Virus record (IMG/VR): IMGVR_UViG_2907546677_000002
Location: 1 to 64,000 of that record
Length of the DNA: 64,000 nt
Reading direction: 5' to 3' (one strand)
Source of the DNA: a virus
Taxonomy: Duplodnaviria; Caudoviricetes
The notes under the pieces were generated by a model. That model saw only the letters and a program-made list of their open reading frames with translations, ran no database searches and was not told the origin of the DNA. The translations under genes were made by a program, and so were the position numbers. Below are positions 1-64,000 of the stretch, piece by piece (positions within the stretch are counted from its first letter, which is position 1; each line of letters begins with the position of its first letter).

Positions 1-393
1 TCAGGTGTTTCTTCGGATCCCAAACGGCCATGTCTGCTCCTTGTTCTCGTGGTTTGTGCCGACGTCAACCATCCTAGCCGAGAATCGACCAAAACCATCA
101 GAGAATCGACCATGACCGTCATTCTGAGGCGGTTGCTTCGCGTCGTCGCCCCTCTTGCGGCGTTTCGCTAGGCTGCGCAATGCGCGCAGGGCGGAGCGCA
201 GCGGGATGCATGCCGCGCGGATCATCATGCCCAGGCCGGACGCGAGGAGGATCATGGTCACCACGGACTCCCTGATGTCCAGCATCCCGTCCACGGGCAC
301 CGCCCACGTGGCGTACGCCAAGCCCGCGGCCACGAGCGCTGCGCCGCCCAGCATCCACGCCGCGAACGCGATCAGCCGTCCCCTCATGCGCAC
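1..393 (-). CDS. hypothetical membrane protein (2 TM)
   Basis: Complete ORF with two hydrophobic segments (IAFAAWMLGGAALVAAGLAYATWAV; VVTMILLASGLGMMI). Overlaps the stop of the upstream gene. Confidence 0.55.
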   Translation of the reverse strand: MRMRGRLIAFAAWMLGGAALVAAGLAYATWAVPVDGMLDIRESVVTMILLASGLGMMIRAACIPLRSALRALRSLAKRRKRGDDAKQPPQNDGHGRFSDGFGRFSARMVDVGTNHENKEQTWPFGIRRNT

Positions 394-1262
394 CTCCTGT
401 CATGCTCCGCCCAAGCGTGTTCCGCCATGTCCGCTATCGTGCCCGACAGCTGGAATCCCTCCGGCACGGGAAGGACCATCAGCCGCACCTCGTGCACTCC
501 CCTGCGTTTCAGGTTCGGGAGGCGGAAGAACGCGACGCCCTTGCAATGCCTCATGGTCACGTCCTGCCACGCGCCGGCCGTGATCCCGGCCTGTAGGATG
601 GCGTTCACGGTCTCGGCGCTGTTGTCCGGATCGGCCCGGTCGACGCCGTACGGGTATGCGACGCCGGCGAGGACGATGAACCTGTCGTACGCGCAGCACG
701 CCTGCCTGCGCCACTGGAGCAGGGCTTCCGCCGTCAGGTCGGCCGTCACCTTGGCGCGCACGCCGAAACCGCGCCCGTCGCCCCACGTGCGGGATCTGCG
801 GGCCCCGCGCTGCCGGGCGAGCAGGTCGCTGTCGGTGTAGTTGCTGGTGATCCACCTGCGGTCGTCCACGTGGAATGTGACGGCGTACCCGTCGGGCCAT
901 GAAGGCTTGTCCAGCATGCCGTCCCATTGGCGTGACGCGGCGAGGTACAGACTTCCGGTGATCTGGAACGCCGGCAGCCTGTCGGGCACGGGGACGATGT
1001 ACACGCTGATGGCGTAGTGTCCGGCCGGCGGGGTTCCGGGCGCCTGCACGTAGATGGTGGAATGCCGATGGAGGCTGTCGTCGTCCTCCCACAGCTTCTC
1101 GGCGCTTCCAGCGTCGATGATCGGCTTGACGGTTTCGGCGGCGCGGGCGGGGAACATGTAGCCCTGCCCGGGGTGGCTGACGGTGATGAACGCGAGGAAC
1201 CGTCCGACCTTCCAGGCTCCGCCGGACTTTTTCAGCGCATGCCATTCGCGCCGGGCGTACAC
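384..1262 (-). CDS. hypothetical protein (true start may be an in-frame ACG at 1421)
   Basis: 292-aa ORF with protein-like composition. The frame stays open 53 codons upstream, to an ACG lying 7 nt after an AAGGA SD, directly downstream of promoter motif copy 1. Confidence 0.65.
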   Translation of the reverse strand: MYARREWHALKKSGGAWKVGRFLAFITVSHPGQGYMFPARAAETVKPIIDAGSAEKLWEDDDSLHRHSTIYVQAPGTPPAGHYAISVYIVPVPDRLPAFQITGSLYLAASRQWDGMLDKPSWPDGYAVTFHVDDRRWITSNYTDSDLLARQRGARRSRTWGDGRGFGVRAKVTADLTAEALLQWRRQACCAYDRFIVLAGVAYPYGVDRADPDNSAETVNAILQAGITAGAWQDVTMRHCKGVAFFRLPNLKRRGVHEVRLMVLPVPEGFQLSGTIADMAEHAWAEHDRRCA

Positions 1263-1446
1263 CTTGACCAGCGCGCGTCGTTCGGCGCGGCGCCGTTCGG
1301 TCTGGATGGTGTCGGTGCCGCTCCACCATGCGACGGGGATGCTCAGGTCGAGCCGGTATCCTCCCCGCTGTCTGGCGGTGAGCGGTTTCGCCGTTTGCCG
1401 TCTGGGTGTCTGTCCCGCCGTTTTTGGATCCTTCCCCGAATTGACT

Positions 1447-1472
1447 GTGTGAACTTTTACAGTGTATCACGT
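1447..1472 (-). promoter_or_regulatory. 26-bp promoter/operator motif copy 1
   Basis: Minus strand ACGTGATACACTGTAAAAGTTCACAC; extended -10 TGaTACACT. Confidence 0.8.
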
Positions 1473-1561
1473 CGTGTGGCCGATGTGCCGGAATACGACG
1501 GCGCCCGCAGCCGTGTTCCGGACTGCGGGCACCGATGATGCCGTATGGCGTTTCGGCCTCG

Positions 1562-2527
1562 TCAGGCCCCGACCGTGAGCATCGCCTTCCGCAGGGCCCA
1601 GTCGGGGACCCCCAGCTCCTTCGGTCGCTTGTCATAGCCGGCGGCCAGCACGCTGCCGTCGGGCATCTCCACGCTCCCGTACCCGGATGCGAGGATCCAC
1701 TTCGCGGCCGTGTCGGCCGAATCCTTGTCGCCGTAACCGGCCTCGGCTCCCAAAGAGGCCATGAGGCTGATGCCGGTGAGCGCCTGGCGGATGCTGGTCC
1801 GCGCGAATTCCGCGATCGGGCTTTCGGCGCTGATCGTGAAAGGCTGCCAGTCGCATGCCCCCGTCTTCTCGAACACCCAGAACTGCACGGACTTCGGGAC
1901 GCGCGTCCCGCGGTTGAACATGCCGTCCGGGCACAGGGCGACGGCCTGACGGTAGAACTCCGCCTGGATGTGGTACCCGTGGTCGAACGCAGACCGGGAG
2001 AACGAGTCCTCGTCGGCTGCGGCCGCGGTCTTCAGGTCCACAAGGAAGTCCGTTCCGGCGGGGATGAGGTCGGGTTTCGCCTTGAGCGTCAGCCCGGTCG
2101 CCGCGTCGGTCCATTCGATGGCCTGCTCGCAGGTCCCCTCCTGGATCATGCCCATGTAGTCGGGGTATCCGTCCCGTCCGCTGATCTTCTCGATGTTCGA
2201 CCTCATGCGCTTGAGCAGCGTCAGGTCGCTGTAGGAGACGACGATGTTGCCCGCGGCCTCCTGCTCGGTGCGCCACTGCCTGTTCCTCGCGGATTTGTAC
2301 GTCTCGCCTTCGTCGAGGCTGACGACGTTGCCCGTACCCATCAGGAAGGCGTGGAACGCGGTGCCGAACCGCATCGCGTCGGTCGGCTGGCTTTCCTCGC
2401 CGCCGAGCCGCGCGAAAGCCCAGTCGGCCGGGTTCTTGAGGAACTGCTTCAGCTGGCTCTGGTCGAGCGACGGGAGCGCGAAATACTCCGGGTCGTCGAT
2501 GTCGAGGGTGCGTGCGCGCTGGCTCAT
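1562..2527 (-). CDS. PD-(D/E)XK exonuclease, RecE/ExoVIII-like (DUF3799-type)
   Basis: N-terminal YFALPSLDQSQLK, AMRFGTAFHAFL, LKAKPDL, LVDLKT and YHIQAEFY motifs. Confidence 0.85.
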   Translation of the reverse strand: MSQRARTLDIDDPEYFALPSLDQSQLKQFLKNPADWAFARLGGEESQPTDAMRFGTAFHAFLMGTGNVVSLDEGETYKSARNRQWRTEQEAAGNIVVSYSDLTLLKRMRSNIEKISGRDGYPDYMGMIQEGTCEQAIEWTDAATGLTLKAKPDLIPAGTDFLVDLKTAAAADEDSFSRSAFDHGYHIQAEFYRQAVALCPDGMFNRGTRVPKSVQFWVFEKTGACDWQPFTISAESPIAEFARTSIRQALTGISLMASLGAEAGYGDKDSADTAAKWILASGYGSVEMPDGSVLAAGYDKRPKELGVPDWALRKAMLTVGA

Positions 2528-2528
2528 G

Positions 2529-3173
2529 TCACTCCCCCTCCCTGCTGTCCGTGATGTCGCCTTCGGAGAGCTCTTCTTCGGTCAGGTCGGCTTCGTCAAC
2601 GTAGAGCCGGGTCTCGCCGCCTTTCTTTTCGACGACCATCTGGGGTTCGTCGTAGGTGACCGGCTCCCCGGTCTCCGGGTCGAACTCGGGGTCCACGTCC
2701 ACGGGGTCGGCGACGTGCAGTCCGCCTCCGTCCGCTGCGAGCTGCGCGCGGTTGACTTCCTCCCAGCGCTTCGCCCATTTGTTCTCCTCCTCCTCGTAGC
2801 CGGGGTAGGGTTCGATGCCCTTGGTCTCCCATGCGACGATCTGCTTGGGGGTGACGGGCTGCGAGGGGTGGAACTCTTCGGTCAGGTCTTCGGGGATGGG
2901 CACGGTGTACCCGTCGCGCTTGTCCTCCTGGTCTCGTTCTTCCGGGGTGAGGAACCTCGCGGTTGCCGGAATCGTTTCGCTCATGATCTTTTTCCTTATC
3001 TGTGAGGACGTTTCGAGATATTCGAGCACGTGCAGGTACAGGCCGTGGGGCATGCCGTCGGTGTCGTTCTCGTACTTCGTGTACGTGTTGACGCTGACGT
3101 CGCAGAGTTCGGACATCTCTTTTTTTGTTTTGCCTGCTTTCAGGCGGAGCTGTTTGAGCAGCGAGTGTTTCAT
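2529..3173 (-). CDS. XRE-family HTH protein with acidic C-terminal extension
   Basis: LKQLRLKAGKTKKEMSELCDVSVNTYTKYEN is a Cro/CI-type HTH. Start taken at ATG 3173. Confidence 0.75.
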   Translation of the reverse strand: MKHSLLKQLRLKAGKTKKEMSELCDVSVNTYTKYENDTDGMPHGLYLHVLEYLETSSQIRKKIMSETIPATARFLTPEERDQEDKRDGYTVPIPEDLTEEFHPSQPVTPKQIVAWETKGIEPYPGYEEEENKWAKRWEEVNRAQLAADGGGLHVADPVDVDPEFDPETGEPVTYDEPQMVVEKKGGETRLYVDEADLTEEELSEGDITDSREGE

Positions 3174-3264
3174 CCGCGCCTCCGGCAGATAGTCGGGGTC
3201 GGAAAACGGGTTCCGGCCTCTTGGTGTATGATGACGATTACCAGTATACGCGACTTCAAAAACT

Positions 3265-3294
3265 TGCATATCACAGTTGATGTGAACATGTCAA
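3265..3294 (-). promoter_or_regulatory. sigma70-type promoter with overlapping imperfect palindrome
   Basis: TTGACA (3294-3289), 18 nt, then TG-a-TATGCA. GTTGA...TCAAC dyad at 3276-3295. Confidence 0.45.
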
Positions 3295-3439
3295 CAACCT
3301 TGGAAAACAAGGCGACACGCCGAACATAATCAACGTCCAAAATATTGCGTATATTGGTTCATGTCCTCACAAAAGAAGAACCATGTTGCCCCCATCCGGC
3401 GGAATCCCCGCCGGACTGCCGTGGCGGATAGGAGAACCA

Positions 3440-4648
3440 ATGAGCAAGGAACTGTCAACCCTCGTCAAGACCGGCGTGGTGCAGGTCGGATGGCCCCGCC
3501 TCTACGAGGCCCAGTCGTTCAAGGCCGACAAGAACGGCAAGCCCGACCTCGTGCAGGAGTTCGACGAGAACGCGCTGCTGGACGACGCCGACCGGGGGCA
3601 CGCCGACAGCGTCAATGACGCATTGAAGAACTACGACGCCGCGGAAGACGATCCCAAGCGCCCCGAACTCGACATGGACGCCTTGGAGGACGTCTCGAAC
3701 CCCGCCCACCTGAAGAACGCGATGATGCTGCTGAAATACGTCAAGAGCCATTTCAGCACCACGGTGGCGGGAAAGCCGTCATACAGCCTCACCGTCCTGT
3801 TCGACAAGGACGATCCGTCCCAGGCGCGCAACATCAAGATGCTCCGCGAAGGCCAGTCGAACGCCATGAAGAACGCCGTCGCCAAGAAGACATGGATGAA
3901 GGCCACCATCCAGACAGCATCCCGCGCCATGCAGGACTGCGACACCGACGTGCAGACGTACGGCACCGGCGACAACGCCAAGCAGATGACCGCCGCCCAG
4001 AAGTACCCGGAACGCGCGAACCACTGGTACCTCAACGCCAAGGCCAAGCGCCGCCCCGACATCTACTACCTGTCCAAGGCGAACAAGTTCGTCAAGCTGC
4101 CCGCCCCGATCCTCATGCCGGAATCCGACGAGGAGCGCGAACAGGCGCTGCAGATCGAGGAACTGTGGAACAAGTGGGTGTACCCCGGCCAGAACGCGAT
4201 GCTGGGCGTGACGTTCAAGGCATGGACCAGTCCCGCCGGCGCCGGCGTCTCCTGCCATCTGGAGGCCGTGTTCATCATCGGCGGAGGCGTGAGGCTCGGC
4301 GGATACTCGTTCGGCGAGATCTTCGGCGACGAGGACCTTCAGGCGGCGGCCGAATGGCTGAAGAAGAACGCCCCCGATTTCGACCCGGAGACCGGCAAGG
4401 TCCGCCACGCGGAACCGGCCATGATGGACGACGACGAGGATTCCGAAGTAGACGAGACCACCGGGGAGATCACTGATCCGGAGCTCGCGCCCGTGCCGGA
4501 ACCCAAGCCGGTGAAGAAGCGCCGCACGACCCGCGCGAAGAAGCAGCTCGCGCCCGCGCCGGAACCCGAGCCCGCCGTCCCGGAGACCCCGGACACGGAG
4601 GATGCAGACGGGGACGATGGCGAGTTCGGCGAAGACGTCATCTGGTGA
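3440..4648 (+). CDS. phage-type single-stranded DNA-binding protein (DUF2815 / T7 gp2.5-like)
   Basis: SYSLTVLFDKDD, HWYLNAK, VYPGQNA and GVSCHLEAVFIIGGGVRLGG motifs. Acidic tail ends in an aromatic residue (EFGEDVIW). GGAG SD before ATG 3440. Confidence 0.7.
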   Translation: MSKELSTLVKTGVVQVGWPRLYEAQSFKADKNGKPDLVQEFDENALLDDADRGHADSVNDALKNYDAAEDDPKRPELDMDALEDVSNPAHLKNAMMLLKYVKSHFSTTVAGKPSYSLTVLFDKDDPSQARNIKMLREGQSNAMKNAVAKKTWMKATIQTASRAMQDCDTDVQTYGTGDNAKQMTAAQKYPERANHWYLNAKAKRRPDIYYLSKANKFVKLPAPILMPESDEEREQALQIEELWNKWVYPGQNAMLGVTFKAWTSPAGAGVSCHLEAVFIIGGGVRLGGYSFGEIFGDEDLQAAAEWLKKNAPDFDPETGKVRHAEPAMMDDDEDSEVDETTGEITDPELAPVPEPKPVKKRRTTRAKKQLAPAPEPEPAVPETPDTEDADGDDGEFGEDVIW

Positions 4649-4672
4649 TGACCGCCCCTGACGGGGCGTCGG

Positions 4673-4709
4673 AGCGGGAGAGCCGGGAGAAGATCCCGGC
4701 CCTCCCGCT
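4673..4709. terminator. hairpin between convergent genes
   Basis: agcgggag-a-gccggga / tcccggc-c-ctcccgct stem. Confidence 0.55.
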
Positions 4710-4710
4710 T

Positions 4711-7074
4711 TCAGAGGTTCGTCCCACTGTTGCCCGGCGGTGGCGTAGGCGTCGGGGTCGGCGTGGGAGCGGGCGTGGTCGTCTGCCTCTTCGGCGTGGG
4801 CGTCGGAGTGGTCTTCGGCGTCGTGTACTGGCGTCGCGGCGTGTACGAATAGCCGCTGCCGTTGCTGGACTGCGAGCGTTGCTGTTGCTGCTGTTGGGCC
4901 TTCTTCTGGGCTTCGGCCTGCTCCTTCGCCTTCTTCTCGGCGTCATCCTTGGCTCTCTTGTCGGCCTTCTCCTTGGCGACCTTCGCGACCAGCTGGCGCA
5001 GCTGCTCCCCCGCGTCGCCGGCGTCCTTCAGGTTGTCTTTGGTGACCTGGACTCCCTTCCACTCCCCCATCAGCTTTTCCATATCCTGTTTGCCGGTCGA
5101 ATCCGGCGCGTCCTTCAACCCCTCCCCCTGCTGTATGAGTGACTGGAGGGTTTTGCCCGTCTCCTCGGCCTTCTTGTCCATGAGGGTTCCATACTCGTCG
5201 TTCAGGTTCTTGTATGCCGTGTCCGCTTCACGCAGTGCCTTGCGCAGTGCGGTGGACGTCATGGGGCGTTGCTTTGTGACCGTCTGCAGGTTCTCCATCA
5301 GTTTCTTCACTGGCGGGTCGTCGTTCAATCCCATGTCCTCGATCTGCGTGATCAGGGCGGACGACTCCCCCTGCATGCGCTCCCACCTGCCCTGCAGTTG
5401 GGTGAGCTCGTTCTTCGCCTGCTGGGTTATCTCCTGCTGTCTTGCCTCCTCTTGCTTGCCTTGTACCGTGAGGTAGATCGCGTATCCGCCGCAGGCGAGC
5501 ACCACCGTGAGGGCGGTGGCGATGATGGCTATGAGAACAGCCATCCCCTTTCCTTTTTTCGTGGCGTCACGTGGAGCCGTTCCCACATCGGGACGGTATG
5601 CCAGTGGGACGTTCTGACGGTCTGCCGGCATACCGCCGTACTGTTCTCCCGGCGTGACGTTCTGTTTGTATGCCGGCATGCCGTCGCGCTGTTCCGGCAT
5701 GCCCGTCCCGTCATCATCCCAGTCTCTCCAGAAGCCGTCGTCCTGCGCGCCTTCCTGGGGCTGTTCCGCCGTCATGACATTCTGCCGTCGTGCGGTTGTG
5801 CCGTTCAGCCATGTTGACGTTGCACCGTCCTTCTGGCGTGCCGTCTTGCCGTTGTCCTTTTGTGCCGGCAATCCGTTCTGGTACCGCATCGGATCTACGG
5901 CAACCTGTCCCGCCTGTCCGCCGTCAAACCCGTCAGACTGCATTCCATCATCACGGTACGCCGTTTCGCCGTTTCGCCATCGCGCCGTCACGCCGTTTTC
6001 CCGTTGGGTTAGAGAACCGCCGCGACGTTCGGACGTTCCTCCGCCGTCTCCACTCTGCGGGTTCTGATCCTCGTCGGCTCCTTCCCAGACATCCCACATG
6101 TCGTCAGGGTCGGGGTCGTCGTGGGCGCTGGTGCCCGCCGGCGGATCGCCGTCCGGCTGCGCGGCTTCCCGCGGTTCGTACGTTGCGCCGTCGGAACCGC
6201 CCGACGGCGCAACGTCGCCACGTTCTTGTGTCGTAACGTCATGCCGTTGCGCCGTCATGCCGTTCTGTCGGGTTCCGCTCAGGCCGGCGTCATAGTTCCG
6301 CGTCGGATCCTGGGGTTCGGCTGGCGGGGCGATAGGATCATCCCAGTCGCCCCACATGTCATCCCGGGAATCCGGGGATTGGTTCCGGTAGGATGGCTCC
6401 CGCGCTGTCATGCCGTCATCACGTGACGCCGTTTCGCCGTCGTCTTGTCGTGCCGGTATCCCTGTGCCCTTTTCAGCCGCTATGCCGTGGTCACGTCCCA
6501 ACGGTTCGACGTTGGCACGTTCCGCCTGTACACCGTTGGATGTGGCGGCATCAGGGGCGTCATGCCGGGCTTCCGGCTCGTCGAGGTCGCCCCACGGATC
6601 ATCCAGGTCTATTTCGGGGTATTCGCCGCGACCTGCGTCCGACGTTGCGTCGTGTCCACTGTCTGCCGTGTAGCCGGCATGACGTTCCGCCGGTTCCACG
6701 GTATCCCGTCGTTCCGAGGAAACGGCATCACGTTGTTCTGGTGGCACGGCGTCATGTTGCGCCGGGGCATCGGCGGGACGTTTCACCGTAATGCCGGTGT
6801 CACGTTCAGCCGTTGAGACATCACGACGTGACGCCGGTTTCCTGTGGTCACGTGTGACAGGGGAGCCGTCATGCTGTTGCGCCGTCCCGCCGGTGTGATG
6901 TCGCGACGACATGCCGCCTTCCCGTCGAACCGTTTCACCATCATCCCGTGACGACGTTCCACCGGCGTGACGTTCCCACGTGCCGCCGTTTCGCCGGTCT
7001 TCCGTTTCGCCGGTGTCGGGCATCAGCAGGGAATCATCCAGCTCATTGCTTCCCGTGAGCCAGTCGTCGGCCAT
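4711..7074 (-). CDS. membrane-anchored protein: long 8-aa pseudo-repeat N-terminus, TM helix, coiled coil, P/T-rich tail
   Basis: GGAGG SD before ATG 7074. TM segment MAVLIAIIATALTVVLACGGYAIYL. 8-residue periodicity, e.g. QNGLPAQK/DNGKTARQ/KDGATSTW/LNGTTARR. Confidence 0.75.
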   Translation of the reverse strand: MADDWLTGSNELDDSLLMPDTGETEDRRNGGTWERHAGGTSSRDDGETVRREGGMSSRHHTGGTAQQHDGSPVTRDHRKPASRRDVSTAERDTGITVKRPADAPAQHDAVPPEQRDAVSSERRDTVEPAERHAGYTADSGHDATSDAGRGEYPEIDLDDPWGDLDEPEARHDAPDAATSNGVQAERANVEPLGRDHGIAAEKGTGIPARQDDGETASRDDGMTAREPSYRNQSPDSRDDMWGDWDDPIAPPAEPQDPTRNYDAGLSGTRQNGMTAQRHDVTTQERGDVAPSGGSDGATYEPREAAQPDGDPPAGTSAHDDPDPDDMWDVWEGADEDQNPQSGDGGGTSERRGGSLTQRENGVTARWRNGETAYRDDGMQSDGFDGGQAGQVAVDPMRYQNGLPAQKDNGKTARQKDGATSTWLNGTTARRQNVMTAEQPQEGAQDDGFWRDWDDDGTGMPEQRDGMPAYKQNVTPGEQYGGMPADRQNVPLAYRPDVGTAPRDATKKGKGMAVLIAIIATALTVVLACGGYAIYLTVQGKQEEARQQEITQQAKNELTQLQGRWERMQGESSALITQIEDMGLNDDPPVKKLMENLQTVTKQRPMTSTALRKALREADTAYKNLNDEYGTLMDKKAEETGKTLQSLIQQGEGLKDAPDSTGKQDMEKLMGEWKGVQVTKDNLKDAGDAGEQLRQLVAKVAKEKADKRAKDDAEKKAKEQAEAQKKAQQQQQQRSQSSNGSGYSYTPRRQYTTPKTTPTPTPKRQTTTPAPTPTPTPTPPPGNSGTNL
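5561..7017 (+). repeat. intragenic arrays of degenerate octamer MCGKYNNG with exact 8-bp period
   Basis: Runs at about 5561-5696, 5769-5880, 5945-6048, 6180-6275 and 6405-6540, plus a near-unbroken run of 47 register positions at 6642-7017 (e.g. ACGTTTCA CCGTAATG CCGGTGTC ACGTTCAG CCGTTGAG). Confidence 0.85.
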
Positions 7075-7099
7075 GTTTTCGCCTCCTCCAATCAGTATG

Positions 7100-8947
7100 C
7101 TACATGCCCTCTTGTGCGGACAGGCGGGCGACCGTCCTCAAGGAGTCGAGGGCGCTCACATGCTTGGCATCCACACCCGCCTCTATCAGCTTGCTCGCGT
7201 GGGCCGCCGCAGCGGCGCCCTTCAATGGGGCGTCACGGTCGTCCACGTCGCGCCCGTCCTCTCCGAAACCGTCCGTCGGGAACCCGTCGCCGGGATCGTC
7301 CTTGCCCTCGTACATGCTGCCGTCGTCCGGTTTCTCCGCGACGGCCGGCACGAGGTTGAGGATGTCGTCCCATGACAGGTGGCCGGCGTTGTCGTCGCCC
7401 TGCGGCGGGCGGATCCTTTCGATCCGTTCCTTGAGGATGTCCGGGTAGGTGAGCCCTTTCGCCTTGTCCTCCTCGTACAGGCCCTTGTACACGAATGGCA
7501 GCTGGTTGGGAAGCTCGGCGACGCCACATCCGATGGCGACGCCCTCCTCCATGAGGTTGGCGGGCAGCCGCGGGCAGTCCTTGTTGGTGAAGACCGCTTC
7601 GCGGATGTTGTCTGCCGCGTTTCCGGGGAGGATGGGGGACAGGTTGTTTCGGACGGACGGGTCGAGGCCGTTGGGCGCGCTGGGCGTCTGCGCGGCGTAC
7701 AGGAAGAATATTCCGGAGGCGCGGGCTATCTGCGATATCTTGCGCAGGAGGATGAAGCTCTTAGCATGGAGGGCTTTCTCGTATTTCGCGGCGATCTGGT
7801 CGGGGTTGTCCTTGTCGAGTCCGGGCAGGGTGACCGGCGAAGCCCATTGGGCGATCTCATCGCAGGCGAGAAGTATTGCATGGTTCTCATCCTTGGTCTG
7901 CTGGTCGAGCTCGAACCAGTTGCTCTTGCCCATGCGTTCGATCATCATGGCCCGCGAACTGCACAGGTTCATGATGTGCTGCAGGACGGCGCAGCAGCTT
8001 TCCTCGCTGTCGCACCCATACCCTTTGTCGATGACGTAGGATCGGCACCACTTGAAATCATTGCGTTTGAGGATGCTGTCGCATAGGGCGAGGTCGCATC
8101 CGGCAACGAGGGCCGAGTAGATGATGTTGTTGATGATGACGCTCTTGCCGTTGCCGCTCTTGCCGGCGACGATCAGTCCGGGGGACTCCTTGAAGTCGAC
8201 GCACGCCCAGTCTCCCGTCTCTCGTCCCTTGTCCGGCAGTTTCATGCCGAAGTAGATGTGCCGCATGTCGGGCTTGTCCCACAGCTCCTTCGGGAGGCTG
8301 ATGACCTTGGGGAACGTCGGGGGAGTGCCGGGGTAGACCATGATGACGCCGGTCTCCGGGTTGGCTTTGAAGAACCATCCCTTCTTCCCGATGGATTCGA
8401 CGGCCTCCTGCATCTTCTTGTCATGCGCCGACGCCTGGTAGGTGACGACGCCCTCCTTGAGTTTGAGACGCCACCCGTTCTCCGGGGTACGGCTGATGCG
8501 CAGGTTCCACGGCTGGATCTTGAACACGTTGGCGGCGAAGATCTGTCGCGCCGCCGTGGTCTTCTCGTCGAGCTGCTGCATGAGGACGAGGCATTCCTTG
8601 CTGCTGATGCGCACGAAGTCCACAACGCTGTACCCCTCATATTTCTGCTGGTGTTCCAGATCGTCGACGAGGTGTTTCTGCGCTGCGGGGCCGGAGCATT
8701 CGCTGGCGCTGAGCTTGAGCCCTATGGTGCCGTCGTTCAGGTCGGCTGAGTCCATATCCATGGGCGCGATGATCGCGTAACGGTTGTTGGGGTCGACGCT
8801 GTAGACGCTGTATCCCTCATACTCGTGGTTCTTGGCCGCCTTCTCCTGGATGAGGACGGTGAGCTGCATCATGTCCTTCGGATTGGTCTTGTCGAATCCG
8901 TCGGGGAAGAACTTGCCGAGAGGTATTTTCCTGAGTGCCCCGCTCAA
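7100..8947 (-). CDS. FtsK/SpoIIIE-family ATPase
   Basis: Walker A GLIVAGKSGNGKS, Walker B ILLACDEIAQW, ARASGIFFLYAAQ. Duplicated YEGYSV module in the N-terminus. Confidence 0.85.
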   Translation of the reverse strand: MSGALRKIPLGKFFPDGFDKTNPKDMMQLTVLIQEKAAKNHEYEGYSVYSVDPNNRYAIIAPMDMDSADLNDGTIGLKLSASECSGPAAQKHLVDDLEHQQKYEGYSVVDFVRISSKECLVLMQQLDEKTTAARQIFAANVFKIQPWNLRISRTPENGWRLKLKEGVVTYQASAHDKKMQEAVESIGKKGWFFKANPETGVIMVYPGTPPTFPKVISLPKELWDKPDMRHIYFGMKLPDKGRETGDWACVDFKESPGLIVAGKSGNGKSVIINNIIYSALVAGCDLALCDSILKRNDFKWCRSYVIDKGYGCDSEESCCAVLQHIMNLCSSRAMMIERMGKSNWFELDQQTKDENHAILLACDEIAQWASPVTLPGLDKDNPDQIAAKYEKALHAKSFILLRKISQIARASGIFFLYAAQTPSAPNGLDPSVRNNLSPILPGNAADNIREAVFTNKDCPRLPANLMEEGVAIGCGVAELPNQLPFVYKGLYEEDKAKGLTYPDILKERIERIRPPQGDDNAGHLSWDDILNLVPAVAEKPDDGSMYEGKDDPGDGFPTDGFGEDGRDVDDRDAPLKGAAAAAHASKLIEAGVDAKHVSALDSLRTVARLSAQEGM

Positions 8948-9690
8948 CGGTCCGTCTCCTTTCCATCGATGTCGGTTCTTAGCTGCCTGACCGCTCCCGT
9001 ATTGTCTTCGTATGCACCCCAGCCGAACGGGGTGCGCATGTCCGCCTCCGTGTTGACGATCATGGTGGTCGCGTGCGAATGGTTGCTTTTGCGGATCAGG
9101 GGGGTCACTGGCGCGGCTCCGAGATGGACGTGCGTGGCTTCCTCGCGAAGCCGTGCGGCCAGGTCACGTCCCATGGTGCGCCGGTTGAGCTCGCGTCCGG
9201 CGAGGACGACGGCCACGCCGGTCTGCCGGGCCTGTCCGATGATTCCGTTGAGCAGCACGCTGATGGTCTTGTATGCTCCGCATGGACGCTCGTTGCTGAC
9301 TTCACCCTGGGTCATGGCGTCGAAGTCGTCGAACACAAGCAGCAGCGGCCGGCGTGCGGGCGCGTCGGTTTCCGTGGGATGCCCGGACATCCTGCGCCGC
9401 TGTTCGGCCTGCGCCCGTTCCAACAGTTCGATGATCCTCGTGTCGTCCCCGTAATCGAGGTTCATGATGGTGGGGGAGGGAAGCGGCACGCCCTTCCTCC
9501 CCAATCGGGTGACGCTGGCTCCGTCCCGCTGGGCTTCGAGCATGATCCGGTCGGCGAACGTCGTCTTCCCGCAACCCTCATGGCCGGTGACGGTGAGTGT
9601 CGGAGAATCCTTCGTATCCCAGATGATTCGGCTGCCCCGCTGGTCGTGTCCCAGATCGATTTCCAATGCGTGTTCCTTTCCTGTGTTCAC
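8944..9690 (-). CDS. stand-alone FtsK-like P-loop ATPase domain
   Basis: LTVTGHEGCGKTT, LLLVFDDFD, ARQTGVAVVLAG. Start and stop overlap both neighbours. Confidence 0.75.
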   Translation of the reverse strand: MNTGKEHALEIDLGHDQRGSRIIWDTKDSPTLTVTGHEGCGKTTFADRIMLEAQRDGASVTRLGRKGVPLPSPTIMNLDYGDDTRIIELLERAQAEQRRRMSGHPTETDAPARRPLLLVFDDFDAMTQGEVSNERPCGAYKTISVLLNGIIGQARQTGVAVVLAGRELNRRTMGRDLAARLREEATHVHLGAAPVTPLIRKSNHSHATTMIVNTEADMRTPFGWGAYEDNTGAVRQLRTDIDGKETDR

Positions 9691-12600
9691 CAGTCGACCT
9701 CTTCGATGTCGTCCGGCGACTCGTCCTTGTTGTTGAGCAGGCTGTCGATCTCCTCCGCGTCGACCTGCTCACTCTGGGTTGTCTGCGTGTTCTGGTTGTT
9801 GAGGAGGTTGGCGAGTTCGTCATCGGATAGTTCGCCGTACCGTTCGGCGGCTGCGGGCATGAACGGCGAATAGTCGATGGGATGGGGTTTCGGATGGTCT
9901 CGGAACAGTTCCGCCAGCGCGTCCTGCTCTCCCGAATACCATGTCTGGACTGCGAGGAGTTCGCCCTGCGCGGTCTCGAACATGCCTCGTCCCTGGGGTA
10001 TCCGCCCGCCTTCGCCCTTCAACGACTGTTGGAGCCGGTTCGCTTCCTGCAGGTTCTGCTGGCTGATGATTCCGGCTGTGGAGTCCATGCCCAGGAGGAT
10101 GCGTCCGAGCGAACGGAACAGGGCGTTGGCGTTATACGGTTTCATGTCGTCCATGGACAGTCGTTGGGCGCCGAGGATGACGCTGATGCCCGCGGTTCGT
10201 CCCTGCACGACGATCTTTCCGAGCGCGCTCATGGTCCGTCGTATCGAATTGTTCGTCGCGGACACGGCCGCGTTGTCGTTCGCCAATTGGATGTCACGGT
10301 TCGGATTCTGCGTGGTCTTGCCGGCCTCCTGCAGATAGGAGTTGAACTCGTCGAAGAACAGGTCTATCGGCCGGACGTGCTCCAGCTCTTCGGGTGAGAG
10401 CATGGAACGGTCGAGCTCGTAGATGCTCGCGGCCCCGTATTTGCTGAGCAGTCTCACCCTTTGCGCCATCTCGTCGCGTAGCCACGCGATGACCGCTTCG
10501 GTCTCGCGCATCTGCCCGAGTCCCACGAACGCCAACGCCAACGGTTTCGCCCACCGGGTGAAATCGATGCAACCCTTTGACGGGTCGACGAGGATGATGC
10601 CATGCCCCTTGAGCAGCGCTTCGGCGACAATGATCTGCGCGGCGGATGATTTTCCGGTGCCCGACTTGCCGCTGACGAGCAGATGGTACGTGTCTTTCAC
10701 GTTCCAATAGACTGGGCTACCCATATCGTCCACTCCGAGCGGGAACATGCGTGGTTCCGCCGCGCGGGCGAAATCCCAGTCCGCTTCGACCATGGTGGGG
10801 AAGGGGCTGCGCTTGGCGAGCACCATGTCGTATCGTGTCGCGCCATGTTCCTCGCCGCGGGGGAGGATGCGCCCGTACCCGTATCCGGCGGCCGTCATGA
10901 ACTTTCCGATATTATGCTGCGGCTTGTCCACGTCCAGTCCGGCGGGAATGTCGAACCTGGCGAGGAGCACGTCGTGATTGCGGGGGAGGGCGCCCAGCTT
11001 GACGACCTTCGGGGTGCGTCCCGCGCTGTCGGTCACTCCCGCGTCTCCCCATGCGTCGGACAATGCCAGCTCGATCAGGAGCTTCTGCATCTGGCGTCTG
11101 CGCCAATGGGGGAGGTCTTCGACGCCGAGATGCGGGTCCCTGCACAGCCACAGGCTCGCCATGTCGGCTTTCTGCCAATCCCAGTACACGTGGGTCGCGC
11201 CGACCGCGGATTCCACGCGGGCCGCCTGCTTGCGCACGTCCATGACGGTGCCACCGCGATCCAAATGGAATTTGACGCGCCAGATCGCCACGTCACGCCC
11301 CTCCTGCGTGCACGAGTCGATGGTTGCGCCGGTCTTCGCGGGGAGCACGTCAAGCAGCGCCTTGAACACGATGCACTGCGCGTACTGGCGTATGTGCGGC
11401 TGTCCTCCGGTCAGGTTCTCGATGCGCGTGGGAGCCGCGCCGTCGGCGGTCAGCAGGTAGCCGGACTGGTCCTCGCCGATGACGCCCACGTATCGGGCGT
11501 CCGGAGCGAGCGTGGAGAGGTCCAGTCGCGCGTAGTCCGCCGCCGTGGACGGAGGGGTGAAACGGAGAGGCAGTATGCGCAGCGTCCAACCGCCGTCGCA
11601 ATCGAGCTCCTTTTCCCCGTCGTACAGTCCGATGGGCGCCGGGAGCTTGTTACCGATCAGGTCGCTCCACGTGGACTGGTCGGACTGGCAGCGTCGGGAG
11701 ACGCTGATGTAGTCGGCGAACGGCTTCCTCAACGTCATGCCGTCCGGCCTCCAACGGTTGCCCCTGTCGGACAGCGGGGTGTCAGGTTCGGCGACGAGGT
11801 GGAACGCAAAGGTCAGGTCGGCGAATACGGGCAGGTGCAGTGTCTGGTCGGGACCCCAGTCGCCGCCGAGCCAGTCGAAGCCGATCTTGTCGATGGGGTC
11901 GCCGCCCGATGGGGGAGTGTGGATGAGCAGCAGCCATGCGGCCTTCTCCCCGTCGGCGCTCACGTCCTTCGCTTCGGTCAGCGGCGCGCGCTTGTTCCAG
12001 ATGAGCGCGGTCCGCGCGTACGCGATGTCGCATACCAGGGTCGCTAGCCCCTCGCCAACGTCGCGCCTGCCGATGGAGGGGATGCTGGACTCGTCGCGGC
12101 CGAGTGCGAGACGGAAGCTGGACGGGTCGAACTGGAACGCGCCGGCCTTGCGCTGACGCGCCGCGAGCAGGCATACGAAACTGTATCCGTCGGCCGCGGT
12201 GACCGCCTTGACTTTCTCGACGCCGGTCTTGAACACGTCGTCGACGCTGCGTTTCTGACCGTCCTGCGAGCTGAGCGTGATACGGATGACGGTTAACGGG
12301 TTCTGCGGATCCCCCTTATGGTCCACTTGGGTGACGTACGCTCCCTCCCATGCTTTCCACAGGTCACTGCCTGACGCCCACTTGTCCACGAGCTGCTGTG
12401 TGTCCACGAGATCATGCCAGTACTGTGACTGGGGTTTGCGGGCGAGCAGCCACACGATGACGAGGAACAGCATGGCCGGGAGCGCGATGACGGCCGGAAG
12501 CGACATGTGCCCGATGTCTTCGGCCAGCCCGCGCATGAAGAGGAACAGCAGGAAGGCAAGCAGAATCAGGCTCGGAGCGCAAGCCAGGATCCTTTCCGAA

Positions 12601-13094
12601 ACGGAACCGTGTTTCAGGAATCCGGGAACGGACACACCCTTGTACACGTGCCTGCGGTCGGCCGCACGGTCGCGCCAGCGGATGAAGCCCATCATGCATG
12701 GGAACGCGGCGAGCATGTTCACGGCCAGCACGATCATTCCGGCGGAGCCGGGTGTCGCCAGCACGCCGACTGCCCAGCCCATCCACCATGAGACGCGCCG
12801 GACTTCCAGCCAATCCTTGTTGGGGATGATCCCGGCGAGCATGTCCTTCCACCGATGATATGCGGTCATGTCCCTGGGGTCGGGCTGGTCGGTTTTGCGT
12901 CCCGAACGCGGCTGGGGGAAACGCGCGGTCAGCCCGCCGAGAAGCATACCGATGAGAAGGAACGGCATGACCGGCAATCCCACCCACCATGCGATCGGAA
13001 TGATGAGTACGGGTATGGCGAACCACGCCCCTGCCAGAATGGGTTTGGCCTGTCGTGATCGTGCCCTGCTTCGTCGTCTGTATGCCACAGCCAA
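9687..13094 (-). CDS. membrane-bound FtsK/SpoIIIE-family ATPase (TcpA/TraB-like)
   Basis: Several N-terminal TM helices. C-terminal HLLVSGKSGTGKS, IDLFFDEFN, GRTAGISVILGAQR. Confidence 0.85.
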   Translation of the reverse strand: MAVAYRRRSRARSRQAKPILAGAWFAIPVLIIPIAWWVGLPVMPFLLIGMLLGGLTARFPQPRSGRKTDQPDPRDMTAYHRWKDMLAGIIPNKDWLEVRRVSWWMGWAVGVLATPGSAGMIVLAVNMLAAFPCMMGFIRWRDRAADRRHVYKGVSVPGFLKHGSVSERILACAPSLILLAFLLFLFMRGLAEDIGHMSLPAVIALPAMLFLVIVWLLARKPQSQYWHDLVDTQQLVDKWASGSDLWKAWEGAYVTQVDHKGDPQNPLTVIRITLSSQDGQKRSVDDVFKTGVEKVKAVTAADGYSFVCLLAARQRKAGAFQFDPSSFRLALGRDESSIPSIGRRDVGEGLATLVCDIAYARTALIWNKRAPLTEAKDVSADGEKAAWLLLIHTPPSGGDPIDKIGFDWLGGDWGPDQTLHLPVFADLTFAFHLVAEPDTPLSDRGNRWRPDGMTLRKPFADYISVSRRCQSDQSTWSDLIGNKLPAPIGLYDGEKELDCDGGWTLRILPLRFTPPSTAADYARLDLSTLAPDARYVGVIGEDQSGYLLTADGAAPTRIENLTGGQPHIRQYAQCIVFKALLDVLPAKTGATIDSCTQEGRDVAIWRVKFHLDRGGTVMDVRKQAARVESAVGATHVYWDWQKADMASLWLCRDPHLGVEDLPHWRRRQMQKLLIELALSDAWGDAGVTDSAGRTPKVVKLGALPRNHDVLLARFDIPAGLDVDKPQHNIGKFMTAAGYGYGRILPRGEEHGATRYDMVLAKRSPFPTMVEADWDFARAAEPRMFPLGVDDMGSPVYWNVKDTYHLLVSGKSGTGKSSAAQIIVAEALLKGHGIILVDPSKGCIDFTRWAKPLALAFVGLGQMRETEAVIAWLRDEMAQRVRLLSKYGAASIYELDRSMLSPEELEHVRPIDLFFDEFNSYLQEAGKTTQNPNRDIQLANDNAAVSATNNSIRRTMSALGKIVVQGRTAGISVILGAQRLSMDDMKPYNANALFRSLGRILLGMDSTAGIISQQNLQEANRLQQSLKGEGGRIPQGRGMFETAQGELLAVQTWYSGEQDALAELFRDHPKPHPIDYSPFMPAAAERYGELSDDELANLLNNQNTQTTQSEQVDAEEIDSLLNNKDESPDDIEEVDW

Positions 13095-13356
13095 TACATT
13101 AGGCGACGGTTAAGGTAAAACAAAATACGTTTAAAAATGTTTTTTGATTTATACGATCAGCGAAGTAAATGGTAGCGCTGATACTGGGATTTCTTTGTTG
13201 TCTTGGCGTGTCTATGGGCATCCACGCCGAAACGTGACCGGGATTTGGCGGTCGGTGGGAGTTTGGGCTTGCCTTGTCGTGCCTTGTTGGCTTAGTGTTG
13301 CAGTTAGCAAGGGCAGCAAGCGTCATTGAACATGAAACGTATTGGAGGTGGTTGAG

Positions 13357-13791
13357 ATGATGGCTTTGCTCGCAATGGTAGGTTTCACGATCCTGGTGAT
13401 CATGACTGCGATCTTCCTGCTGATGTTCCTGTTCTTCGGATCCCCGGCCGGAATCAAGTTCACGGAGATCTTCAACTGGGCTACGACCAGCGGCGTCGAA
13501 TCGGTGTGGAACATCGGTTTCACCGCACTGCTGCTGCTCATCCCGGTCGCGATCCAATTCGGCATCTTCATGCTGAGCCAGCTGATCAGCCGTGACTGGC
13601 TGCGTTTCCTCGCAGCGCCGGTCATCTACCTGCCGGTCGCCTGGTTCGTGTTCGACGCGACCCGACAGTACGAATACTTCCAACACAAGTGGATCGTCGC
13701 CGCGGCATTGCTCCTGTACGTGGTTCCCATCATCGGCTCCTGGCTGTGGATCATCAACGACTCTTACCGGCGGATCAAGGCGTCCCGCTAG
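13357..13791 (+). CDS. integral membrane protein (about 4 TM)
   Basis: GGAGGT SD before ATG 13357; almost entirely hydrophobic helices. Confidence 0.7.
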   Translation: MMALLAMVGFTILVIMTAIFLLMFLFFGSPAGIKFTEIFNWATTSGVESVWNIGFTALLLLIPVAIQFGIFMLSQLISRDWLRFLAAPVIYLPVAWFVFDATRQYEYFQHKWIVAAALLLYVVPIIGSWLWIINDSYRRIKASR

Positions 13792-14078
13792 CCGAGTTGG
13801 GTTTTCGCCTCGTCGATTACCTGCTGCAGTTCGTCGCCGACCTTGATGTCCTCCATGTAGTAGTACGCGCTGCGCCACTGGCTTGAGTTCGTCTTGCGTT
13901 GGGCGGCGCTCACCTTCACGCTTCCCTGAACCCATTCTCCGCTCTCGTCGCGGGTGAATCGGATGATGGCTGTTCGGGCGAGCACCTGCGTGCCGTCAGT
14001 CTTATCCAAGATCAGCTGAGGGTCAAGCTTCCTGATCACTTCGGCGGTGCGATGCGTGCTGTCAGTCGACTGGATCAT
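13788..14078 (-). CDS. hypothetical protein, paralog of 21818..22123
   Basis: Shared pattern KLDPxLxxxxxDGTxVLxR...W..AY.Y..D......L...IDEA. Confidence 0.65.
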   Translation of the reverse strand: MIQSTDSTHRTAEVIRKLDPQLILDKTDGTQVLARTAIIRFTRDESGEWVQGSVKVSAAQRKTNSSQWRSAYYYMEDIKVGDELQQVIDEAKTQLG

Positions 14079-14610
14079 ATGCTTCCTTCCTTGTCGCGTA
14101 GATGAGGTTCGAACCGTGCCCGCGCATCACGCTGTCGCGCAGCGGGATGGGGCGCTTGTATCCGCCGTTGCGGATGGATGCGGCGAACTCGTATTCTTCG
14201 AACGGGAATCCATGTCCGCTGGTCACGTCGTCCAACTGCACCCACCGGTTTCCGGTGTCGGCGCAGGCTTCCGGCATGGTGTACCGGCTGTCCGTCGGGG
14301 GTTGCTTGTCGTCGCCGACGTCGTGGATGTCTCCCATGAGCCAGTCGTCGTCGGTCGTCCAGATGATGAGCCGCTGGCACATTTTGAGGTTCATGACGCT
14401 TGCCCCGTTGAATCGGGTGAGGAGGTGCCCGTCATGGTTGTGCGCGTGGCCGGCGAGCGTGTGGATGTAGTTGGCTCCGTCGCCGGGCTGCCAGTTGTAG
14501 CGTATTTCCGTCTTGTGGTCGGCGCGGACGTATTCCCGGCCGACCTGTCTTTTGATGCCGCTGAGTCGGCGGAATGCGACGCGCTGTCCGGCTGGTTTCC
14601 GTGTTTTCAC
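14062..14610 (-). CDS. hypothetical protein
   Basis: 182-aa ORF with AAAGGA SD before GTG 14610, downstream of motif copy 2. Confidence 0.65.
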   Translation of the reverse strand: MKTRKPAGQRVAFRRLSGIKRQVGREYVRADHKTEIRYNWQPGDGANYIHTLAGHAHNHDGHLLTRFNGASVMNLKMCQRLIIWTTDDDWLMGDIHDVGDDKQPPTDSRYTMPEACADTGNRWVQLDDVTSGHGFPFEEYEFAASIRNGGYKRPIPLRDSVMRGHGSNLIYATRKEAYDPVD

Positions 14611-14632
14611 GGGGTCACGTCCTTTCTTTCTT

Positions 14633-14658
14633 GTGCAGACATTATCAGTGTATCACGT
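14633..14658 (-). promoter_or_regulatory. 26-bp motif copy 2
   Basis: ACGTGATACACTGATAATGTCTGCAC. Confidence 0.8.
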
Positions 14659-14717
14659 CATGCGATTGGGTGCGATGCCAAATGTCGACTCGGAAAAGCG
14701 GAGCCCAACCGAGAACG

Positions 14718-15069
14718 TTGACGTCCTCCCGTGGTTGAAACCACGGGATTCCAGCATTTAGGATGCTGAGGTTCCGCACGCTCTAACGGCAGCGTCCGAC
14801 CCGCGATATGCGGGGTGGACGTCTTGCGTCGTAGTGGCGTGCCCGGCTCCGTCCGAGCCGGATAGTTGCCGCCATCCCCTGTCGAGGATGTTTTTGGCGG
14901 CGTTCAAATCCGCGTTCATGCGAATGCCGCACTTTTTGCAGTGGAATTCCGCTTGGCTTTCGCGGTTGTTCCTTTCGCAGTGTCCGCATTCGCTGCACGT
15001 TTGGGACGTGTATGCGGGGTTGACGAGCATGAGCAGACTGTCGTCCGCCAGTCGTGTCTTGTATTCAAG
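14718..15069 (-). mobile_element. tnpB: IS200/IS605-family remnant: tnpB 3' end plus right end
   Basis: LEYK...VNPAYTSQTCSECG...FHCKKCG..MNADLNAAKNIL (Zn ribbon plus RuvC-III). Subterminal hairpin cccgtggtt-ga-aaccacggg at 14728-14747. Terminal TCAA at 14721-14718. Confidence 0.85.
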
Positions 15070-15171
15070 CTTGCCGACGCCGGAAGGGTAGCCGTCCAAT
15101 TGGCAGTAGATCGCGCTGATCATGAAGTCCGGGTTGGTGGTTGCGATGATGCTTCGGGTGCCCATGCTCAC
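14758..15171 (-). pseudogene. chimeric ORF: unrelated N-terminus fused in frame to the TnpB C-terminus
   Basis: MGTRSIIA...IYCQLDGYPSGVGKL joined to EYKTRL...; junction near 15066-15070. Confidence 0.7.
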
Positions 15172-15761
15172 GCCTCCTTACGGCGAACGGGAATGCATTT
15201 CTCTTGGATGCCGCTGAGCACGATGGCCGCAAGCGTGCAATCCTCGTCACAGGTCAATGCCTGCAATGCGATGATTGCGGCGTTCGAGGCACCGGCCAGC
15301 CATAACACGTATGCGATGACGGCGAGCGGCTGGGCGCCGAACTGTTCGGGGGCGGCGGCCATGTCGGAAAGCATGTCGAGGGCCGTGTCGAACCGGCCGT
15401 TTAGCCACGGGGTCTTGCCGTCGATCGCGTTGCCGAGTGACATTGCGAGCAGCGCGCTCAGACGGGCCTTGTTCTCCTTGTCTTTCGGGTACGCCGCGAG
15501 TCCGATCATGTCGGCCGTGCTGATCGTGGAGTCGATGATGCTGGCGATCATCGCGTCGCGGACGTGAAGGTTGTCGCGCATGAGTGCGGTGAGGCGGCGC
15601 TTGGTCTCGTCGCTGGTTCTGTCGGTTTCGCTGTCGAGGCTGTACATCCACGCATCGAACAGTGGCTTGCACCATCGTTCGGTCGCGGATTCAGTGCCGT
15701 GCTCTTTGGTGTCCTGCCTGTACTGGTCGGCGGTGCGCTGGTATTCGTCTGTCTTGCTCAT
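15168..15761 (-). CDS. DUF4192-like actinobacterial protein
   Basis: LHVRDAMI...QPLAVIAYVLWLAG..AAIIALQAL..D..C.LA pattern. Confidence 0.6.
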   Translation of the reverse strand: MSKTDEYQRTADQYRQDTKEHGTESATERWCKPLFDAWMYSLDSETDRTSDETKRRLTALMRDNLHVRDAMIASIIDSTISTADMIGLAAYPKDKENKARLSALLAMSLGNAIDGKTPWLNGRFDTALDMLSDMAAAPEQFGAQPLAVIAYVLWLAGASNAAIIALQALTCDEDCTLAAIVLSGIQEKCIPVRRKEA

Positions 15762-15782
15762 TTTTTCCTCGCTCGCTCTTTT

Positions 15783-15808
15783 GTGTGGACATTTTCAGTA
15801 TATCACGT
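15783..15808 (-). promoter_or_regulatory. 26-bp motif copy 3, with consensus -35
   Basis: TTGACA (15824-15819), 16 nt, then TATACT within ACGTGATATACTGAAAATGTCCACAC. Confidence 0.85.
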
Positions 15809-15882
15809 GGGGTGTTGTTGTCAACCAACCCGCAAACCCGCATAGAATCAGAACCACCCCCCCCCGACAGTAAGGGAAAACC

Positions 15883-16839
15883 ATGGACAGAAAAAAGGCA
15901 ATCGCCGCCATCCTCGCGATCATCCTCCTCGTCGCCGGCGTCATCGCATGGTCGACATGGCGCAAGCAGGTCACCCGACAGCAACAGGAGGAAAACCGAT
16001 CCGCCATCGCACGGCAACACCGCAACAACGCCAAACCCAAACCCGCCATCACCAGCCAGCAGGCGGCGGAATACAAGCAGACCGCCATCCAGTTCGAGAA
16101 GACAAGCCGCGAATGGGGCACCGACCCGCAGACGGCCGTCAGCGACACGAACGCCGGACAGGACACCAACACGGTGCTCAACCGGCTACGCACCCCCGCG
16201 ACAATGAACCCGGCCACACTCGACACGGTGTCATCCATCAAACGCGACAAGGACACGGGCCCCCACGCGCCAAGCCCATACTGCGACGGCACCCAGCCGA
16301 CCGTATGCGCCATGACCCCCACCATGCTCGACTACTGGAGGAACCAGGCATGGATCCTCGGAGCCCGCATGGACGGCACACCCGACACGACAGTCAACGA
16401 CGACGGAACCATCGACATCAAAGGGCGCATGAAAGTCGTCATCTGGGGAGATACGCAGGACGCACCCGCCTATCAGAGCGACGACGGCACATGGTGGAAC
16501 TTCACGCCGGTCACCGGCTACGTCAGCTACGCGGACACGCTCACCATCGGCGCGGACGGCCGGGTGAGCCGTCGCGTGGAGAACCTGGACACCGACTTCA
16601 TCATCGACCCATGGTACGAGACATGGGACTCGAACCCCATGGGAAGCACCTCACGCCTGACGGGGCGAGCACAGGCGAGTATCCCCTTGAAGGGCGGCGT
16701 GCCGTCACTGGGCATGAACCATGATCCGAACGTGGGGGTCGTCAAAAACCTCAACGTCATGCAGGGCGGACAGTGGGCGAGGATATTCTCTGAACACTCC
16801 GAAAGGATGCAGCAGAGCGAAGGCGACAACAGCTACTAG
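15883..16839 (+). CDS. membrane-anchored/exported hypothetical protein
   Basis: MDRKKAIAAILAIILLVAGVIAWSTW signal/anchor; AAGGGA SD. Confidence 0.75.
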   Translation: MDRKKAIAAILAIILLVAGVIAWSTWRKQVTRQQQEENRSAIARQHRNNAKPKPAITSQQAAEYKQTAIQFEKTSREWGTDPQTAVSDTNAGQDTNTVLNRLRTPATMNPATLDTVSSIKRDKDTGPHAPSPYCDGTQPTVCAMTPTMLDYWRNQAWILGARMDGTPDTTVNDDGTIDIKGRMKVVIWGDTQDAPAYQSDDGTWWNFTPVTGYVSYADTLTIGADGRVSRRVENLDTDFIIDPWYETWDSNPMGSTSRLTGRAQASIPLKGGVPSLGMNHDPNVGVVKNLNVMQGGQWARIFSEHSERMQQSEGDNSY

Positions 16840-16859
16840 CCGGGGATGCCCGACGGAAG

Positions 16860-18302
16860 TCAGCCTTCCGAGCCGCTGGCCTCCTTCTGGATATTGGCCC
16901 AATGCTTGTTGCGGAAGAAGTACACGTTGCCAGACTCCATCTGGTCCTTGGTGCGCCACCGGTCGCCCTCATAGCTGTTCCAGCAGCCGTCGCCATCCCA
17001 GCCGAAGCAGGGCGGCACGTTGTTCACGTTCCCCTCGCTCATGCGCACCTTGTAGCCGGACGGGTCGGACTTGACCTCCTCGATGATGACGATATGGTTC
17101 GTCCACCCGGCGGCCATGTCGCCGGGATGCGGTGTCCGGTCGACGGTCCAGTCCGGGTCGTCCATGAGGTTGATGGGTATGTCCTTCGCCCTGGTGTGCA
17201 TGCGGATGTTGGGCACGTCCCAGTTGGTGAGCGTGCTGCCTTTCTTCGTCCAGTCCAGCCCGTAGATCATGACGGCGCGGGTCATCGCGTACCAGGTGCA
17301 TTGGTAGCCGTTGTCGTGCACGGTCTCATACCAGTGGTAGCCGCCGTAGTCGTGGGGGTTGCACACCTTCATCGCCTCGCACATCCAGTCGAAGTTGCCT
17401 CGTTTGGCGGGCGCGTCGCCGATCTTGCCGTACACGGCGCCACTGTCGTCGGTTCCGCATGACGCCTGCTGCACGCTTCCGTCGCCGCTCTCGTCATCCC
17501 AGGTGGTGCCGTCGTTGTTGGAGCCGTCCTGGAAGTTCTTCAGATGCGTGTTGTCCTTGGTCTTGTCGGGAAAGGTGATGTCCTTGAGCCCCTTGTCGTA
17601 CCAGTATTGTGCGCTTCCTGTGCGTTTCTCCTCGGCCCATTCGCTTGGGCCGGGTCCTTCGAAGCCGAACAGCCATGCCATCGCCGCGGTCTTCGGGTCG
17701 CCGGTGGTCTGCCATGCGCGGAACAGGCGGGTTCCGGCCTTCGCGTTCGGAGCCTTGTATCCGAGGCTCTGATAGTTGGAGAGACGTCCGGCCCCGTCCA
17801 TCCACCGTGATGTGTTGGAGGGGACGGCGACGAGTTGCGCGAGGACCTTCACCTGCCCGTCGAGGTCGCTTATCTTCGTGTCCTTCAGTCCTATGGAGTC
17901 CATTTCGGTGCGCAGCTTCGATCCCGGATTCCATTGAGCGATGCCGTATGCGCCGGAGGCCGGGTTCTTCGCCGTGGGCAGGAACTGGCTTTCCTGTTCG
18001 AGGTTGCCGAGGATGCCGGCCACGCCGGCCTTGGACACGCCCGCGTCGGCGAGGTCCTTCGCTATCTTCAGCGCGTTGTCGCTGGGTTTCGACGGCTCGG
18101 TGTACCCGTCGCCCTCGGTCTCGTCCGTGTCGCTCACGCAGCTTGCGCTTGAAGCTTCGGCGTCACCGCCTTTCTGCGTGGAGATGGTGGTCATCATGCC
18201 GCTGATGGCCGCGCTGATGCCGAGTACCGTCATCACCTGGAACAGGACGGTCGAGATCATGGCTACGGCGGCGATCTTGAGCCCGATGTTCGATTTGCCC
18301 AC
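16860..18302 (-). CDS. cell-wall hydrolase: phage-tail-lysozyme-like domain plus CHAP domain (VirB1/TcpG-like)
   Basis: N-terminal TM; AGILGNLEQES and GAYGIAQW; YQCTWYA, PHPGDM, HIVIIEEV, MSEGN. Confidence 0.85.
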   Translation of the reverse strand: MGKSNIGLKIAAVAMISTVLFQVMTVLGISAAISGMMTTISTQKGGDAEASSASCVSDTDETEGDGYTEPSKPSDNALKIAKDLADAGVSKAGVAGILGNLEQESQFLPTAKNPASGAYGIAQWNPGSKLRTEMDSIGLKDTKISDLDGQVKVLAQLVAVPSNTSRWMDGAGRLSNYQSLGYKAPNAKAGTRLFRAWQTTGDPKTAAMAWLFGFEGPGPSEWAEEKRTGSAQYWYDKGLKDITFPDKTKDNTHLKNFQDGSNNDGTTWDDESGDGSVQQASCGTDDSGAVYGKIGDAPAKRGNFDWMCEAMKVCNPHDYGGYHWYETVHDNGYQCTWYAMTRAVMIYGLDWTKKGSTLTNWDVPNIRMHTRAKDIPINLMDDPDWTVDRTPHPGDMAAGWTNHIVIIEEVKSDPSGYKVRMSEGNVNNVPPCFGWDGDGCWNSYEGDRWRTKDQMESGNVYFFRNKHWANIQKEASGSEG

Positions 18303-18317
18303 GGGGGAGGCTCCTTC

Positions 18318-19049
18318 TCAGCGTTCGAGGAACGGCTTGAACTGGCGGTCGATGAACACGTTGTATTCTCCCTCCATGATCTCGGCGGCTTTCTTGCCGT
18401 CCTCGATGATCGCGTTCGGGATTCTGGTCTCGCCCCATGTGCTGAACAGGAGTTCCAGAGGCCGGGTCTCCTCCTTGGGATGCTGCATGGCGAATCCCAG
18501 CAGCCGAGCCTGGTTCAGGGTCATTAACGGTTTCACCGTGTCATGGGCCCAGCTGGCGGCCGCCTCCCACACGTCGGGGTCGATGTCGACCGGGTCGGTG
18601 ACCTCATAGGCGAGCAGGTCGCCGTCATCCTCCCGCATGACGCCCGTGGCCGTGTATGCGGCCACCATCGTGAGGGCGAACTCGTTCGGATCGGTGTCCA
18701 CGTCCGGCTCATGCCCTTGGGGCACGTGCAGCAGCGGGTATCCAAGCACGGTCTCGTTCGGGAACCGTTCGTCGCCTTTCAGGATGAGGAAGGGGAGGCT
18801 GATGGCGGGCGTGAACAGTACGCGGTCGTCCGGACTGCCTCCCGGCACCTCGATCAGGCTTGAGGCCGCGTCGCGGATGCGCTGCAGGTAGACGCTGGGG
18901 CGTTCCGCCAGCAGGGGGAGCGGGCTTGCGAATCCCTTGAATAGCAGCGGCTGCTGATGTCCTTCCGATTCGTTATTGTTGCCCGTCTCCCGGTCGTCGC
19001 CGGTTTGGTTTCCGGTCAGGGGCGTGCCGAACATGTCCGTGTAACTCAT
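18318..19049 (-). CDS. hypothetical protein in the VirB4 operon
   Basis: Protein-like from ATG 19049 (MSYTDMFG), which overlaps the VirB4 stop. The upstream part of the listed 438-aa ORF is a VirB4 shadow. Confidence 0.75.
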   Translation of the reverse strand: MSYTDMFGTPLTGNQTGDDRETGNNNESEGHQQPLLFKGFASPLPLLAERPSVYLQRIRDAASSLIEVPGGSPDDRVLFTPAISLPFLILKGDERFPNETVLGYPLLHVPQGHEPDVDTDPNEFALTMVAAYTATGVMREDDGDLLAYEVTDPVDIDPDVWEAAASWAHDTVKPLMTLNQARLLGFAMQHPKEETRPLELLFSTWGETRIPNAIIEDGKKAAEIMEGEYNVFIDRQFKPFLER

Positions 19050-21730
19050 GCTGCTGTCTCCATTCTGATTGTCTGGTTCTCCTTGGCTTTTTCGCGGGCG
19101 ATCTTGTCGGTCGCGGTGGTGGATATCTCCTTGAGAAGGTCGGGCGGTATGACTATTTCGACCGGTACGGGCTGTTTGGATCCGTCGATGAAATAGGCGA
19201 CGGCGCCGCGGACGGTCTTGCCGTTCTTCTTGACGAGTCGTCTCAGGCTCGCCCACTGCGGTTCCTTGTTGTCCTTCGTGTCGTCCAACGCCATGCGGCG
19301 GCGCATCTGTCCGCTGGAGTCCTCGACGTGGAGGAACCGTTCCGCGGCCTTGGCGAGGCTCACGTTGCCGTCCACTTCGGGCGGGTCGTCGAGCGAGAGG
19401 ATGAATCCGCGGCTGACGCCGCCGTTCATGCCCGCGTCGATGAACTCCTGCGTTTTCTGGCTGGCGAACACCGGGGTGAAACGGCGGGATCGTGCCGTTC
19501 GCATCCATTCCTCGACGGTGCAGCTCGCGCCCTTGCCCTTGCCTCCAAGCACCCATGCCTCGTCGACGCCGACCATGCCGTCCCTGCCGGCTATGGAGGC
19601 GCCGGCACCCAGCACGATCATGCGCAGCATCCACTGTTGGAGGCGTCCGGTGGCCGTGTTCTCCGAACCGGCTTCGGGGATGAGCGAACGGTTGCCGGCG
19701 TTGATCAGCGTGAGGTTCTGGCTGGTGCGCAGGGGGTCGATGTCGTCGCTCATGCCGAAGATCAGGCGCATGGGCTGGAAACTCTTCAACGCTATGCGGA
19801 TCTGACGGTACACGTCGAGACAGTTGTCGGGAAGGTTCAGCGCGTCGATGTCCCCGCCGCCCTTCATGGTCTGGGCGTAATCGTGCGCGGCCTTGGCTAT
19901 GGCGGTGCCGGTGACTTTCGCCCCGTGCTGGATGCCGTAGGTCAGCATGGCGGCGATGGCGATCTCAAGCGAGGCGTCATCACTGTTCGGGTGCAGGATG
20001 TCGGACAGCATGATGGCGGACAGCTCCTTCGCCCGGTCCGCGTTGTCCATGACCATGAACGGGTCGAACATGCCGTCCGACAGATCGGAATCGACGCGGA
20101 TGACCTGGCCTCCCGCGGCTCGTATGGCGTCCTCGAAGTCGTCTCCCGACTTGGGGTTGATGAGGATGCATGGGGTGAACCCGCCCTCGCGGGACCTGAT
20201 TCTGGACCATTGGATGAACAGGCTCACCAGCAGCATGCTCTTGCCGGAGCCCGTACGTCCGGCGATGACGATGCCGGGCGCGCGATCCTGATCCTGTACG
20301 GTCGTTGTTCCCACATAGACCGGCTGACGGTTCGCCTCGGTCATCCCGACCAATGCACCCCAGTCGTCGCCGGCGCGCGCGAAACTGCTCGCCCCGGCGC
20401 CGGTGATGCAGGTCGCCGACCAGTGCATCTCATAGGGGGTCATGCGGATCGGGGAGCATGCCTGCATGCTTTTGAACGCCATCAGCTGCTCGTTCGCGGT
20501 CGTCAGGTTCGTGAACTCCAGGCGGGGGATGCGGGACAGGGAGTCGACCGCCATCTGCGAGTTGCCTGCGACACAGGCGGCCACGCTCAGGTCGAGGATG
20601 GTCGGGGGCATGTCGGGGGACTCGTAGATCGACTTCTTGTAGTCGAGGAGACGCTGTATCTCCTTCATGTCTCCCGTGGCCTCATGGTTCTTCTCGTACC
20701 GGTCCTTGATGGCCTCGTCGATGGTGCGGCTGTTGCGGCGGATTTGGTCGGCGGTCACCTTCGACGGTTCGACCCTTCCGCGGATGCTCACGCCGACCGC
20801 GTTCGCCCCTCCCGCGTTGCCCACTTCGAGGAGCTGGGCGAGCCACAGGTTGGAGGGGTCGGAGATCGCGGACTGGGTGAACTCGCTGGACCGGGCGAAG
20901 CACACGCTGGCCGGATACTCGTTGGGGATGTTCCAGTCGGCGCAGTCGACCTCCTGGTCGTAGAGCTTTTTCGCGTTGCGGCACACGTCTGCGTCGGGGA
21001 AGAAATGCAGGTGGTCGTTCTCGGCGATGATGGGCAGTGCGCTGGCGTTCGCGCGGCTGACCCACCATGTCTCCATCATGCTCACGAGCCGTTCCCGTTC
21101 CTGGCTTTCCATGACGCTGAACGGTTCGAGGCCGGCGTTGAGCATGATCCTTTCGATGATGTGCGCGTCGGGCAAGTATTCCTCGAACATGGGGCACCCG
21201 TTGGCGATGCTGTAGCTCATGCGGTCAAGCGACTTCATGCCCCGCTGCATGAGTGTTTCGCCGCGCGGAGGTCTGCCCGATCCGGCCAGGTTGAGGGGAA
21301 CGCCGATGACGGCGAACTGCTTGCGGGTTTTCATGCCGCGGTAATAATAGTTCTGGTATTCGCCCAATGGCTCGTCCCTCATCAGGGATGGGGCCGCGTA
21401 GGGTACGGGCATGCTGCCTGCGAGCAAGTGAAACTCCCGGTATTCGCTTTTGAGCAGACTGCGGTATCGCATTCCGGCGACGGTGACCTGCGCGGCGAGC
21501 CCGTCAAAGAACGCCATGATCTGGTCCGCGACCTCGCGGCGCTTGCTGTCGTTGGCGCCGTCGATCAGCGCGGCGCTCCACGGGATGTTCGCCCAGAGCC
21601 ACACCGTCCTGTCGGGTGTGGCCGCGCGCAGGAGCCCGTATTCGCTGGCCGGGCTGATGAAGCTCTCTGGACGATAGATACTGCCTTTTGACATATTCCC
21701 TACTCTAGGCGAGTTGTCTGTATCGTCCAA
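19046..21730 (-). CDS. virB4: VirB4-like conjugative ATPase
   Basis: About 890 aa; GIVIAGRTGSGKS, ILINPK, GMVGVDEAWVL, ARSRRFTPVFASQ. Start may be ATG 21694. Confidence 0.8.
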   Translation of the reverse strand: MDDTDNSPRVGNMSKGSIYRPESFISPASEYGLLRAATPDRTVWLWANIPWSAALIDGANDSKRREVADQIMAFFDGLAAQVTVAGMRYRSLLKSEYREFHLLAGSMPVPYAAPSLMRDEPLGEYQNYYYRGMKTRKQFAVIGVPLNLAGSGRPPRGETLMQRGMKSLDRMSYSIANGCPMFEEYLPDAHIIERIMLNAGLEPFSVMESQERERLVSMMETWWVSRANASALPIIAENDHLHFFPDADVCRNAKKLYDQEVDCADWNIPNEYPASVCFARSSEFTQSAISDPSNLWLAQLLEVGNAGGANAVGVSIRGRVEPSKVTADQIRRNSRTIDEAIKDRYEKNHEATGDMKEIQRLLDYKKSIYESPDMPPTILDLSVAACVAGNSQMAVDSLSRIPRLEFTNLTTANEQLMAFKSMQACSPIRMTPYEMHWSATCITGAGASSFARAGDDWGALVGMTEANRQPVYVGTTTVQDQDRAPGIVIAGRTGSGKSMLLVSLFIQWSRIRSREGGFTPCILINPKSGDDFEDAIRAAGGQVIRVDSDLSDGMFDPFMVMDNADRAKELSAIMLSDILHPNSDDASLEIAIAAMLTYGIQHGAKVTGTAIAKAAHDYAQTMKGGGDIDALNLPDNCLDVYRQIRIALKSFQPMRLIFGMSDDIDPLRTSQNLTLINAGNRSLIPEAGSENTATGRLQQWMLRMIVLGAGASIAGRDGMVGVDEAWVLGGKGKGASCTVEEWMRTARSRRFTPVFASQKTQEFIDAGMNGGVSRGFILSLDDPPEVDGNVSLAKAAERFLHVEDSSGQMRRRMALDDTKDNKEPQWASLRRLVKKNGKTVRGAVAYFIDGSKQPVPVEIVIPPDLLKEISTTATDKIAREKAKENQTIRMETAA

Positions 21731-21777
21731 ATATGTTTGTCAGGCGTTGAATCGCAAGGATTCCCAGGATTCATCCC

Positions 21778-21803
21778 ACGAGATACACTGTGAAGCTCTG
21801 CGC
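21778..21803 (+). promoter_or_regulatory. degenerate copy of the 26-bp motif, pointing away from virB4
   Basis: ACGAGATACACTGTGAAGCTCTGCGC; no + strand gene follows. Confidence 0.45.
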
Positions 21804-21817
21804 AGAATCCGGCCTTG

Positions 21818-22123
21818 TCAGGAGTTTCGGGCGACCGTGTTGGCCTGGGTCATGGACATGGCCTCGTCGATTTTCCGCTCCAGTTCCGGCGTCAGCATGA
21901 GATCGTCCGCGTAATGGAACGCCTTGCGCCACAGGGTGCTGTCCCTGGAGCGCCGCAAGGCCACGGACCCCTTGTACGATTGGAGGCGGAAACCACGCCC
22001 CCCATCGTCGGCGTACAGGCGCAAAGCCCTCACCAGGACGGGAGTCCCGTCATTCAGGGTGGACTCCAAGGGCGGGTCCAGTTTTATGATGATGTCGGCG
22101 GTGACCGCCCTCAGTTCCGTCAT
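21818..22123 (-). CDS. hypothetical protein, paralog of 13788..14078
   Basis: IKLDPPLESTLNDGTPVLVR...WRKAFHYADDL..ELERKIDEA. Confidence 0.65.
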   Translation of the reverse strand: MTELRAVTADIIIKLDPPLESTLNDGTPVLVRALRLYADDGGRGFRLQSYKGSVALRRSRDSTLWRKAFHYADDLMLTPELERKIDEAMSMTQANTVARNS

Positions 22124-22653
22124 GATTCCACCCGCTTCCTCGTGATGAACATGCAGCTGGTTCGTGATCCGGCGATCACCTCGTCCAATGGTCTCGGATC
22201 ATCGTCCCATTCCTGCGTGCACAGGATGTAGTCCCTCAACGGGAACCCGACGCCGGTCGTTATCTGGTCGACCTCGACCCACCGGGTCGCCTTCCGGTCC
22301 AGTATCCCCCTGGGCGTGGTGTATCCGGCGGAGGACACCATGCCGCGCCGGTAATGGTCGCCGATGGCGTGAATCCGGCCTTGGAGGTATGCGCGTTTCT
22401 CGTCGTCGACGTAGAGCGTGAACCTTCCGCTGAACCGCATGCTTTCGAGGCTGGCTATCCAGTTGAACGGGATGAGAGCTCGGCCGCCGTTCTTCTCCGC
22501 GTGCTCGCGGATGATGTCGATGATCGTCCGGGATGTGCGGAGGTTGTAGATGACCCTCGTGTCCTCGCTCAGTTTGACCGTCTTGACGCCGACCGAGGTC
22601 TTCTCGCTCATGCGCAAGAGTATCGTCCGTCGGCTTATGAGGCTTTCGTACAT
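22120..22653 (-). CDS. hypothetical protein, possible PUA/EVE-like fold; paralog of upstream gene
   Basis: Start ATG 22653 (MYESL) after a GGAG SD. HAEKNGGRALI / LQGRIHAIG / RWVEVDQI / PLDEV align with the neighbour. Confidence 0.65.
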   Translation of the reverse strand: MYESLISRRTILLRMSEKTSVGVKTVKLSEDTRVIYNLRTSRTIIDIIREHAEKNGGRALIPFNWIASLESMRFSGRFTLYVDDEKRAYLQGRIHAIGDHYRRGMVSSAGYTTPRGILDRKATRWVEVDQITTGVGFPLRDYILCTQEWDDDPRPLDEVIAGSRTSCMFITRKRVES

Positions 22654-23147
22654 CAGTCGGCTCCTTCCTTGGGGATGATCCTGGCGACCGGGATCCGGCC
22701 GTTCCGGTAATTGACTTCGCTTAGAGGCTTCTTCTCGGCCTCCGTGACGTACGTGTAGTCTGCCGGGGCGAGTCCTTTGAACTGGCGTACGTTGTCGAGC
22801 GCGAACCAGAATCTTCCCGGCATCACGTTCCAGGGTTTCGGCCGTCGATAGGATTCGTCGTCCCATTCCTCCGGGTCGTAGTATTTGCCCGATGCGGCCA
22901 CGTCGCCGATGAGCATGAGATCGGTCTTCAACGCCCACAATATGATGTGGTCGATGTCCTTCAGCGATGAGGAGTTCTGCATGCTGTACACCCACAGGAC
23001 GCGGCCGCCGTGGTGGGCGGCGAAGTCGAGGTGTTCGGCGATGACGGCCTTGGGCGGAAAGTAGGGCGCGAACTGCTTGCCGCCGTGGTGCGAGTATCCG
23101 ATGCGGGTGAGCACCGTGGTCCCGCTGATTGTCTCATGTCCGTTCAT
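22653..23147 (-). CDS. hypothetical protein, possible PUA/EVE-like fold
   Basis: FAAHHGGRVLW / LIGDVAASG / FWFALDNV / PLSEV; first gene after motif copy 4. Confidence 0.7.
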   Translation of the reverse strand: MNGHETISGTTVLTRIGYSHHGGKQFAPYFPPKAVIAEHLDFAAHHGGRVLWVYSMQNSSSLKDIDHIILWALKTDLMLIGDVAASGKYYDPEEWDDESYRRPKPWNVMPGRFWFALDNVRQFKGLAPADYTYVTEAEKKPLSEVNYRNGRIPVARIIPKEGAD

Positions 23148-23159
23148 GGTTTCATCCTA

Positions 23160-23429
23160 TCATGTGCAGACTTTTTCAGTATCGCACGTCGGAGTGGCGG
23201 AAAGCCGCCGCCAATACAAGAACGACGGAATCGGCGCGACGATCCCCGCAGCCAAGAAGACGGTGCACAACACCAGTCTGACCCGTCCCGGCGAAGCCAG
23301 AAGAACAACGAAGACGACGCCCGCGACGGCGTACAGGACGCCCGAGCACACCATCGCGGCGAACATGCTCCACGCCTCCCTCGTCTCCCGTTTCCGGGCA
23401 CGCGCGGCGGCCCGACCGTCAGCATCCAT
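23160..23429 (-). CDS. small 2-TM membrane protein
   Basis: Two hydrophobic helices; operon-like overlap with the upstream gene. Confidence 0.55.
   Translation of the reverse strand: MDADGRAAARARKRETREAWSMFAAMVCSGVLYAVAGVVFVVLLASPGRVRLVLCTVFLAAGIVAPIPSFLYWRRLSATPTCDTEKVCT
23164..23189 (-). promoter_or_regulatory. 26-bp motif copy 4 (variant -10)
   Basis: ACGTGCGATACTGAAAAAGTCTGCAC. Confidence 0.6.
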
Positions 23430-23793
23430 CGCTATCCCGTCCTTTCCAGGACGGGTTCTTCTGCCGTTCGCACTCCTCCTTGAGGAACGGATAGGTCTCC
23501 GCGATCTCGTCCAACACCATGACCTTCAGCCCGGCCTTCCCCTCGTCGGGAACACACAGGAGCAGCCGGTCGTAGTTGGTCAGCATGTGACGCACGTAGT
23601 TGACCGTCCAGCGCTGCTTCGTCCGGCTGTCGGCGCGCTCCTCGCGGCAGTCCGCTACGCTCCGGTTCTTCTGCCGAAGGCTCATGTGCTGGAGCGCGGC
23701 CATCTTCCTCAACTGGGTTTCGGGTACGAGCCGGATGCGTATGCGGTCGCGCACCGGTCGCCCGGGCTGGTCAATGCTTGTTTGCCCTGTCAA
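23419..23793 (-). CDS. hypothetical protein
   Basis: TTG start overlaps the upstream TGA, with AAAGG SD. Contains TVNYVRHMLTNYD...IAETYPFLKEEC. Confidence 0.6.
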   Translation of the reverse strand: MTGQTSIDQPGRPVRDRIRIRLVPETQLRKMAALQHMSLRQKNRSVADCREERADSRTKQRWTVNYVRHMLTNYDRLLLCVPDEGKAGLKVMVLDEIAETYPFLKEECERQKNPSWKGRDSDGC

Positions 23794-24098
23794 GATGCCC
23801 TGCCTTTGCCCGACGCCGGCGTGTACCCGTTGAACGAGCATTGGGTGCGGTCCGCGACGTCCAGGGCGAACGGGTCCGTCAGGGGGAGTGGCGTCCACTG
23901 TTCGTCCCCCACTGTTTTCACGACGACGTTCAATGGCATCCAATGACCGGTCTTGGGATTGGTGGCTCCCGTGATCGTGGTTTCGACCACGATGGCCGGC
24001 TTCCCGTTGATGGTGATGACGGGGCGGAGTCGTTCGCCGGGGTATTGGATGGTGGCGTACTCGGCGACGGGCTTGCCCGTATCGTGTTCTTCCGTCAA
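23790..24098 (-). CDS. hypothetical protein
   Basis: GGAG SD; 4-nt overlaps with both neighbours. Confidence 0.6.
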   Translation of the reverse strand: MTEEHDTGKPVAEYATIQYPGERLRPVITINGKPAIVVETTITGATNPKTGHWMPLNVVVKTVGDEQWTPLPLTDPFALDVADRTQCSFNGYTPASGKGRAS

Positions 24099-24685
24099 TG
24101 TTCAGGCTCCTTTCCGAAGGTCTCTTTCTTCATGGCCTCGTACACCTGCTGTTCCTGTATTGCGTCGGACAGTGCTCGGTGGGCCTCGTTGTCCGCGATC
24201 CCGTAGTAGACGATCAGGTCGGTGACGCGATGGCGCAGTCTCATGGGGTGCAGGCGTCTCGCCATTTCCAGCGTGTCCGTCCAGGGATGGTCGAATGTGG
24301 TGCCGGCCAGCGAGGCCATCATGTCGAGGAAGCCGATGTCGAACGGCGCGTTGTGGGCCATGACCACGGTTCCGGTGTGCAGCCACCGGTCGAACATGCG
24401 GGTCGTCTGGATGACGTCTGGCTGGCCGATGAGCATGCGGTTGGTGATGCCGGTCAGCTGCGTGACTTCCCATGGGATTATCGCGCCGGGGTTGATGAGT
24501 GTTTCGAACGTGTCGGCGCGGTGTCCGTTGGTGACGCGGACGGCGCCTATCTCGATGGGCATCGCGCCCGTCTTGACGTCGAGTCCGGTCGTTTCCAGGT
24601 CGACGACGACGTAATCGGACAGCGGGGCTCGCATGGGGTCCAGTCTGCGTGGGTCCCGGTATGTGTGTCGTGTCCTTTCCGGCAT
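24095..24685 (-). CDS. DEDDh 3'-5' exonuclease (DNA Pol III epsilon-like)
   Basis: VVVDLETTG, VMAHNAPFDIGFL, WTDTL, AHRALSDA. Confidence 0.9.
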   Translation of the reverse strand: MPERTRHTYRDPRRLDPMRAPLSDYVVVDLETTGLDVKTGAMPIEIGAVRVTNGHRADTFETLINPGAIIPWEVTQLTGITNRMLIGQPDVIQTTRMFDRWLHTGTVVMAHNAPFDIGFLDMMASLAGTTFDHPWTDTLEMARRLHPMRLRHRVTDLIVYYGIADNEAHRALSDAIQEQQVYEAMKKETFGKEPEH

Positions 24686-24694
24686 GGCTGTCTC

Positions 24695-24973
24695 CTATCG
24701 GCCGGTCGCGCTGGTGTTGTCGCGCGTGCTGTCGCCTGCTTCGAGGATGTGCCGGATGATGTTTACCGCGGTGTCCTGGTCCCAGTCCTGTCCGGCGTAT
24801 TTGTTGAGGGTCGCGGCCATTGATTCCAGTTCCTTGGGGGTGCGCTGGCGTTTCGCGCCGGCGGTGTAGTTGCGGCGTTGCATGAGTGCGACCTGTTCCC
24901 GGTCGAGGAGTGGCATGATGGCGCCTTGGTCGACCGGGTAGCGTTCTTCGAGTTCGTCGGTGAGGATGCTCAT
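24695..24973 (-). CDS. hypothetical protein
   Basis: AAAGGA SD; first gene after motif copy 5. Confidence 0.65.
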   Translation of the reverse strand: MSILTDELEERYPVDQGAIMPLLDREQVALMQRRNYTAGAKRQRTPKELESMAATLNKYAGQDWDQDTAVNIIRHILEAGDSTRDNTSATGR

Positions 24974-25004
24974 TGTCTTCCTTTCTGGATGCGAATACTA
25001 TTTT

Positions 25005-25030
25005 GTGTGGACGTCAACAGTATATCACGT
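25005..25030 (-). promoter_or_regulatory. 26-bp motif copy 5
   Basis: ACGTGATATACTGTTGACGTCCACAC. Confidence 0.8.
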
Positions 25031-25057
25031 CAGAAGGGTCTTCGAAGGCGGGGACGA

Positions 25058-25420
25058 TCAGCACGACACCACGTAGTCGGGATGCCGCACGCAGTAGTCG
25101 CGCACGGACGTCAGCCACAGGATCGCCGCCGCCACCGTGGCATGAGAAGTTTCATACCGGTCCACGAGCATGCCGCGGTCCGCGCGCCGGATGGCGGCAA
25201 GCGCCTCGGTGATGCGACGCGCAGCCTCGCCCCCGGTCAGACCGTTCAGATCATGCCGTGGGTTGACATGGTAGGCGGCGTACAAGCCGCTCAAGGCGGT
25301 CGAAGTCGTGTAGCGCCTGCCTTTCGACTCGCCCCACTCGAAATCGCCTTCACGCCCGCACACATCATAGAGGCAGTCCGCGGGGATGTCCCGGCGGGCG
25401 ACATACAGGTCACCGCTCAC
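25058..25420 (-). CDS. hypothetical protein
   Basis: GTG start overlapping the methyltransferase TGA, with GGAGG SD. Confidence 0.6.
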   Translation of the reverse strand: MSGDLYVARRDIPADCLYDVCGREGDFEWGESKGRRYTTSTALSGLYAAYHVNPRHDLNGLTGGEAARRITEALAAIRRADRGMLVDRYETSHATVAAAILWLTSVRDYCVRHPDYVVSC

Positions 25421-26918
25421 TCCGACTCCTCCTCCGCCCTTTGGATACGTTCCCCGATCCACCGCATGACCGGTACGGCCATGCTGTTGCCCAACGCCTT
25501 GTACCGTTTCGAGTCCGGCGCGGGCTTGCCCCGATACGGCACATCCGTATACCCGTCAGGGAAACCCTGCAGCCGTTCACACTCCACCGGGGTCAGACGG
25601 CGCACCGTCAGGCCGGCCGTCTCGTCGTCATCCATGCCGTCTCCTTTCGGGGGGGGGATAAGCACCTGCATGTTGCCCGTGCTGAGCGTCGCGCCCATGT
25701 CCGTCTGAACCAGCGCGCCTTTCCCGCCGCCTTCCGGCTTGCCGCAACGCACCTGCAGGGTTACGGGAGACTCAGGATTCACTGCCGTCCCTTCCGACGG
25801 ATATATGTACGGGTTGGCCTTGAAGGCGTGGGCGGTCAACGTGCCCGCGCAATCCTCGTCAGCAGCGGAGTTCACGGCCATGTCCATACGGCACACGTAC
25901 GTCTGGTTCTTGCCCGGACGGGCGGCCAGAGCGCCGCTGACCGGCGTCTCACGGATCTCGTTCCTCTGGTTCTGGGCGAACGGGAGCACGGCGGGCGCAT
26001 GATCGGTTTTCAGCGTGGGCGACGTGTCTTCGGATATGGCGAGGCTCCCTGCATGGCCGCTTACGCCTGTGTTCGTGTTGAACGCCACGGCCATGCTGTT
26101 GTTCGTGTCCAACGTGTCGGCCACCTGACCGTCCTTGACCGGACTGCCGTTGCTGTTCGTGTTCGCGGTCTGCACCGTCAGCACCGCCTGCTGGTTCTGG
26201 CCGCTGCCGCCTCGCGCCGCCAAGGTGGGGCTCACGCCATCGGCGGAGTAGACCCGCCGGGCTTGGTTCTCCCCTCTGGTGAGGTTTCCTCCAACGCCCT
26301 GATCTGCATCTCCAACGCCGCCGCGAGCCGCTTGGGCAAGGGCTTTCCTCTTCTCCCTGCCCGACGTAAAATCCCACGACAGGCCCTGCTCGTCAAAAAG
26401 TACTTCCGCGGCACGCTGGTCTCCAAGATGTCCGACAAGAAACAGACGTTCGCGCCGCTGGGGTACGTCGAAGAACTCCGCATCCAATACTCGCCATGCC
26501 AGACCGTACCCGAGCGCATCCATTTCGGACAGGAGCTGCCTGTAAGACCCCCCCGCTCGCTTGAGAGCGCTCCCGGCACGTTCTCCCAGACAAACCAAGC
26601 CGGACGGAGTTCACGTACCGCTCGAATGTACTCGAACATGAGTCCGGATGCTCCGGCGAGTCCTTCCCGTTTTCCGGCGATGCTGAAGGACTGACATGGA
26701 GATCCCCCAACAACAATGTCTGCTGTTCCCACATAAGGAGTCCAATCCACTTTTGTGATGTCCCCGAGATTCGGGACGTTCGGATAATGGTGTTTCAGCA
26801 CGGCGCTGGGGAAGGGGTCGATTTCGCAGAACGCTATCGGCTCCCATCCGAGTGGCCGCCATGCGACGGTCGCGGCTTCGATGCCGCTGAACAGGCTGAC
26901 GTATTTGAGTTTGCGCAT
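25417..26918 (-). pseudogene. C5 DNA cytosine methyltransferase, frameshifted at G7 tract (26548-26554)
   Basis: Motif I SLFSGIE, IV GGSPCQ and VI WENVPG are in one frame; VIII QRRERLFLVG, IX RRLTPVECERLQGFP and X KALGNSMAV are in another. G8 would give SSERGGSYRQLL and a 500-aa protein. Confidence 0.9.
26232..26734 (-). pseudogene. overlapping alternative-frame polypeptide inside the MTase gene, broken by the same G7 tract
   Basis: MWEQQTLLLGDLHVSPS...SGRTCRERSQASGG joins LTGSSCPKWMRSG...LSDILETSVPRKYFLTSRACRGILRRAGRRGKPLP when one G is added (167 aa). Confidence 0.65.
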
Positions 26919-27025
26919 GTCAGCTGGGGCGGGGTGCGTTGGATTCCTGTGTGGTCGTGGTGATGAATGACCCATCCCATGGTGTCATCGGCGGGGCTCC
27001 TCTCGTGGATTCGCGTACAGTTTTT

Positions 27026-27051
27026 GTGTGGACTGTTACAGTGTATCACGT
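27026..27051 (-). promoter_or_regulatory. 26-bp motif copy 6
   Basis: ACGTGATACACTGTAACAGTCCACAC, with internal ACTGT-a-ACAGT dyad. Confidence 0.85.
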
Positions 27052-27075
27052 GAGAAGTCGGATGGGGCGTTAAGG

Positions 27076-27552
27076 TCAGAATCGTTGCGGGTCGAATGTC
27101 TTGCATCCGGTGCGGTTCGGCTGTTTGTTGCCGAAAAGCGGCTTGCACGTGGTGAGCTTGAGAATCTGAGAGACGGGTATCTGCGTCTCATTCCATTTGA
27201 GAATCAACACGCCATGCTCTTTCAGGACGCGGAAACACTCGCCGAACATGGTCTTGATGTCTGTTTGCCATGTCTCTCGGTCGAGGCACCCGTATTTCTG
27301 CGCCATGTAGCTCGCCTCTCCCGCATTGCGCAAGTGTGGCGGGTCGAGCACGACCATGCGGAACGTCTCGTCAGGGAACGGCAGATCGCGGTAGTCCATC
27401 AGCATGTCCGGTCTGACCTCGAATCTGCGTCCGTCACATAGTTCCCAACTTTCGTCGCGCACGTCACCGAAGAGCACACGGCTGTCTGACTTGTCGAACC
27501 AGAACATTCGCCCGCCGCAAGCAGGGTCAAGAACTGGCTGATATGCGTTCAT
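27076..27552 (-). CDS. phage-type SAM-dependent (amino) DNA methyltransferase, C-terminus probably replaced
   Basis: VLDPACGGRMFWFDK, MVVLDPPHL, GECFRVLK, KWNETQI, PLFGNKQ; ends abruptly in CKTFDPQRF. Confidence 0.75.
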   Translation of the reverse strand: MNAYQPVLDPACGGRMFWFDKSDSRVLFGDVRDESWELCDGRRFEVRPDMLMDYRDLPFPDETFRMVVLDPPHLRNAGEASYMAQKYGCLDRETWQTDIKTMFGECFRVLKEHGVLILKWNETQIPVSQILKLTTCKPLFGNKQPNRTGCKTFDPQRF

Positions 27553-27734
27553 TTGTCTGCCTCCATTTCCTTGAGGATTCGATTGCATTCGCGGCGGATA
27601 CGTTGCACCTCGGTCTTGGTGAGGATGATGTAGTATTGGCCGGTCGATGTGCGGAAGACCATTCGCGCCATCGGCCTGCCGTCTACGGTGTTGAAGGCGT
27701 CTAGACTGAATCCGCCGTCGTCCATCCAGTTCAT
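27549..27734 (-). CDS. small phage-type hypothetical protein
   Basis: MNWMDDGG...RRECNRILKEMEADK; overlaps the next start. Confidence 0.55.
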   Translation of the reverse strand: MNWMDDGGFSLDAFNTVDGRPMARMVFRTSTGQYYIILTKTEVQRIRRECNRILKEMEADK

Positions 27735-27949
27735 CTTGTGTTTCCCACCTTGTCGTTGAGTTCGAGCAGGTCGCGCAGATTCTGGAGGATCCGATCGCGT
27801 TGTTCCAGGTATGTCATCTTGTTGCTCCGATCTTGTTGTTGAGCTGGTAGGCGATGCCTTCGATTTCCGCTGGCGTGAAGTCTGCGAGGGTGATGTCTTG
27901 GATGCCGTCCACGAGGCTGGCGCTGCCGGCGGGTTGAGTAGTTGGCTGG

Positions 27950-28174
27950 TCATTTATGCGCTTCCTTGACGATCGTGTCGATGATGACGTCCACGAGGTC
28001 GGGCACGTCGACGTCCATCGGTCCGGTGATGTGGCCAAAGGACCGGCTCGCGTAGACTTCATCCCACTGTTCCGCGTATTGCGGGCGAATCATGTCACCA
28101 TGCTCGCCGAATTCGTCGAAGACGGCTTCCACGCAGGCCTTGCGCAGGTCTTTGTTGTAGGTCTTGCTGTCCAT
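27950..28174 (-). CDS. small phage-type hypothetical protein
   Basis: AAGGAG SD; 74 aa. Confidence 0.6.
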   Translation of the reverse strand: MDSKTYNKDLRKACVEAVFDEFGEHGDMIRPQYAEQWDEVYASRSFGHITGPMDVDVPDLVDVIIDTIVKEAHK

Positions 28175-28197
28175 CGGATGCTCCTTTGGTGTGGCTT

Positions 28198-28362
28198 TCA
28201 GGCTTTGAATTGTTTGATGCTGTCAATCGGCTGGATAAGGAGCATTAAGAGTTGCGTTGAGTCCATATCGAACACCGGAGCGGCTTCTTCGATTTCCTTG
28301 ATTGTCAGCGGAATGCTGCCGTCAAGCCGCTTGTCGACGGTGTTGAGCGTGCAACCCCACGC
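28198..28362 (-). pseudogene. start-less HTH (Cro/XRE-like) fragment
   Basis: My translation: AWGCTLNTVDKRLDGSIPLTIKEIEEAAPVFDMDSTQLLMLL...; bounded upstream by a stop. Confidence 0.45.
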
Positions 28363-28539
28363 TCACATACACGACAATCTCATCCGGCGCGACCGACGCG
28401 GTAATGTCGGGGACCGCGAGTTCCGCCGCCCCCTCCGCGACGCGTTTGCTCGCCCAATACTGTGGGCATAGCGGACACGCCTATGCTCGCGCTCCTCGTC
28501 GGTGAGCGGTGGTGTCGGCTCGTTTTCGTTCGGGTTCAT
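28363..28539 (-). CDS. small hypothetical protein
   Basis: GAGAGG SD, ATG 28539; basic, low-complexity C-terminus. Confidence 0.35.
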   Translation of the reverse strand: MNPNENEPTPPLTDEEREHRRVRYAHSIGRANASRRGRRNSRSPTLPRRSRRMRLSCM

Positions 28540-28547
28540 CGTCCTCT

Positions 28548-28817
28548 CTACCTTTCTCCGCAATCCCAACGGTCGTAGCATGCGGGGCATTCGTATTGCG
28601 CGTATTCGGGATTCCACTTGGCGTGCTCACGGCATACCCGATGCCAGCAGGCTTCGCATATCCTGCCGCAGTCCGTGCAGTTGACGCGCCTGCAATACGG
28701 GCATTTCATCGCATGCTCCTCGCATAACGGTATGCCGCAACCGCCGCAGTGGTCCACCACGTCGTCCGGCTCGTATGGGCCGTGGCTTGAATCTTCGCAG
28801 GTTTCTTTCGTGTTCAT
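28548..28817 (-). CDS. Cys-rich zinc-binding protein
   Basis: Multiple CxxC and CxxH pairs; AAGGA SD. Confidence 0.65.
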   Translation of the reverse strand: MNTKETCEDSSHGPYEPDDVVDHCGGCGIPLCEEHAMKCPYCRRVNCTDCGRICEACWHRVCREHAKWNPEYAQYECPACYDRWDCGER

Positions 28818-28828
28818 GATGGTTCCTT

Positions 28829-29170
28829 TCATTCCTTGCCTAGCAGTTCGAGTCCGCAGCACACCACTTCCCATACTGAGCCGTCGATAGCGATGAGCAT
28901 GTCGGATATGCGGTATCTGCTCGCGTGCGGCAGTTCCCCGCCCTGGTCGACGTATGACCGCCAGTTGCAGTCGAACATGCCATAATCATCAGCGTCGGCC
29001 GCGTACGACACATCAGACGGTTCCATGCCGGCGAGCCGTTGGCGGGACTTGGGGTCGAGCGCGTGCCAGTGTCGGTCCTTGTCGTCGTAGATAAGAGACT
29101 CAAAGTCGGCGCCGTCCAGTACGGCGAGTATCGCCTTGCGGGCGGTCGTGTGGAAAGATGCTGTTTTCAT
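28829..29170 (-). CDS. hypothetical protein
   Basis: GGAG SD; 113 aa. Confidence 0.65.
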   Translation of the reverse strand: MKTASFHTTARKAILAVLDGADFESLIYDDKDRHWHALDPKSRQRLAGMEPSDVSYAADADDYGMFDCNWRSYVDQGGELPHASRYRISDMLIAIDGSVWEVVCCGLELLGKE

Positions 29171-29251
29171 GATGTTCGTCTCCTTTTCGTCAGCTCCATG
29201 CGTCCCCGTTTGATGGCAGTGGCGTTATCCTCCCGCCCGCCGGTGAAGCCA

Positions 29252-29866
29252 TCAAAGCGTTTTTACGTGCGATGCGAATTCCAATGCCTTCTCGCCCTTG
29301 TCGGTCAGCACGTCGAACACTTGGTCGATGTAGTATCTGCGTTCCAGCACGCCCAGATCCCGTAGTCGTTGTGATTCCTCCTCCGAGTCGACCACGCCCT
29401 GCGGTTTAAGGTCTGTCAGGATCGCGATGTCCCCCTTGTCCAACAGGGGCGGGTCGTCGGGTTCCAGCAACGCCTTCAGACGATCCGCCTTGTCCTCCAG
29501 GCCGGATACGACTGCGGCCAGCGAATCAGGCATGGCTGTATCCGCACCGTCGCACAGGCCGACCCACCGACTGCGCTTGTCTACCGCCTTGTCGAGGCAT
29601 TTGTCCGCTGTGAGAGTGATTATCCGCACGCGGAACTCGTTGAAGTCGCAGACTCCTTTATGGCGGTCGTAATCCCGCCAGACGAAGGTGCCATTCGGAC
29701 GAATCGAGCATTCGAGGAACACGAAAAGCCTGTGCTCAGGGACTTCGCGGATGTCCGCTACGCGGTCGGAGTAGCTCGATTCGACCAAAGTGAACTCCAC
29801 GCCTTCCTTGCCCAGCCGGTCCAATAGGTCGCGGACGGATCGCAGGGTCTTCTCGATTTTCAACAT
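29252..29866 (-). CDS. hypothetical protein, tandem paralog of 29913..30533
   Basis: MLKIEKTL..RDL N-terminus; C-terminal LTDKGEKALE (wHTH-like wing). Confidence 0.7.
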   Translation of the reverse strand: MLKIEKTLRSVRDLLDRLGKEGVEFTLVESSYSDRVADIREVPEHRLFVFLECSIRPNGTFVWRDYDRHKGVCDFNEFRVRIITLTADKCLDKAVDKRSRWVGLCDGADTAMPDSLAAVVSGLEDKADRLKALLEPDDPPLLDKGDIAILTDLKPQGVVDSEEESQRLRDLGVLERRYYIDQVFDVLTDKGEKALEFASHVKTL

Positions 29867-29912
29867 TTTTCGTTTCTTTCTAATTGCTGTATGTCGTTAA
29901 CGGTCGTGTACG

Positions 29913-30533
29913 TCAGGCCGACGCGACGTAGCGTTCCATGGCCTTCCGCCCCAGTTCGGTCAGCCCGTCGCGGTCAATCAAGCTCCTGTTGAACATGTTC
30001 CTATAAAACGGGTCGTCCGGGTCATACTCCAGAAGACGCTCCTTCTGCGGGTCGCGGAGGAACCTTTCAAGGCGTTCGCATTCGTAAGGGGATAAATCCA
30101 TTGCAATCGGGTCGGCTTTGATGAGGTCGCGCAGTCGGTTTGCCGCATCCTCGTATTCCGCTTTCCTTCCGGCCAGCTTGTCGGGGAGAGGCATCTCGTC
30201 GGCCTGACCGTCGAGATCCCTGCGAAGATGCGTCCAGGATTTCGTGATGTTGTCCGCTTTCAGCATGTAGCCGCGAGCGAGGTCCAAAAGCAGGTTCATC
30301 CGAAACCACGCGAAGGCATCGGGATACGAATTCCACCTCATGTGAATCACGCCGTCCATGCCGACCCACGCGAAACAGCGACACGGCTCATATACGTCAA
30401 TGGTCATCGCCGCATCCTCGTAATCGCTTTTCGTTTCGGCGTCCGCATCCTTGATGGACATTTCGATCCCGAGTTCATGCAAGGTGTTTTGGAGGTCACG
30501 CAGTTCCTTCAGCGTCTTCTCGATTTTCAGCAT
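29913..30533 (-). CDS. hypothetical protein, tandem paralog of 29252..29866
   Basis: MLKIEKTL..RDL N-terminus; C-terminal LTELGRKAME. Confidence 0.7.
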   Translation of the reverse strand: MLKIEKTLKELRDLQNTLHELGIEMSIKDADAETKSDYEDAAMTIDVYEPCRCFAWVGMDGVIHMRWNSYPDAFAWFRMNLLLDLARGYMLKADNITKSWTHLRRDLDGQADEMPLPDKLAGRKAEYEDAANRLRDLIKADPIAMDLSPYECERLERFLRDPQKERLLEYDPDDPFYRNMFNRSLIDRDGLTELGRKAMERYVASA

Positions 30534-30554
30534 TTCCGTATCCCCCTATGTCCT

Positions 30555-30935
30555 CTAATGGCAGTATTCGCAGTAGCCGTAGTCGTCGTCTGCCTTCGTC
30601 GGCTCCGTCCGCTTGTCGCGGATCATCGACCACACGCCGGCGGCGGCGCCGGCCACGACGAAGAGGCATCCTGCGATTGTCAGAACGATATGTGGAATGG
30701 TCAACGTCTTGCGGCTGATTGCCGCCATGTCACGGCGTTTCCCGTCTGCGCCAACTGTTCGTATGATACGAACAGTTGCCCATGGCGTTCTCTTGAGCCG
30801 TTCCCACTGTCCGTTGTATGCGATGCCGATGTTCTCGCAGATTGGTTTCAATGCCGCGTAGATTTCACCGTCATCGGACTTTTGCGCGATCATCATGCTC
30901 CCGTTGAACGGAATCTCGACGATATCGCCGTTCAT
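30555..30935 (-). pseudogene. P22-antirepressor N-terminal-like domain fused to an unrelated TM tail
   Basis: IPFNG...YAALKPICENIGIAYNGQWERLKR...GADGKRRDM..ISRKTL, followed abruptly by a hydrophobic helix. Confidence 0.65.
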
Positions 30936-31219
30936 TTGGTTGCCTCCGCGTAGAGAATGTCAATCATGTCGAGGGTGTTGTATTTGGCTTGGAGTTCTTT
31001 GGAGCCTCTGCGCATGGCTTTCGCCAAATCTTTTGGAACGATCGTCATTCCCGTGGTTCCGTTTTCCATATTCTTGGGGATGATGGCGGCGAACATATCA
31101 TCTGGCAGTTTTGTGAGGAGGCTTAGCGCTTTAACGGACATGCCTAACTCTCCTCGCAGATTGCACAGGTAGCCGTTGTCGGTGAGATATTCGAGCTTCT
31201 GTTGTCTGGTTTCGTTCAT
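30932..31219 (-). CDS. hypothetical protein
   Basis: GGAG SD; overlaps the next gene. Confidence 0.6.
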   Translation of the reverse strand: MNETRQQKLEYLTDNGYLCNLRGELGMSVKALSLLTKLPDDMFAAIIPKNMENGTTGMTIVPKDLAKAMRRGSKELQAKYNTLDMIDILYAEATK

Positions 31220-31229
31220 TTGTGGTCTC

Positions 31230-32270
31230 CTAGTATTCGACGGCTTCGATGCGCGTGATGAAGAAGTGGATGCCTGGAGCGCATTCGTTCCACCGGTCGG
31301 GGTCGAAGTCTTCGACGGTCACGGTTTCGCCTTTTTTGTAAATGAAGTCCGTGTCGTATCTGCTGTATGCCGTGGTATCCGGCTTGAGACTGTGGCCGTC
31401 AAGGTCTTGCAGGTCGAGCACTTGGGCTTTGCTGGCGCGGCATTTACGACCCGTGGCGTTGGAGCGCTGCGCGTCGGACGGGACAAGCAGTTTCACGATG
31501 ACTGGCGTCTTAAAAGACATTCTGCCGTCTATCCATGCTTTTTTCCAGCCGATTATGTCGCCATCGTCCGGGAGGATGCACGTCTGCGCGATGATAAGGT
31601 CTGCGTCGTCGGCATTGGTTATGTCGGCACCGCTTAGGTTTGCACCGCTTAGGTTTGCACCGCTTAGGCCGGCGGCGCGCAGGTTTGCGCCGGTCAGTTT
31701 TGCATCGCGCAGGTTTGCATAGCTTAGGTTTGCGCCGGTCAGGTCGGCGTCGCACAGGTTTGCATCGTGCAAGTTTGCATCGTGCAGGTTTGCACCGTGC
31801 AAATTTGCGCCGGTCAGGTCGGCACGGCGCAGGTCGGCACGGCGCAGGCCGGCACGGCTCAGGTCTGCGCCGCTTAGGCCGGCACGGCTCAGGCCAGCGC
31901 CGGTCAGGTCTGCGCCGCTTAGGCCGGCACGGCGCAGGCCAGCGCCGGTCAGGTGGGCATCGCGCAGGTTTGCACCGTGCAGGTCGGCACGGCACAAGTC
32001 GGCGCCGGTCAGGTCGGCATCGCGCAGGTCGGCATCGCGCAGGTCTGCGCCGCTTAGGCCGGCACGGCTCAGGTCGGCACCGTGCAGGTTTGCATAGCTC
32101 AGGTCGGCGCCGGTCAGGTCTGCATTGGTCAGGTCTGCATTGGTCAGGTCTGCATGACTTAAGTCAAACCCGCGCAGGTCGGCGTTGCGGAGGCAGTCGC
32201 GCCCGTATTCTTCGAGGATGGCCTCGATGCTGTCGCCCTTGAGGGTGCCGTGTGGCGTGGTGATTTTCAT
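31230..32270 (-). CDS. pentapeptide-repeat protein with C-terminal DUF5758-like domain
   Basis: About 38 A(D/N/G)Lxx repeats. C-terminal IVKLLVP...RSNATGRKCRASKA...YKKGETV...CAPGIHFF. Alternative in-frame starts at 32345 and 32381. Confidence 0.85.
   Translation of the reverse strand: MKITTPHGTLKGDSIEAILEEYGRDCLRNADLRGFDLSHADLTNADLTNADLTGADLSYANLHGADLSRAGLSGADLRDADLRDADLTGADLCRADLHGANLRDAHLTGAGLRRAGLSGADLTGAGLSRAGLSGADLSRAGLRRADLRRADLTGANLHGANLHDANLHDANLCDADLTGANLSYANLRDAKLTGANLRAAGLSGANLSGANLSGADITNADDADLIIAQTCILPDDGDIIGWKKAWIDGRMSFKTPVIVKLLVPSDAQRSNATGRKCRASKAQVLDLQDLDGHSLKPDTTAYSRYDTDFIYKKGETVTVEDFDPDRWNECAPGIHFFITRIEAVEY
31615..32187 (-). repeat. 15-bp tandem coding repeat (pentapeptide)
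   Basis: e.g. gccgacctgaccggc / gcaaacctgcacgat units. Confidence 0.85.
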
Positions 32271-32385
32271 TGGGTTTCCTCGTTGTATGTGGGATTTCGG
32301 CTCTGTTGTTTCGTCGTTGAATGTGGATACTGTGGGCTGTTGCATGGTTTTCCTTTGTTTGGCCGCGGATGGCGCGAACATCTTT

Positions 32386-32411
32386 GTGTGGACTACTACA
32401 GTATATCACGT
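32386..32411 (-). promoter_or_regulatory. 26-bp motif copy 7
   Basis: ACGTGATATACTGTAGTAGTCCACAC; abuts hairpin tgggggcttg...caagccccca (32411-32442). Confidence 0.85.
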
Positions 32412-32451
32412 GGGGGCTTGCTTGATATCGGACAAGCCCCCACTATTCCGG

Positions 32452-33345
32452 TCAGCCGCGTGCGAAGCCACGCGACAACACGGTCACCAGCGTCGGATCC
32501 GCGTCATCATCATTCCGCACCGCCGTGAGGATATCACGGCGACCCGTCCACAACAGGTTGTCCGCCTGCTCCTGCGACAGGCCCTCAAGGTCGCCGTCCG
32601 CGTTGAAGTGCACGTACTGGTGCTTGTCGGGATCCCAGCCGCCGTACTCGCGGGCCTCTCTGATGCGTTCCTCGCTCATGTCCTCCAATCCCAGTCCGGC
32701 GGGGTTGGTGCTTTTCGCGATCCGGTAGACGCCGACACTCGTGTTGTACGGGTCATGGTCCAGACAGTCGTTGACCGCGCGGTTCAACAGCATGGAGCGT
32801 TCCCCGGTCATGGTCGCGCCGTCACTGTCCTCGACCGCCTGGTCGAGCAGCCGGTGGCGGCGGTCCTCCAACCATTCGTCACAGTCGAAACCGTCCGGCA
32901 TGTCGTCGATGAGGTCGCCTTCCGTGAAGCCCCAGTCGTCTCCTGTGGCGTCGAAACCGTCGCCCAGATCCTTGTCGGTGACGAAATCAAGACGGTGGTT
33001 CACGTGCACGTCCTGCGGGACGATGCTGACGGCGCCGGTGTCGTCGTCCTCCATCATGGAGTACTTGTGCCATCCGTCAGGCAGCGTGCTTCCGTCGATG
33101 CGCCCGTCGTCGATCGCGTATCCTTCGACGCGGGTCCCGTCGGGGCGGTCGAACTCGATCTTGCGCGCCTCGTAGGGGTCGAGGCTGGCCGCGAGCTCGA
33201 CCGGCGGCGCTGCCTCGACGGTGGACGTGTTGTCGCGGATCATGTCCACGGTTGGCGTCGCGTTGGCCTTGCCCTCGTTGTCGAACTCGCCACTGGGGCG
33301 TCTTCTGCGTCGTTTTGCAATGGCGCTTTTTCGTGGGTCTGTCAA
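32452..33345 (-). CDS. two-domain protein with LPD28-like N-terminal module
   Basis: RIDGSTLPDGWHKYSMMEDDD...VHVNHRLDFVTDKDL resembles LPD28. C-terminal GWDPDKHQYVHFNADGDL. Confidence 0.6.
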   Translation of the reverse strand: MTDPRKSAIAKRRRRRPSGEFDNEGKANATPTVDMIRDNTSTVEAAPPVELAASLDPYEARKIEFDRPDGTRVEGYAIDDGRIDGSTLPDGWHKYSMMEDDDTGAVSIVPQDVHVNHRLDFVTDKDLGDGFDATGDDWGFTEGDLIDDMPDGFDCDEWLEDRRHRLLDQAVEDSDGATMTGERSMLLNRAVNDCLDHDPYNTSVGVYRIAKSTNPAGLGLEDMSEERIREAREYGGWDPDKHQYVHFNADGDLEGLSQEQADNLLWTGRRDILTAVRNDDDADPTLVTVLSRGFARG

Positions 33346-33401
33346 AGTCCGCCGCCTTTCGCCCGGTCACGCAAGGCGGCACGGCCGCTCCGTGTCATCT
33401 T

Positions 33402-33427
33402 GCGTGGACGTCTACAGCATATCACGT
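33402..33427 (-). promoter_or_regulatory. 26-bp motif copy 8
   Basis: ACGTGATATGCTGTAGACGTCCACGC. Confidence 0.75.
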
Positions 33428-33440
33428 CGGCTTGCGTGTT

Positions 33441-33638
33441 TCACTGGTTGCGGCGGCGTTCCCCGCGTTCCTTCCACTCCCTGATCGACTGTTCCTGCGC
33501 AGCGTCCTCGTACGCCCGCTCCTCGTCGCTTTTCACATCATGCGACTTGCAGGCGAGCCATCCGAGGATGAAAAGGAGCATGAACACGAAGGCGGTCAAC
33601 GTCACGGCTATCGCCATTGCGGCAAGTGTCCCCAACAT
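33441..33638 (-). CDS. small membrane protein
   Basis: N-terminal TM, charged tail; coupled to the dnaB stop. Confidence 0.6.
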   Translation of the reverse strand: MLGTLAAMAIAVTLTAFVFMLLFILGWLACKSHDVKSDEERAYEDAAQEQSIREWKERGERRRNQ

Positions 33639-34990
33639 CAGATCTCGCCTCCTTCCCCATAACCCTGGGGCATGTCCTTGAACTTCGAGAACGCGCCGAG
33701 GAACGCCAGGGTGAACGTGTCGGTCGGCCCGTTGCGATGCTTCGCCATGATGACGTCGGCCTCTCCGGGCCTGTCCTCACGGTCGTACACGTCCGGGCGA
33801 TGGACGAGGAACACCACGTCGGCGTCCTGCTCGATGGAACCGGATTCACGCAGATCGGACAACTGGGGTTTCTTGTCGTTGCGCATCTCCACGTTCCTGT
33901 TCAACTGGGAGAGCACGACCACCGGCACTCCCAGCTCCTTGGCGAGCAGCTTCATCTGACGCGAATACTCGCTGACCTCCTGCTGCCGGTTGTTGGTCGG
34001 CCTGCCGGACGACATGAGCTGCAGGTAGTCGATGACGACGAGTTTCAGGTCGTCGGACTGCTTCAGGCGACGGCATTTGGCGCGTATGTCGGTGATGTTC
34101 AGGCCAGGGCTGTCGTCGATGTACAGGGGCTTGTCCTCCAGCTTGGACCACATGACGTTGAGCGTGTCCCAATGCTCCTGGGTGATCTTGTCCGCGTTGC
34201 GGAACGCGCTGAGCGGGATGTCGGTTTCGGCGGAGTTGATGCGCTGCATGAGCTCCATGCGGCTCATCTCCAAGCTGAACACGACGGTGCACATGTCATG
34301 GTGCAATGCGGCGGAGCGGGCGAAGTCCATGCCGAGCGTGGACTTGCCCATGGCGGGACGTCCGGCCACGACCACCATCTGCCCCGGTTGGAGGCCGCGG
34401 GTCACTTCGTCGATGTCGCGGAAGCCGGTCGGCACCCCGTCTGGGATGACGCCCTGCTGGATGTTGTCGATGTGCCGGAGCAGTTCCTCATCCGCCGTAT
34501 GGGCGTCCACATAGTCGCGGGTGGTTCGCTCGTCACCCAGGGTGAACGCCTCGTTCAGGGCTAGGCTGATCGCGTCGGAAACGTTGCCGACGTCGCTTGA
34601 ATGGCCGAGCTGGGCTATCCTCGTGCCGACTTGGATCAGCTTTCGCTGGCGTGCCGCGTCCTTCACGGCCTGCGCGTAATAGGGGAGCGACGCGGGTGCC
34701 GGCGCGGCCGCGACCAGTTCGGCGAGATAATCAGAGCCGCCCACTTTCTCCAGATTGCCGTGCTTGTCGAGCTCGCCGGCCAACAGTTCCGGAGTGACGG
34801 CGCTTACCTTGTCGGACGTGCTTCTGATCTGATTGAAGATGATCTGGTTGACGGGCGAGTAAAAGTCGGTTTCCGCCAGAAGACGGAGACCGTCGTCCAA
34901 TGCGCGCCGGCCGACGAGCATGCATCCCAGCACGGTTCTCTCGGCCTGCTCCTTGTGGGGTTGGTTCCCCTGGTCGAATATGTCGCTCAT
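33638..34990 (-). CDS. dnaB: replicative DNA helicase DnaB
   Basis: AERTVLG, VPTGFRDIDEVTRG, VAGRPAMGKS, VFSLEMS, VVIDYLQLM, LSQLNR, LRESGSIEQDADVV. Confidence 0.95.
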   Translation of the reverse strand: MSDIFDQGNQPHKEQAERTVLGCMLVGRRALDDGLRLLAETDFYSPVNQIIFNQIRSTSDKVSAVTPELLAGELDKHGNLEKVGGSDYLAELVAAAPAPASLPYYAQAVKDAARQRKLIQVGTRIAQLGHSSDVGNVSDAISLALNEAFTLGDERTTRDYVDAHTADEELLRHIDNIQQGVIPDGVPTGFRDIDEVTRGLQPGQMVVVAGRPAMGKSTLGMDFARSAALHHDMCTVVFSLEMSRMELMQRINSAETDIPLSAFRNADKITQEHWDTLNVMWSKLEDKPLYIDDSPGLNITDIRAKCRRLKQSDDLKLVVIDYLQLMSSGRPTNNRQQEVSEYSRQMKLLAKELGVPVVVLSQLNRNVEMRNDKKPQLSDLRESGSIEQDADVVFLVHRPDVYDREDRPGEADVIMAKHRNGPTDTFTLAFLGAFSKFKDMPQGYGEGGEI

Positions 34991-35025
34991 GCCTGTTCTG
35001 CCTTTCGATTCTTATTCATAACTGC

Positions 35026-35496
35026 TCACGCAGTTTTTTGATGGACGATGATTTCCGCACCGTACTCGTCTGCGAGGTCTATCCGGCTGGTGATTTCCGT
35101 GCTGGCTGTCATTTGCCTGATGGATGAGAGCAGAGTGCTGAAGCGCCGGCGGCTGTCCGCGTCCTCCCCGTCCGTGTCCTTGTACGCGGTTTCGAGTTCG
35201 TCGAATCTGTCTATGATCCGTTTCCATTCGTCCGATACGTCGCGCATGACATGCAGGTGCGGGCGTACGAGTGGCACGGCCTTGATGAGCCGCATGCACC
35301 GGTCGAAGTCGCCGTAGTCGTACGGGGCGAAGTCGTTGGGCAGCCCATTGAAAAATCCGTGGCATGGGTTGCCGGTCACGTGGCTGACGATGCTCATGCT
35401 GCTCAGGCCGGTCTGGCCGTTGACGAGCCAGTCGGCGAACAGGATTATGGGCAGGTGTTCGGGTGGTTTCCGTCTTGTGTTGTCTGGCTGTTTCAT
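35026..35496 (-). CDS. phage/plasmid-type hypothetical protein
   Basis: GQTGLSS...PYDYGDFDRC..L...P...W..I...F.EL; follows motif copy 9. Confidence 0.7.
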   Translation of the reverse strand: MKQPDNTRRKPPEHLPIILFADWLVNGQTGLSSMSIVSHVTGNPCHGFFNGLPNDFAPYDYGDFDRCMRLIKAVPLVRPHLHVMRDVSDEWKRIIDRFDELETAYKDTDGEDADSRRRFSTLLSSIRQMTASTEITSRIDLADEYGAEIIVHQKTA

Positions 35497-35507
35497 GCAT
35501 CTCCTCT

Positions 35508-35533
35508 GTGTGGACTTTCACAGTGTATCACGT
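35508..35533 (-). promoter_or_regulatory. 26-bp motif copy 9
   Basis: ACGTGATACACTGTGAAAGTCCACAC; drives the dnaB unit. Confidence 0.85.
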
Positions 35534-35549
35534 GGCGCGGCGACTACTG

Positions 35550-35575
35550 ACGTGATACACTGTAACAGTCCACAC
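35550..35575 (+). promoter_or_regulatory. 26-bp motif copy 10
   Basis: ACGTGATACACTGTAACAGTCCACAC; back-to-back with copy 9 (16-nt gap); drives the repA-like unit. Confidence 0.85.
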
Positions 35576-35617
35576 AAAACGAGATCCCCAGGAAGGGAAA
35601 CACAAGAAGGACACACC

Positions 35618-35854
35618 ATGACAACCCTCATAGACGCCCTCGCCCAATGCCTCGGCGAGGCATTCGTCGCATCACTCGTCGTCGCGCCCGCATGTGCGAT
35701 CGTCGCGGCGGCCACACTGCTCGCGGCACGGACCGGAACCATCGCAAAGACGCGAACCCTGATGGCGAACCTCGCCGTCCTCACCATCGTCATCGGCATG
35801 GGATCCGGAGTCGCCGCACTCATCCTCCACAACATCGCCCTCATCCTCCACTGA
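35618..35854 (+). CDS. small 2-TM membrane protein
   Basis: AAGGA SD, ATG 35618; hydrophobic. Confidence 0.6.
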   Translation: MTTLIDALAQCLGEAFVASLVVAPACAIVAAATLLAARTGTIAKTRTLMANLAVLTIVIGMGSGVAALILHNIALILH

Positions 35855-35872
35855 AAAGAACCGCCCCCCCCC

Positions 35873-36361
35873 ATGACAAAGGAAAACAACACCGACACCA
35901 TGACCGCCGAAACGAACCTCATCAAGCCCGCGACAACGGACGAAACCAGATACGCGCAACTGCAGGACGCCATCGCCGACAACCAGGAGCACATCGATGC
36001 GCTCAACCACTTCTGCGACGCATACAAAAAAGCGTACGCGACCGGCATCGTCCCCCCATACGAGCGGAAGGACGACAACGGGAACACCGTCGAAATCCAC
36101 CCCGGAGGAGAAGTCTCGAAAGAAAACGCCCTCCGCATGGTCAACAATCTCACGTTGTGGATCGGGGCTTTCGAGGCCGACCGCGACGTGCTCCGCTGGA
36201 ACAGCTACGACCGTTCCCTCAACGCATTGCCCACGCCCACGAAACGGGTCAACCCCGACCTCGCTCTGCGCGGCATCAGCGCCCGGATGCAGGGCGAGAG
36301 CCCGATGATGATCCAACTCGACCGGGAGGTCTGGGAGTCCCAACTGCCGGGGGCGAGGTGA
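35873..36361 (+). CDS. hypothetical protein
   Basis: 162-aa ORF; C9 run immediately before the ATG. Confidence 0.7.
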   Translation: MTKENNTDTMTAETNLIKPATTDETRYAQLQDAIADNQEHIDALNHFCDAYKKAYATGIVPPYERKDDNGNTVEIHPGGEVSKENALRMVNNLTLWIGAFEADRDVLRWNSYDRSLNALPTPTKRVNPDLALRGISARMQGESPMMIQLDREVWESQLPGAR

Positions 36362-36362
36362 C

Positions 36363-36683
36363 ATGGCGACGACATACCATCCACTGAAGAAAGACATGGT
36401 AAGGCTCGTCCAGCTCCACAAGAAACTGACCTCGTGCGCCGACGGCAAGGCCGGCGGCGCACTGGAGCCCGACGAAGCGTCACGGAAGGCGGTCGAGGCG
36501 GTCGACGCCGTCATCGGACGGAAAATCGCCCCATCGTCCACCGGCCCGCTGGTGCGCCTGCACAAGCTGTGCGAAAACGGGTGGATACGTCAGGCGGCTG
36601 ACGAGATGCCGGTCATGTTCCCCGATCTGGAACATCCAGAACGGTGGCAGTCGGCACAGAACAAGAGAAGGAGCAGACGGTGA
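36363..36683 (+). CDS. hypothetical protein
   Basis: GAGGT SD; operon spacing. Confidence 0.6.
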   Translation: MATTYHPLKKDMVRLVQLHKKLTSCADGKAGGALEPDEASRKAVEAVDAVIGRKIAPSSTGPLVRLHKLCENGWIRQAADEMPVMFPDLEHPERWQSAQNKRRSRR

Positions 36684-36844
36684 AGGACATCCCCTGGCAC
36701 CGCCTCGTGTTATCCGACCCTGAGTGCCGTGCCTACATAAAGCAGCATCAAAGCGCGGGGTACGCTCACCACGCGACGCTCGCCGCCTATAACAAGGACA
36801 GAAAGAAACGTAGGCAGCGAAAGGCTATACTGGACAGCAATTGA
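36680..36844 (+). CDS. small basic hypothetical protein
   Basis: GTG start overlapping the upstream TGA, with AAGGAG SD. Confidence 0.45.
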   Translation: MKDIPWHRLVLSDPECRAYIKQHQSAGYAHHATLAAYNKDRKKRRQRKAILDSN

Positions 36845-36928
36845 GGGGATGACGACCACACCGCCAGCCCCTCGCACACGACAAGGAGACAACCAGCCCG
36901 CAGAGCGGGCCATCCCACGGAGGGCATC

Positions 36929-37672
36929 ATGACGGCAGCAGCACACCGTCTCGTCGTCCATGACGAGAGGCCGGAAACATGCTATGTCACGGCCGACACG
37001 TATCCGATCAACGCCCCGTACCGGGGCGGGGGGAAACCGTCCGGGCTCGTCGGACTGTTCGCGAGACGCATGAGCATCGTGTTCACCACGCTCGTCAACC
37101 GGAAGTCGCCCGACTATGATCCGGAAACCCTCACACTCACCCTGGGGAAGGATTTCCTCCGCCTGTGCAAGCGCACCGGCATGTACAACAACGGTGGAGG
37201 CATCAAACAGACCCGACGCACGCTTCTCGCATACGCCACGGCCGAGTTCGAGGACCGGAACGGCAGAACCGTCAAACCGATCGCCTCGTCCATCCCGGCG
37301 TCACGCGGACTGCTCGGCTGGGTCATCGTCTTCAACCGGGATTTCGTCAGGCTGATGAAGAGAAACGTGCGGCGGGTGCAGCTGGGCGATCTCGCCATGC
37401 TCAACGGCATGGGCGGCGTCGCCTTCGACCTTTTCATCTTCGCCGTACTGTACGCGCCGGACGGCAAGAACCTCATTATACGGCACGCCGACCTCGGTCG
37501 TCTCCTGCCCAACCTCGCCCATTCGACCGTCGCCCCGCAGGCCATCCTGGACATCACGTCGAGGCTCAATGAGAATCAGAGCCAATGGACGTTCGCGTAT
37601 GAGAACAAGAGCGTGCGAATCAGTCCAAGGGACGGCGAGGCCGACGGAGACGTGAGGCTGGCATCCGTCTGA
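36929..37672 (+). CDS. plasmid replication protein, RepA_C-like
   Basis: P.G...R......LTLGKDFLRLCKRTG...GG......L; VIVFNRDF; L..L.G...AFDLFIF pattern. Recognised by eye only. Confidence 0.5.
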   Translation: MTAAAHRLVVHDERPETCYVTADTYPINAPYRGGGKPSGLVGLFARRMSIVFTTLVNRKSPDYDPETLTLTLGKDFLRLCKRTGMYNNGGGIKQTRRTLLAYATAEFEDRNGRTVKPIASSIPASRGLLGWVIVFNRDFVRLMKRNVRRVQLGDLAMLNGMGGVAFDLFIFAVLYAPDGKNLIIRHADLGRLLPNLAHSTVAPQAILDITSRLNENQSQWTFAYENKSVRISPRDGEADGDVRLASV

Positions 37673-37686
37673 CCGCCCCCGCGCAA

Positions 37687-37740
37687 CGAAAGAGGGGGTC
37701 TCCTTTCCCGATTGAATCGGGTGGGAGACCCCCTCTTTCG
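37687..37740. terminator. long hairpin between convergent genes
   Basis: cgaaagagggggtctcc ... ggagaccccctctttcg, perfect 17-bp arms. Confidence 0.8.
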
Positions 37741-37745
37741 TTGTC

Positions 37746-38384
37746 TCAGACCTTCAGCACGTCCAGCGAGGACAGGTCGACGCCGTCGCCCCAATGGTCG
37801 GCGATGGAGGCCGCGTCCTTCATCGGATCGTTCGACGGGCGGCCGAACCCGTTGCCCGGAGCCAAGGCGTTCAGCACGCCGAAGAGCACGCGGGGAAGGT
37901 TCTTGTCGTTCATGATGGCGAAGACCACGAGCATCTTCCGGTCATCCGTCTCGGAGCCCCGCAGCTTGTCCGCGAACTTGGAGAACTCGACGACCGTACG
38001 GCGGGTCTTCGTGTCCGTGAGCAGGTCGATCAGTGCGGACGGGTCGCTCTTGTTCGTGTCGCACAGCACCTTGGCGGCGGCGAGAACCTTCTCGTCCTCC
38101 AAGGCGTCGAACATGTCACGGATCTTGGAGGCCACCGCGGCGTCCACGTGCGGGAACGCCGCCGCCTTCTTCCGCGCGGCGGCCTTGCGTTTGCCCTTGG
38201 GCGCGTCGGACGGCTGCGCGTCGCCGTCGGCGGGTTCCGTCACCGTATCCTCTTCGACGGCTGTCTGCTCGTCGCCCACGGCGGAGTTTTCGACGACGGG
38301 AGACGCGGGTTCATCCGCCACGGCCTCCGTGTTGACGGTATCTTCCTTGCGGTTCGCGTTGAACCACGGGGTGAAGTCAGTCAT
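37746..38384 (-). CDS. hypothetical protein (acidic disordered N-terminus, helical C-terminus)
   Basis: GAAGGA SD before ATG 38384. Confidence 0.7.
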   Translation of the reverse strand: MTDFTPWFNANRKEDTVNTEAVADEPASPVVENSAVGDEQTAVEEDTVTEPADGDAQPSDAPKGKRKAAARKKAAAFPHVDAAVASKIRDMFDALEDEKVLAAAKVLCDTNKSDPSALIDLLTDTKTRRTVVEFSKFADKLRGSETDDRKMLVVFAIMNDKNLPRVLFGVLNALAPGNGFGRPSNDPMKDAASIADHWGDGVDLSSLDVLKV

Positions 38385-38828
38385 ATATCCTTCTTTCATA
38401 GAGACATTGATGATAACCGACAATTGATAGCATACGCGATGTCCCCGGTAAAACACGAATGACGAGCCGCCGCCGCGCCGCCCTGTCGGTCAGAAGCGAC
38501 AGCGGGACACGAGCGGGAAAAGAGAAGACATCGGACGGACACGACGGAAGAAAAAGAGAGGCGCAGAAAGAACGGAAGAAAAGAAAGAACAAGAAGAGCC
38601 AAGAAGAACGAAGGAAAACAAGGAAGAAGCAGAAAACACCGGAACAAGAAGACCATGATCGCCGAAACAATCGGCATCGAGCACGCACCCCGCCAGAAAA
38701 CAGGCAGCCACGCGCAAACGCAGAAACAGTCAGAACCATAAAAAAAATACGCAACAATCATAATAAACGGGTATCATCACAATAGAAAACGAAAACAAAT
38801 CAATAATCACTAATCCAGCCTGTTTTCC

Positions 38829-38873
38829 GAAAACCGTCGATTATTGGACCGGCCTCCAATAACAGGCGTTTTC
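38829..38873. other. interrupted inverted repeat upstream of the transfer operon (oriT/operator candidate)
   Basis: gaaaac-N6-TTATTGGA-ccggcc-TCCAATAA-N5-gttttc. Confidence 0.35.
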
Positions 38874-38897
38874 AAAGCCCCAAGGAGGACGCGAATC

Positions 38898-40058
38898 GTG
38901 ATCGCACTGATCTACGGCGATAGCAAGCTGCTCCAGACCCTCGCCGGACACGTGCCCCCAAAGCGGTGGATGATCCCGGCCGGAGCGGATTTCGGCTCAA
39001 CCGCGAGCTTCCTCACGCGGCATCCGGTGCCTGAAGACCGACGGGGCTATGTGCTCACCAACCAGCCAGGCAACTGGCTTCCCGTCGCACGGGCCGGGTG
39101 GACGGTCTACTGGTGCGAGCAGGGCCAGACGCCCGTCGGCACGCAGCCCCTACCGTCAGCGCTCATCAGCCAGAGCGTCACCGGATTCGTAGGTAACTTT
39201 TGGAAACTGCGTGTCGTGGACAAGCGCATAGTAGGTGACCTGCTGCTCAACCGGACCCGGATGACCGCGCCTCTCCTGCCTGTCACGTCCAACACGGGCG
39301 GCGTCGGGAAAACCGTGTCATGCCGGCGTCTCGCCGAACGCGCGTCCGAGATCGGCGTACGTACCCTGCTGGTTGACGGGAACATGCTCCAGTCGTCGCA
39401 ACGCTCCTTCTTCGACCCGCGGCGCACGCATGACGCGAACACGCTGGCGGACTGGCGGCCGGGAATGGACATAAGGTCCGCGGCCAATCCGGGCCGTGAT
39501 TACGGAGTCACATACGACATCGCGTTCGCGCCGCCGTCCGGATCCCCGGTCGGATGGCAGACCTACCGGAAGTACATCGAGGAGGCGAGGAAGCAGTGGG
39601 ATTTCGTCGTGCTCGACCTGGATCGCGTCAGCGCCGACGACCTCACGAACCGTGAGGACGTGGCGGGCGGACTGCTCGTCCCGTACCTGCAATCCGGCGA
39701 GACGTGCCTGATCATCGTCAAGGCCGGCGTGCAGACGCAGGGCGACTCGATGAACCTGCTGTCCGCGTTCGCGTCGATGCGCATGCCGGTCGAATGCATC
39801 GGCATCAAGGACACCGTGCCCGCCGGCCTGACCGACTACCGTCCGCTGCGCTACGAGGGGTACGGTACGTTCCTCGGAACCGAATACCAGACCATCGAAA
39901 CCGGGAACCTCATAGCCGCGGGGAGAAGCAACTGGACCGACCCGAACCTCGACTACGTGCGCGAGCAGGTGCTCGCATGGGCATTGCCCGACCGTGGTTT
40001 CGACCCGGAACGTTTCCTGCCCCAGCAGACCAAGAGGAAAGGATGGTTCCACCGGTGA
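38898..40058 (+). CDS. ParA/MinD/CpaE-like ATPase with N-terminal extension
   Basis: AAGGAGG SD, GTG 38898; VTSNTGGVGKT, LLVDGN, FVVLDL. Confidence 0.75.
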   Translation: MIALIYGDSKLLQTLAGHVPPKRWMIPAGADFGSTASFLTRHPVPEDRRGYVLTNQPGNWLPVARAGWTVYWCEQGQTPVGTQPLPSALISQSVTGFVGNFWKLRVVDKRIVGDLLLNRTRMTAPLLPVTSNTGGVGKTVSCRRLAERASEIGVRTLLVDGNMLQSSQRSFFDPRRTHDANTLADWRPGMDIRSAANPGRDYGVTYDIAFAPPSGSPVGWQTYRKYIEEARKQWDFVVLDLDRVSADDLTNREDVAGGLLVPYLQSGETCLIIVKAGVQTQGDSMNLLSAFASMRMPVECIGIKDTVPAGLTDYRPLRYEGYGTFLGTEYQTIETGNLIAAGRSNWTDPNLDYVREQVLAWALPDRGFDPERFLPQQTKRKGWFHR

Positions 40059-41239
40059 TGTTCGATCCCGACAGCCCGGAGCTTTGGCTCAACGGCAGCG
40101 ACGTGAACTGGATCAAGGGCGGCTACGCGAACTCCATGCAGTCGCCCGGAGTGTTCGCCCGCGACCAGCAGTGGTTCGTCGCCAACCGTCTCTTCGCGGA
40201 GACGATGGTCAGGAACAATCCGCAGGCGGTGATGAACATCATCGGCGCCTTGTTCTCCTGGCGCGTGTGCACGACCGGACAGTTGGCGGACGGGCTCGCC
40301 GCCGGCCCGGTGCCGGAGTTCGACCGTGACGAGCCGAACCTGTACGGCGCGTTGTGCCGTATCGGCGCGATCAGTGTCGGCTTCGACACGAGGGAGTATT
40401 TCGAGCATGCGCGGCGGCCCGACACGTGGCTGACCATCGGCAACGACTCGTCGCTTGTCCGTGACGCGATCAACCTGATCGACCGCAGCCAGATGACGAA
40501 GCAGCTGCTCAGCGGCGGGACGCTGCTCCGGTCCATGCGCGTGCACGCACGGCACAACACGTATGCGTCGCATGTGGGCGTGAGCCTCGTGCATGACGAC
40601 CGCGTGAGGTTCGCCGGCGGTGACGGGTGGGGCGCGTTCCGCCGCATCGACGCGAACGCCGTCGCCAAGGTCGGGCTGAACAAGGTCAGCAGCACCGACG
40701 TGGTGACCCTGCTGTCCAACAACGTGATGGCCGGCATCGAACTGCAGACAAGCACCCACACCATCCAGCCGAAGATACAGAACTGGGCGAAGCTCCTCGC
40801 CTATTCGCCCATGAGCCGGCGCGGGCTGATGTGCATATGGCTGTTCGTCCGGCGCGCGACCAACCAGGGGTATTCGCAGTTCAAGCCACTCTTCGAGCAT
40901 GCGCGCGAGATGACCGAGATGATGGTCGGCGATCCGAGCGTCGCGCAGCGCATGGGATACGCGACATGGGACGAGTGGTTCGACCACGGGGAGCCGACCG
41001 GGCTGTTCGGCACGTACACGGACATGATGGGCGTGCGGCGCAGCATGTTCGACGAACGATGGCGGGGTATTACTCCCACTCCTCTCCCGTTGGAGTCGGT
41101 GGACGAATGGGGCTGGCGTCTCATGCGCGATGGGATCTACCGGAACTTCGGGTGGGACGCCTCCAGTTGGAGCATGCCGGACAAGTACCGTGGCGGGTTC
41201 TTCGGATTCGCGAAGGGGGGAGCCGATGGCGTCGCATGA
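40043..41239 (+). CDS. putative replication-relaxation family (HTH plus PD-(D/E)XK) relaxase-like protein
   Basis: ALFSWRVCTTGQLA (wHTH-like), H-rich segment, STDVV...AGIELQT...KIQNWAKLL; lies upstream of the coupling protein. Confidence 0.5.
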   Translation: MVPPVMFDPDSPELWLNGSDVNWIKGGYANSMQSPGVFARDQQWFVANRLFAETMVRNNPQAVMNIIGALFSWRVCTTGQLADGLAAGPVPEFDRDEPNLYGALCRIGAISVGFDTREYFEHARRPDTWLTIGNDSSLVRDAINLIDRSQMTKQLLSGGTLLRSMRVHARHNTYASHVGVSLVHDDRVRFAGGDGWGAFRRIDANAVAKVGLNKVSSTDVVTLLSNNVMAGIELQTSTHTIQPKIQNWAKLLAYSPMSRRGLMCIWLFVRRATNQGYSQFKPLFEHAREMTEMMVGDPSVAQRMGYATWDEWFDHGEPTGLFGTYTDMMGVRRSMFDERWRGITPTPLPLESVDEWGWRLMRDGIYRNFGWDASSWSMPDKYRGGFFGFAKGGADGVA

Positions 41240-41687
41240 ATCCACTTCCCAGGTGCGCGATGCGAAACGCGAGGCCGAACGCGACCGCAACCGGGCGCTC
41301 CAGCGCGTGAGCGACATGTGCGCCAACGGGCAGCGCCAGCTGGTACTCAGGTTCCTGATCGCCAACATGCGTCACAATCCGGCGCTGGCGAAGATACACC
41401 TCTGGCAGTTGGACGTGGCGATGTTCCATGTCGGACGGTACAAGGCCCTGAAAACCGTGAGGCGCATGCGGGAGACCATAGGCGACAAGTCGAACGTCAC
41501 CGATGGCGTCGCTTCGCTCGGATGGGCGTTGGCGGGACGGGAGGAGAGCGTGCGCATGAGCACGTGGCTGTTCCTCCTGCTACTGCGCGAGGATCTGGTC
41601 AGGTTCGAGCCGCCCGACGGATTCCCGTACGCGATGCTGTACGGGCGGGACGGAGACAAAGGAGACGATGGTGGAAACATGGCATGA
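41226..41687 (+). CDS. hypothetical protein in the transfer operon
   Basis: ATG 41226 with GGAG SD; overlaps both neighbours. Confidence 0.7.
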   Translation: MASHESTSQVRDAKREAERDRNRALQRVSDMCANGQRQLVLRFLIANMRHNPALAKIHLWQLDVAMFHVGRYKALKTVRRMRETIGDKSNVTDGVASLGWALAGREESVRMSTWLFLLLLREDLVRFEPPDGFPYAMLYGRDGDKGDDGGNMA

Positions 41688-44274
41688 GCTTCACCGCACA
41701 TTGCAGCAGGTAGATCCGGACGAGCTGAGGGCCATCGGCGAAAGCGTGCCGGAGAACCTTGCGGGAACCACGATGCTGCTGGTCAGGCGCGGCAGCGAGC
41801 CGGTCCGCGAATACGTGTACGGGGCGACGCGGGAGCTGGAGCGCGCCGGGACGCTCGCGGGATTCTCCGCGACGCCATTGGAAGGCGACGCCGAACCGGA
41901 GCTGCCGGACACCATCCGGGCTGTGCGACACCCGATCATCCCGTGGCGCGCCCGACTGAACTCCAAGAGCACGATGGAGAAGATGCGCACCGACGTGTCC
42001 GGCATGAGGAAAAGCATCGAGGCTGCCATGCCTCCTGACAGTTACGTGAGCGTGACGATCCGCCCGCAAGGCTATTTCGAACAGTCCCGCATCCGGAACT
42101 GGGTGGCCGACGAGCACGCCACCGTCGAGGACGGCAACGAGCTCGTGTCCGCGAACACGATGTGCGCCCGCGTGTCGGTGGGCTGCGCTGACGACGCGCA
42201 GGCGAGGAGCCTGACCGAGCGTGTGGGCCAGACGATGTTCCCGCTGCTGTCGAACATGAGCAGTCACCGGAGCATGCCCCGTTTCGGGTTGCTCGCGCTG
42301 TCGGCGGGACTGTCGCTCGCCATGATCCCCCTGTGCGTCATCTCCCCGGTAAACATGCGCATGTTCCTCGTCATGGAGGGTGTGGTGGCGGCGTTCGTGG
42401 TTGTTCCCGCGCTTCTGGGAATGCTGTTGCAGGCCCGTGCGAGGCGGATCGTAAAGGATGGCGGCTCTGCCTCGCTGTTCTACCGGATCCCGCCGCACTA
42501 TTACGGGTGCTGTCTGATGGCGGCCGCGTATGTGGCGCTCATGCTGCTGCCCGTACCCTGGTGGGTTCTTCCCGCGCCCATGTTGCTGACGGTCGTGTGC
42601 GCGGCGCGATGGCGGACGCGGACCCTTTGGGATGACATCATGCAGTATCCCCGCCGCTATTATTGGCTGCGACGCAAACGCAAGGCGACGGACGCGGACG
42701 CGGAGACGAAGCTCGGCAACAGGGATCCGCGCATCTTCGCCACCGGGTACGGGCCGCAACGGTCCACGATCATCCTCGCGCCGTTGACCGTGGTCGGCCT
42801 GTACACGCCGGTCGGGTCGTCCGGCGCCATGAAACAGGACCTCCACCCGGTGCCGGAGATCTTGAGTCACGACGGCCTCTACCTGGGAAAGGACCAGACC
42901 GGACGCGACTGTTGCATTCCCGCGGGGGAGCTGTTCGGCGGCATAGCCATCTTCGGCGCCGCGGGACGAGGCAAGAGCGTCCTCGCGCACGGCATCATGC
43001 AGTGGGCCGACCTGCACCGTGACGACACATCGCGCATGGACTGGGGTCCAGACTCGCGCATCATCGACTTCGAGATGAAGGACGACAGCGGGGTCTCCGC
43101 CATGAACCGGTTCCGAGAACGCAACAACCTGCGCCAGGGCAGGGTCTCGTACATCGCCGACCCCGCGTCCCCATGCCCGGACCTGCTCGGCATGCTCGAC
43201 GGTCGTGACGCGAGGCAGACCGCCGCGGATATCGCGACCGGCATGCAGTTCGCGTTCGAGCCCGGCGACATCCTCAACGATTCGCTGCGGGTCATCACCA
43301 CGGGCATGACCATCGCCATCGCCGTACAACGCCACATCGAACGGAACGGGAATCCTGGCGACGGGCCAAGTGACGTGATAAGCCGCGTCCATCAGCTCGA
43401 ACCCGCCTGTCCTGGAGCCGCACAGGCACGTGACCAGGCGTCCCCTATCGGATGGTGCGTCATGGCGTTGGGCGGCAGCGACGGGCAGGCCGGAAGCATG
43501 CGCGCCTTGGGCAAGGTGTGCGGCGCGTTGGCGTTGGAGACGCAGGACCCCGACATGATTCTCGCCGCGAAGGCCGCCGAACAGCTTTACGGGCGACCCG
43601 ACGAGCAGGGGCGCAACAGGCTCACCAACCAGCAGATCCTCCAGAAGACGAACGCGAGCCTGAACAAGGTCGACCAGTTCCTCGGCTGCGAGCACATGTT
43701 CACGTCGCGTCGGGCCCGAATCACATGGGAGCAGGTCCTCTCCCGTCCGGGCGACTACCATTTCGTGCTTTCCGACCGTCGCCGGCCGGACGGCACGCTC
43801 TGCCAGCTGCCCGACGGCATGAACAGGAAGATCGGCAAGTGGATGATGCGCCGTCTGTGGGCTGCCGCGAAAAGAGACTGTCAGGATTGGAAGGACGCGG
43901 GGCGGCACACCATGTTCGTGTGCGACGAGCTGAGCCTTCTCGCCAACGCGGATGACACGATACTGCGTGAGATGAAGGACCAGGGGCGTTCGTTCGGCTG
44001 GATCAACGTGTTCGCGACCCAGTATCCGACGCAGCTTCCCCCTCTGCTGCTCACGTCGGTCATGGGATACAGCACGTTCATCAGCTTCGACAACACCGAT
44101 CCGGACATGGCGGCGCGCACCGCCCAGAGGCTCACGGGCCGGGACGGGTTGGACGGCTGGGATGCGGCGGCGGTGCAGAACCTCCCGTTGTATGCGGCGG
44201 CGGTGCGCACGAGGGCGAAGGAGCAGTTGCAGCCGGCGTTCATCGTGAACGTCGAGAACTTCGACCGCGCGTGA
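41668..44274 (+). CDS. virD4: type IV coupling protein (VirD4/TraG/TrwB-like)
   Basis: TM block followed by GLYLGKD, IAIFGAAGRGKS, MFVCDELSLL, GRSFGWINVFATQYPTQL. Confidence 0.8.
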   Translation: MVETWHELHRTLQQVDPDELRAIGESVPENLAGTTMLLVRRGSEPVREYVYGATRELERAGTLAGFSATPLEGDAEPELPDTIRAVRHPIIPWRARLNSKSTMEKMRTDVSGMRKSIEAAMPPDSYVSVTIRPQGYFEQSRIRNWVADEHATVEDGNELVSANTMCARVSVGCADDAQARSLTERVGQTMFPLLSNMSSHRSMPRFGLLALSAGLSLAMIPLCVISPVNMRMFLVMEGVVAAFVVVPALLGMLLQARARRIVKDGGSASLFYRIPPHYYGCCLMAAAYVALMLLPVPWWVLPAPMLLTVVCAARWRTRTLWDDIMQYPRRYYWLRRKRKATDADAETKLGNRDPRIFATGYGPQRSTIILAPLTVVGLYTPVGSSGAMKQDLHPVPEILSHDGLYLGKDQTGRDCCIPAGELFGGIAIFGAAGRGKSVLAHGIMQWADLHRDDTSRMDWGPDSRIIDFEMKDDSGVSAMNRFRERNNLRQGRVSYIADPASPCPDLLGMLDGRDARQTAADIATGMQFAFEPGDILNDSLRVITTGMTIAIAVQRHIERNGNPGDGPSDVISRVHQLEPACPGAAQARDQASPIGWCVMALGGSDGQAGSMRALGKVCGALALETQDPDMILAAKAAEQLYGRPDEQGRNRLTNQQILQKTNASLNKVDQFLGCEHMFTSRRARITWEQVLSRPGDYHFVLSDRRRPDGTLCQLPDGMNRKIGKWMMRRLWAAAKRDCQDWKDAGRHTMFVCDELSLLANADDTILREMKDQGRSFGWINVFATQYPTQLPPLLLTSVMGYSTFISFDNTDPDMAARTAQRLTGRDGLDGWDAAAVQNLPLYAAAVRTRAKEQLQPAFIVNVENFDRA

Positions 44275-44406
44275 AACGGCGTCTTCCGCGACACCATCAG
44301 GAAAAACGTCGCGAGAGACGTAAAAAAACGATGGTTAATAATGTTTTGCGGCTATACTTTTGACCCGCAGGAGGGTTCCTCGGAGAAAAAACCGTAAGGA
44401 AACCCA

Positions 44407-44754
44407 ATGAATACCACCATCACCTTGGCCGCATCCACCGATCTCGTCAGCAGCTACCATGCCATGTTCGACGGCATCCTGAACAGCACTGCCGGGCAGG
44501 TCATCACCAAACTGGCCGCCGCGGGCGCGGTCCTCATCGCGCTCGGCATCATCGGCGGCGCCATCTTCAAGCTCATCGGCCGACCCAACAAGCTGTCGCA
44601 GATATTCTGCCCCAGCCTCGGACGCATCATCTTCGAGCTACTCGCCATCTTCGTGCTCGCCGGACCATTGTTCACCATCCCCGGCCTGCTCAAGATCATC
44701 GACTGGTTCGTCAACGCCGGCGGACAGCAGACCTCCGACTACCTGGGCGTCTGA
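44407..44754 (+). CDS. small membrane protein, VirB2/pilin-like
   Basis: 115 aa, two hydrophobic helices; heads the membrane-protein operon; TATACT -10 at 44353. Confidence 0.55.
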   Translation: MNTTITLAASTDLVSSYHAMFDGILNSTAGQVITKLAAAGAVLIALGIIGGAIFKLIGRPNKLSQIFCPSLGRIIFELLAIFVLAGPLFTIPGLLKIIDWFVNAGGQQTSDYLGV

Positions 44755-44766
44755 CCGGAGGCCGGC

Positions 44767-45177
44767 ATGGAGGAGAACGGGACGCGGATACCCCATCCGC
44801 GCGACACCATGGACGACATCACCATGGTGTCCAGCACGGAAGAGATCGAGAAACGCAACACGTACATGATCACGAAGAACACGGAGGCGCGCAGCCGTAC
44901 CGTGTTCGCCGTGCTCGGCGGCGCCATCGCGGGACTCGTGGTCTGTCTGGTGGTCGGCCCGTTCGTCGGCTACACGATTGGCGCGGTGTTCATCCTCGTC
45001 GGCGCCGGGGTCAGCCCGTTCCTCCTCGTCGGCCGCATGCGCGACCGCACGCAGCAGGTCCGCTGGAAGCGGCTCCTGCAGAAGTTGCAGAGCCGCAACA
45101 TCGAAGGCGAGGTGTTCTACCCGAACTCCACGCACCCTGAGAACATCACCGATCTTGAGGAAATGAGGATCCTGTGA
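44767..45177 (+). CDS. 2-TM membrane protein (VirB3/PrgI/TcpE-like position)
   Basis: Helical hairpin TM with soluble flanks. Confidence 0.6.
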   Translation: MEENGTRIPHPRDTMDDITMVSSTEEIEKRNTYMITKNTEARSRTVFAVLGGAIAGLVVCLVVGPFVGYTIGAVFILVGAGVSPFLLVGRMRDRTQQVRWKRLLQKLQSRNIEGEVFYPNSTHPENITDLEEMRIL

Positions 45178-48100
45178 GACACGCGAATCCGATGCGCGCG
45201 GTTCTGCGCCGCAACCTGCTTCTGATGCTGCTGCTGGTGTTGACGGTGACGCTGGTGTGCATGCCCGCCAGCGCATTTGCCGGATCCAACACGAACGCCG
45301 GCATCACCGAGAACGGCGTGTCCGGCTGCGTGACCGTCGGGTCGGGCACCAACGAATACGATTTCAGCACCTGCCTGCCGTCAGGCCGGTGGGGCGGATT
45401 CGTCGGCATACTCACGACGCGCACCGAACCGTCGGGCGGGCTATTCGGCCCGTTGGCGAATGCCGCCGCCTATGTCGGCACGACCATCAGGCTCATGCTC
45501 CCGCGCATGCTGATGATGATCACGCAGGTCTGCTGGTCAAGCGCCCTCGCGTTCAGCCAGTTCGCCGCCAGCTTCAACCCGCTCGACACGGCCGGCGCCC
45601 AGCTTGACGCCGCCACCTCCCGTCTCATCAGCAACATCCTCGCGGGAAGCATCCCCGCCGTCCTGGTCGTCCTCGCCATCGTCGGATGGATCCTCGCGGC
45701 CGGCTTCGAGATCGGCACCACCAAGGAGGCCAGCAAGAGGCTCCTCGCCACGGTCCTGTGCCTGTCCGCGCTCATCGTCATGGGCAACGGCGCCGCCAAG
45801 ACGGGCGAGGATGCCACGGAACCCGCGGCCGGAAGCCCATGGTGGGTCGTGAAGACCCTCAACAACGCGATCAACACGATGACCGTCGGCCTGAACCTCG
45901 ACGGGCTCAATGACGGCAACGAGAACATGATGGCCTACGACAACCGTGGCAACGGGAACGACGCGAACTGCCAGGACTACCTGTATCAGATGCACCAGCA
46001 GTACAACGACAACACCACGGCGAAGGGCAATGCGGACAGCAGCGCCGTCACGAGCGCCGTCAACCGCCTGTGGGAGGAGACCACCCTGCGCAACTGGGTG
46101 ACGATGCAGTGGAACAATCCGACCGCCGCGGGAAGCGTCACCGACAAGCAGGCGGCGAACGCGCAGCAGGCGTACTGTCATGTCATCGACCTTCAGGCCA
46201 ACACCGATCCGACCGTGCAGAAGGACCTGACCAATGCGGCCATGGGCAGCAGCATCGACGATAACACCGCGCGGTGGATCTTCACGCACATGGGTTGGAT
46301 CAGCACGTACAACAGTCTCGTGGACGACGGCAAGCAGCAGGACGACCGTGACGACACCGTTCGCGAAAGCCGCGCCGGCGTGTTCTGGGAGACGTGCACG
46401 ACCAATAGCAAGGGCACGCCCAAGGCGCGTGACGGCTGGGGAAAGATCATCAACAACCTCGGAGACAAGAAGACCGGGCGCATAAGCAATGGCGGCAAGG
46501 CCGTCCGCGCCGCGCGATCCGCGTACAGCACCGACGACACGTTCCCCTCGGACGGCAGCAAGACACTTCTCAGCACCTCCGACGGCGACGACGCCGCCCG
46601 CGTGAAAGCGACCGGCGTCGTGTGCAAGGTGATTCTCAACAGCGCCGACTCCAACGGCGGCGTATTCCACCGCACCCTGGACGGGTTCGACAAGCTCAAC
46701 GATCAGTCCGACACGAACATCGGCGATGCGGCAACCCTCGGATGGCGTTTCGACATCCCCAACCTCGGAGCCACGTGGAGAGAGGTCAACGCGACAGGGC
46801 TCAACAATCCGACCACCGACGACGGCGCCGCGAAAAGCACCCTCGACTACATGTACGGCAACGCCAGCCCCGACACACTCGGCGCATTCGGCTCCATGAT
46901 CGGCGGCATCGTCAACTGCATAGTCTGGGGACTGTTCAGCATCATCCTCATCATGAGCAAGCTCATGCTGCTCATGATGGTCCTGTTCCTCGCCGTCGCA
47001 TTCCTCATCCGAGCCGTACCCATCGGCGAAAAACCCAAGAAAGTACTCGGCAACTGGGTCAAACTCACCTGCAACCTGAGCATGACCGGAGCATTGTACG
47101 CGGTCATCGGAACCATCGCCACATTCATATGCCAGTTGGCGCTCACGTTCTGCAGCGGCATGACCAGCACGTTTGTGTACAACCTCATCGCCAACACCAG
47201 CCCGATCCTAGCCATGATCACCATCGGCATGTTCTGCAGCAAGGTCGTCAAATGTGGCAACCCGCTCAGCATCAGTGCGATGATGGGCGTCGCCGGAGGC
47301 GGAGCCCTCGCCGGAGGCGTCGGCAAGGGTCTCAGCAGCATAGGTCGTCAGATGATGTACGCGCGCGCCATGTTCGGCGGCGGCAGCCCGTTCGGATTCG
47401 GACGCGGCAGCCATGCTGCGGGACGCAGGTCCAGCCGTCACGCGGGCGGCGGCGTCTACGGGGCGACCGACGGGCAGCGGATCCTTGACGGCGTGTCCGA
47501 AGCCCAGGCCGACGCCCCGTCGCAGAGCGCGCGCCGAACCCCGTCGAACCGTACGACGTACAAGGACGGCCGGAAGGTGTCCCCGTTGAGCGAACAATGG
47601 TCGCAGCATGGGGCGGGCACGGTCCGTGGAAGCCTCGCCTACGCGGCGCGCGGCGCCGAGCGGAGGGCCGGCAAGGCCGGGAAGTCGTTCGCGTCCTCCA
47701 TGCGCCACGGCAGTCGCAGGGACATGAACGACTACATCCACCAGTATTGGCAGATGCATCCGAACGGGAGCGCGGATGGCGCCGTCAGATACGCCTCCGT
47801 ACGCGACAAGCTGAGTCGTGCCGGGGACGCCAGTCTCGGCGTGGTCGCCGGCGCGAACGCCGCCGTCAGGTTCGCCGGCGCCGCGTTCCGTTCGAAGCCG
47901 TTGCGCGACGTCGCCAAACGTACCGCCAAGGTCGCTGCGGTGGCGGGAGCCGGAGCGTTGGCGTTCTCCAACCCGATCACCGCGCCGCTCGGCCTGATGG
48001 CGATGGGCAAGCTCGCCACCAGCCGTGACGTGTGGCATGGCGCCCGTGTCGGACTGAACACTGCGGGCAATGGCGCGAAGTGGGCGTTGAACAAGTCGAA

Positions 48101-48587
48101 GAGCGGCATCCGCAAGGGCATGGCCGACCTTGACTCCAAGAGGCGCGGGCACGAACCCGGATTCGGGTCCGCTCCGGGAAGTCCTCACGCGGATCCTCCC
48201 GACCCGACCGCGTATTCCCCCGACGGGCAGACGCTCCGTGACGGCAACCCGTTCCAGACGGAGGACAAGCCGTACACGGACGGCATGCGCGACGAGGCCG
48301 GCAACCTCACCCCGGACGGCGAGTCCGCGATGAGTTACGCGCGCAACGGTCTCATGGACGATTACATGAACAACCAGCACATGACCCGCGAGGAGGCCGA
48401 GGACGCCTTGCAGGGCGACATGGTGAGCGGGCGCCTGCGCGATCTCGCGGAACGCCGTTACGCGATGGAGCACGAGCCTCGGAACGGTGCGGCGGATTCC
48501 ACGCCGACGACCCCGATCAATGTGATGGACGGAACCGTGACCGAGGTCATCGACACTCCCACCCAATCCGACGGCACGAGCATCTAG
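45174..48587 (+). CDS. large polytopic membrane protein, VirB6-like
   Basis: Signal/TM, TM cluster, large extracellular domain, second TM cluster, G/A/R-rich cytoplasmic tail. Confidence 0.7.
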   Translation: MRHANPMRAVLRRNLLLMLLLVLTVTLVCMPASAFAGSNTNAGITENGVSGCVTVGSGTNEYDFSTCLPSGRWGGFVGILTTRTEPSGGLFGPLANAAAYVGTTIRLMLPRMLMMITQVCWSSALAFSQFAASFNPLDTAGAQLDAATSRLISNILAGSIPAVLVVLAIVGWILAAGFEIGTTKEASKRLLATVLCLSALIVMGNGAAKTGEDATEPAAGSPWWVVKTLNNAINTMTVGLNLDGLNDGNENMMAYDNRGNGNDANCQDYLYQMHQQYNDNTTAKGNADSSAVTSAVNRLWEETTLRNWVTMQWNNPTAAGSVTDKQAANAQQAYCHVIDLQANTDPTVQKDLTNAAMGSSIDDNTARWIFTHMGWISTYNSLVDDGKQQDDRDDTVRESRAGVFWETCTTNSKGTPKARDGWGKIINNLGDKKTGRISNGGKAVRAARSAYSTDDTFPSDGSKTLLSTSDGDDAARVKATGVVCKVILNSADSNGGVFHRTLDGFDKLNDQSDTNIGDAATLGWRFDIPNLGATWREVNATGLNNPTTDDGAAKSTLDYMYGNASPDTLGAFGSMIGGIVNCIVWGLFSIILIMSKLMLLMMVLFLAVAFLIRAVPIGEKPKKVLGNWVKLTCNLSMTGALYAVIGTIATFICQLALTFCSGMTSTFVYNLIANTSPILAMITIGMFCSKVVKCGNPLSISAMMGVAGGGALAGGVGKGLSSIGRQMMYARAMFGGGSPFGFGRGSHAAGRRSSRHAGGGVYGATDGQRILDGVSEAQADAPSQSARRTPSNRTTYKDGRKVSPLSEQWSQHGAGTVRGSLAYAARGAERRAGKAGKSFASSMRHGSRRDMNDYIHQYWQMHPNGSADGAVRYASVRDKLSRAGDASLGVVAGANAAVRFAGAAFRSKPLRDVAKRTAKVAAVAGAGALAFSNPITAPLGLMAMGKLATSRDVWHGARVGLNTAGNGAKWALNKSKSGIRKGMADLDSKRRGHEPGFGSAPGSPHADPPDPTAYSPDGQTLRDGNPFQTEDKPYTDGMRDEAGNLTPDGESAMSYARNGLMDDYMNNQHMTREEAEDALQGDMVSGRLRDLAERRYAMEHEPRNGAADSTPTTPINVMDGTVTEVIDTPTQSDGTSI

Positions 48588-48597
48588 GGGGGGCACC

Positions 48598-48948
48598 ATG
48601 GAATCCACCACCAACCAGACGGCGCAGATCGCCGGGCAGGGTGCCGCCGATTTCTTCAGCGTGTTCCTCGCATGGGTGTTCACGCCGACCGGCGCGATTC
48701 TCACGCTCCTCCTGATCCTCATCGGCGGGGGGAGCCTCGCCATGAGGGTCATGGGTCGGGCGAGCAGGCTGCTGAGTGTTCTCGGCACGATCACCGCGAT
48801 CCTGTTTTTCGTGTGGATCGTCAGTGGCGTGATGGAGGGGTTCGGCATTCCCGTGAGGGAGTGGATTCGTTCCATCGCCATGCAGTTGCCTGATATCGGC
48901 ATGATGTTCAAGGCGTTCTTCGAACGTCTCCTGTACACGGCCGGCTGA
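48598..48948 (+). CDS. small membrane protein
   Basis: 2-3 TM helices; G7 run serves as SD. Confidence 0.7.
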   Translation: MESTTNQTAQIAGQGAADFFSVFLAWVFTPTGAILTLLLILIGGGSLAMRVMGRASRLLSVLGTITAILFFVWIVSGVMEGFGIPVREWIRSIAMQLPDIGMMFKAFFERLLYTAG

Positions 48949-48959
48949 GTTCCTGCCGG

Positions 48960-49063
48960 ACGTTCCGACGGCGTGCCGTGTTGACGGCGAGCGGTGTCGA
49001 CGTTGTGACGTTCCGCTGGTTTCCTGGCTGGGTGTCACGCCGGTAAGACGTCCAGTCGGTCTT
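48960..49063 (+). repeat. octamer array 1 upstream of parA (parS candidate)
   Basis: ACGTTCCG ACGGCGTG CCGTGTTG ACGGCGAG ... ACGTTGTG ACGTTCCG CTGGTTTC CTGGCTGG ... CCGGTAAG ACGTCCAG TCGGTCTT. Confidence 0.75.
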
Positions 49064-49126
49064 CTTCCCCGGTTAAGCCGGGTGAGGCTCGCGACGCGAT
49101 CCATCCGAATCCACACACGCTTGACA

Positions 49127-49240
49127 CCGGTACGCCGTTGTGCCGTCAGACCGTTAGAACGGCGTCGCAAACATGACGGGATGAGGTTCCAACGGCGTGC
49201 CGTGCCCCCGTTGCAATGGTATGATGTAACGGCGGCAGCG
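49127..49240 (+). repeat. octamer array 2 overlapping the parA promoter (parS/operator candidate)
   Basis: CCGGTACG CCGTTGTG CCGTCAGA CCGTTAGA ACGGCGTC ... ACGGCGTG CCGTGCCC CCGTTGCA ATGGTATG; extended -10 TGgTATGAT at 49217-49225. Confidence 0.7.
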
Positions 49241-49274
49241 GCATCCACACGCCCGGCCGCAAGGAGAACCGACA

Positions 49275-49892
49275 ATGACCATCATCATCGCCGTGGGATG
49301 CGCGAAAGGCGGTGTCGCCAAGACGACGACCGCGATGCAGCTCGCGGGCCTGCTCACACGATGGGGAAGACGCGCGGTCGTACTCGACGCCGACAACACG
49401 GGCGGCGCGACGAAATGGGCCATGACCGCGATGGACAACAGCGACAGTCTGGAGTTCCCCGTCAGCCCCGTCAACCAGGTGACCTTGAACAGGGAACTCA
49501 TCCAACGCCAATACCCGGACACGTGGGTGATTATAGACACGCCGCCCTCCGATACCGGGGTCATCCAGCTCGCGTTCAACGCGGCGGATGTCATCATCAT
49601 CCCCACACAGCCTTCGATGATGGATCTTCGCCTGGCGGCGGAGACCTACCGTGCGGTGTCTTCGGACAGCAGGACGGCAATCGTGCTCGTCACCAGGGCG
49701 AAGCTGAACACGCGGCTCACCAACGAGACGAAGGAGCAACTGGACGGGCTGGAGGTCACGCGGTTCGAGACGGTCATCAGGGACCGCGAAGCGGTCAAGG
49801 GAATGGCCGGCACAAGTCAGCTTGACATGGAGGACTATTCGAGCGTCGCACATGAGCTCATCGAGTTCGTGGAGCAGGACAGGAGACGGTGA
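49275..49892 (+). CDS. parA: ParA partition ATPase (short, type Ib)
   Basis: CAKGGVAKTT, VLDAD, VIIDTPP, ADVIIIPTQP; no N-terminal HTH. Confidence 0.9.
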   Translation: MTIIIAVGCAKGGVAKTTTAMQLAGLLTRWGRRAVVLDADNTGGATKWAMTAMDNSDSLEFPVSPVNQVTLNRELIQRQYPDTWVIIDTPPSDTGVIQLAFNAADVIIIPTQPSMMDLRLAAETYRAVSSDSRTAIVLVTRAKLNTRLTNETKEQLDGLEVTRFETVIRDREAVKGMAGTSQLDMEDYSSVAHELIEFVEQDRRR

Positions 49893-50254
49893 CCGTGGTA
49901 AAGAACATCAAACGGCAGAGGACGATGGGTGCGCTGGAGAAATCGGTCGGCATGTTCGCCGCTCCGCCCCAGGGGGAACCTGCCGCCGCGGCCATCCCGT
50001 CGGCGGCGAACCAGTCCGGGAGCATACGGGCGGCTCAGGAGCCGAAGCCGACGGCCCCCAACGGCAACGGCGGTCGCCCCCCGAAACAGCTCGGCTCGAA
50101 GGTGACATACGAGAACTGGAAGGCATGGCGGACCGCCGCCGTGGAGTTCGACATCACGCAGGTCGCGTTGCTGAACATGGCGTTCGACTACGTGTTCCAG
50201 CAGGGGCACGTCGAGGAGATCATGGGGCTGCGGGAGAAGTACGAGGAGGATTGA
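49889..50254 (+). CDS. ParG-like ribbon-helix-helix centromere-binding protein
   Basis: Disordered N-terminus, then KQLGSKVTYENWKAWRTAAVEFDITQVALLNMAFDYVF; coupled to parA. Confidence 0.7.
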   Translation: MTVVKNIKRQRTMGALEKSVGMFAAPPQGEPAAAAIPSAANQSGSIRAAQEPKPTAPNGNGGRPPKQLGSKVTYENWKAWRTAAVEFDITQVALLNMAFDYVFQQGHVEEIMGLREKYEED

Positions 50255-50257
50255 CCC

Positions 50258-50288
50258 GAAAAGGCCGGACCGAGCGTCCGGCCTTTTC
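50258..50288 (+). terminator. intrinsic terminator after the par operon
   Basis: gaaaaggccggac-cgagc-gtccggccttttc. Confidence 0.8.
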
Positions 50289-50315
50289 CGTAACTGATTC
50301 ATGCTGCCATGCCCT

Positions 50316-50341
50316 ACGTGATACAGTGTAAATGTTCACAC
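50316..50341 (+). promoter_or_regulatory. 26-bp motif copy 11
   Basis: ACGTGATACAGTGTAAATGTTCACAC. Confidence 0.75.
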
Positions 50342-50358
50342 ATCTTTAGGAGCGGTGC

Positions 50359-51594
50359 ATGAGGAAAGCCCGGAAACCCACCATCAGACAGTCCCCGTTG
50401 GACTTCGACCAGAAGGAGCGGAAGAACCGCGTCGAATGGGATGCGGTCAAGGCGACCTGGCGGAAAGCGCGCAAATGGAAGCTCATCATCATCCTGTTCG
50501 TCATCGTCGGACTGGTCTCTCCCGTCATCTCCGTGCGCATGGTCAACATCGTCACGGAAATGGGGCAGACGCTCGGATCGAAATACCGTGAGCTGAACGC
50601 GGACAAGCCCGGACGCCAGGCCGCACTGCAGGCGGTCAACTCATGGCTCACCGGAGACCAGAGCGGATTCCGTGCGGGGATCTCGAACCTGTGGTGGGAT
50701 GACGCGACGAAGGTCGGCGAGAAATCGGACACGAGCGCCCTGTCCACCGGCGACGGCCAGACGACCGAATACTGGAGCCACCGTATGTCGTTCACCGACC
50801 TCGCGGACGGGGAGACGAGGGACGTGACACAGCTCGTCGCCATCACCGGAGGAGTCGCCACCGCGGTCGGCGAGCCGACGATACTCCCGCAGCAGGTCAC
50901 CACGAACACGAACCAGTCGTTCCAGCCGACCGGCTACCAGCAGGTCGACCAGCCGCAGAGCTTCACGAACGTGGCGGCCGCCTGGGCGAAGGCGTATGCG
51001 GGCAAGGACAGCGCGGCGTTCACCGTGCTCGTCGGAGACCCGGACGCCTCGCACATGTACCAGCCGGCGAACATCGGGGTCGCGAAGAACACGACGGTCA
51101 ACTGGATGGTCGCGTGCACGAAGGACGGGCAGCCGACCGACAAGAAGAACAAGGAGCAGAACCCGGCGTGGGGGTGCGCGAGCATATCCATCACGTTCGA
51201 CCCGTATCCGATAACGGTCAAGTCGGACGGCACGTCCGACCCGTCCCAGCCGTCAGTCTCCGATGACGTGAACAATTCGCGCAGCGTGAAGACCAGCGTC
51301 ACCGTGCTCGTAAAGAACCCCACGTTGGGCAGCGCGAAGATCGTCGACTGGGGTGCGGACGGAAGCCTGTCCACACTGTCCCCGTACGCGAACGCGGTGG
51401 ACAAGTCTCTCATCTCATCCAGCGGGGACTCGTCCGACGAGTCGGACACGGGAACCGATTCCACGTCCGGCATGACGGGTGACTCGGCGACCGTGCCTCC
51501 CGCCTCCGGGACTGGCGGCGACACGGGCTCCACGTCATCCGACACGGGCTCCACGCCGTCCGGCGAGGATGCCACGTCGATACAAGGCGAATAG
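50359..51594 (+). CDS. bitopic conjugation protein, VirB8/TcpC-like
   Basis: Basic N-terminus, single TM (LIIILFVIVGLVSPVI), two beta-rich domains, S/T/D-rich tail. Confidence 0.55.
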   Translation: MRKARKPTIRQSPLDFDQKERKNRVEWDAVKATWRKARKWKLIIILFVIVGLVSPVISVRMVNIVTEMGQTLGSKYRELNADKPGRQAALQAVNSWLTGDQSGFRAGISNLWWDDATKVGEKSDTSALSTGDGQTTEYWSHRMSFTDLADGETRDVTQLVAITGGVATAVGEPTILPQQVTTNTNQSFQPTGYQQVDQPQSFTNVAAAWAKAYAGKDSAAFTVLVGDPDASHMYQPANIGVAKNTTVNWMVACTKDGQPTDKKNKEQNPAWGCASISITFDPYPITVKSDGTSDPSQPSVSDDVNNSRSVKTSVTVLVKNPTLGSAKIVDWGADGSLSTLSPYANAVDKSLISSSGDSSDESDTGTDSTSGMTGDSATVPPASGTGGDTGSTSSDTGSTPSGEDATSIQGE

Positions 51595-51606
51595 AAAGGT
51601 GCCATC

Positions 51607-51735
51607 ATGGCAAACAAGGACGACCAGGACCCCTGGTCGGATTTCATCAGCAGCAACAGCGAGCTCATAGGCGCGGCGATAGTGATCGTGTTCGCCATCG
51701 CCGTGCTCATCAACGTCGTCAACTCGTTCCTATAG
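51607..51735 (+). CDS. 42-aa single-TM peptide
   Basis: My translation: MANKDDQDPWSDFISSNSELIGAAIVIVFAIAVLINVVNSFL; GAAAGG SD; fills the operon gap. Confidence 0.6.
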   Translation: MANKDDQDPWSDFISSNSELIGAAIVIVFAIAVLINVVNSFL

Positions 51736-51744
51736 GAGACGGTC

Positions 51745-52710
51745 ATGGCTCGAAGGAAAACAGGCATGACCGTCGCCGGCGTGCTGTCCGGCACGGCAAT
51801 GATCGTCGCGGTGGTGGTCGGCGTGGTCAACTCCGGCGTGTACGCCACGTTCGCGGAGGGCATGCACCTGCCCGTCATCACGAATGTGAGCCAGCTATTC
51901 CCCGGCGCCGACTCGCAGCACAAGAATGGTCTCGGCCTGAACCTCCCGAAACCCACGGCCCCGGACAAGGGGTCGTCCCAATCGGACGGGAACGGGGGTA
52001 GCGCGTCTGATGGAGTGTCCGCGGAGGGGAAGCTGCCGGCCGGCGCATCCAGCCCCATGAGCGTCGGCGAGGCGTTGCCCGCGGCGAAGGCCATGCCGAC
52101 GGACACGCCGCACGTGAAGGGGTATGACCGTGCCGGCGAGTTCGGCGGGTGGGCGAACAGCGACAGGCTATGCGGGTCGGGGAGCACGCGCGACATGATC
52201 CTCAAACGCGACATGACCGGCGTGGACATGGACTCCCAGTGCCGTGTCCTGTCGGGCACGCTGAACGACCCGTATACGGGCAAGTCCATCGAGTTCCGCC
52301 GCGACGTGTACCAGAAGGTCAGCGGGAAGACACGCAAGGTGTCGGGTGATTCGACCGCGGTGCAGATTGACCATGTGGTCGCGTTGAACGACGCCTGGGC
52401 GTCGGGCTTGTGGAAGGAGTCCCGCAAGGCCGATCGCGTCACGTATGCGAACGACCCGGAGGTGCTGCTCGCCTCGCAGGGGGCCGCGAACAACACGAAG
52501 AGCATGGGCGTCAACCTGTACGGGAAGGGCGCGCCGAAGCAGTTGCACTGGTCGGCGGGAACGCCGAGCGTCTGGCTGCCGGACAACCGGTCGTACCGGT
52601 GCGAGTACATGGCAAAGCGCGTGTACATCAAGCACAAGTATGGCCTGTCGATGAGCTCGTGGGAGAAGTCGGAGACGGTCTCGTATCTTTCCCAATGCGC
52701 CGCTCCCTGA
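51745..52710 (+). CDS. exported HNH endonuclease (DUF1524-like)
   Basis: N-terminal TM; TRDMILKRD, LNDPYTG, QIDHVVAL..AW..G, ANDPEVLLAS...N..KS, WLPDN..YRCEY. Confidence 0.85.
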   Translation: MARRKTGMTVAGVLSGTAMIVAVVVGVVNSGVYATFAEGMHLPVITNVSQLFPGADSQHKNGLGLNLPKPTAPDKGSSQSDGNGGSASDGVSAEGKLPAGASSPMSVGEALPAAKAMPTDTPHVKGYDRAGEFGGWANSDRLCGSGSTRDMILKRDMTGVDMDSQCRVLSGTLNDPYTGKSIEFRRDVYQKVSGKTRKVSGDSTAVQIDHVVALNDAWASGLWKESRKADRVTYANDPEVLLASQGAANNTKSMGVNLYGKGAPKQLHWSAGTPSVWLPDNRSYRCEYMAKRVYIKHKYGLSMSSWEKSETVSYLSQCAAP

Positions 52711-52783
52711 GAGTTTCCTAAGAAAGATGCAGTTTTTACGGGGTCGGGCGTGCGTCATGCCCTAGTGTGGGTGTTGAGGCGAT

Positions 52784-52948
52784 TCCATACCGTCACAGGC
52801 TTCCAAGTGACGGCATGGATGACCCCCGTTTGAGGAAGGATTCCGTCCGGGGCTTCCGCCCCGGTTTTCACGGAACATGGTTTCTCCTTCGCCGGACGGC
52901 CCGTGTGGACAAGTGGGCCGTCCGGTTTTTCTTTTCCTGCGGAGAAAC
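52784..52948. other. multi-hairpin non-coding segment
   Basis: Stems at 52784-52819, 52841-52875 and 52880-52948, the last enclosing ccggacggccc/gggccgtccgg. Confidence 0.55.
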
Positions 52949-52954
52949 ACACTG

Positions 52955-52980
52955 ACGTGATACACTGTTATTGTCCACAC
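52955..52980 (+). promoter_or_regulatory. 26-bp motif copy 12
   Basis: ACGTGATACACTGTTATTGTCCACAC. Confidence 0.85.
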
Positions 52981-52999
52981 AGAAAATGCAGGGAGCACA

Positions 53000-53356
53000 A
53001 TGAGCTATACGGGATTCTCCACACTCGAATACCAGATCAGCATCCACGAAGACAAAGAGGCACGCGAACAAGCCGCATACGAACAACGCCTCGCCGACGC
53101 CCAACAGGGAATCGGCGGACTCGTGCTGCTCCCCGAAGGCGACCCAGCCAGCCTCGACGACTACGTGTCCATGCCCACCCGGCACGACATACTGAACACC
53201 TGCCCCCACGGATGGTACATCGAAGACGGACGCCAGACCCACGGCGTCTACCATCTCAACGACACCGAAGGCAGATGGGAACCATGCGACCAGTACGTCA
53301 TCCACGACAAGCTGACGGGGGACGACCGCTACAAACCCTACCCGCTGCTGCCCTGA
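53000..53356 (+). CDS. hypothetical protein
   Basis: GGGAG SD; first gene after copy 12. Confidence 0.7.
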   Translation: MSYTGFSTLEYQISIHEDKEAREQAAYEQRLADAQQGIGGLVLLPEGDPASLDDYVSMPTRHDILNTCPHGWYIEDGRQTHGVYHLNDTEGRWEPCDQYVIHDKLTGDDRYKPYPLLP

Positions 53357-53371
53357 CAAAGGAGACCAATT

Positions 53372-53650
53372 TTGACCGCAAGCAACATCAAGACACTCGG
53401 CGACCTCATGGACCGGTGCAAACCCACCACCGTCCTCGACATCCTCTTCCACGAGAAGGACGGGGTCGACCGGTACCCGCAGACGCTCGGATTCCATCCG
53501 ACCGTCAACAACCTGTGCGGCAACAAGTGGCTTCGATCGCTCCCCATCACCCGACGCGAGCACTATTCGACCGGACAAGTCAAAAGCGGCTGGACCGTAT
53601 GGGTCGGCCAGCCGTTCGATTCGGACTCCTTCTGGAAGGCCGTCCGTTAA
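53372..53650 (+). CDS. hypothetical protein
   Basis: AAGGAG SD before TTG. Confidence 0.6.
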   Translation: MTASNIKTLGDLMDRCKPTTVLDILFHEKDGVDRYPQTLGFHPTVNNLCGNKWLRSLPITRREHYSTGQVKSGWTVWVGQPFDSDSFWKAVR

Positions 53651-53674
53651 CCATGACACCAATGAGAAAGGAAC

Positions 53675-54151
53675 GTGGCAATGATTAAGACCATTACGAA
53701 CCTGACCACCAAGAAATGGCGTGACATTTACACCAACAAAATCGCCGCCGAATCCCTCATCCTCGAATACATTGACGAATCCGGCAAGACCAACAAGACC
53801 GGATGCCTCACCCAATCCAACGAATTAGGATATTGGGACGCCGACAGCGACGAATGGGAAGATATTCTCAACGCCTGGCTCGAAAACAAGCCGTCATGGA
53901 TCGCATACTCTGACAAAGAGCAGGACTGGCAATTGCTCAGCCAATACTTGCTCGGTCTCACCGACGAACAATCCGATGAACTGAGCGACAACTGCGCCAA
54001 AGCGCATGATTTAAGGAACATCAGACTCATCATGGGTCAAGCCAAGTCACTGACCAAGACCGGGCGAGATGTACTCGCCAATCTCCTGCAAAACGACATT
54101 CCAGCGACGCAAAGCAGTGATATTTACGAGCGAATGGCAAAGAAGGACTGA
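53675..54151 (+). CDS. hypothetical protein
   Basis: AAAGGA SD; 158 aa. Confidence 0.7.
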   Translation: MAMIKTITNLTTKKWRDIYTNKIAAESLILEYIDESGKTNKTGCLTQSNELGYWDADSDEWEDILNAWLENKPSWIAYSDKEQDWQLLSQYLLGLTDEQSDELSDNCAKAHDLRNIRLIMGQAKSLTKTGRDVLANLLQNDIPATQSSDIYERMAKKD

Positions 54152-54152
54152 T

Positions 54153-54398
54153 ATGGCTACGAACGTGACCGAAAAAGACAAAGCACTTCAAGAGGTTATC
54201 GACTGGTGCGAACAGCTTGAGACTGAAGGTCGGCGGCTTGCAAACGCTCTTCTGTCACGACATGAGATGGATGCATACGGTGTCGTGATGGGACAGGCCA
54301 ACGCATACGGAAGGACAGCTGACCACTGTCGTTCCATGCTCGGCTACGGCGGCTCCATGCCGTCCGATGTGCCTAATCAAAGCGAGGACGCGAAATGA
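54153..54398 (+). CDS. phage-type hypothetical protein
   Basis: MATNVTEKDKALQEVIDWCEQLE...; AAGGA SD. Confidence 0.65.
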   Translation: MATNVTEKDKALQEVIDWCEQLETEGRRLANALLSRHEMDAYGVVMGQANAYGRTADHCRSMLGYGGSMPSDVPNQSEDAK

Positions 54399-54450
54399 GC
54401 AGGACTGATACCACCGCCATGCTGTCACAACTGGTGGAGGGAGGTAGACG

Positions 54451-54906
54451 ATGAGCGGGACCCGCCGATATCGTAAGCTCTCCGCCGAGACGTTGGACAC
54501 GCTGCTGAGGCTCATCTCTGAGGATGAGTTGACGCCGAAGCAGATCGCGGAGCGCGCCGGAGTGTCACGCCAACAGGTCTACGAGTACCGGACGAAACTC
54601 AAGGACCGTGAGCAGACCGCGCCGTTGACCGACATGTCCACGCTTGTGATTCATCAGCGAGTCGTCTTCCGCCCGGACATGACCATCGAGAACCCGGAGG
54701 ATGTGAACGGGCCGAGTCTCATCGACCCGGACAGCGGCTTCGACTGTTCCCGATGCGGCCAGTCCATGAGCCGTGACTGGTTCACCGTCGAAGGCAACCG
54801 AATCAAACCGGATTTCCGCTATTGTCCCGGATGCGCGGGCGTGGCTACCCCATACAGGGACGACACGATAAGCCCCGATGCGAGGGAGGCGGGCTATGAG
54901 TCCTGA
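54451..54906 (+). CDS. HTH plus zinc-ribbon protein
   Basis: LTPKQIAERAGVSRQQVYEYR; CSRCG and YCPGCA. Confidence 0.7.
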   Translation: MSGTRRYRKLSAETLDTLLRLISEDELTPKQIAERAGVSRQQVYEYRTKLKDREQTAPLTDMSTLVIHQRVVFRPDMTIENPEDVNGPSLIDPDSGFDCSRCGQSMSRDWFTVEGNRIKPDFRYCPGCAGVATPYRDDTISPDAREAGYES

Positions 54907-54947
54907 TGCGGAACGTGTCCGCAAGCACTGTATGCGAAGGGCAACGG

Positions 54948-55196
54948 GTGATGGGCGACTGGCGTGACAAGGCCGCTTGCCGGGACATGGACCCTGACCT
55001 GTTCTTCCCCGCCACGCGGCAGGAGAAACGATTGGCGCTCAAGGTCTGCTCCACGTGCCCGTCGATACGCGAATGCGCACGGTATGCGGCGGAACATGCA
55101 CGGATAAACGGCTACCCGTTGCAAGGCGTATGGGGCGGCATAAACAGAAGCAAAGGCAAGAACTACAGGAACAACGAAACGGAGATGTGGGAATGA
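54948..55196 (+). CDS. whiB: WhiB-family Fe-S transcription regulator
   Basis: WRDKAACRDMDPDLFFP...VCSTCPSIRECARYA...GVWGG. Confidence 0.9.
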   Translation: MMGDWRDKAACRDMDPDLFFPATRQEKRLALKVCSTCPSIRECARYAAEHARINGYPLQGVWGGINRSKGKNYRNNETEMWE

Positions 55197-55522
55197 GCAT
55201 CGCGGATGATGAAGCTGAGAAAACGTATCCGACCCGCCACTGGGAAGGAACGCACCTCAAGGAACAGTTTTACTGCGACACGGACGATCTACAGGAAGCG
55301 TACCTGCGCGGCCGCAACGCGCCACCGGCTGACGCCGAGATCGAAGCAGTGGCGAAACGGCTCTGCTGGGACAGCTGCGAATGGGATGGCGTCGATAGCT
55401 ACGCGGCGAAAGACGAGGATGACGCATGGAATTATGCCGGTGAGATTCCCGGCTTCCATGAGGGATATATCAGACGGGCCAAGGAAATGCTCGAAATCGC
55501 ACGGAAGGCGGTAAGCGAATGA
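55193..55522 (+). CDS. phage-type hypothetical protein
   Basis: ATG 55193 overlaps the whiB stop; DLQEAYLRGR...EIEAVAKRL. Confidence 0.65.
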   Translation: MSIADDEAEKTYPTRHWEGTHLKEQFYCDTDDLQEAYLRGRNAPPADAEIEAVAKRLCWDSCEWDGVDSYAAKDEDDAWNYAGEIPGFHEGYIRRAKEMLEIARKAVSE

Positions 55523-55728
55523 TCATCAAGGAATGGACTAAAACAATCGCCATCACCGTCGGTGTAATGTTCTTCGCCATATTCATCACCTACATCGGCT
55601 ATGCCCGCGGGGCGGAAACGACGGCGGACACCATCATCCTCCGCGACGGCAGCCGATCATACGCTTGCCAGACCAGCAGGCTCTCACCAGCGCCACACAA
55701 CTGCAAGCCAGTCACGGAGAAATCATGA
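55519..55728 (+). CDS. small single-TM protein
   Basis: TM helix; overlaps with neighbours. Confidence 0.55.
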   Translation: MIIKEWTKTIAITVGVMFFAIFITYIGYARGAETTADTIILRDGSRSYACQTSRLSPAPHNCKPVTEKS

Positions 55729-55862
55729 GCATCGGGTACGTGGAATGCGCCCATTGCGGCGAGACCGTCGGCACATATTACGTGACCTGCCCGTACTGCG
55801 GATACAAGCTGGCCGTGCGCAGGCCGACAGGCATGGACGAACCAGGAAGGAAACGAGACTAA
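55725..55862 (+). CDS. small zinc-ribbon protein
   Basis: ECAHCG...TCPYCG; GGAG SD. Confidence 0.6.
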   Translation: MSIGYVECAHCGETVGTYYVTCPYCGYKLAVRRPTGMDEPGRKRD

Positions 55863-55864
55863 AA

Positions 55865-56323
55865 ATGAGCGTTTTCGCTGGTGCCGGTGGCGCAGCTTAC
55901 ATGTCAAACCGCATGAATTGGGAGACTCCGACCGATTTATTCGCACAGCTGGATCGCGAGTTCCATTTCACATTGGACGCGGCAAGCAGTGAAACGAACC
56001 ACAAATGCCCAAAATACTTTACCGCTGAAAACAGCGCATTTAACCATGAATGGGGGGGGGAGACGGTATTCTGCAATCCGCCATACGGCAGAGCAATCCC
56101 GGAGTGGGTACGCAAATGCAGTATGGAGGCCAGCCGAAAGAACACCATTGTCGTTATGCTGCTCCCAGCCAGAACGGATACCAGATGGTTCCAGCAATAT
56201 ATTCTCAACCGAGCGGAGATCAGATTCATCAAAGGCAGACTCCGTTTCGAGGTGGACGGCGTACCGGGCGGCCCGGCACCATTCCCAAGCATGATCGTCA
56301 TAATGCGTACCGGAGAAAGGTGA
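55865..56323 (+). CDS. phage-type N6-adenine DNA methyltransferase
   Basis: WETPTDLF..LDREFHFTLDAAS, VFCNPPYG, MLLPARTDTRWF, RFIKGRLRF, APFPSM; in-frame G9 tract at 56052-56060. Confidence 0.9.
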   Translation: MSVFAGAGGAAYMSNRMNWETPTDLFAQLDREFHFTLDAASSETNHKCPKYFTAENSAFNHEWGGETVFCNPPYGRAIPEWVRKCSMEASRKNTIVVMLLPARTDTRWFQQYILNRAEIRFIKGRLRFEVDGVPGGPAPFPSMIVIMRTGER

Positions 56324-56361
56324 AGGAATATGGCAAGGTGCGTGTAGTCCAAGATGTGCTT

Positions 56362-56888
56362 TCCGAGCCGGTCGAGTACTGCGGGGTAGGCGCCGACCTT
56401 GTCGGTGGTGACGAGAGCGCCCTTGCCGATGCGCCCGTTGAGCACCTTGTAGGCGCGTTCCTTGCCGAGCATGCCGCGCCCGGACACCACGAGGAAGGAC
56501 GCGCCCACGTCGTCGATGCCGGTGACGACGCACACCTGCTGCTTGCTCAGGCCGCGTTTCGCGGCCTTCCTGCCGCTCTTGCGGGCCGGGCGGGGTCTTC
56601 CGGTAGCCCTTGTAGCTGTCGCAGAAGTACGTCTCGTCTATCTCAACGCGGTCGCCGGCGACGGCGCATGAACCACGCCGTGCGCAGACCCACTCCACAC
56701 TTGTCCATGCAGTCGCGCAGCGATAGCTGGTCTATGAACGCCTCCACGTAGGTCACCCACGTCTCCACCGGCAATTTGGACATGCCGAGCACACGGCCGA
56801 CGTTGGCCGTGAACGTACGCCTGCAATCCTTGCAGTACCAGCGCTGGCTGCCGCTTCCCGTACGTCCCCTGCGGACGATGCTGTCGGA
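56362..56888 (-). mobile_element. IS1595-family transposase remnant (fragmented)
   Basis: Fragments in three frames: SIVRRGRT..GSQRWYCKDCRRTF...TAWFMRRR; VEIDETYF; RGLSKQQVCV...LVTTD..AY. Confidence 0.8.
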
Positions 56889-56889
56889 G

Positions 56890-57027
56890 GCTAGGGAGTT
56901 CCAACGATGGGTCACCCACGAAGTGTTGTCCACCATCCGCAAACACGGCGTGTACGCCACTGAGACCGTGCTGCAGAAGGCCGTGGACTCCCGACTTCAT
57001 GATCGGCGAACTGGCCGTGGCGGGTAA
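56890..57027 (+). pseudogene. BRO-N/antirepressor fragment
   Basis: AREFQRWVTHEVLSTIRKHGVYAT; lacks its N-terminus. Confidence 0.7.
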
Positions 57028-57028
57028 G

Positions 57029-57304
57029 TCAAGATTCCGGGTCAGATCCCACTGATTCGACTGCCTCGAAGAAATCGGTTCGTGGTATCCCCCATTCCCT
57101 GCAGATGCGTTCGAGGTCCGATGGGGCCCATTCCTTGTCGTATGAAAGCCGGTCCTGCACGTACTTGTTGCTTCGGCCTATGAGTTTCGCCAAGGTTCGG
57201 CCGGAGATGGCTCGTGTTTCGCTCTGGGAGCGGATGTACCGGTTGATGCGTCTTCCGAAGTCGCTGACCTCTATCTTGGTTCGGTTCCCGGTCATGATAG
57301 TCAC
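57029..57304 (-). CDS. XRE-family HTH repressor
   Basis: ISGRTLAKLIGRSNKYVQDRL...EW..SDLE.IC. Confidence 0.75.
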   Translation of the reverse strand: MTIMTGNRTKIEVSDFGRRINRYIRSQSETRAISGRTLAKLIGRSNKYVQDRLSYDKEWAPSDLERICREWGIPRTDFFEAVESVGSDPES

Positions 57305-57320
57305 CTTCTCTTAGCGAATG

Positions 57321-57373
57321 CAATTGAATCTAATTGTAGTCAATAACACGCCAAATATTTGACATTGAATCTA
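57321..57373. promoter_or_regulatory. AT-rich divergent control region with repeated operator
   Basis: ATTGAATCTA at 57323 and 57364; TTGACA at 57359; CAATT-N6-AATTG dyad. Confidence 0.55.
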
Positions 57374-57434
57374 TTTACATGCAATATAAGTACCGGCTTT
57401 AATTAGAGCCATAATCCAAACCAAAGAGGCAACG

Positions 57435-57740
57435 ATGAAAACACCTACCTGGAACGACACCATCAACGGCCGGATTCAAGCCATCGCGCGAATCAACGGG
57501 CTCTCCTCCTACCAAGTGGCTGAAACCATCAAAAAATCCCAGTCGTACGTAATGCAGCGATACGACGCAAAAAGGGAATGGAAGCCATCGGACATTGAGA
57601 ACTTCGCCAAAGCCATGGGGTACAGCATCCTCGAACTCACCGGAGATGACTTTTCCCTGAAGATTCCGACAACAGCGCTTGATCTGCTGGCGTCGACCGA
57701 TACGGGCGAGAACCAGTCGGCCGACACCGGCCGGAACTGA
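57435..57740 (+). CDS. XRE-family HTH (Cro-like), paralog of the divergent gene
   Basis: LSSYQVAETIKKSQSYVMQRY...EWKPSDIE.FA. Confidence 0.75.
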   Translation: MKTPTWNDTINGRIQAIARINGLSSYQVAETIKKSQSYVMQRYDAKREWKPSDIENFAKAMGYSILELTGDDFSLKIPTTALDLLASTDTGENQSADTGRN

Positions 57741-57771
57741 CAGCGCGGACACCTCGAAGGACGTACCTACC

Positions 57772-58884
57772 ATGTCCGCTAACATGAACCAGCCGGAACC
57801 AAAGACGGACGGCAGCGCAAGCTGGATCAAGCTCGACACATCGGTGCTCGACAACGACAAGCTCATCGAATCCGAAGACATATCGCCTGCCGCATGCTGG
57901 CTGTGGATTAAGTCAATCCTCTTCGCATTCCGCAACGACACTGATGGGCACATCACGCCAGCTCAGGCCAGGCGCGTTCTGCTCGCCGAAAAAAGCGATG
58001 TCGAAGTGCTGATCAGGTGCGGGTTGTGGGAAAGAACAAACACCGGAGAATACCTCGTGCATGACTATCTGGAACATCAGCTCAGCCACGATCAGCGTGA
58101 GAATCGACGTGCAAAAAGGACGGCGGCAGCCCATGCCCGTTGGGGACGCCAAGATGCACCTTGCTCAGATGGTGCATTGCAAGGTGCAATGCAAAGTGGT
58201 CAGCAAGGTGCAATGCAAGGTGCATCATCTGACGAAGACTCAAACACCAATGATTCCAACGAAAACACGGAGACCCCTATGCAAGGTGCATCAAAAAACA
58301 ATGCACCTTGCAATGCACCATCGATGCAAAGTGCAATGCAGAGAAGAGTAGAGAAGAGTAGATATAAGAAAGATAACCCTATCGGGTTATCCAAAGAAAA
58401 CAACAACGCAGCATCGAACGGCACCTCATCAGCCCATGAACTCGACGCCTCCGGAAAATCGACAAGCGATATCGCAACGATTCCTGCCGACACCCAATCG
58501 GATGTCGAGCTTGTTCCCGAAGAGAAAACTTCCGGCGAAAGAGAAGCCCCCAAACGTTCCCGCAGGTCGAAGCCGTTGCGTGAGATCCCGGACGACTGGG
58601 AGCCGACCGGTAGGCATCGGGAGATCGCTTTGGAGCGTGGCCTCGACTGCACGGTCGAGGCGGAACGTTTCGTGAACTACTGCAGGGCTCACGGCAAGCA
58701 ATACGGGGACTTCGACGCGGCCTTCTCCAACTGGCTCACCAGCGGGTACACGAAGGGATCCCAGAACACCGGAGGGCCTGCATTGTCCAGGTCGCAGCTC
58801 AACGATCTGGCGAACCGGGACCTCCAGCGGAGGGCGGCATTGGTCGACGCCATGAACCCCGACGGAGGCAATCTCTCATGGTGA
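57772..58884 (+). CDS. phage-type replication initiator (replisome organiser)
   Basis: WIKLD...DK, LW...I...DG, L...GLWE...Y.VHDYLEHQ; central repeat region; C-terminal IPDDWEP...EAERFVNY...DFDAAFSNWL. Confidence 0.75.
   Translation: MSANMNQPEPKTDGSASWIKLDTSVLDNDKLIESEDISPAACWLWIKSILFAFRNDTDGHITPAQARRVLLAEKSDVEVLIRCGLWERTNTGEYLVHDYLEHQLSHDQRENRRAKRTAAAHARWGRQDAPCSDGALQGAMQSGQQGAMQGASSDEDSNTNDSNENTETPMQGASKNNAPCNAPSMQSAMQRRVEKSRYKKDNPIGLSKENNNAASNGTSSAHELDASGKSTSDIATIPADTQSDVELVPEEKTSGEREAPKRSRRSKPLREIPDDWEPTGRHREIALERGLDCTVEAERFVNYCRAHGKQYGDFDAAFSNWLTSGYTKGSQNTGGPALSRSQLNDLANRDLQRRAALVDAMNPDGGNLSW
58154..58340. repeat. iteron-like repeats inside the initiator gene
   Basis: TGCAAGGTGCA/TGCAAAGTGCA direct copies and TGCACCTTGC(A) inverted copies, followed by a purine-rich (GAGAAGAGTA)2 tract. 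Confidence 0.75.
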
Positions 58885-59489
58885 AGCAGCTGACATACAG
58901 CGAGACGGTCCAGATCCTGCGTCGCATCAACGCGCATCACGGCAACGCGCCCATCGACGAACTGCAGGCAAGGGTGTTCCATGACGAGCTCATGGATTCG
59001 ATGACGCTGCGAGAAGCGATAGGGGCCGTCACGAGCTTCTATCGGGACAATCCCGGCTCTTGGATGGGTGTGGGTGACGTGAACCGTCTGGTTCGCGCGC
59101 GCCGCCGTAGCCTGCTGCCGTCCGAGCGCGAGCTGGACGAGATGGCCGTGCGGGAGGGGTTGGACGGGGACGGGGCGTGGGCGTTCCGTCGTGAGCTGGT
59201 GCGTTGCGTGTCGGCGGGGCATCCGGCGTCGGATTCGTATCGGCTGGCGTTGGCGGCGGCCCGTCGTCCGGCGTTGGGTCCGGTCTCGTCTCGCGCCGGT
59301 GGCGTGGTGTCGGCGGGCGGGGAGGGGCGTGGCTCCTCGGTTCCGGTGCGGGTGGGGTCGCTGGCCCCGTATGGCGCCGTCGGACCCCGTGCGGGGGCGT
59401 TTGGCGCACCCTCGGACCTGAGAACGTCGAAAACAGCCCCAGGACCGTCTGAAAAACGAAACACCAATAATTCCTCGTCTTCGACCTGA
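58878..59489 (+). CDS. putative helicase loader/inhibitor (G39P-like) following the initiator
   Basis: MT..E...IL..I.A......W/F...L.......A..AV..FY.......G.V pattern and gene position. Confidence 0.5.
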   Translation: MVKQLTYSETVQILRRINAHHGNAPIDELQARVFHDELMDSMTLREAIGAVTSFYRDNPGSWMGVGDVNRLVRARRRSLLPSERELDEMAVREGLDGDGAWAFRRELVRCVSAGHPASDSYRLALAAARRPALGPVSSRAGGVVSAGGEGRGSSVPVRVGSLAPYGAVGPRAGAFGAPSDLRTSKTAPGPSEKRNTNNSSSST

Positions 59490-59559
59490 AACAGCGTCTA
59501 AGACCCCAAAGAATCGTTTACAAACCCATATAAGCCATCAACCAACAAGGAGAACCATC

Positions 59560-59988
59560 ATGGCCGACAACAACACCAACCTCATCCACGACACGTTCAT
59601 CAACCACCGCCCCCACGGCATGAGCATCCAGGAAGCCGAAGCCACGTGGACGGCATGGGCCGAAACCCACCACGCCGAACTCGACCCCCAGCTGCCCGAA
59701 GCGCCCCGCGGATTCGCCTACGCCGACGACGGCAAGGCCACGCCCGGCGACGACTACCGCGGGGAGATCGGCCTGCTGCACGACGCCACCGCCAACAGCA
59801 TCCAGATGATCGAATACATGCTCAAGCACGAGGACCCCGGCAAGACCGGCACCCTCCTGACCCACACCAAGACCGACCTCGAACATGCGTTCAACCATCT
59901 GAAGAGCATCCTCGCACTCCTCGGATGGACGCCCGACACCGGCGACCACGACGAAGACCAGGCCGACGATGAGCCGGAAGACGAGTGA
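59560..59988 (+). CDS. hypothetical protein
   Basis: AAGGAG SD; 142 aa. Confidence 0.7.
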   Translation: MADNNTNLIHDTFINHRPHGMSIQEAEATWTAWAETHHAELDPQLPEAPRGFAYADDGKATPGDDYRGEIGLLHDATANSIQMIEYMLKHEDPGKTGTLLTHTKTDLEHAFNHLKSILALLGWTPDTGDHDEDQADDEPEDE

Positions 59989-60853
59989 GTCACGGGCGAG
60001 CCGCGCGGCCGAAATGCTGCGCGGCTCCCGCCGCATCAATGACTCGACCATACGCAGAATCGCTGAAAAAACAGGTCTCTCCGACACCATCATCACCGAA
60101 ATCGCCAAGCCCATCCGACAGGCGAAAGCCGAACAGGAGGCCATCGACTCGGCCGAACGGACCCTCGCCGCAGCCGAACGGCGGGTGAGGCGAGAACAGG
60201 CCCCATGCCCGATCTGCAACACCGGTTACGCACATCCGTTCGACTTCGATACGCTCGTTCGCATAGGCTGGAGAAAGAACCCGGACACCGGCGACCGCAT
60301 CCCCGTGAGCATATGGGCGCACCCGTACTTCTGCGAATGCTCCAACCGTCGGTGCGTGGCCCGCAACATCTTCCCCGCGGACAGCGAACGGGAGGCCGTC
60401 ACCCGGTTCGTCAACGGCGACTTCACCCACCCCGGCGCCTACACGGACCTGCATGACGGCACCCGGTACACGACGACCGGGCGGGCCGTGGAGGACGAGG
60501 CCGCCCGACTCCTGCGGCATTATCCCGCCGGACAGGTCAAGCGGCTTGGCTTCGACCCGAAGCTGGTGGACACGCTCGCCCTCCAGCTGACCCTCGACCG
60601 GCTGGGCAACCCGGACGCGGGCGACATGTACGACACGACGCTGATATGCCCTCACTGCGGCGGGACGCTCGAATACCGGGAGGCCGTCAGCCCGGTCACG
60701 CGCCGGAAGGACTGGTGGAGGTGCGCGTGCCGGTCGTGCGGGCGGCGGGACAATGGGTCGCATCCGAGCCGGGAGGAGGCGCGGGAGGCGTTCGCCGGGC
60801 TTTCCGGCTCGACGGGCGACGGCCCGCGGGGATGTTCCTTGGCTGTGGGTTAA
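59969..60853 (+). CDS. protein with HTH-like N-terminus and two Lar-like zinc ribbons
   Basis: CPIC...CEC....C.......SEREAV..F and CPHCGG...CAC.SCG.......SREEA.EAF. Confidence 0.6.
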   Translation: MSRKTSESRASRAAEMLRGSRRINDSTIRRIAEKTGLSDTIITEIAKPIRQAKAEQEAIDSAERTLAAAERRVRREQAPCPICNTGYAHPFDFDTLVRIGWRKNPDTGDRIPVSIWAHPYFCECSNRRCVARNIFPADSEREAVTRFVNGDFTHPGAYTDLHDGTRYTTTGRAVEDEAARLLRHYPAGQVKRLGFDPKLVDTLALQLTLDRLGNPDAGDMYDTTLICPHCGGTLEYREAVSPVTRRKDWWRCACRSCGRRDNGSHPSREEAREAFAGLSGSTGDGPRGCSLAVG

Positions 60854-60950
60854 GGGATTGGGAATTAGCGGGCGTTCCCGTCGAATGTTTTCGGTGGGGA
60901 CGTTTTTCGTGTGGTTGTGTTTGGTGTTTTGTTTTCCCTCACCCACGCTG

Positions 60951-60976
60951 GCGTGATATACTGTAAATGTCTACAC
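60951..60976 (+). promoter_or_regulatory. 26-bp motif copy 13
   Basis: GCGTGATATACTGTAAATGTCTACAC. Confidence 0.8.
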
Positions 60977-60992
60977 AAAAAAAGAGGGCGCC

Positions 60993-61322
60993 ATGAGAAA
61001 CACCACCATCACCACACCAGGCAAAACAAGAACCATCAGCCAAATGGACCCGCTGATCGACGTAATCTGCGAGCATACGGGCTGGAATCCCGACCTGCTG
61101 GACGATCCGTCCGGAGTCCGCCAAGTCCGTGAGGCGACATCCGATCCCGCATGGTGCGCGGACAGCTTCAATGCGGGCGACCGGCTGCGCGAATACCTTG
61201 ACCTGACGGAACGGGAGAACGTGACCTTGGACGTGGACCGTATCCTCAACACCCCGATCAACGAACGGTACGCACACGAATCCCACTATCACGGGCTCGA
61301 ATACATGGAGCCACACCGGTGA
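60993..61322 (+). CDS. hypothetical protein
   Basis: GAGGG SD; first gene after copy 13. Confidence 0.65.
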   Translation: MRNTTITTPGKTRTISQMDPLIDVICEHTGWNPDLLDDPSGVRQVREATSDPAWCADSFNAGDRLREYLDLTERENVTLDVDRILNTPINERYAHESHYHGLEYMEPHR

Positions 61323-61349
61323 AACCATCCCAACGGAAGGAATAAAAAA

Positions 61350-61991
61350 ATGAAAGCACTTGGCGAACAACTGGAACACCAACTACTCGACCGGTTCCAG
61401 TACGATGACCGCCATGACGAAGGGTGGTACGGCCCGGATTCGCCGCGCGTCGGCGACAAGGGTTGGATCACGTGGGAGAACCCGACCGGCGGCGAAGGCG
61501 CATCACGCCCGTTCGAGATCATACGCGACGACGAGCATTATCGCCCCGATGGGACGGGACTGCCCCTCCTCATGGTCGGCATGATGGACGACGGGCGCGA
61601 GGAGTGCGTGATCCGGGACGGCGAAGACGTCAGATATATGAGCCTACTGGAAGCCAGCCTTGGCGACGGCGCATCCCTGACGCTCATGAGCCGCGAACAC
61701 GGCCATGCCCGGTAGCGGGGGAACGTCCACGACGAAGACAGTCCCATCGACCTGACCGCGCCGGACGGCGACCGGGAAGGCACCGTGTACGCACGCCAGG
61801 ATGATCCCGGCGAATGGCGCGTCCACTGCCTGTACGACGGCAAGCCGCTCGACGGCGAACCGGGCGACACCATCACGGACGCGCTACGAAATCTCGGATA
61901 CAAACTGAAGGATGATCGAGTTGATCTGCTGAAACGCTTCCATATCGACGATATGGACGATTACACGGGACGGTTGCCTAGTGGGAAGTAA
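61350..61991 (+). pseudogene. hypothetical gene interrupted by an in-frame TAG at 61713-61715
   Basis: ORFs 61350..61715 and 61785..61991 share a frame, and the intervening codons are open. Confidence 0.5.
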
Positions 61992-62115
61992 CGAGAACCT
62001 AGCGGGAAGTGCACGACTGAGGGGCTAAGGATGCTGTAATCCTAGTGTTTTCAAAGTGCTCTGGCTTCTTGGGGGAGCTCTATTGGTTCCGAATCTTCGA
62101 TAGCTACTGTGCCTA

Positions 62116-62311
62116 CATGGAAATCTAGTGGGCTTGCATGGAAATCCAGTGGGAAGCAGAGAGATGTGTCGTAATCTCAATGATTTCAACGGTTCTCAAA
62201 GATGCCAAGGTGCTCGGTCTTCCGGTGACATGGCGACTGCATGGAAATCTACAGTGCGTACATGGAAATCTTGTGGTCCTGCATGGAAATCTACAGTGAG
62301 ACCATGGAGCT
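62116..62311 (+). repeat. 21-bp-period iteron-like repeats
   Basis: CATGGAAATC at 62116, 62137, 62240, 62261 and 62282; partial CATGGA at 62303. Confidence 0.8.
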
Positions 62312-62616
62312 CGATCGAATGGCTTGGCCGTTACTGATCGAGGGAAAAGTATTGGTGTGAGTCCTTTGGAGAGGTTCCATGCCATTCCAAGATACCTTAT
62401 TTCGGATGCCGCATAGCACCTCACAATAACCAATGGGGCGCACGCTACAAGAGCGCCGCCCCACCTGGTAGGACCCCTGACATAAAATCAAGGCTTTTTG
62501 TTCAATCAGCCGCAAACTTACAGTGCGAAATAGCGCATGTCAAGCATGGAGTGTTGTCGCTATGCTCAATTTGCCGTGAACTTATCACATCCACGGCCAT
62601 GGTCTTGGAAGCCGCT

Positions 62617-62749
62617 AGACTAATGAAATTTTTGTTACCCCAGTAATTTCATTAGTCTTGAAATGCTTGATATATGGCGGTTCTGAAGCTGGGTATGGCC
62701 ACTGGCGAACTAATGTAATTTTCTTAAGTCCAAAAATTACATTAGTTCG
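62617..62749. repeat. two related AT-rich palindromic sites
   Basis: ACTAATG(A/T)AATT-N14-AATT(T/A)CATTAGT at 62619-62656 and 62709-62746. Confidence 0.8.
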
Positions 62750-63062
62750 TTTATATGACGAAAGACACCACGCGGAACTCCGCCATGCGCGCCGCGTCCT
62801 CACGTTCCGCCGGCGAACCGTATATCGACTGGAAGCCGGTGGAACAGTGACCACACAAGACGAGACGCTGGCGTTGGCCCGCGCCCTCCGCGACCGGCGG
62901 GACGATTGTTGAGTTCGGTCAGATCAGTGTCGATCTTGTCGTCCTTATAGGGGTGGCCGGAAATACAACGGCCCGACTCCACGATGAGGCGGTTCATGAT
63001 ATGGCGCATGTCCTGATATGATTGAGCATGTATATACACATGTAAATCAAATGGAGAATATA

Positions 63063-63356
63063 ATGTCAAATCTTACTGTTCCTGTGGATACACTGGTACC
63101 AATCAGCCAATTCGGACGAGGCACCGCCAGCGCCCAATTCACCAAGGTCGCAAACGGTCGACCCGTCACCGTACTGAAAAACAACGAACCCATGTATTTC
63201 ATTCTCAACCTGCATGACTATCGGCGCCTCAACGAAATGGAGGAAGAGAACAAACAGCTCCGGGACCAGCTCGCCAGACAGCAAGTCACAAACAAGGAAT
63301 ACACCCACTCGTTCGACGACCCGTCCCAGTTGGAAGAATACTTCGATGCGCTCTAG
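63063..63356 (+). CDS. Phd/YefM-family antitoxin
   Basis: VPISQFGRG.A...F..V..G.PVTVLKNNEP..Y; GGAG SD; near-palindrome catgtatatacacatg at 63027-63042. Confidence 0.85.
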   Translation: MSNLTVPVDTLVPISQFGRGTASAQFTKVANGRPVTVLKNNEPMYFILNLHDYRRLNEMEEENKQLRDQLARQQVTNKEYTHSFDDPSQLEEYFDAL

Positions 63357-63711
63357 ACTCCGACATATAACCACAATCGGCATGTTTGACAAGGATGTGA
63401 AGGAGCTCAAGAAAAAACACGTCGATCTCAGGCTCCTGATCAAACCCATCCAAGCAATCATGAACAACGACCGCACCCTGCTGGATACGAAATACCGCGA
63501 CCATGCCCTGACCGGCAACTGGGCAGGCTACAGGGAGCTTCATGTCGAAGGCGACTGGCTGCTCATATACTTCATCGACGATGATGACCTCGTGCTTGTT
63601 CTGACCAGGACAAGCACCCATGACGAACTGTATTCGGCGAAAACCCGCGCCAATGATATACGATCGTACAAGAAATCGGAGCGACGGCCAATGAGAGGAG
63701 ACGACGCTTGA
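63346..63711 (+). CDS. yafQ: YafQ/RelE-family mRNA interferase toxin
   Basis: FDKDVKEL.K, KYRDHALTGNWAGYRELHVEGDWLLIY, LTRTSTHDEL. Confidence 0.9.
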   Translation: MRSRLRHITTIGMFDKDVKELKKKHVDLRLLIKPIQAIMNNDRTLLDTKYRDHALTGNWAGYRELHVEGDWLLIYFIDDDDLVLVLTRTSTHDELYSAKTRANDIRSYKKSERRPMRGDDA

Positions 63712-64000
63712 CCCGTATCCTGTTCGTTGGCGACCTGCATGCGAAACCGCAACTATTGCCACGCATCAGCAGGACAGCCGACCGCGTGCGCGCCACTCGG
63801 ATCATCCTGCTCGGAGATATCATGGACGACTGGAGGGCGACCGGTCGTAGTCTGGTCGAATGGGCGGAAACATTCTGCGACTGGGTGGAGGCCGAACGGC
63901 AAAAACACCGGGTGACCGTGCTGATCGGCAACCACGACGTGCCATACATCCTAAAAGCGGACACGCGCGACTACGCTCGGGTTCGTGATTATGGGACTCC
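63708..64000 (+). CDS. calcineurin-like metallophosphoesterase (runs off the window)
   Basis: My translation from TTG 63708 (GAGGAG SD): ILFVGDLH, LLGDIMD, LIGNHD. Confidence 0.85.
   Translation, partial: MTRILFVGDLHAKPQLLPRISRTADRVRATRIILLGDIMDDWRATGRSLVEWAETFCDWVEAERQKHRVTVLIGNHDVPYILKADTRDYARVRDYGT

Follow-up and report, generated by a model that had tools for sequence, protein, structure and literature searches.

Global repressor regulons of conjugative plasmids, exemplified by KorA/KorB of IncP-1 RK2 and by ArdK and its partners of IncW R388, operate through palindromes bound by known dimeric proteins. The stoperators of cluster A mycobacteriophages (L5 gp71) block elongation rather than serving as promoters, the AsiA/MotA middle promoters of phage T4 follow a sigma appropriation design, and Frpo-type promoters consist of single-stranded DNA folded into a hairpin promoter or priming site. 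The Bifidobacterium breve megaplasmid pMP7017 is a divergent relative of the element studied here. The part of the report on that plasmid considered here describes a 34-bp promoter motif with 19 copies and 56 genes (Dineen et al. 2024, Microb Biotechnol 17:e14405, PMC10832533), the motif-headed set being a presumed regulon. According to the same part, the motif is absent from bifidobacterial chromosomes and is "likely a transcription factor binding site", and RNA-seq of exponentially growing, established plasmid carriers shows it overlapping the -10 of highly transcribed gene promoters, with six highly expressed genes (PMC10832533). The promoter and regulon reading of the motif is thus not new, having its precedent in that 2024 publication.

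Occurrence and layout of the motif

We analysed positions 1 to 64,000 (the window) of the 88,103-bp IMG/VR record IMGVR_UViG_2907546677_000002, the element being labelled G000. Searching the window with ACGTGATAyACTG-N5-GTyyrCAC at up to three mismatches returns 14 matches (no mismatch in eight, one in two, two in three, and three in the weak copy at 21778), and 100 dinucleotide-preserving shuffles of the window give a mean of 0.00 and a maximum of 0. The 13 clear copies and the weak copy of the preliminary description were recovered at the same coordinates and strands (Table 1). The full record holds 16 matches at up to two mismatches, seven forward and nine reverse, and a backwards-read control pattern finds none in it (0 and 0). 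An independent repeat finder returns the same sites as families D3 (nine minus-strand copies) and D6 (four plus-strand copies and the weak copy). The repeated 26-base motif is real.

Table 1. Motif copies on G000, the units that they head, and their pMP7017 counterparts (all coordinates are those of the record)
Feature	Position	Strand	Motif and start	Unit	pMP7017 counterpart
Copy 1	1447..1472	-	0 mismatches; start-site box GTTCACAC; start codon 184 nt downstream	384-1262 (292 aa, no Pfam match)	orthologue (58% identity) with upstream copy
Copy 2	14633..14658	-	start-site box GTCTGCAC; GTG start 22 nt downstream	14062-14610 (182 aa), 13788-14078 (96 aa)	homologue 83862-84401, copy 33-45 nt upstream
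Copy 3	15783..15808	-	sole canonical -35, TTGACA with 16-nt spacer	15168-15761 (weak DUF4192 match), then TnpB C-terminal remnant	
Weak copy	21778..21803	+	3 mismatches; repeat family D6, 65% identity		
Copy 4	23164..23189	-	-10 GATACT; start-site box GTCTGCAC; ATG 16 nt downstream	22653-23147, a paralogue of the 182-aa gene, 21818-22123, VirB4-like ATPase 19046-21730 (AAA_10), to lysozyme/CHAP hydrolase 16860-18302 (Phage_lysozyme2, CHAP)	VirB4-like orthologue 1,015 nt downstream of a copy
Copy 5	25005..25030	-	pattern match	24695-24973, RNase_T 3'-5' exonuclease 24095-24685	exonuclease, copy 59 nt upstream
Copy 6	27026..27051	-	pattern match	C5 DNA methyltransferase split into 26232-26975 and 25417-26598 (PF00145 in both)	
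Copy 7	32386..32411	-	pattern match	pentapeptide-repeat/DUF5758 protein 31230-32345, then small genes including a P22_AR_N protein	pentapeptide orthologue, copy 492 nt upstream
Copy 8	33402..33427	-	2 mismatches; TTG start 56 nt downstream	LPD28-like protein 32452-33345 (PF18843 at 26.6 bits, slightly below the cut-off of 27)	LPD28 gene, copy 32 nt upstream
Copy 9	35508..35533	-	left of back-to-back pair; ATG 11 nt downstream	35026-35496 (156 aa), DnaB 33638-34990 (DnaB_C, E 1.5e-99), 33441-33638	same divergent pair, 56052-
Copy 10	35550..35575	+	right of pair, 16 nt from copy 9	35618-35854 (hydrophobic, 78 aa), 35873-36361, 36363-36683, 36644-36844	same divergent pair, 56120+
Copy 11	50316..50341	+	-10 TACAGT; start-site box GTTCACAC; terminator-like hairpin upstream	50359-51594 (411 aa, no Pfam match), GmrSD_C-like protein 51745-52710	
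Copy 12	52955..52980	+	terminator-like hairpin upstream	53000-53356, 53372-53650, 53675-54151, HTH_7 protein 54451-54906, WhiB 54906-55196	orthologues of 53000-53356 and 53372-53650, copies 28 and 48 nt upstream, respectively
WhiB-family gene	54906..55196	+		PF02467, E 1.6e-16; within copy 12 unit	
Copy 13	60951..60976	+	5' end GCGTG; start-site box GTCTACAC	60993-61322, 61350-61715, 61785-61991 (no informative Pfam match)	
Further copies past the window	66974, 72440, 72809	+	full-record pattern search		

As can be seen, the nine minus-strand copies are all found to the left of 35,534 and every clear plus-strand copy to the right of 35,550, a split that matches the gene-strand switch and the change of AT-skew sign near 36 kb. 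Divergent pairs like copies 9 and 10 recur in relatives. A start codon lies 11-56 nt 3' of the motif in 13 of 16 copies (counting ORFs with a coding-like GC profile and a length of 35 aa or more), the exceptions being 1447 (184 nt), 72809 (no start) and, less clearly, 27026. Terminator-like hairpins stand closely 5' of several copies; the leaders that follow the motif are short, rich in A and lead into a Shine-Dalgarno site, with no conservation past +12. The motif is an asymmetric, strand-locked repeat of 26-30 bp that heads about 16 gene runs on G000, and the earlier claim that it heads many units of one element holds, a homologous motif standing on promoters of pMP7017. The weak copy lies in the 87 nt that separate 21818-22123(-) from the VirB4-like gene, runs antisense to its neighbours and aims into 21818-22123(-); it is probably a decayed site or an antisense promoter.

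Promoter anatomy and the family core

Site numbering assumes +1 to be the G of GTCCACA, and the G000 alignment (n = 17) comprises 16 core sites, including a degenerate extra one at 74040(-), plus copy 23164. TG occurs at -15/-14 in 94% of these sites and T-12, A-11 and T-7 in 88-94%, which upholds the embedded extended -10 of the preliminary description. No conserved -35 was found in the G000 motif sites: TTGACA at 16 nt is confined to copy 15783 (six of six matches in 1/17 sites), whose promoter has 11/12 hexamer matches together with TG, so that the -35 is mostly poor save in copy 3, as had been noted. Host promoters read TTGACA-17-TATAAT with T1, A2 and T6 as the most conserved -10 positions, and the further invariant bases of the motif are therefore not required by the host. 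The start-site box should likewise exceed the needs of RNA polymerase alone, as had been proposed. The RNA runs found are assembled contigs spanning the whole 20 kb and broken at motif copies, because the copies are repeats.

Comparison of G000 (n = 17) with pMP7017 (n = 26) and an element of B. callitrichidarum (n = 54) yields an invariant asymmetric core, TAYACTG-N5-GTCCACA, with 76-100% conservation at -12, -11, -9 to -6 and +1 to +7 in all three. The spacer is 5 nt in 58/58 exact composites, spacings of 0-4 and 6-12 never being seen. The upstream part varies by element, and by alignment the 5' part (ACGTGA in G000) is lineage-specific and lies outside the family core. Dyad symmetry shows no excess over shuffled controls (6.94 versus 6.65 for best matches, up to 13 pairs). 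Its absence sets the motif apart from most dimeric repressor operators.

Judged by its sequence, the G000 motif is the published pMP7017 promoter motif in a local variant. Both elements share the -10 TATACT, G, 5 nt, GTCCACA and an A-rich tail, place the motif no more than about 60 bp before start codons, and belong to a pattern of many copies on a conjugative megaplasmid and zero on chromosomes. Orthologous motif-headed units are those of the exonuclease, LPD28, pentapeptide, dnaB and WhiB and the T4SS run; in 10/15 G000 units examined, genes have pMP7017 orthologues (32-63% identity) that likewise follow a same-strand copy, and backbone proteins share 30-73% identity. pMP7017 itself holds 23 copies of its own variant at up to three mismatches and 26 core sites at up to two. 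It differs in having a 5' flank of AYATGY where G000 has ACGTGA, T rather than C at +8 (100% each), an AATAT-like 5-nt spacer that is loose in G000, and a -35 of at least four of six in 8/26 sites, almost absent in G000. A 98%-identical relative of G000 (L268) contains a pMP7017-type copy, so that the two flank variants coexist in one element. Much of the pMP7017 leader is repeated too, as far as the ribosome-binding site, and the stretch reaching GAAAGAGGAAA is shared by many copies; part of the similarity may thus reflect copying of a whole expression cassette. In the B. callitrichidarum element, a non-sigma-70 box, GCRTGTY, lies upstream of the -10 in 31/54 sites, at exactly 16 nt in 28 and at 17 nt in two, with TG rare; many leaders of this element fold into a hairpin immediately past the start-site box (read by eye).

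Among species genomes, the exact core is found in 7/151 of Bifidobacterium and 8/236 of Bifidobacteriaceae (228/236 have none), a backwards-read control giving one match. Multi-copy exact cores are confined to two genomes, G002 (33) and G004 (2, with six matches at up to one mismatch of a longer TG-containing pattern), and are limited to genomes that carry megaplasmid-like contigs. Host chromosomes lack the core.

Contents of the motif-headed units

Pfam matches bear out dnaB, the C5 methyltransferase, the RNase_T exonuclease and the pentapeptide, LPD28-like and WhiB genes as members of the preliminary list of units, whereas its repA-like gene has no Pfam support. The par and VirD4-like genes had been placed outside the set, and indeed no copy occurs in the 36.9-50.2 kb run (two ParA-like genes, an 868-aa protein earlier called VirD4-like and a 1137-aa protein) or in its pMP7017 counterpart. 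The accompanying exclusion of VirB4 is probably wrong, because the VirB4-like gene lies downstream of a copy here and on pMP7017: 19046-21730 follows copy 23164 on the same strand, and no minus-strand terminator-like site is predicted between 23147 and 19210.

XRE proteins or WhiB had been put forward as readers of the motif, and no evidence singles out either. No copy precedes the 246-aa XRE gene 2529-3269, and the divergent pair 57029-57740, earlier called XRE, has no Pfam match. WhiB is the sole recognisable transcription factor present in all three elements, and each time its gene follows a motif copy (in the B. callitrichidarum element on G002 contig C23). Neither G000 nor pMP7017 codes for a sigma-70 region 2 domain, and no candidate binder was found that combines conservation in all three elements with a plausible ability to read +1 to +7. 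In the part of the source considered here, the target of WhiB-type proteins is sigma region 4, near the -35 (PMC10243135).

Possible modes of action

We consider it probable that the motif joins two parts, a -35-less extended -10 recognised by host RNA polymerase and a start-site box for a putative element-encoded factor. Host sigma-A RNA polymerase would use TG-n-TAYACT as an extended -10, the -35 being unneeded, and transcription would start at or beside the G of GTCCACAC. C-8, G-6 and +1 to +7 would not be needed by sigma-A, yet they are invariant across diverged elements and most likely form the docking site of such a factor. By analogy with the global regulons of other conjugative plasmids, we lean towards a repressor that would sit over the start site with negative feedback. 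Like the KorA/KorB and ArdK systems, the motif is one short site at many promoters of a single plasmid, overlaps core promoter elements and ties together replication, establishment and transfer units, but it lacks dyad symmetry, includes the -10 and has a putative binder only. Against the repressor leaning stand this lack of symmetry beyond shuffled controls and the occurrence of the motif among highly expressed pMP7017 genes of established cells (PMC10832533), which suits an intrinsically strong promoter or an activator no less well. The stoperators and operators of cluster A phages (L5 gp71) resemble the motif as short asymmetric sites in many copies on an actinobacterial mobile element, oriented with transcription in intergenic gaps; each copy here has its own -10 and precedes a start codon.

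It seems unlikely that one element-encoded repressor, XRE or WhiB, controls an early or establishment regulon that is silent in established cells but de-repressed on entry into a naive host. Methyltransferase, exonuclease, pentapeptide-repeat, LPD28 polyvalent-type domain and DnaB genes fit those expected early after transfer, ssb on pMP7017 lies closely downstream of a copy (160428-), and a start-point site is where a repressor would sit; yet, in the part of the pMP7017 report considered, the motif is found among highly transcribed genes in exponentially growing carriers (PMC10832533), the set is not only early cargo, since on G000 and pMP7017 alike the VirB4-like ATPase and the hydrolase belong to a run headed by the motif, the XRE gene lacks a copy, 57029-57740 lacks a Pfam match, and WhiB-family proteins bind sigma region 4 rather than start-site DNA in the material cited (PMC10243135). 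Positive control by sigma appropriation, in which the element's WhiB would bind region 4 of the host sigma-A and, with another element-encoded protein that reads the private boxes, steer RNA polymerase to promoters without a normal -35, is, taken as a whole, unlikely. It draws on the -35-less G000 sites, on the WhiB gene always downstream of a copy, on the fixed distance of GCRTGTY in B. callitrichidarum (the layout expected of an activator replacing -35 recognition), on the bridging of sigma region 4 to a DNA-reading partner by WhiB at Streptomyces sepX (PMC10243135, in the part considered) and on the high expression of motif-headed pMP7017 genes (PMC10832533, likewise). The likeness to the promoters of T4 AsiA/MotA and of sepX WhiA/WhiB (PMC10243135, in part) extends to a good -10 with a private box replacing the normal -35 and to a small sigma region 4 binder, but in the present motif the invariant private box occupies +1 to +7, at the start site rather than upstream and a long way from sigma region 4; a fixed -35-region box occurs in the B. 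callitrichidarum relative alone, and WhiB is a candidate for the role. Moreover, an extended -10 alone can account for -35 independence, no sigma-70 region 2 domain was found on G000 or pMP7017, nor was any partner protein identified, and the 8/26 pMP7017 sites with a -35 suggest that host-type recognition is used there.

Equally unlikely is a reading with no dedicated regulator, in which a strong promoter-plus-leader cassette spreads by duplication or recombination and the conserved GUCCACA(C)AAA that begins every transcript acts on RNA stability or translation. The rigid spacing and asymmetry of the motif, the A-rich leaders meeting the Shine-Dalgarno site, the repeated pMP7017 leader, the B. 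callitrichidarum hairpins (read by eye) and the flank variants of two lineages within one element are consistent with it. A purely RNA-level or promoter-strength role should, however, tolerate many sequences, whereas +1 to +7 stays 76-100% conserved though orthologous proteins of the elements share only 30-60% identity; the host never uses the box, and the G000 leader past +12 is unconserved. A single-strand DNA signal, with copies 35508/35550, or copies generally, folding into a hairpin promoter or priming site in transferred ssDNA, is very improbable. Copies 9 and 10 are inverted and have similar divergent pairs in relatives, but they are simply two divergent promoters; 14/16 copies are solitary and so cannot form an inverted-pair stem, and with copies on both strands, always along gene direction, one transferred strand would have only half in the right sense.

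The preferred reading thus remains that of an extended -10 joined to a start-site box. The motif is best read as a 'private' promoter variant of the pMP7017 family of Bifidobacterium conjugative megaplasmids, and a putative element-encoded factor would couple the units that it heads into one regulon.

Placement and anatomy of the motif copies

Searching the window with the 26-bp pattern ACGTGATAyACTG-N5-GTyyrCAC at up to three mismatches returned 14 sites, all at the positions and on the strands assigned in the preliminary description, while 100 dinucleotide-preserving shuffles gave no match. The whole 88,103-bp record (G000) holds 16 sites at up to two mismatches, with none in a control read backwards, and a pattern-blind repeat finder retrieved the same sites as families D3 and D6. 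Thus, the observation of the motif is correct and far beyond chance. The nine minus-strand copies all lie left of 35.5 kb and plus-strand copies right of it, a layout that tracks the switch of gene strand and AT skew. Copy orientation equals gene strand, the exceptions being 72809 (+) and the weak copy 21778 (+), which is present with three mismatches and points antisense from the opposite strand. Behind 13 of the 16 copies a coding-looking ORF begins at a distance of 11-56 nt, its start codon usually preceded by a purine-rich ribosome-binding site, and terminator-like hairpins stand directly 5' of several copies.

For the anatomy of the motif, 17 G000 sites were aligned (the 16 core sites plus copy 23164), with the G of GTCCACA taken as +1. 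The first A of ACGTG marks an abrupt onset of conservation, which decays about four A's past GTCCACAC. A TG at -15/-14 is followed by the hexamer TATACT (TAYACT; T-12 88%, A-11 94%, A-9 94%, C-8 94%, T-7 94%), the 5' flank ACGTGA occupies -18 to -13 (82-94% conserved), and A is found at +9 to +12 in 64-94% of sites. Nothing is conserved in the -35 region, the sole copy with TTGACA, at 16 nt, being 15783. The earlier reading of an embedded extended -10 with a mostly poor -35, except in copy 3, is borne out in both parts.

Further signals were considered in the same sequence. G000 contains 18 GTCCACA heptamers against about 10.8 expected by chance, 10 of them within the 16 core sites (nine in the 16 motif copies and one in an extra degenerate site at 74040). 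GTCCACA outside core sites is unremarkable against this expectation, and the hairpin loop GTGTGGAC at 52903 was dropped as a further motif signal. A half parS-like reading of CACGTGATACA was likewise set aside, its left half being absent. The motif CGGTTAAT has no match in the window.

Core, flanks and occurrence outside the element

We compared G000 with assembled pMP7017, a Bifidobacterium breve megaplasmid, and with the four motif-bearing contigs (C4, C23, C27 and C36) of the B. callitrichidarum genome (G002). At up to two mismatches, core sites (TAYACTG-N5-GTCCACA) number 16, 26 and 54, respectively, versus 0, 2 and 1 in reversed-sequence controls. Each of the three site sets shows 76-100% conservation at positions -12, -11, -9 to -6 and +1 to +7. 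In all 58 exact composites (8 of 8 in G000) GTCCACA follows TAYACTG after 5 nt, and no composite has any other gap from 0 to 12. The +8 base is C in G000, T in pMP7017 and C in B. callitrichidarum. Upstream of this core the elements diverge: G000 combines ACGTGA with TG at -15/-14 and lacks a -35; in pMP7017 the flank is AYATGY, and 8 of its 26 sites show a -35 of at least four matches in six; and B. callitrichidarum has a GCRTGTY box (often CGGCGTGTC) in 31 of 54 sites, which precedes the -10 by 16 nt in 28 sites and by 17 nt in 2. The GCRTGTY box is absent from G000 and pMP7017, TG at -15/-14 is rare in B. callitrichidarum, and the two tend toward mutual exclusion (TG in 2 of the 30 box-bearing sites vs 7 of the 24 others, p = 0.06). 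Dyad symmetry beyond shuffles was found in none of the three sets (mean best score vs shuffled 6.94/6.65 for G000, 6.96/7.14 for pMP7017 and 6.98/6.74 for B. callitrichidarum). A covarying inverted repeat, GTG...CAC in G000 vs ATG...CAT in pMP7017, was rejected on the same grounds and because B. callitrichidarum has CAC without the upstream GTG. Separately, GCRTGTY contains the complement of the WhiA motif GACAC, a candidate resemblance.

At least 115 IMG/VR stretches carry the T-form core, some singleton sites among them probably by chance. The 140 sites from the IMG/VR matches listed mostly have TG-n before the -10 and are variable at other flank positions, with T 86, C 30, A 21 and G 3 at +8. 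Two metagenome assemblies, both about 98% identical to G000, carry the G000 motif variant, and one of these G000-type relatives (L268) also has a copy of the pMP7017 type.

The preliminary pattern matches pMP7017 only at three mismatches, always as the same variant; searched for in its own right, this variant has 23 copies there (control 0). The available text of Dineen et al. 2024 (PMC10832533) describes a pMP7017 promoter motif of 19 copies and 56 genes, present before comparable genes in related plasmids, absent from bifidobacterial chromosomes, linked by RNA-seq with highly expressed genes, and taken as a likely transcription factor binding site that may inhibit or enhance transcription, with no factor named in that text. 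Reporter and primer-extension data for repA and repB (Dineen 2021) concern vegetative-type promoters and not the 26-bp motif. The G000 motif resembles the published one in its TAYACT -10, GTCCACA 5 nt after TAYACTG and A-rich tail, in lying within about 60 bp upstream of starts in 13 of 16 copies and pointing into the gene, in its carriage by a related conjugative megaplasmid with comparable genes downstream, and in its absence from bifidobacterial chromosomes; it differs in lacking the published 5' flank AWAYATGY, in place of which stands ACGTGA. We treat the 5' flank as lineage-specific rather than defining, since it also varies among the IMG/VR relatives. The preliminary interpretation of an element-wide regulon was right in kind, with its establishment/early timing a conjecture, but its core inference was already published for pMP7017, and the finding in the window accurately records a motif that had appeared in the literature. 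The definition of an invariant core and of lineage-specific upstream modules adds some value to it.

Among species-representative genomes, some of them incomplete, 7 of 151 from Bifidobacterium and 8 of 236 from Bifidobacteriaceae contain the exact core, leaving 144 and 228 without it; a control pattern gave one match. Multiple copies are confined to B. callitrichidarum (33) and a MAG with small contigs (G004). A scan of genome contigs with a 16-base generic pattern, which is not a census, gave 83 stretches, nearly all single chance matches in unrelated phyla, and its four bifidobacterial matches are G001-G004. Bifidobacterium vegetative promoters follow the consensus TTGACA-17-TATAAT, and within the -10 conservation is highest at T1, A2 and T6 (PMC5746004). 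Given this different host consensus and the near absence of the core from species genomes, the motif is not equally common at host housekeeping promoters.

The element and the units behind the motif

IMG/VR labels G000 a provirus with a CheckV completeness of 41%. Pfam searches identified DnaB, two FtsK-like ATPases, a VirB4-like AAA_10 ATPase, a lysozyme/CHAP hydrolase, ParA-like proteins, a C5 methyltransferase, an RNase_T exonuclease, a pentapeptide-repeat protein, an LPD28-like protein, an XRE-type HTH protein, an HTH_7 protein and WhiB, and returned no capsid or tail family from the element. The only nucleotide-level relative among plasmids is pMP7017, with backbone proteins at 30-73% identity in conserved order. 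This shared ordered backbone, the plasmid relative and the lack of capsid and tail families in these searches make G000 a divergent conjugative megaplasmid of the pMP7017 family and not a phage. As many of the "viral" IMG/VR stretches with the core lie on contigs of 60-216 kb, this plasmid family seems to be widely mislabelled as viral.

In 10 of the 15 G000 units examined, there are genes whose pMP7017 orthologues, too, lie downstream of a same-strand copy. The preliminary description had left the VirB4, VirD4, FtsK and par operons outside the set and had placed a repA-like gene within it. The exclusion holds for the par/868-aa run and for the FtsK operon, which a conserved opposite-strand gene separates from copy 14633. 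The VirB4-like gene belongs to the run that follows copy 23164 on the same strand, no terminator being predicted between the two, and its pMP7017 orthologue has a motif copy 1,015 nt upstream, so that transfer genes are probably inside the set. The "repA-like" assignment found no Pfam support.

Features of G000 and pMP7017 and the motif-headed units that they share
Feature	Coordinates (strand)	Observation
292-aa protein next to PD-(D/E)XK nuclease		pMP7017 orthologue behind same-strand copy
182-aa family, head of T4SS run		pMP7017 orthologue behind same-strand copy
Exonuclease; pentapeptide unit; LPD28		pMP7017 orthologues behind same-strand copy
dnaB unit and divergent partner		pMP7017 orthologues behind same-strand copy
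GmrSD-like nuclease		pMP7017 orthologue behind same-strand copy
118-aa protein; 92-aa protein; WhiB unit		pMP7017 orthologues behind same-strand copy
Run of ParA-like, 511-aa, 868-aa, 1137-aa and ParA genes	36.9-50.2 kb	No motif copy in G000 or pMP7017
C5 DNA methyltransferase	Window 25417-26975 (-)	Two overlapping ORFs, behind copy 27026
TnpB remnant	Window 14758-15171 (-)	E 1.5e-19; just upstream of copy 14633
TnpB remnant	G000 66611-66964 (+) (L241 2611-2964)	E 2.1e-12; just upstream of copy 66974
8-nt-period array	Window 5799-7017	Inside gene 4711-7074
8-nt-period array	Window 48959-49204	Upstream of short ParA gene 49275-49892
21-nt direct repeats (...GCATGGAAATCTA...-like)	Window 62099-62312	Five repeats in two clusters; low GC, no confident genes
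Shared two-gene block	G000 64973-66549 (L241 973-2549)	92-95% protein identity to pMP7017 94.5-96.1 kb
Antisense motif copy	G000 72809-72834 (+) (L241 8809-8834)	Into 3' end of conserved 332-aa gene; ORF of 16 codons behind it
Antisense motif copy	pMP7017 173706-173731 (-)	Into 3' end of conserved 332-aa gene; ORF of 18 codons behind it

Several entries in the table are side observations. The two antisense copies, behind which only these tiny ORFs of unrelated sequence are found, may be antisense or small-RNA promoters. Judged from sequence, the shared two-gene block points to recent module exchange between the G000 and pMP7017 lineages. The 21-nt repeats look iteron-like, and the 8-nt-period arrays were retrieved as families D2, D4 and D14. 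Each methyltransferase ORF holds part of PF00145, which makes a frameshift or phase-variable tract likely. The TnpB remnants (Cas12f1-like TNB domain) recur near copies in 18 fetched loci each, and by eye the hairpin-rich tail after the first of them resembles an omega-RNA end. A TnpB/guide-RNA link to the motif was nonetheless rejected: these are C-terminal IS200/IS605 TnpB remnants, their distances to copies are scattered, and full TnpB is common on pMP7017. Scans of the record for tRNAs and Rfam families gave no matches.

A relative at 98-99% identity is present in three RNA-seq runs from a single study, as contigs only. Over window 18001-38000 these are long contigs with continuous cover, which carry no information on transcription start, strand or level. 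In public RNA and DNA runs, contigs are joined or interrupted at 27043/32404, 33431/35506 and 38000/35546. Because these joints connect motif copies, we ascribe them to an assembly effect of the 26-31-nt repeat; they could be misread as deletions or rearrangements.

How the motif may be read

TG-n-TAYACT is a textbook extended -10, and a sigma-70-type extended -10 can dispense with a -35; 7 nt after the hexamer is the usual start distance, and the G of GTCCACA lies 7 nt past the last T of the hexamer. Host RNA polymerase would then use TG-n-TAYACT as an extended -10 without a -35, with transcription starting at or next to the G of GTCCACA. What host polymerase does not need are C-8, G-6 and +1 to +7. 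These bases are never found together on chromosomes and have stayed constant among elements with proteins now only 30-60% identical, which argues for an element-encoded reader. We favour a putative protein bound over the start site and, by analogy with plasmid global regulons, which work by negative feedback, lean towards negative feedback as the direction of control. Unlike the operators of KorA/KorB or ArdK, which are palindromic for a dimeric repressor, the G000 motif is without dyad symmetry. In systems of that type the cognate regulator usually lies inside the controlled unit, and the G000 unit headed by copy 12 encodes an HTH_7 protein and WhiB. For the former, BLAST detected no counterpart on either pMP7017 or the B. 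callitrichidarum element. Atlas look-ups of two conserved motif-headed proteins led to unnamed clusters only, and Pfam searches with 10 genes that stand first in pMP7017 units gave a single weak match, to DivIVA.

The asymmetry of the motif, its fixed coupling to the -10 and the strong expression described for pMP7017 suit two alternatives that we retain beside the favoured start-site protein: an activator or sigma-appropriation mechanism at the motif promoters, and an RNA-level role of the common 5' leader, GUCCACACAAAA, in mRNA half-life or translation. The former gains further from WhiB being the only recognisable transcription factor common to all three elements and always lying behind a copy; against it, WhiB-type proteins act at sigma region 4 (PMC10243135). 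A sigma factor of the element's own is not apparent, as no PF04542 match at E ≤0.01 was found in G000 or pMP7017 (very divergent factors could escape such a search), and the three PF04542 matches of the B. callitrichidarum genome all lie on contigs other than the motif-bearing ones. A T7-like or other private polymerase was rejected, since Pfam searches, the large proteins without an assigned family included, gave no polymerase or sigma domain. A bolder proposal, which we consider rather improbable, is a private promoter code in which WhiB on sigma-A region 4 would free polymerase from the -35, an element protein would read GTCCACA and the ACGTGA or GCRTGTY boxes, and host polymerase would thereby be redirected to the megaplasmids' own genes. 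If true, phage sigma appropriation would have an equivalent in plasmids.

Telling the strict core apart from the lineage-specific upstream modules narrows down what may read the motif and indicates which bases to mutate. As a compact marker, the core can serve to detect such megaplasmids in gut metagenomes, and it is a candidate portable promoter for Bifidobacterium genetics. The pMP7017 promoter motif is not confined to one plasmid: deeply conserved, it is characteristic of a whole family of conjugative megaplasmids in Bifidobacterium.

Follow-up and report, generated by a model that had tools for sequence, protein, structure and literature searches.

A long 8-bp periodic array within a protein-coding gene shares its box with the region upstream of parA

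The stretch of DNA analysed here, hereafter the window, comprises the first 64,000 nucleotides of an 88,103-b IMG/VR record (IMGVR_UViG_2907546677_000002), a bifidobacterial megaplasmid, and harbours, on its minus strand, a gene (4711..7074) coding for a protein of 787 aa. The protein begins with a conserved DDWLTGxNxLD sequence and comprises a disordered region of about 480 aa, in which 8-aa pseudo-repeats of the xNGxTAxR type are broken up by acidic-aromatic DDxW motifs, a single transmembrane helix (approximately aa 509-530) followed by a coiled-coil region, and a P/T-rich tail ending in GNSGxNL. No family was assigned to it by a Pfam search, and an Atlas search with the C-terminal half returned only unnamed or unreliable clusters (0.87-0.90). 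The reading frame is open and both ends of the protein are conserved in all six relatives in which a full-length gene was examined, so that 4711..7074 is taken, on this conservation, as a gene that is still translated, as the sequence-only reading had proposed. A contig from an RNA-seq library also spans the gene, an observation which by its nature cannot prove transcription. Directly upstream, in the same operon and on the same strand, lies the gene of a 615-aa FtsK/SpoIIIE-like ATPase (7100..8947, Pfam FtsK_SpoIIIE), accompanied by those of a small AAA/FtsK-like ATPase of 248 aa recognized by domain search (8944..9690, minus strand) and of a membrane-anchored FtsK/SpoIIIE/HerA-like ATPase of 1135 aa (9687..13094, minus strand, Pfam FtsK_SpoIIIE). 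The location of the gene beside this three-ATPase operon is conserved across the family, e.g., in the related bifidobacterial megaplasmid pMP7017, which displays the same gene order and an FtsK-like gene with 72.5% DNA and 62.5% protein identity to that of the window.

The segment of the gene coding for the disordered region carries an array of 8-bp boxes (5561..7017) arranged head to tail, with the consensus MCGKYNNG on the plus strand. Tiling resolves the array into six main runs, all on the plus strand, located at 5561-5688 (16 octamers), 5761-5880 (15), 5897-6008 (14), 6180-6307 (16), 6405-6540 (17) and 6642-7017 (47), together with minor runs such as that of four octamers at 6017-6048 (plus strand). 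The total amounts to 125 octamers in the main runs and 138 when the minor runs are included, in agreement with the six runs and about 120 positions previously counted by hand, and the 47 near-consecutive octamers announced for the longest run were recovered exactly. All runs of at least four boxes between 5561 and 6048 share one common phase, a three-box run at 5703-5726 being out of phase. All boxes of the array share a single orientation, and the dinucleotide CG occupies octamer positions 2-3 in 90 of the 125 boxes of the main runs, the frequency of this dinucleotide in the window being 0.115.

The periodicity is readily measured as the fraction of identical bases at a given distance. Within 5561-7017, lags 8, 16 and 24 give values of 0.413, 0.406 and 0.437, respectively, whereas neighbouring lags stay at a background of about 0.25-0.26 and lag 3 gives 0.31. 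With 300-nt windows, an 8-bp period with z>3 occurs at the array alone within the 64,000 nt, and when the entire 88,103-b record is examined in windows of 150 nt, z exceeds 3.3 outside the array only in a (CT)n tract near 69.8 kb; the segment 5561-7017 is the sole strongly 8-bp-periodic DNA of the record. The sequence-only reading had attributed this periodicity to a constraint acting on the DNA, and the controls support it. The 8-bp signal stands at z 12.7 over shuffled codon order, at z 8.4 when synonymous codons are resampled with the amino acids kept fixed (0.335+/-0.009 at lag 8, versus 0.413 observed), and at z 6.9 when synonymous codons are permuted inside the segment. All three codon phases show equal conservation of the C-G core, and register-breaking indels of 3 or 6 nt are absent within the runs, though a disordered region would tolerate one. 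These results support the view, also put forward earlier, that the 8-bp unit is a feature of the DNA and that the 8-aa pseudo-repeat, whose 24 nt correspond to three octamers, is its by-product.

About 42 kb away lies a partition operon on the plus strand, consisting of a 205-aa ParA devoid of an N-terminal HTH (49275..49892; Pfam AAA_31 at 1.4e-14, with additional CbiA, MipZ and ParA matches) and, directly downstream with a 4-nt overlap, of a 121-aa protein predicted to be the centromere binder (49889..50254). A model of the latter, built from a 5-sequence alignment, consists of a disordered tail (residues 1-61) followed by a strand-helix-helix fold (beta-alpha-alpha) with a pLDDT of 89-94. 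Its closest Foldseek neighbours, at E values of about 1, are nearly all ribbon-helix-helix (RHH) proteins, headed by ParG (1p94), followed by PutA and CopG, with Arc further down, and the Pfam match to Antitox_RHH has an E value of 0.099. The same succession of a disordered tail and a strand-helix-helix pattern occurs in the par partner of all six relatives. The RHH protein previously suspected at this location thus appears as ParG-like by modelling, from a 5-sequence alignment and matches of E about 1. Depending on the component, the short ParA lacking an HTH, the tailed downstream partner and the tandem boxes upstream of parA all point to an operon of type Ib, with moderate strength as regards the RHH member.

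Upstream of parA, the box found in the gene forms two further arrays on the plus strand. Array 1 (48952..49063) comprises 14 octamers in register and is the positional equivalent of parH, and array 2 (49129..49231) comprises approximately 9-13 octamers, occupies the position of the OF operator and overlaps an extended -10 element recognized by eye (TGGTATGAT, 49217-49225); strict scans for sigma-70 promoters and terminators yielded no useful hit at this par promoter. Frequency matrices derived from the gene array and from the 23 parA boxes correlate at r = 0.96 with identical strand and register, as opposed to 0.83 for the best reverse-strand rotation and at most 0.26 for every other rotation. 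Moreover, in a scan of the 88-kb record with a matrix trained on the parA boxes, arrays of six octamers score 31-37 only at gene 4711..7074 and in the training region, the next best score being 12. Both upstream arrays are real, and the claim that they repeat the octamer of the gene in the same orientation is borne out, along with the expected enrichment of their matrix in the gene. A recent duplication linking the gene array to the parA-upstream arrays was considered and rejected, since no alignment exceeds the octamer-shuffled control, so that the likeness of the two loci resides at the level of the motif only. Similarly, RepA is not a likely reader of the boxes, because the 8-bp repeats close to RepA (15827-15842 and 16010-16031) carry a different motif, missed by the box matrix.

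Relatives of the plasmid were retrieved by an alignment-based search of genome contigs, a single-protein search having given none. Among 11 related Bifidobacteriaceae plasmid lineages, nine display an 8-bp phasing in the equivalent gene, with differing motifs; it recurs in pMP7017, a B. longum plasmid, P. suis, B. callitrichidarum, Galliscardovia and the lineages L037, L038, L039 and G006, the last two being counted as one lineage. The phased relatives vary in both their peptide repeats and their box motifs within the same gene segment; the 8-nt unit is retained through complete changes in amino-acid composition from one plasmid to another, the homologues have the 8-aa periodicity and the DDxW motifs in common, and in L037 the signal is greater at lag 8 than at lag 24. 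In two distant relatives, L040 and an Aeriscardovia MAG, the gene occurs without 8-bp phasing, so that the protein, and perhaps the plasmid too, can do without it.

In P. suis, Galliscardovia and G006, tandem 8-bp boxes likewise precede parA, and in Galliscardovia a third array of the same boxes is located in the promoter region of a neighbouring DUF2815 gene. Co-variation was assessed with a matrix learnt from the gene of each plasmid, the parA-upstream region of the same plasmid being ranked among all plasmid windows. With gene-derived matrices that are low in information and fitted with a free choice of phase, this region ranked 1/684 in the record studied here, 1/724 in Galliscardovia, 3/1504 in G006 and 1/807 in B. 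callitrichidarum, where the match falls within a spacer rich in A and C and may owe part of its score to composition; it ranked less favourably in B. longum (44/1452) and P. suis (49/673), and the co-variation was weak in pMP7017 (z 1.5). When the genes and parA regions of six plasmids were combined in all 720 possible ways, no other combination had a summed score as high as the one that leaves each gene with the parA region of its own plasmid, and the motif classes track the sequence of the RHH beta-strand. Taken as sequence comparisons, these results support the idea that the motif of the gene co-varies with the boxes upstream of the parA of its own plasmid, weakly so for pMP7017, B. longum and P. 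suis.

The centromeres of type Ib partition systems are non-coding arrays of 60-180 bp adjoining the par operon, and ParG-like RHH proteins coat unspaced arrays of 7-9-bp repeats. The closest parallel is offered by the ParF/ParG system of TP228, in which the RHH protein encoded after a short Walker ParA likewise has a flexible tail at its N-terminus and two clusters of degenerate boxes lie upstream of the operon; one ParG dimer occupies each 4-bp box, the boxes (12+8) are mostly direct and separated by 4-bp spacers, and the resulting period is also of 8 bp (PMC3130281). ParG is, in addition, the top structural neighbour of the RHH protein of the window, at an E value of about 1. In contrast to the 20 boxes of TP228, all non-coding and adjacent to the operon, the window contains about 23 adjacent boxes and about 130 within an ORF 42 kb away, its core is MCGK instead of ACTC, its spacers are not AT-rich, and the proteins of the two systems share no detectable sequence similarity. 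The delta/omega system of pSM19035 resembles the window by an RHH protein, omega, which also acts as a global regulator and binds contiguous unspaced repeats at several dispersed sites; it differs by a 7-bp unit and by six sites of 7-10 repeats each, all of which overlap a promoter and none of which is coding, at least four contiguous repeats being needed for the activation of ParA (PMC9499535). In pCXC100, an actinobacterial plasmid from Leifsonia, the RHH partner of a type Ib ParA/ParB system binds cooperatively to unspaced, weakly conserved direct repeats, but these are nine copies of a 9-bp unit, all non-coding and located upstream of par (PMC3074162). A full-text search of the literature for RHH centromeres within coding sequence returned nothing, and no earlier description was found; in the parts of the published pMP7017 descriptions covered by a search for terms, which deal with the RepA/RepB repeats and with transcription, there was no mention of the boxes, of a par centromere or of the periodic gene.

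The explanation we favour, at somewhat better than an even chance, is that selection at the DNA level has overprinted an array of about 125-138 candidate ParG-like RHH boxes on the code of a disordered region. At each 8-bp step, one RHH dimer would read the core of 4-5 bp (MCGKY), and the dimers would coat cooperatively the runs of 14-47 boxes, as they do on parH/OF of TP228, on the heptads of pSM19035 and on the 9-mers of pCXC100. The coated array would offer a second, very large platform for the partition complex, 42 kb from the par operon, which might act as an accessory or 'super' centromere activating ParA; it might also, or instead, be a reservoir controlling the level of free RHH protein and hence the repression of the par operon. 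The sequence-only reading, which had proposed a very large distal parS or, as an alternative, a translocase-loading locus, is thereby supported in part. Selection on the boxes would dictate the odd xNGxTAxR peptide repeat, the protein retaining just its frame, its length and its DDxW motifs; an array can be accommodated at this place because the amino acids encoded here form a disordered spacer of nearly free sequence. As a counterpoint, the two arrays of the par locus look sufficient by analogy with parH and OF, which leaves the need for a ten-fold larger third array unexplained. The few strain substitutions seen also show no visible avoidance of core positions, although the variation is too sparse for a test of core protection, with eight substitutions in the array against a 99% relative and 26-54 differences in isolates over the 5.4-kb stretch 4400-9800.

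Other explanations have to be weighed against this RHH-box array. It is unlikely, in our estimation, that the segment is an octanucleotide minisatellite devoid of any DNA-level function, perhaps seeded by a par box, expanded by slippage or gene conversion in a mutation-tolerant stretch that codes for a disordered region, and merely tolerated. Repeat arrays do expand readily, the low-complexity region encoded by the segment lacks sequence conservation from plasmid to plasmid, and the phasing is missing in the two distant relatives. Strain substitutions are also somewhat denser in this segment than in the FtsK gene. However, the units are degenerate, with a lag-8 identity of 0.41, and five of their eight positions are kept while the others are nearly random, which indicates a position-specific constraint and not recent slippage. 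Unlike a slippage-type coding minisatellite, the array shows no change in unit number among four strains or metagenomes and the 99% relative, the sole indel in the 5' half of the gene being an in-frame deletion of 114 bp between runs. Eight nucleotides are, moreover, the wrong length for a coding repeat and yet recur in at least nine lineages with different motifs, and neutral decay would hold neither a correlation of 0.96 with the par boxes nor a joint change of motif in several lineages. The converse explanation, a constraint on the protein only, in which an 8-residue repeat has a structural or binding role and the 8-nt signal is incidental, can appeal to the 8-aa periodicity and DDxW motifs shared by the homologues; it is already disfavoured and appears most improbable, as lags 8 and 16 roughly match lag 24 in strength (and lag 8 is the stronger in L037), the signal exceeds the synonymous controls, the core is identical in all three codon phases, and the 8-nt unit persists through a wholly different amino-acid make-up.

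Two further readings accept a function for the DNA. The neighbourhood of the FtsK/SpoIIIE-like ATPases is reminiscent of the clt locus of Streptomyces conjugative plasmids, where direct 8-bp repeats beside the gene of an FtsK-like ATPase are read by TraB (PMC4447253), and the array, which is said to begin 25 bp downstream of the FtsK-like gene (7100..8947) of the conserved three-ATPase operon and whose boxes are uniformly oriented, could be a loading or recognition site of this kind. We regard this as rather unlikely because the identity with the par boxes is left unexplained: a translocase site would predict neither boxes shared with the parA-upstream arrays nor their co-variation, and the clt repeat, present in few copies, is not shared with a par operator. 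Furthermore, TraB reads clt through a C-terminal recognition domain, whereas in a Pfam search at E<=1 all three ATPases lacked matches to Ftsk_gamma or to a winged-helix domain, a very divergent domain being possible, and plasmids with different motifs have a highly conserved C-terminus in the 615-aa ATPase. Binding of the RHH protein could also serve gene control instead of partition, the array functioning as a copy-number-sensing roadblock or silencer of its host gene or of the FtsK operon, after the manner of omega. Partition proteins of the RHH type do repress at arrays overlapping promoters (PMC9499535; PMC3130281), and the third array of Galliscardovia lies in the promoter region of the DUF2815 gene. 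The boxes of the window occupy, on the contrary, 1.46 kb of coding sequence, far fewer of them would be needed for repression, and strict sigma-70 and terminator scans inside gene 4711..7074 found no promoter-like site, all of which makes control of this type quite improbable.

A stronger version of the partition-related reading, which we consider possible and nevertheless doubtful, would make the intragenic array the principal centromere, i.e., a kilobase-scale, RHH-coated 'super-centromere' overprinted on a disordered ORF beside the operon of an FtsK-like pump, and maybe a handle for translocases as well. If this were true, a single segment of DNA would have three uses, coding for a protein, holding a partition complex and possibly serving as the handle by which the plasmid passes to the DNA translocases; the sequence of disordered proteins could then be moulded by DNA-binding codes, and long cis-acting arrays could lie hidden within the genes of large plasmids.

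Compared to the known type Ib centromeres, the RHH-box array of the window would be about ten times larger, distant from its operon and located inside a translated gene, and a family of megaplasmids from gut bacteria would have preserved its 8-bp phasing, its motif shifting with the par operator. The genetic tools that exist for pMP7017 make the idea directly testable, and dozens of complete plasmids of the pMP7017 family are present in IMG/VR and RefSeq. Should the RHH protein bind the array, the latter would be a clear example from nature of a coding sequence that bears the imprint of a DNA-binding code, with the peptide repeat as a by-product, and protein repeats whose nucleotide period is not a multiple of three may then mark hidden cis elements. 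Binding would likewise provide a handle on the upkeep and organization of the 90-200-kb bifidobacterial megaplasmids, which are maintained at about one copy per chromosome.

The 5' half of gene 4711..7074 (minus strand) contains, between positions 5561 and 7017, an array of DNA with a period of eight nucleotides. Base identity within 5561-7017 reaches 0.41 (0.413) at lag 8, 0.41 at lag 16 and 0.44 at lag 24, against ~0.25 at the neighbouring lags and 0.31 at lag 3. Written in rows of eight, the plus strand reads MCGKYNNG in strict register, and tiling resolves six main runs of 16, 15, 14, 16, 17 and 47 boxes (125 boxes, or 138 including minor runs), in agreement with the six runs and about 120 positions counted by the sequence-only reading; the 47-box run occupies exactly the interval previously assigned to it, 6642-7017, and the runs of at least four boxes within 5561-6048 share a common phase. 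A scan of the 64 kb in 300-nt windows exceeds z 3 nowhere outside the gene array, and in the full 88,103-b record the only other place that scores at lag 8 is a (CT)n tract of ~11 units, at 69874-69895 beyond the window, for which the score is trivial.

Three controls were applied to the lag-8 signal. Shuffling the codon order abolishes it (z 12.7), so that the peak exceeds the codon-shuffled controls chosen beforehand as a check; redrawing synonymous codons with the protein kept gives 0.335+/-0.009 versus the observed 0.413 (z 8.4), and permuting synonymous codons inside the region gives z 6.9. The C-G core of the box is conserved at 0.73-0.94 in every codon phase, and therefore a constraint acting on the protein only cannot explain the boxes. 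The peptide repeat xNGxTAxR consists of three boxes translated in three frames, and the proposal that the 8-aa repeat is a by-product of a DNA-level unit is upheld by the synonymous controls and by the phase-independent core. No 3- or 6-nt indels, tolerable to a disordered region but disruptive to the 8-bp register, were found inside the runs.

The same box occurs upstream of parA (49275..49892, a 205-aa ParA), in two arrays in 8-bp register located at 48952-49063 and 49129-49231. When scored over six octamers in a row, a matrix trained on the 23 boxes of this region alone reaches 31-37 both in the gene and in its own training region, the next best score in 88 kb being 12. Compared on the same strand and in register, the matrix of the 125 gene boxes and that of the 23 par boxes show a correlation of r = 0.96 (best reverse-strand rotation 0.83, other rotations <=0.26), and the claim of an identically oriented octamer some 42 kb away thus stands. 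Beyond the motif, blastn against an octamer-shuffled control found no alignable similarity between the gene array and the par arrays: the best match (21 nt, 26 bits) is at the level of shuffled arrays, and a recent duplication of one locus from the other is therefore rejected. A 242-aa ORF at 48547-49275 (minus strand) runs across the parA-upstream arrays and contains NGLTAQRR-like peptides; it is likely a spurious frame, and illustrates that reading frames are kept open by the boxes.

ParA is short and devoid of an HTH domain, which assigns the partition system to type Ib. The 121-aa product encoded next to it (49889..50254) is modelled as a disordered tail (residues 1-61) followed by a strand-helix-helix unit with a pLDDT of ~90, and the solved structures closest to the model are ParG of TP228, then RHH proteins such as PutA and CopG, with Arc lower, all with weak E-values, which a stretch of 45 residues would lead one to expect. 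Pfam returns Antitox_RHH (E 0.099), and the same succession of tail and strand-helix-helix is found in the proteins downstream of parA in 6 relatives. The type Ib system with an RHH partner recognized in the sequence-only reading is consistent with this model, and the 121-aa protein is likely the reader of the boxes.

With respect to related plasmids, the segment compared was that just downstream of the FtsK-like gene, corresponding to the 5' half of the homologous gene. It is 8-bp periodic in Pseudoscardovia suis, B. callitrichidarum and Galliscardovia, and also, more weakly and with a dominant 24-nt period, in the Bifidobacterium megaplasmid pMP7017 and a B. longum plasmid. Among the other related loci, L037 shows a lag-8 identity (0.42-0.47) above that of lag 24, its unit CAGTCCGA yielding the peptide QSDSPTVQ; L038 is periodic, as are L039 and G006, which form one lineage, and apart from the gene segment, the 191 kb of G006 contain no 8-bp-periodic region of any length. 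Across lineages the 8-nt unit is constant and the motif and peptide composition vary. The phasing was absent from the homologous segment of locus L040 and of an Aeriscardovia MAG. The ends of P. suis contig 7 (86,150 b) overlap by ~100 b, indicating a circular plasmid of ~86 kb, and its periodic gene spans the junction.

The variation of the motif was followed by learning a matrix from the gene of each plasmid and scanning it over its own whole contig, the parA-upstream region being ranked among the 250-nt windows outside the gene; such matrices are low in information, with a free choice of phase in the fitting. The plasmid's own parA-upstream region ranks 1/684 in this record (z 7.8), 1/724 in Galliscardovia (z 6.1), 1/807 in B. 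callitrichidarum (z 5.3, a match that may be partly compositional) and 3/1504 in G006 (z 3.7), where the word GGCGGAAC is present at both loci; the ranks are 44/1452 in B. longum and 49/673 in P. suis, and pMP7017 shows weak co-variation (z 1.5). In a 6x6 cross-test of six plasmids, the own gene-parA pairing has the top summed score among the 720 possible pairings, these trials being not fully independent as the lineages are related. A matrix from another plasmid usually fails to pick out the parA-upstream region (with that of the window, the rank is 527 on Galliscardovia and 458 on B. callitrichidarum), and the exceptions stay within motif classes sharing RHH beta-strand sequences, namely QLGSKVT (window), RFGSALT (pMP7017) and RLGTNLT (B. 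longum); RFSSKMS (Galliscardovia) and KFSCRLS (P. suis); and RITGRVD (B. callitrichidarum). In P. suis and Galliscardovia the match coincides with 8-bp repeats that can be seen in tandem ahead of parA, CTGTGCTC x3 and GCACACTC-type, respectively. Galliscardovia ingluviei contig 6 has a third array at ~81090-81260, in the promoter region of a DUF2815-like gene, with the motif of its own gene and parA-upstream arrays, which suggests that the RHH protein may also regulate other promoters, like omega of pSM19035.

The gene that carries the array encodes 787 aa and lies 25 bp after the 615-aa FtsK-like gene. The protein, for which no Pfam family was found, begins with a conserved DDWLTGxNxLD, followed by ~480 low-complexity residues, one transmembrane helix, a coiled-coil-like region, a P/T-rich tail and a GNSGxNL end. 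Of the three minus-strand frames, only a single one stays open across the gene. The 6 relatives examined with a full-length gene have no internal stops and, despite differences in length and repeat sequence, retain the two protein ends and the acidic-aromatic DDxW motifs; the partial copies of P. suis and Galliscardovia have matching N-terminal or C-terminal motifs. In one gut-metagenome variant an in-frame deletion takes out 38 codons (114 bp, 6100-6213) from between two runs of boxes, and the same sample has a 3-bp insertion behind 4882. No frame-breaking indels were found in 4 strains or metagenomes, nor in a 99% relative. The open frame, conserved ends and transmembrane helix agree with the earlier proposal that the gene is still translated into a putatively membrane-anchored protein.

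The record, of which the window forms the first 64 kb, is filed as viral, yet its backbone is that of pMP7017, a conjugative-megaplasmid type with an FtsK-like operon, repA, the type Ib par operon and a DUF2815/PD-(D/E)XK module. Both share the gene order DUF2815, hypothetical membrane protein, FtsK-like, large FtsK/SpoIIIE, repA, and their FtsK-like genes show 72.5% DNA identity. The 39 IMG/VR loci matching the FtsK-like protein lie on "viral" contigs of 42-217 kb that probably represent megaplasmids or fragments of plasmids rather than phages, and among 39 relatives in the protein collection every named one belongs to the Bifidobacteriaceae. Short 8-bp direct repeats unlike the par box, AACCCGCA x2 (15827-15842) and CACCGCAA x2.8 (16010-16031), flank the start of ORF 15883..16839 and may be related to the RepA-bound repeats of pMP7017. 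The gene of a 383-aa pentapeptide-repeat protein of the A[DN]LxG type (31230-32381, minus strand) repeats a 15-nt unit 35 times in tandem at 31627-32154; the protein, which has a non-repeat C-terminal domain, possibly mimics DNA or acts against restriction.

On the simplest account, the RHH partition protein would read the boxes at both loci, and the 5' half of the gene would be shaped by selection on the boxes, not on the peptide. Position-specific constraint, a conserved unit length of 8 nt and co-variation of the motif with the par boxes speak against a neutral minisatellite. A minor rival is a site for the FtsK-like ATPases comparable to the clt sites of Streptomyces, whose direct repeats of 8 bp are recognized by TraB (PMC4447253); the conserved adjacency of the array to the FtsK-like genes speaks for it, but the ATPases yielded no recognition domain, their C-termini do not change along with the motif, and the par boxes are left unexplained.

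Published RHH centromere-binding proteins coat exactly such DNA. Omega of pSM19035 binds six sites of 7-10 contiguous heptads, with at least four contiguous repeats needed for ParA activation (PMC9499535), a number far exceeded by the runs of 14-47 boxes, and the actinobacterial pCXC100 has nine unspaced, weakly conserved 9-mers (PMC3074162). A full-text literature search found no RHH centromere inside a coding sequence, and the portions of the pMP7017 literature reached by term searches, which cover RepA/RepB repeats and transcription, mention neither the par boxes nor the periodicity of the gene. The gene array, a putative centromere or operator of the type Ib RHH kind, differs from known type Ib arrays by its unusual size, its distance from the par operon (42 kb in this record, 31-76 kb on the other plasmids examined) and its overprinting on a translated ORF. 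Once coated, the 1.46-kb array might serve as an accessory or main centromere, buffer free repressor as a reservoir, or regulate the gene or operon.

Follow-up and report, generated by a model that had tools for sequence, protein, structure and literature searches.

An FtsK/TcpA-like motor operon of a Bifidobacterium conjugative megaplasmid contains a translated octamer array that resembles a partition site

By a modest balance of probability, the four-gene operon running from position 13094 to 4711 is a conserved Gram-positive-type T4SS module of the pMP7017-family megaplasmids of the Bifidobacteriaceae, and the octamer array inside it is a centromere-type site and not a clt loading site. Two to three of the operon products are FtsK/TcpA-like DNA-pump ATPases, and these are accompanied by a membrane protein. 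The window (the whole stretch of DNA analysed, 64,000 nucleotides) is a fragment of a pMP7017-like conjugative megaplasmid: nucleotide matches of 76-81% were to Bifidobacterium megaplasmids only, and the gene order was the same as that of pMP7017. Gene order, folds, synteny, the array itself and the link between the array motif and parA were established directly. The published papers on pMP7017 make no mention of these proteins.

The operon comprises four closely packed genes, all on the minus strand, and the open reading frames were found exactly where the first-pass annotation had placed them. The gene types given there (a membrane FtsK, a bare FtsK domain, a soluble FtsK and a repeat-bearing membrane protein) also stood. 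The features of the operon are as follows:

13095..13341, minus strand: upstream intergenic region, AT-rich close to the start codon (sequence; GC3 analysis of the overlapping minus-strand ORF)
9687..13094, minus strand: P0002, membrane-anchored FtsK-family motor, 1135 aa (Pfam FtsK_SpoIIIE, E 3e-8)
8944..9690, minus strand: P0003, degenerate stand-alone motor domain paralogous to that of P0002, 248 aa (BLASTP against P0002)
7100..8947, minus strand: P0004, soluble TcpA-like motor, 615 aa (Pfam FtsK_SpoIIIE, E 1.9e-6; AlphaFold model)
4711..7074, minus strand: P0001, single-pass membrane protein, 787 aa (translation)
5545..7032, minus strand: phased 8-bp array with the core ACGGC on the gene strand (lag matches, phase and codon tests)
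4674..4708, minus strand: hairpin terminator that follows the stop codon of P0001 (perfect 15-bp stem, -33 kcal/mol)

In gene order, the junctions are a 4-nt overlap, a second 4-nt overlap and a 25-nt gap, and the terminator hairpin at 4674-4708 sits between convergent genes. A 278-aa open reading frame just upstream of the operon (13099-13935, minus strand) was rejected as spurious (GC3 0.47), which leaves an operon of four genes preceded by an AT-rich region of its own. On the other side of this intergenic region a genuine plus-strand gene (13342-13791) runs in the opposite direction, and the region is predicted to hold the promoter.

The AlphaFold model of P0004 (pLDDT 85) begins with an extra N-terminal domain (residues 1-126), continues with a region resembling TcpA (127-517) and ends in a disordered tail, within which a motif at ~560-583 was invariant in an alignment of 35 homologues. 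Foldseek searches with this model returned TcpA at 2e-14, FtsK at 1e-12 and EssC at 3e-9, and VIA-align gave Z scores of 27.5 for TcpA, 23.6 for EccCb1-D2 and 23.1 for FtsK, with the TcpA alignment pairing P0004 residues 127-517 with TcpA residues 106-459 and so including a part that precedes the RecA-like core. No hydrophobic segment was present in the P0004 sequence or model, the membrane anchor being carried by P0002 instead. P0004-like soluble genes were also observed alone, on megaplasmids of Micrococcales.

The membrane-anchored motor, P0002, has hydrophobic segments in approximately its first 220 aa, followed by a region spanning ~230-760, the motor domain at ~765-1000 and a short, acidic tail of ~130 aa. 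The tail is poorly conserved in sequence, and the protein ends in ...EEVDW, an acidic-tryptophan terminus that is kept in homologues. A profile built from five members of the P0002 family was searched against the PDB and matched the FtsK motor at 1.4e-12, TcpA at 2e-8 and EccC at 2e-7, the EccC match being partial and covering the Walker A region only. By these profile matches, the P0002 motor is closer to FtsK than to TcpA.

Residues 13-245 of P0003 align with the P0002 motor domain (residues 786-1057) at 23% identity (BLASTP E 7e-11), and there is a weak EccCb/NACHT-type P-loop match. The gene is present in two related loci, L006 and L009, and in B. longum CP143940, and absent from pMP7017, Pseudoscardovia and Galliscardovia; in L009 the Walker A and B motifs of the homologue are degenerate. 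Judged from its sequence and distribution, P0003 is an optional accessory, a copy in decay of the motor domain of P0002, and it may have a capping or regulatory part in the assembly.

Alternatively, the run of three FtsK-like P-loop units, which begins with a membrane-anchored one, could represent an EccC/EssC-like protein-secretion ATPase split into three polypeptides and serving a plasmid type VII-like export. The only NCBIfam match of P0003 is indeed EccCb, at 23.6 bits against a cut-off of 346.55, and the RecA-like core of P0004 superposes on EccCb1-D2 and EccC with Z scores of 23-24. However, a profile search of the PDB with P0004 found no EccC/EssC chain at E<=1, with TcpA and FtsK at ~1e-6, and TcpA also covers the P0004 domain before the core (127-517). 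Many relatives lack P0003 or have a catalytically dead version of it, the scanned genes yielded no EccB, EccD or MycP, and a six-frame PF06013 search of the 88-kb record, itself a fragment, detected no WXG100 protein at E<=1. With no WXG100 gene in that record and with DNA translocases as the best matches, the operon is taken not to encode type VII secretion, and the split-ATPase reading is considered very remote. The first-pass annotation had preferred a DNA translocase to an EccC/EssC ATPase working with WXG100 substrates, and that preference was upheld, with FtsK and TcpA as the best matches in both sequence and fold and with one recognisable motor domain in each protein.

The genomic surroundings are those of a conjugation system, in which the following features were located:

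16860-18302, minus strand: lysozyme/CHAP cell-wall hydrolase (Pfam Phage_lysozyme2, CHAP)
19046-21730, minus strand: VirB4-like ATPase (Pfam AAA_10)
41668..44274, plus strand: P0005, probable VirD4/TraG-type coupling protein (TM segments, Walker A/B, ESM Atlas neighbours)

The operon is a conserved block of the T4SS backbone, lying beside VirB4 and the cell-wall hydrolase, and the same two neighbours were found at related loci. Conserved together in at least six elements are VirB4, the hydrolase, the membrane FtsK motor, the soluble FtsK motor and the large membrane protein, while a second conserved block holds p511, the VirD4-like protein, a VirB6-like protein and parA. In the loci compared, each of the two motors, membrane and soluble, was always accompanied by the other. 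In chromosomal ICE-like loci the motor pair stands beside CHAP hydrolases without the fourth gene, and since plasmid segregation is not needed at a chromosomal locus, this counts toward a role in the T4SS. A search for a relaxase (PF03432) was negative, and the MOB-suite class of these plasmids is non-mobilizable.

The VirD4-like protein that the first-pass annotation had reported at 41668 is probable: P0005 has TM segments and Walker A and Walker B motifs ~300 aa apart, and its ESM Atlas language-model neighbours (0.96-0.98) carry TrwB_AAD_bind, T4SS-DNA_transf and TraG-D_C, but Pfam and PDB sequence searches with P0005 gave no match. It is unusual for a single T4SS to have two FtsK-type motors as well as a VirD4-like protein. 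Most likely, P0002 and P0004 would assemble into ATPase rings working on DNA at the mating channel, and they may do so in the manner of TcpA in pCW3, alongside the separate VirD4-like protein.

The last gene of the operon encodes P0001, which has a disordered N-terminal region of ~509 aa, one TM helix, a helical domain rich in K, E and A, and a Pro/Thr-rich tail; a Pfam search with P0001 matched no family. Four acidic-tryptophan motifs lie in the disordered region, at aa 158, 238, 324 and 445. The octamer array described in the first-pass annotation proved to be real, with match fractions of 0.41, 0.40 and 0.425 at lags of 8, 16 and 24 over a background of ~0.25. It fills the 5' 1.5 kb of the P0001 gene, within the translated part, as four stretches of constant phase that are broken at the acidic-tryptophan motifs. 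Octamers scoring more than 4 bits numbered 99 on the gene strand, against 20 expected, and were mostly same-strand direct repeats (99 versus 43 matches). The pentamer ACGGC occurs 29 times in the array, with 37 of 47 nearby spacings being multiples of 8 and all three codon phases in use. The period-8 model of the array reached 2.38 bits compared with 0.38 in codon shuffles, synonymous permutation gave a z of 8.7, and codon usage was skewed (GAA 0.88 versus 0.36; CGC 0.09 versus 0.43). The array is a DNA-level element, because matches at lags 8, 16 and 24 are about equal, all codon phases are used, a synonymous signal is present and codon usage is aberrant. It is also translated, because only one frame is open (no stops in 509 codons in frame 0, against 12 and 30 in the other gene-strand frames).

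It could be argued that the periodicity has no function at the DNA level and is a relic of slippage and expansion in a disordered, sequence-tolerant part of the protein. The region does encode a low-complexity arm, a recent duplication would likewise leave synonymous sites similar, and L009 keeps the P0001-type gene and its acidic-tryptophan motifs without periodicity. The units are degenerate, and therefore not recent copies, yet they remain in register over hundreds of bases, and the periodicity persists across genera whose consensus sequences differ. As the same motif also occurs at each replicon's own parA operator (pMP7017 being a weak case), this explanation is regarded as distinctly unlikely.

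The connection with partition came from a second region of the window, where the following features were found:

48940..49240, no strand assigned: two ACGG(C)/CCGT box clusters in an 8-bp register upstream of parA (array model, period-8 statistic)
49275..49892, plus strand: short ParA (P0042), 205 aa, a type Ib partition ATPase (Pfam AAA_31, CbiA, MipZ, ParA, VirC1)
49889..50254, plus strand: ParG-like small partner (P0043), 121 aa (position, size, strand-helix-helix pattern)

One of the clusters consists of ~13 direct units, and the other, of mixed orientation over the promoter region, of ~14 units. The segment 48940..49240 was the best match of the array model outside the array in the 88-kb record and held five of the seven best non-array windows by a motif-free period-8 statistic, such that motif-free periodicity across the 88 kb singled out only the array and the region upstream of parA. 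When the array of each replicon was used to rank windows of the same replicon, the region upstream of its own parA came first in the window (1/382) and in B. longum (1/582), second in Pseudoscardovia (2/377) and third in Galliscardovia (3/401) and G036 (3/494), with pMP7017 the weak case (59/835). Array models applied across replicons ranked the parA-upstream region only 19-770. The intragenic array and the replicon's own par operator thus share a box in five of six independent replicons, and the motif itself differs between replicons.

The P0043 gene overlaps the stop codon of parA. A strand-helix-helix sequence pattern is common to the genes that follow parA in the window, pMP7017, Galliscardovia and Pseudoscardovia, and these genes vary between replicons in the predicted DNA-reading strand. 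Pfam and PDB sequence searches with P0043 gave no match; the monomer model, of low confidence (pLDDT 50), has residues 1-70 disordered, followed by three helices in a compact C-terminal domain. Since the array motif tracks the replicon's own parA upstream region (5/6) and varies between replicons, the ParG-like protein is a likelier candidate reader of the octamers than the motors are, and the array has the look of a centromere-type site placed within a gene that is translated. In every case, however, it is found in the motor operon, 42 kb away from par in the window, and a pure partition role leaves this placement unexplained.

The first-pass annotation had proposed instead a TraB/clt-like module, in which the octamer array would serve the motors of the same operon as a recognition site, from which they would drive double-stranded DNA along a second transfer route. 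The motors do belong to the FtsK family, the best NCBIfam match of P0002 is plasmid TraB, the relaxase search was negative, and the array is made of 8-bp, mostly direct repeats that lie in the motor operon of every array-bearing element, just as Streptomyces clt has direct 8-bp repeats read by TraB (PMC4447253). However, the TraB match is confined to the Walker A region and reaches 36 bits against a cut-off of 800. The motors are 38-62% identical between replicons while the array motif changes completely, co-varying with the replicon's own parA operator and not with the motors. The annotation's caveat that no gamma/wHTH domain is visible agreed with our results: a wHTH was looked for in the P0004 model and none was seen, with short helices and the disordered tail following the motor, and for P0002 the point comes from the sequence of its short, acidic tail. 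A DNA reader could be hidden in the middle 500 aa of P0002 or the first 126 aa of P0004. The annotation had also counted against its proposal any routine lack of the octamer gene from homologous operons. The motor pair does persist in L009, which has the gene and no array, and in the ICE-like loci, which have no such gene. In pMP7017, L006-L009, G036 and B. longum, a P0001 homologue comes after the motor genes. TraB systems work alone, without a T4SS, but this element has a full T4SS set. Taken as a whole, a clt-type loading site is unlikely.

Another possibility is that the motors clear or orient a single-copy megaplasmid at the septum, the ParG-coated, one-directional array providing a polarity or loading signal. 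If true, this would link partition with FtsK-type translocation. Plasmids of the pMP7017 type are large, with a copy number of about one (PMC8313286), FtsK-type motors are encoded beside a par-type array of biased orientation, and there are the lone P0004-like genes on Micrococcales megaplasmids. The motor pair, however, sits in the conjugation backbone and is also found in chromosomal relatives by CHAP hydrolases; elsewhere in the record the motif is not scattered in the manner of KOPS, and ACGGC strand counts follow gene direction. A septal role of this kind is therefore held to be decidedly improbable.

In the favoured reading, that of a T4SS module carrying a centromere-type site, P0001 would be a membrane scaffold with a disordered cytoplasmic arm bearing the four acidic-tryptophan motifs. 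Because P0002 ends in a motif similar to those of P0001, the two proteins may dock on one common partner through these motifs. The array, in the spacer parts of the P0001 arm, would most probably be coated by the plasmid's ParG-like protein and would so give the type Ib parA/parG system a large site of centromere type; the array probably does not serve the motors as a clt-type loading site.

Compared with known systems, the proteins share with EccC/EssC an ASCE/FtsK-HerA core and a membrane anchor followed by several P-loop units in series. Here, in contrast, the units are separate polypeptides with one recognisable motor each, the likeness is weaker than that to TcpA and FtsK, and no WXG100 (88-kb record) or other T7SS genes (scanned genes) were seen. 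Like Streptomyces TraB, P0002 and P0004 have an FtsK/SpoIIIE motor domain with Walker A and B motifs, and like the direct 8-bp TRS repeats of TraB/clt, which lie beside or within the transfer gene (PMC4447253), the direct repeats found here lie within the last gene of the motor operon. Unlike TraB, the motors show no C-terminal wHTH reader (P0004 from the model, P0002 from sequence only) and are conserved together with VirB4-like, hydrolase, VirB6-like and VirD4-like genes; unlike clt, with its handful of repeats, the array is ~1.5 kb long and its motif tracks the par operator.

The resemblance to pCW3 of C. perfringens, with its FtsK/SpoIIIE coupling proteins TcpA and TcpB, lies partly in the motors, TcpA being the best fold and profile match of P0004. 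TcpB is dispensable in pCW3. In both elements two FtsK-family genes share a locus with VirB4-like, VirB6-like and hydrolase genes (for pCW3, PMC6137059). The TM anchor and the TcpA-like soluble domain are, unlike in TcpA, on separate proteins here, and the present element differs further from pCW3 in the extra 500-aa region of P0002, the additional VirD4-like protein, the third, degenerate motor copy and the large disordered membrane protein in the operon.

The partition genes are comparable to the type Ib ParF/ParG system of TP228, which likewise has a short ParA and a small protein with a flexible N-terminal tail. Upstream of parFG, TP228 ParG coats arrays in which 4-bp boxes alternate with 4-bp spacers, giving an 8-bp period, and in which the boxes are direct or inverted (PMC3130281); the boxes upstream of parA here have the same period and are both direct and inverted, with ~13+14 units compared with 12+8 in TP228 (PMC3130281). 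Unlike at TP228 parH/OF, there is here a second array, more than 10 times larger, 42 kb away and within a translated gene of a conjugation operon; the spacers are not AT-rich, and the partner is only a candidate for an RHH fold.

Finally, repeat arrays in a transfer region are also known from R388 StbA/StbB, in which a partition-type DNA binder is found with stbDR repeats near oriT and inheritance is balanced with conjugation. The R388 arrays are short and intergenic and the protein families differ from those described here, but both systems place repeat arrays in the transfer region.

The four open reading frames proposed in the first-pass annotation were confirmed, each at exactly its original position. 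The borders of the operon were then defined from its surroundings. A minus-strand reading frame directly upstream (13099-13935) was rejected as a gene on the grounds of its GC3 of 0.47 and its junk-like translation, the real upstream neighbour is divergent, and a hairpin with a 15-bp stem lies directly after the last gene; the operon was therefore treated as a four-gene unit. A scan for consensus promoters and terminators gave results at chance level.

13342-13791, plus strand: 149-aa open reading frame (GC3 0.85), the upstream neighbour, divergent from the operon
4711-13094, minus strand: motor operon, with P0002 (membrane FtsK-family motor), P0003 (bare motor copy), P0004 (soluble TcpA-like motor) and P0001 (787-aa membrane protein)
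5545-7032: array of phased 8-bp repeats within the translated 5' part of P0001

In the Bifidobacterium breve megaplasmid pMP7017 (L001, 17396-18490) and the B. longum plasmid CP143940 (132686-133603), a non-essential RepA gene with upstream direct repeats adjoins the motor operon in divergent orientation; in the window this position is occupied by other genes.

In P0002 (1135 aa), hydrophobic segments are found within the first 220 residues, and a single FtsK_SpoIIIE domain lies near residues 778-980. A profile built from five family members matched the FtsK motor (1.4e-12), TcpA (2e-8) and, in the Walker A region alone, EccC (2e-7). Almost the whole of P0003 (248 aa) can be aligned with the motor domain of P0002 (E 7e-11), which makes it a free-standing paralogue of that domain. 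Its matches to NACHT/STAND proteins were at the P-loop level only and are accounted for by the full-length match to P0002. The P0003 gene is present in the related loci L006 and L009 and in B. longum plasmids, and absent from pMP7017, Pseudoscardovia and Galliscardovia; the L009 homologue has lost both Walker A and Walker B.

P0004 (615 aa) has no membrane segment, and a good AlphaFold model (pLDDT 85) was obtained from 35 homologues. Foldseek ranked TcpA of pCW3 first (2e-14), followed by FtsK (1e-12) and EssC/EccC (3e-9), and an all-against-all aligner gave TcpA a Z-score of 27.5 over model residues 127-517, against 23-24 for the EccC or FtsK cores alone. Beyond the motor domain the model contains just short helices and a disordered tail, with no winged helix, in agreement with the earlier remark that a gamma (wHTH) domain was not visible. 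Within the predicted disordered tail, the motif G.G.DGRD...PL.GA..A.H at residues about 560-583 (window about 7200-7270) is invariant in the 35 homologues and is probably a binding peptide. Screening of all four ATPases with PADLOC returned only the generic FtsK/HerA P-loop model mad8 and no sign of a defence system, and PHROGs supplied only the label 'FtsK/SpoIIIE-like'.

The 5' 1.5 kb of the P0001 gene is periodic: at lags of 8, 16 and 24 nt the fraction of matching positions is 0.41, 0.40 and 0.425, over a background of about 0.25. The core ACGGC occurs 29 times, most nearby spacings are multiples of 8 (37 of 47), and each of the three codon phases is used to about the same extent. When the sequence is laid out as octamers, the 8-residue peptide pseudo-repeat of P0001 proves to be one octamer read in three frames. 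A phase-tracking period-8 model scored 2.38 bits in the array compared with 0.38 for codon shuffles. The register holds for up to about 400 nt at a time and changes at four acidic-tryptophan motifs. Permutation of synonymous codons weakened the array signal (z 8.7), and codon usage in the array differs from that of neighbouring genes (GAA 0.88 versus 0.36, CGC 0.09 versus 0.43, ACG 0.62 versus 0.34). The annotated frame is free of stops over 509 codons, while the other two same-strand frames contain 12 and 30. Since this is the sole open frame and the signal extends to synonymous sites and codon usage, the region is translated and is also under constraint as DNA. Two further candidate arrays were discarded: a period-8 hint at 14400-14800 held no repeat on inspection and vanished under a stricter statistic, and the ACGGC copies over-represented at 80-88 kb in the record were scattered through coding sequence.

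The acidic-tryptophan motifs of P0001 lie at residues 158, 238, 324 and 445, and several D/E-rich tryptophan motifs are found in all homologues, including the octamer-free L009 protein. The P0002 family ends in ...EE(I/V/L)DW (window about 9687-9720). The motifs in P0001 and P0002 suggest that both proteins dock on a shared partner. In the ESM Atlas, the C-terminal half of P0001 yielded only sub-threshold coiled-coil look-alikes.

The periodicity is also seen in homologues of the P0001 gene from L006, pMP7017, Pseudoscardovia, Galliscardovia, the related replicon G036 and one B. longum plasmid, with differing consensus octamers. It is absent from L009, where the protein and its acidic-tryptophan motifs are kept, and no period-8 DNA was detected anywhere on the 97-kb contig of G222 (43% GC), which carries parA and the motors. 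Contig G221:C7 of Pseudoscardovia (86150 bp) has the array at its end and the 3' part of the same gene at its start. Because the gene is split in this way, the contig was taken to be a circular replicon cut open within the array gene, and this points to the repeat as a place where assemblers break.

When the array model was run over the whole record, the best match outside the array itself fell at 48940-49240, immediately upstream of parA. A motif-free period-8 statistic agreed, with five of the seven best windows in the 88 kb, after the array, located at 48801-49300.

48940-49240: best match to the array model outside the array
49275-49892: ParA, 205 aa
49889-50254: ParG-like partner, 121 aa

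The parA-upstream region comprises about 13 direct units followed by a mixed-orientation cluster over the promoter. This is the same layout as in parH and the OF operator of plasmid TP228, where dimers of ParG cover 4-bp boxes with 4-bp spacers between them (PMC3130281). The link was then studied across replicons by training one model per replicon on its own array and ranking its own parA-upstream region. The ranks were 1 of 582 for B. longum CP143940, 2 of 377 for Pseudoscardovia, 3 of 401 for Galliscardovia and 3 of 494 for G036, where parA is on another contig; pMP7017 reached only 59 of 835. Models from other replicons placed the parA-upstream regions at ranks 19-770. For pMP7017, the second-ranking site of its own model (10100-10268) is flanked by genes for a CAP-domain protein and a sortase and has no relation to par. 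In Galliscardovia a third match to the replicon's own model (G001:C6, 81079-81205) is intergenic; it lies just downstream of the array gene, in the gap between two divergent genes, and hints that the par protein also regulates other promoters.

The small gene after parA was too diverged for tblastn. Its protein keeps a strand-helix-helix pattern, the first segment of which, presumably the DNA-reading one, differs between replicons. A PDB profile search with the alignment of this ParG-like family gave nothing meaningful, and the AlphaFold model was too poor for a fold search. The motors are 38-62% identical across replicons; the octamer is completely different from one replicon to another and tracks the par operator. 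This tracking, the occurrence of the motor pair without an array, and the lack of a visible reader domain make the ParG-like protein a better candidate reader than the motors. The same three observations speak against the initial proposal that the array is a loading site of the TraB/clt type, and the tempting analogy to Streptomyces, a resemblance only, was corrected as unsupported. The array was instead classed, from its sequence, as a putative centromere-type site embedded in a gene. Its more than 100 units of 8 bp within a translated gene clearly represent overlapping protein and DNA codes, and across genera the array co-evolves with the par operator of its plasmid. Oddly, the array is always found within the motor operon and well away from par. 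A link between partition and conjugation is possible.

The window covers the first 64 kb of an 88-kb record that is classed in IMG/VR as a provirus. Nucleotide matches in the plasmid collection were confined to Bifidobacterium megaplasmids (76-81% identity), and around the operon the gene order of pMP7017 matches the window (PD-(D/E)XK nuclease, HTH regulator, DUF2815 ssDNA-binding protein, large hypothetical protein, FtsK, FtsK/SpoIIIE). The window genes scanned are of plasmid type (among them a VirB4-like ATPase, lysozyme/CHAP hydrolase, DnaB, ParA, C5 methylase and pentapeptide-repeat protein) and include no capsid or tail genes. Despite its provirus class, the element was interpreted as a fragment from either a conjugative megaplasmid or an ICE. 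Four of its genes look like a leading-region or anti-restriction set:

3383-4648: DUF2815 ssDNA-binding protein
24095-24685: RNase T-like exonuclease
25417-26598: orphan C5 methylase
31230-32381: pentapeptide-repeat protein with a C-terminal DUF5758 domain

A short reading frame at 14758-15171 with a Cas12f1-like/TnpB TNB domain (E 1.5e-19) is probably a TnpB remnant. Neither a PF03432 relaxase nor a WXG100 gene was found in the 88-kb record, and the related megaplasmids, conjugative in experiments, come out as non-mobilizable in MOB-suite typing. Megaplasmids of the pMP7017 type are common in human gut B. longum. To our knowledge no other plasmids of bifidobacteria have been proven conjugative, and we know of no characterization of the transfer genes of the pMP7017 type.

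Relatives of P0004 were gathered by protein search, contig look-ups and a family-wide genome search. The protein search recovered relatives down to 43% identity in Bifidobacterium, Pseudoscardovia and Galliscardovia, named in their sources only as FtsK or hypothetical, and 13 of the 236 species genomes of the family contain one. A locus search seeded with P0004 alone found no relatives in genome contigs and, in viral contigs, only the window's own near-duplicate. On P0004-bearing contigs a constant block was observed: a VirB4-like gene, one further gene, a cell-wall hydrolase, one or two small genes, the membrane motor, the soluble motor and a 650-913-aa protein, sometimes with a P-loop protein of roughly 240 aa between the motors. 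Local tblastn revealed that these replicons share another conserved block, consisting of p511, the VirD4-like P0005 (41668-44274), the VirB6-like P0006 and parA. P0005 had no Pfam or PDB sequence match; it has transmembrane segments and Walker motifs set far apart, and the language-model clusters closest to it are T4SS coupling proteins (scores 0.96-0.98). In more distant P0004-bearing genomes, some of them on chromosome-sized contigs, the motor pair lies by CHAP hydrolases without the fourth gene, a setting that argues for a role in transfer over one in plasmid segregation. Micrococcales plasmids carry only a stand-alone P0004-like gene, with no membrane motor or array beside it.

One interpretation of these data, which we regard as unlikely, is that the array is a shared cis site coupling vertical and horizontal inheritance. 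The ParG-like protein would coat about 1.5 kb and form a platform where FtsK/TcpA-type motors engage the plasmid, and membrane insertion of nascent P0001 could hold the array DNA at the channel. Were this true, a hand-over between partition and DNA translocation could explain how conjugative plasmids transfer without a recognisable relaxase.

The conserved module thus defined comprises an FtsK-type motor in the membrane, a soluble motor resembling TcpA and a disordered membrane scaffold. It lies beside a VirD4-like protein and provides concrete knock-out targets for pMP7017-type transfer. The presence of two FtsK-type motors together with a VirD4-like protein, and no recognisable relaxase, is odd for experimentally conjugative plasmids. 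The operon was placed, as a variant, with the FtsK-family coupling ATPases of Gram-positive T4SS, and TcpA is its closest known relative. Plasmid pCW3 likewise has a second FtsK-like gene in addition to that for TcpA; it encodes TcpB, which is dispensable for transfer (PMC6137059).
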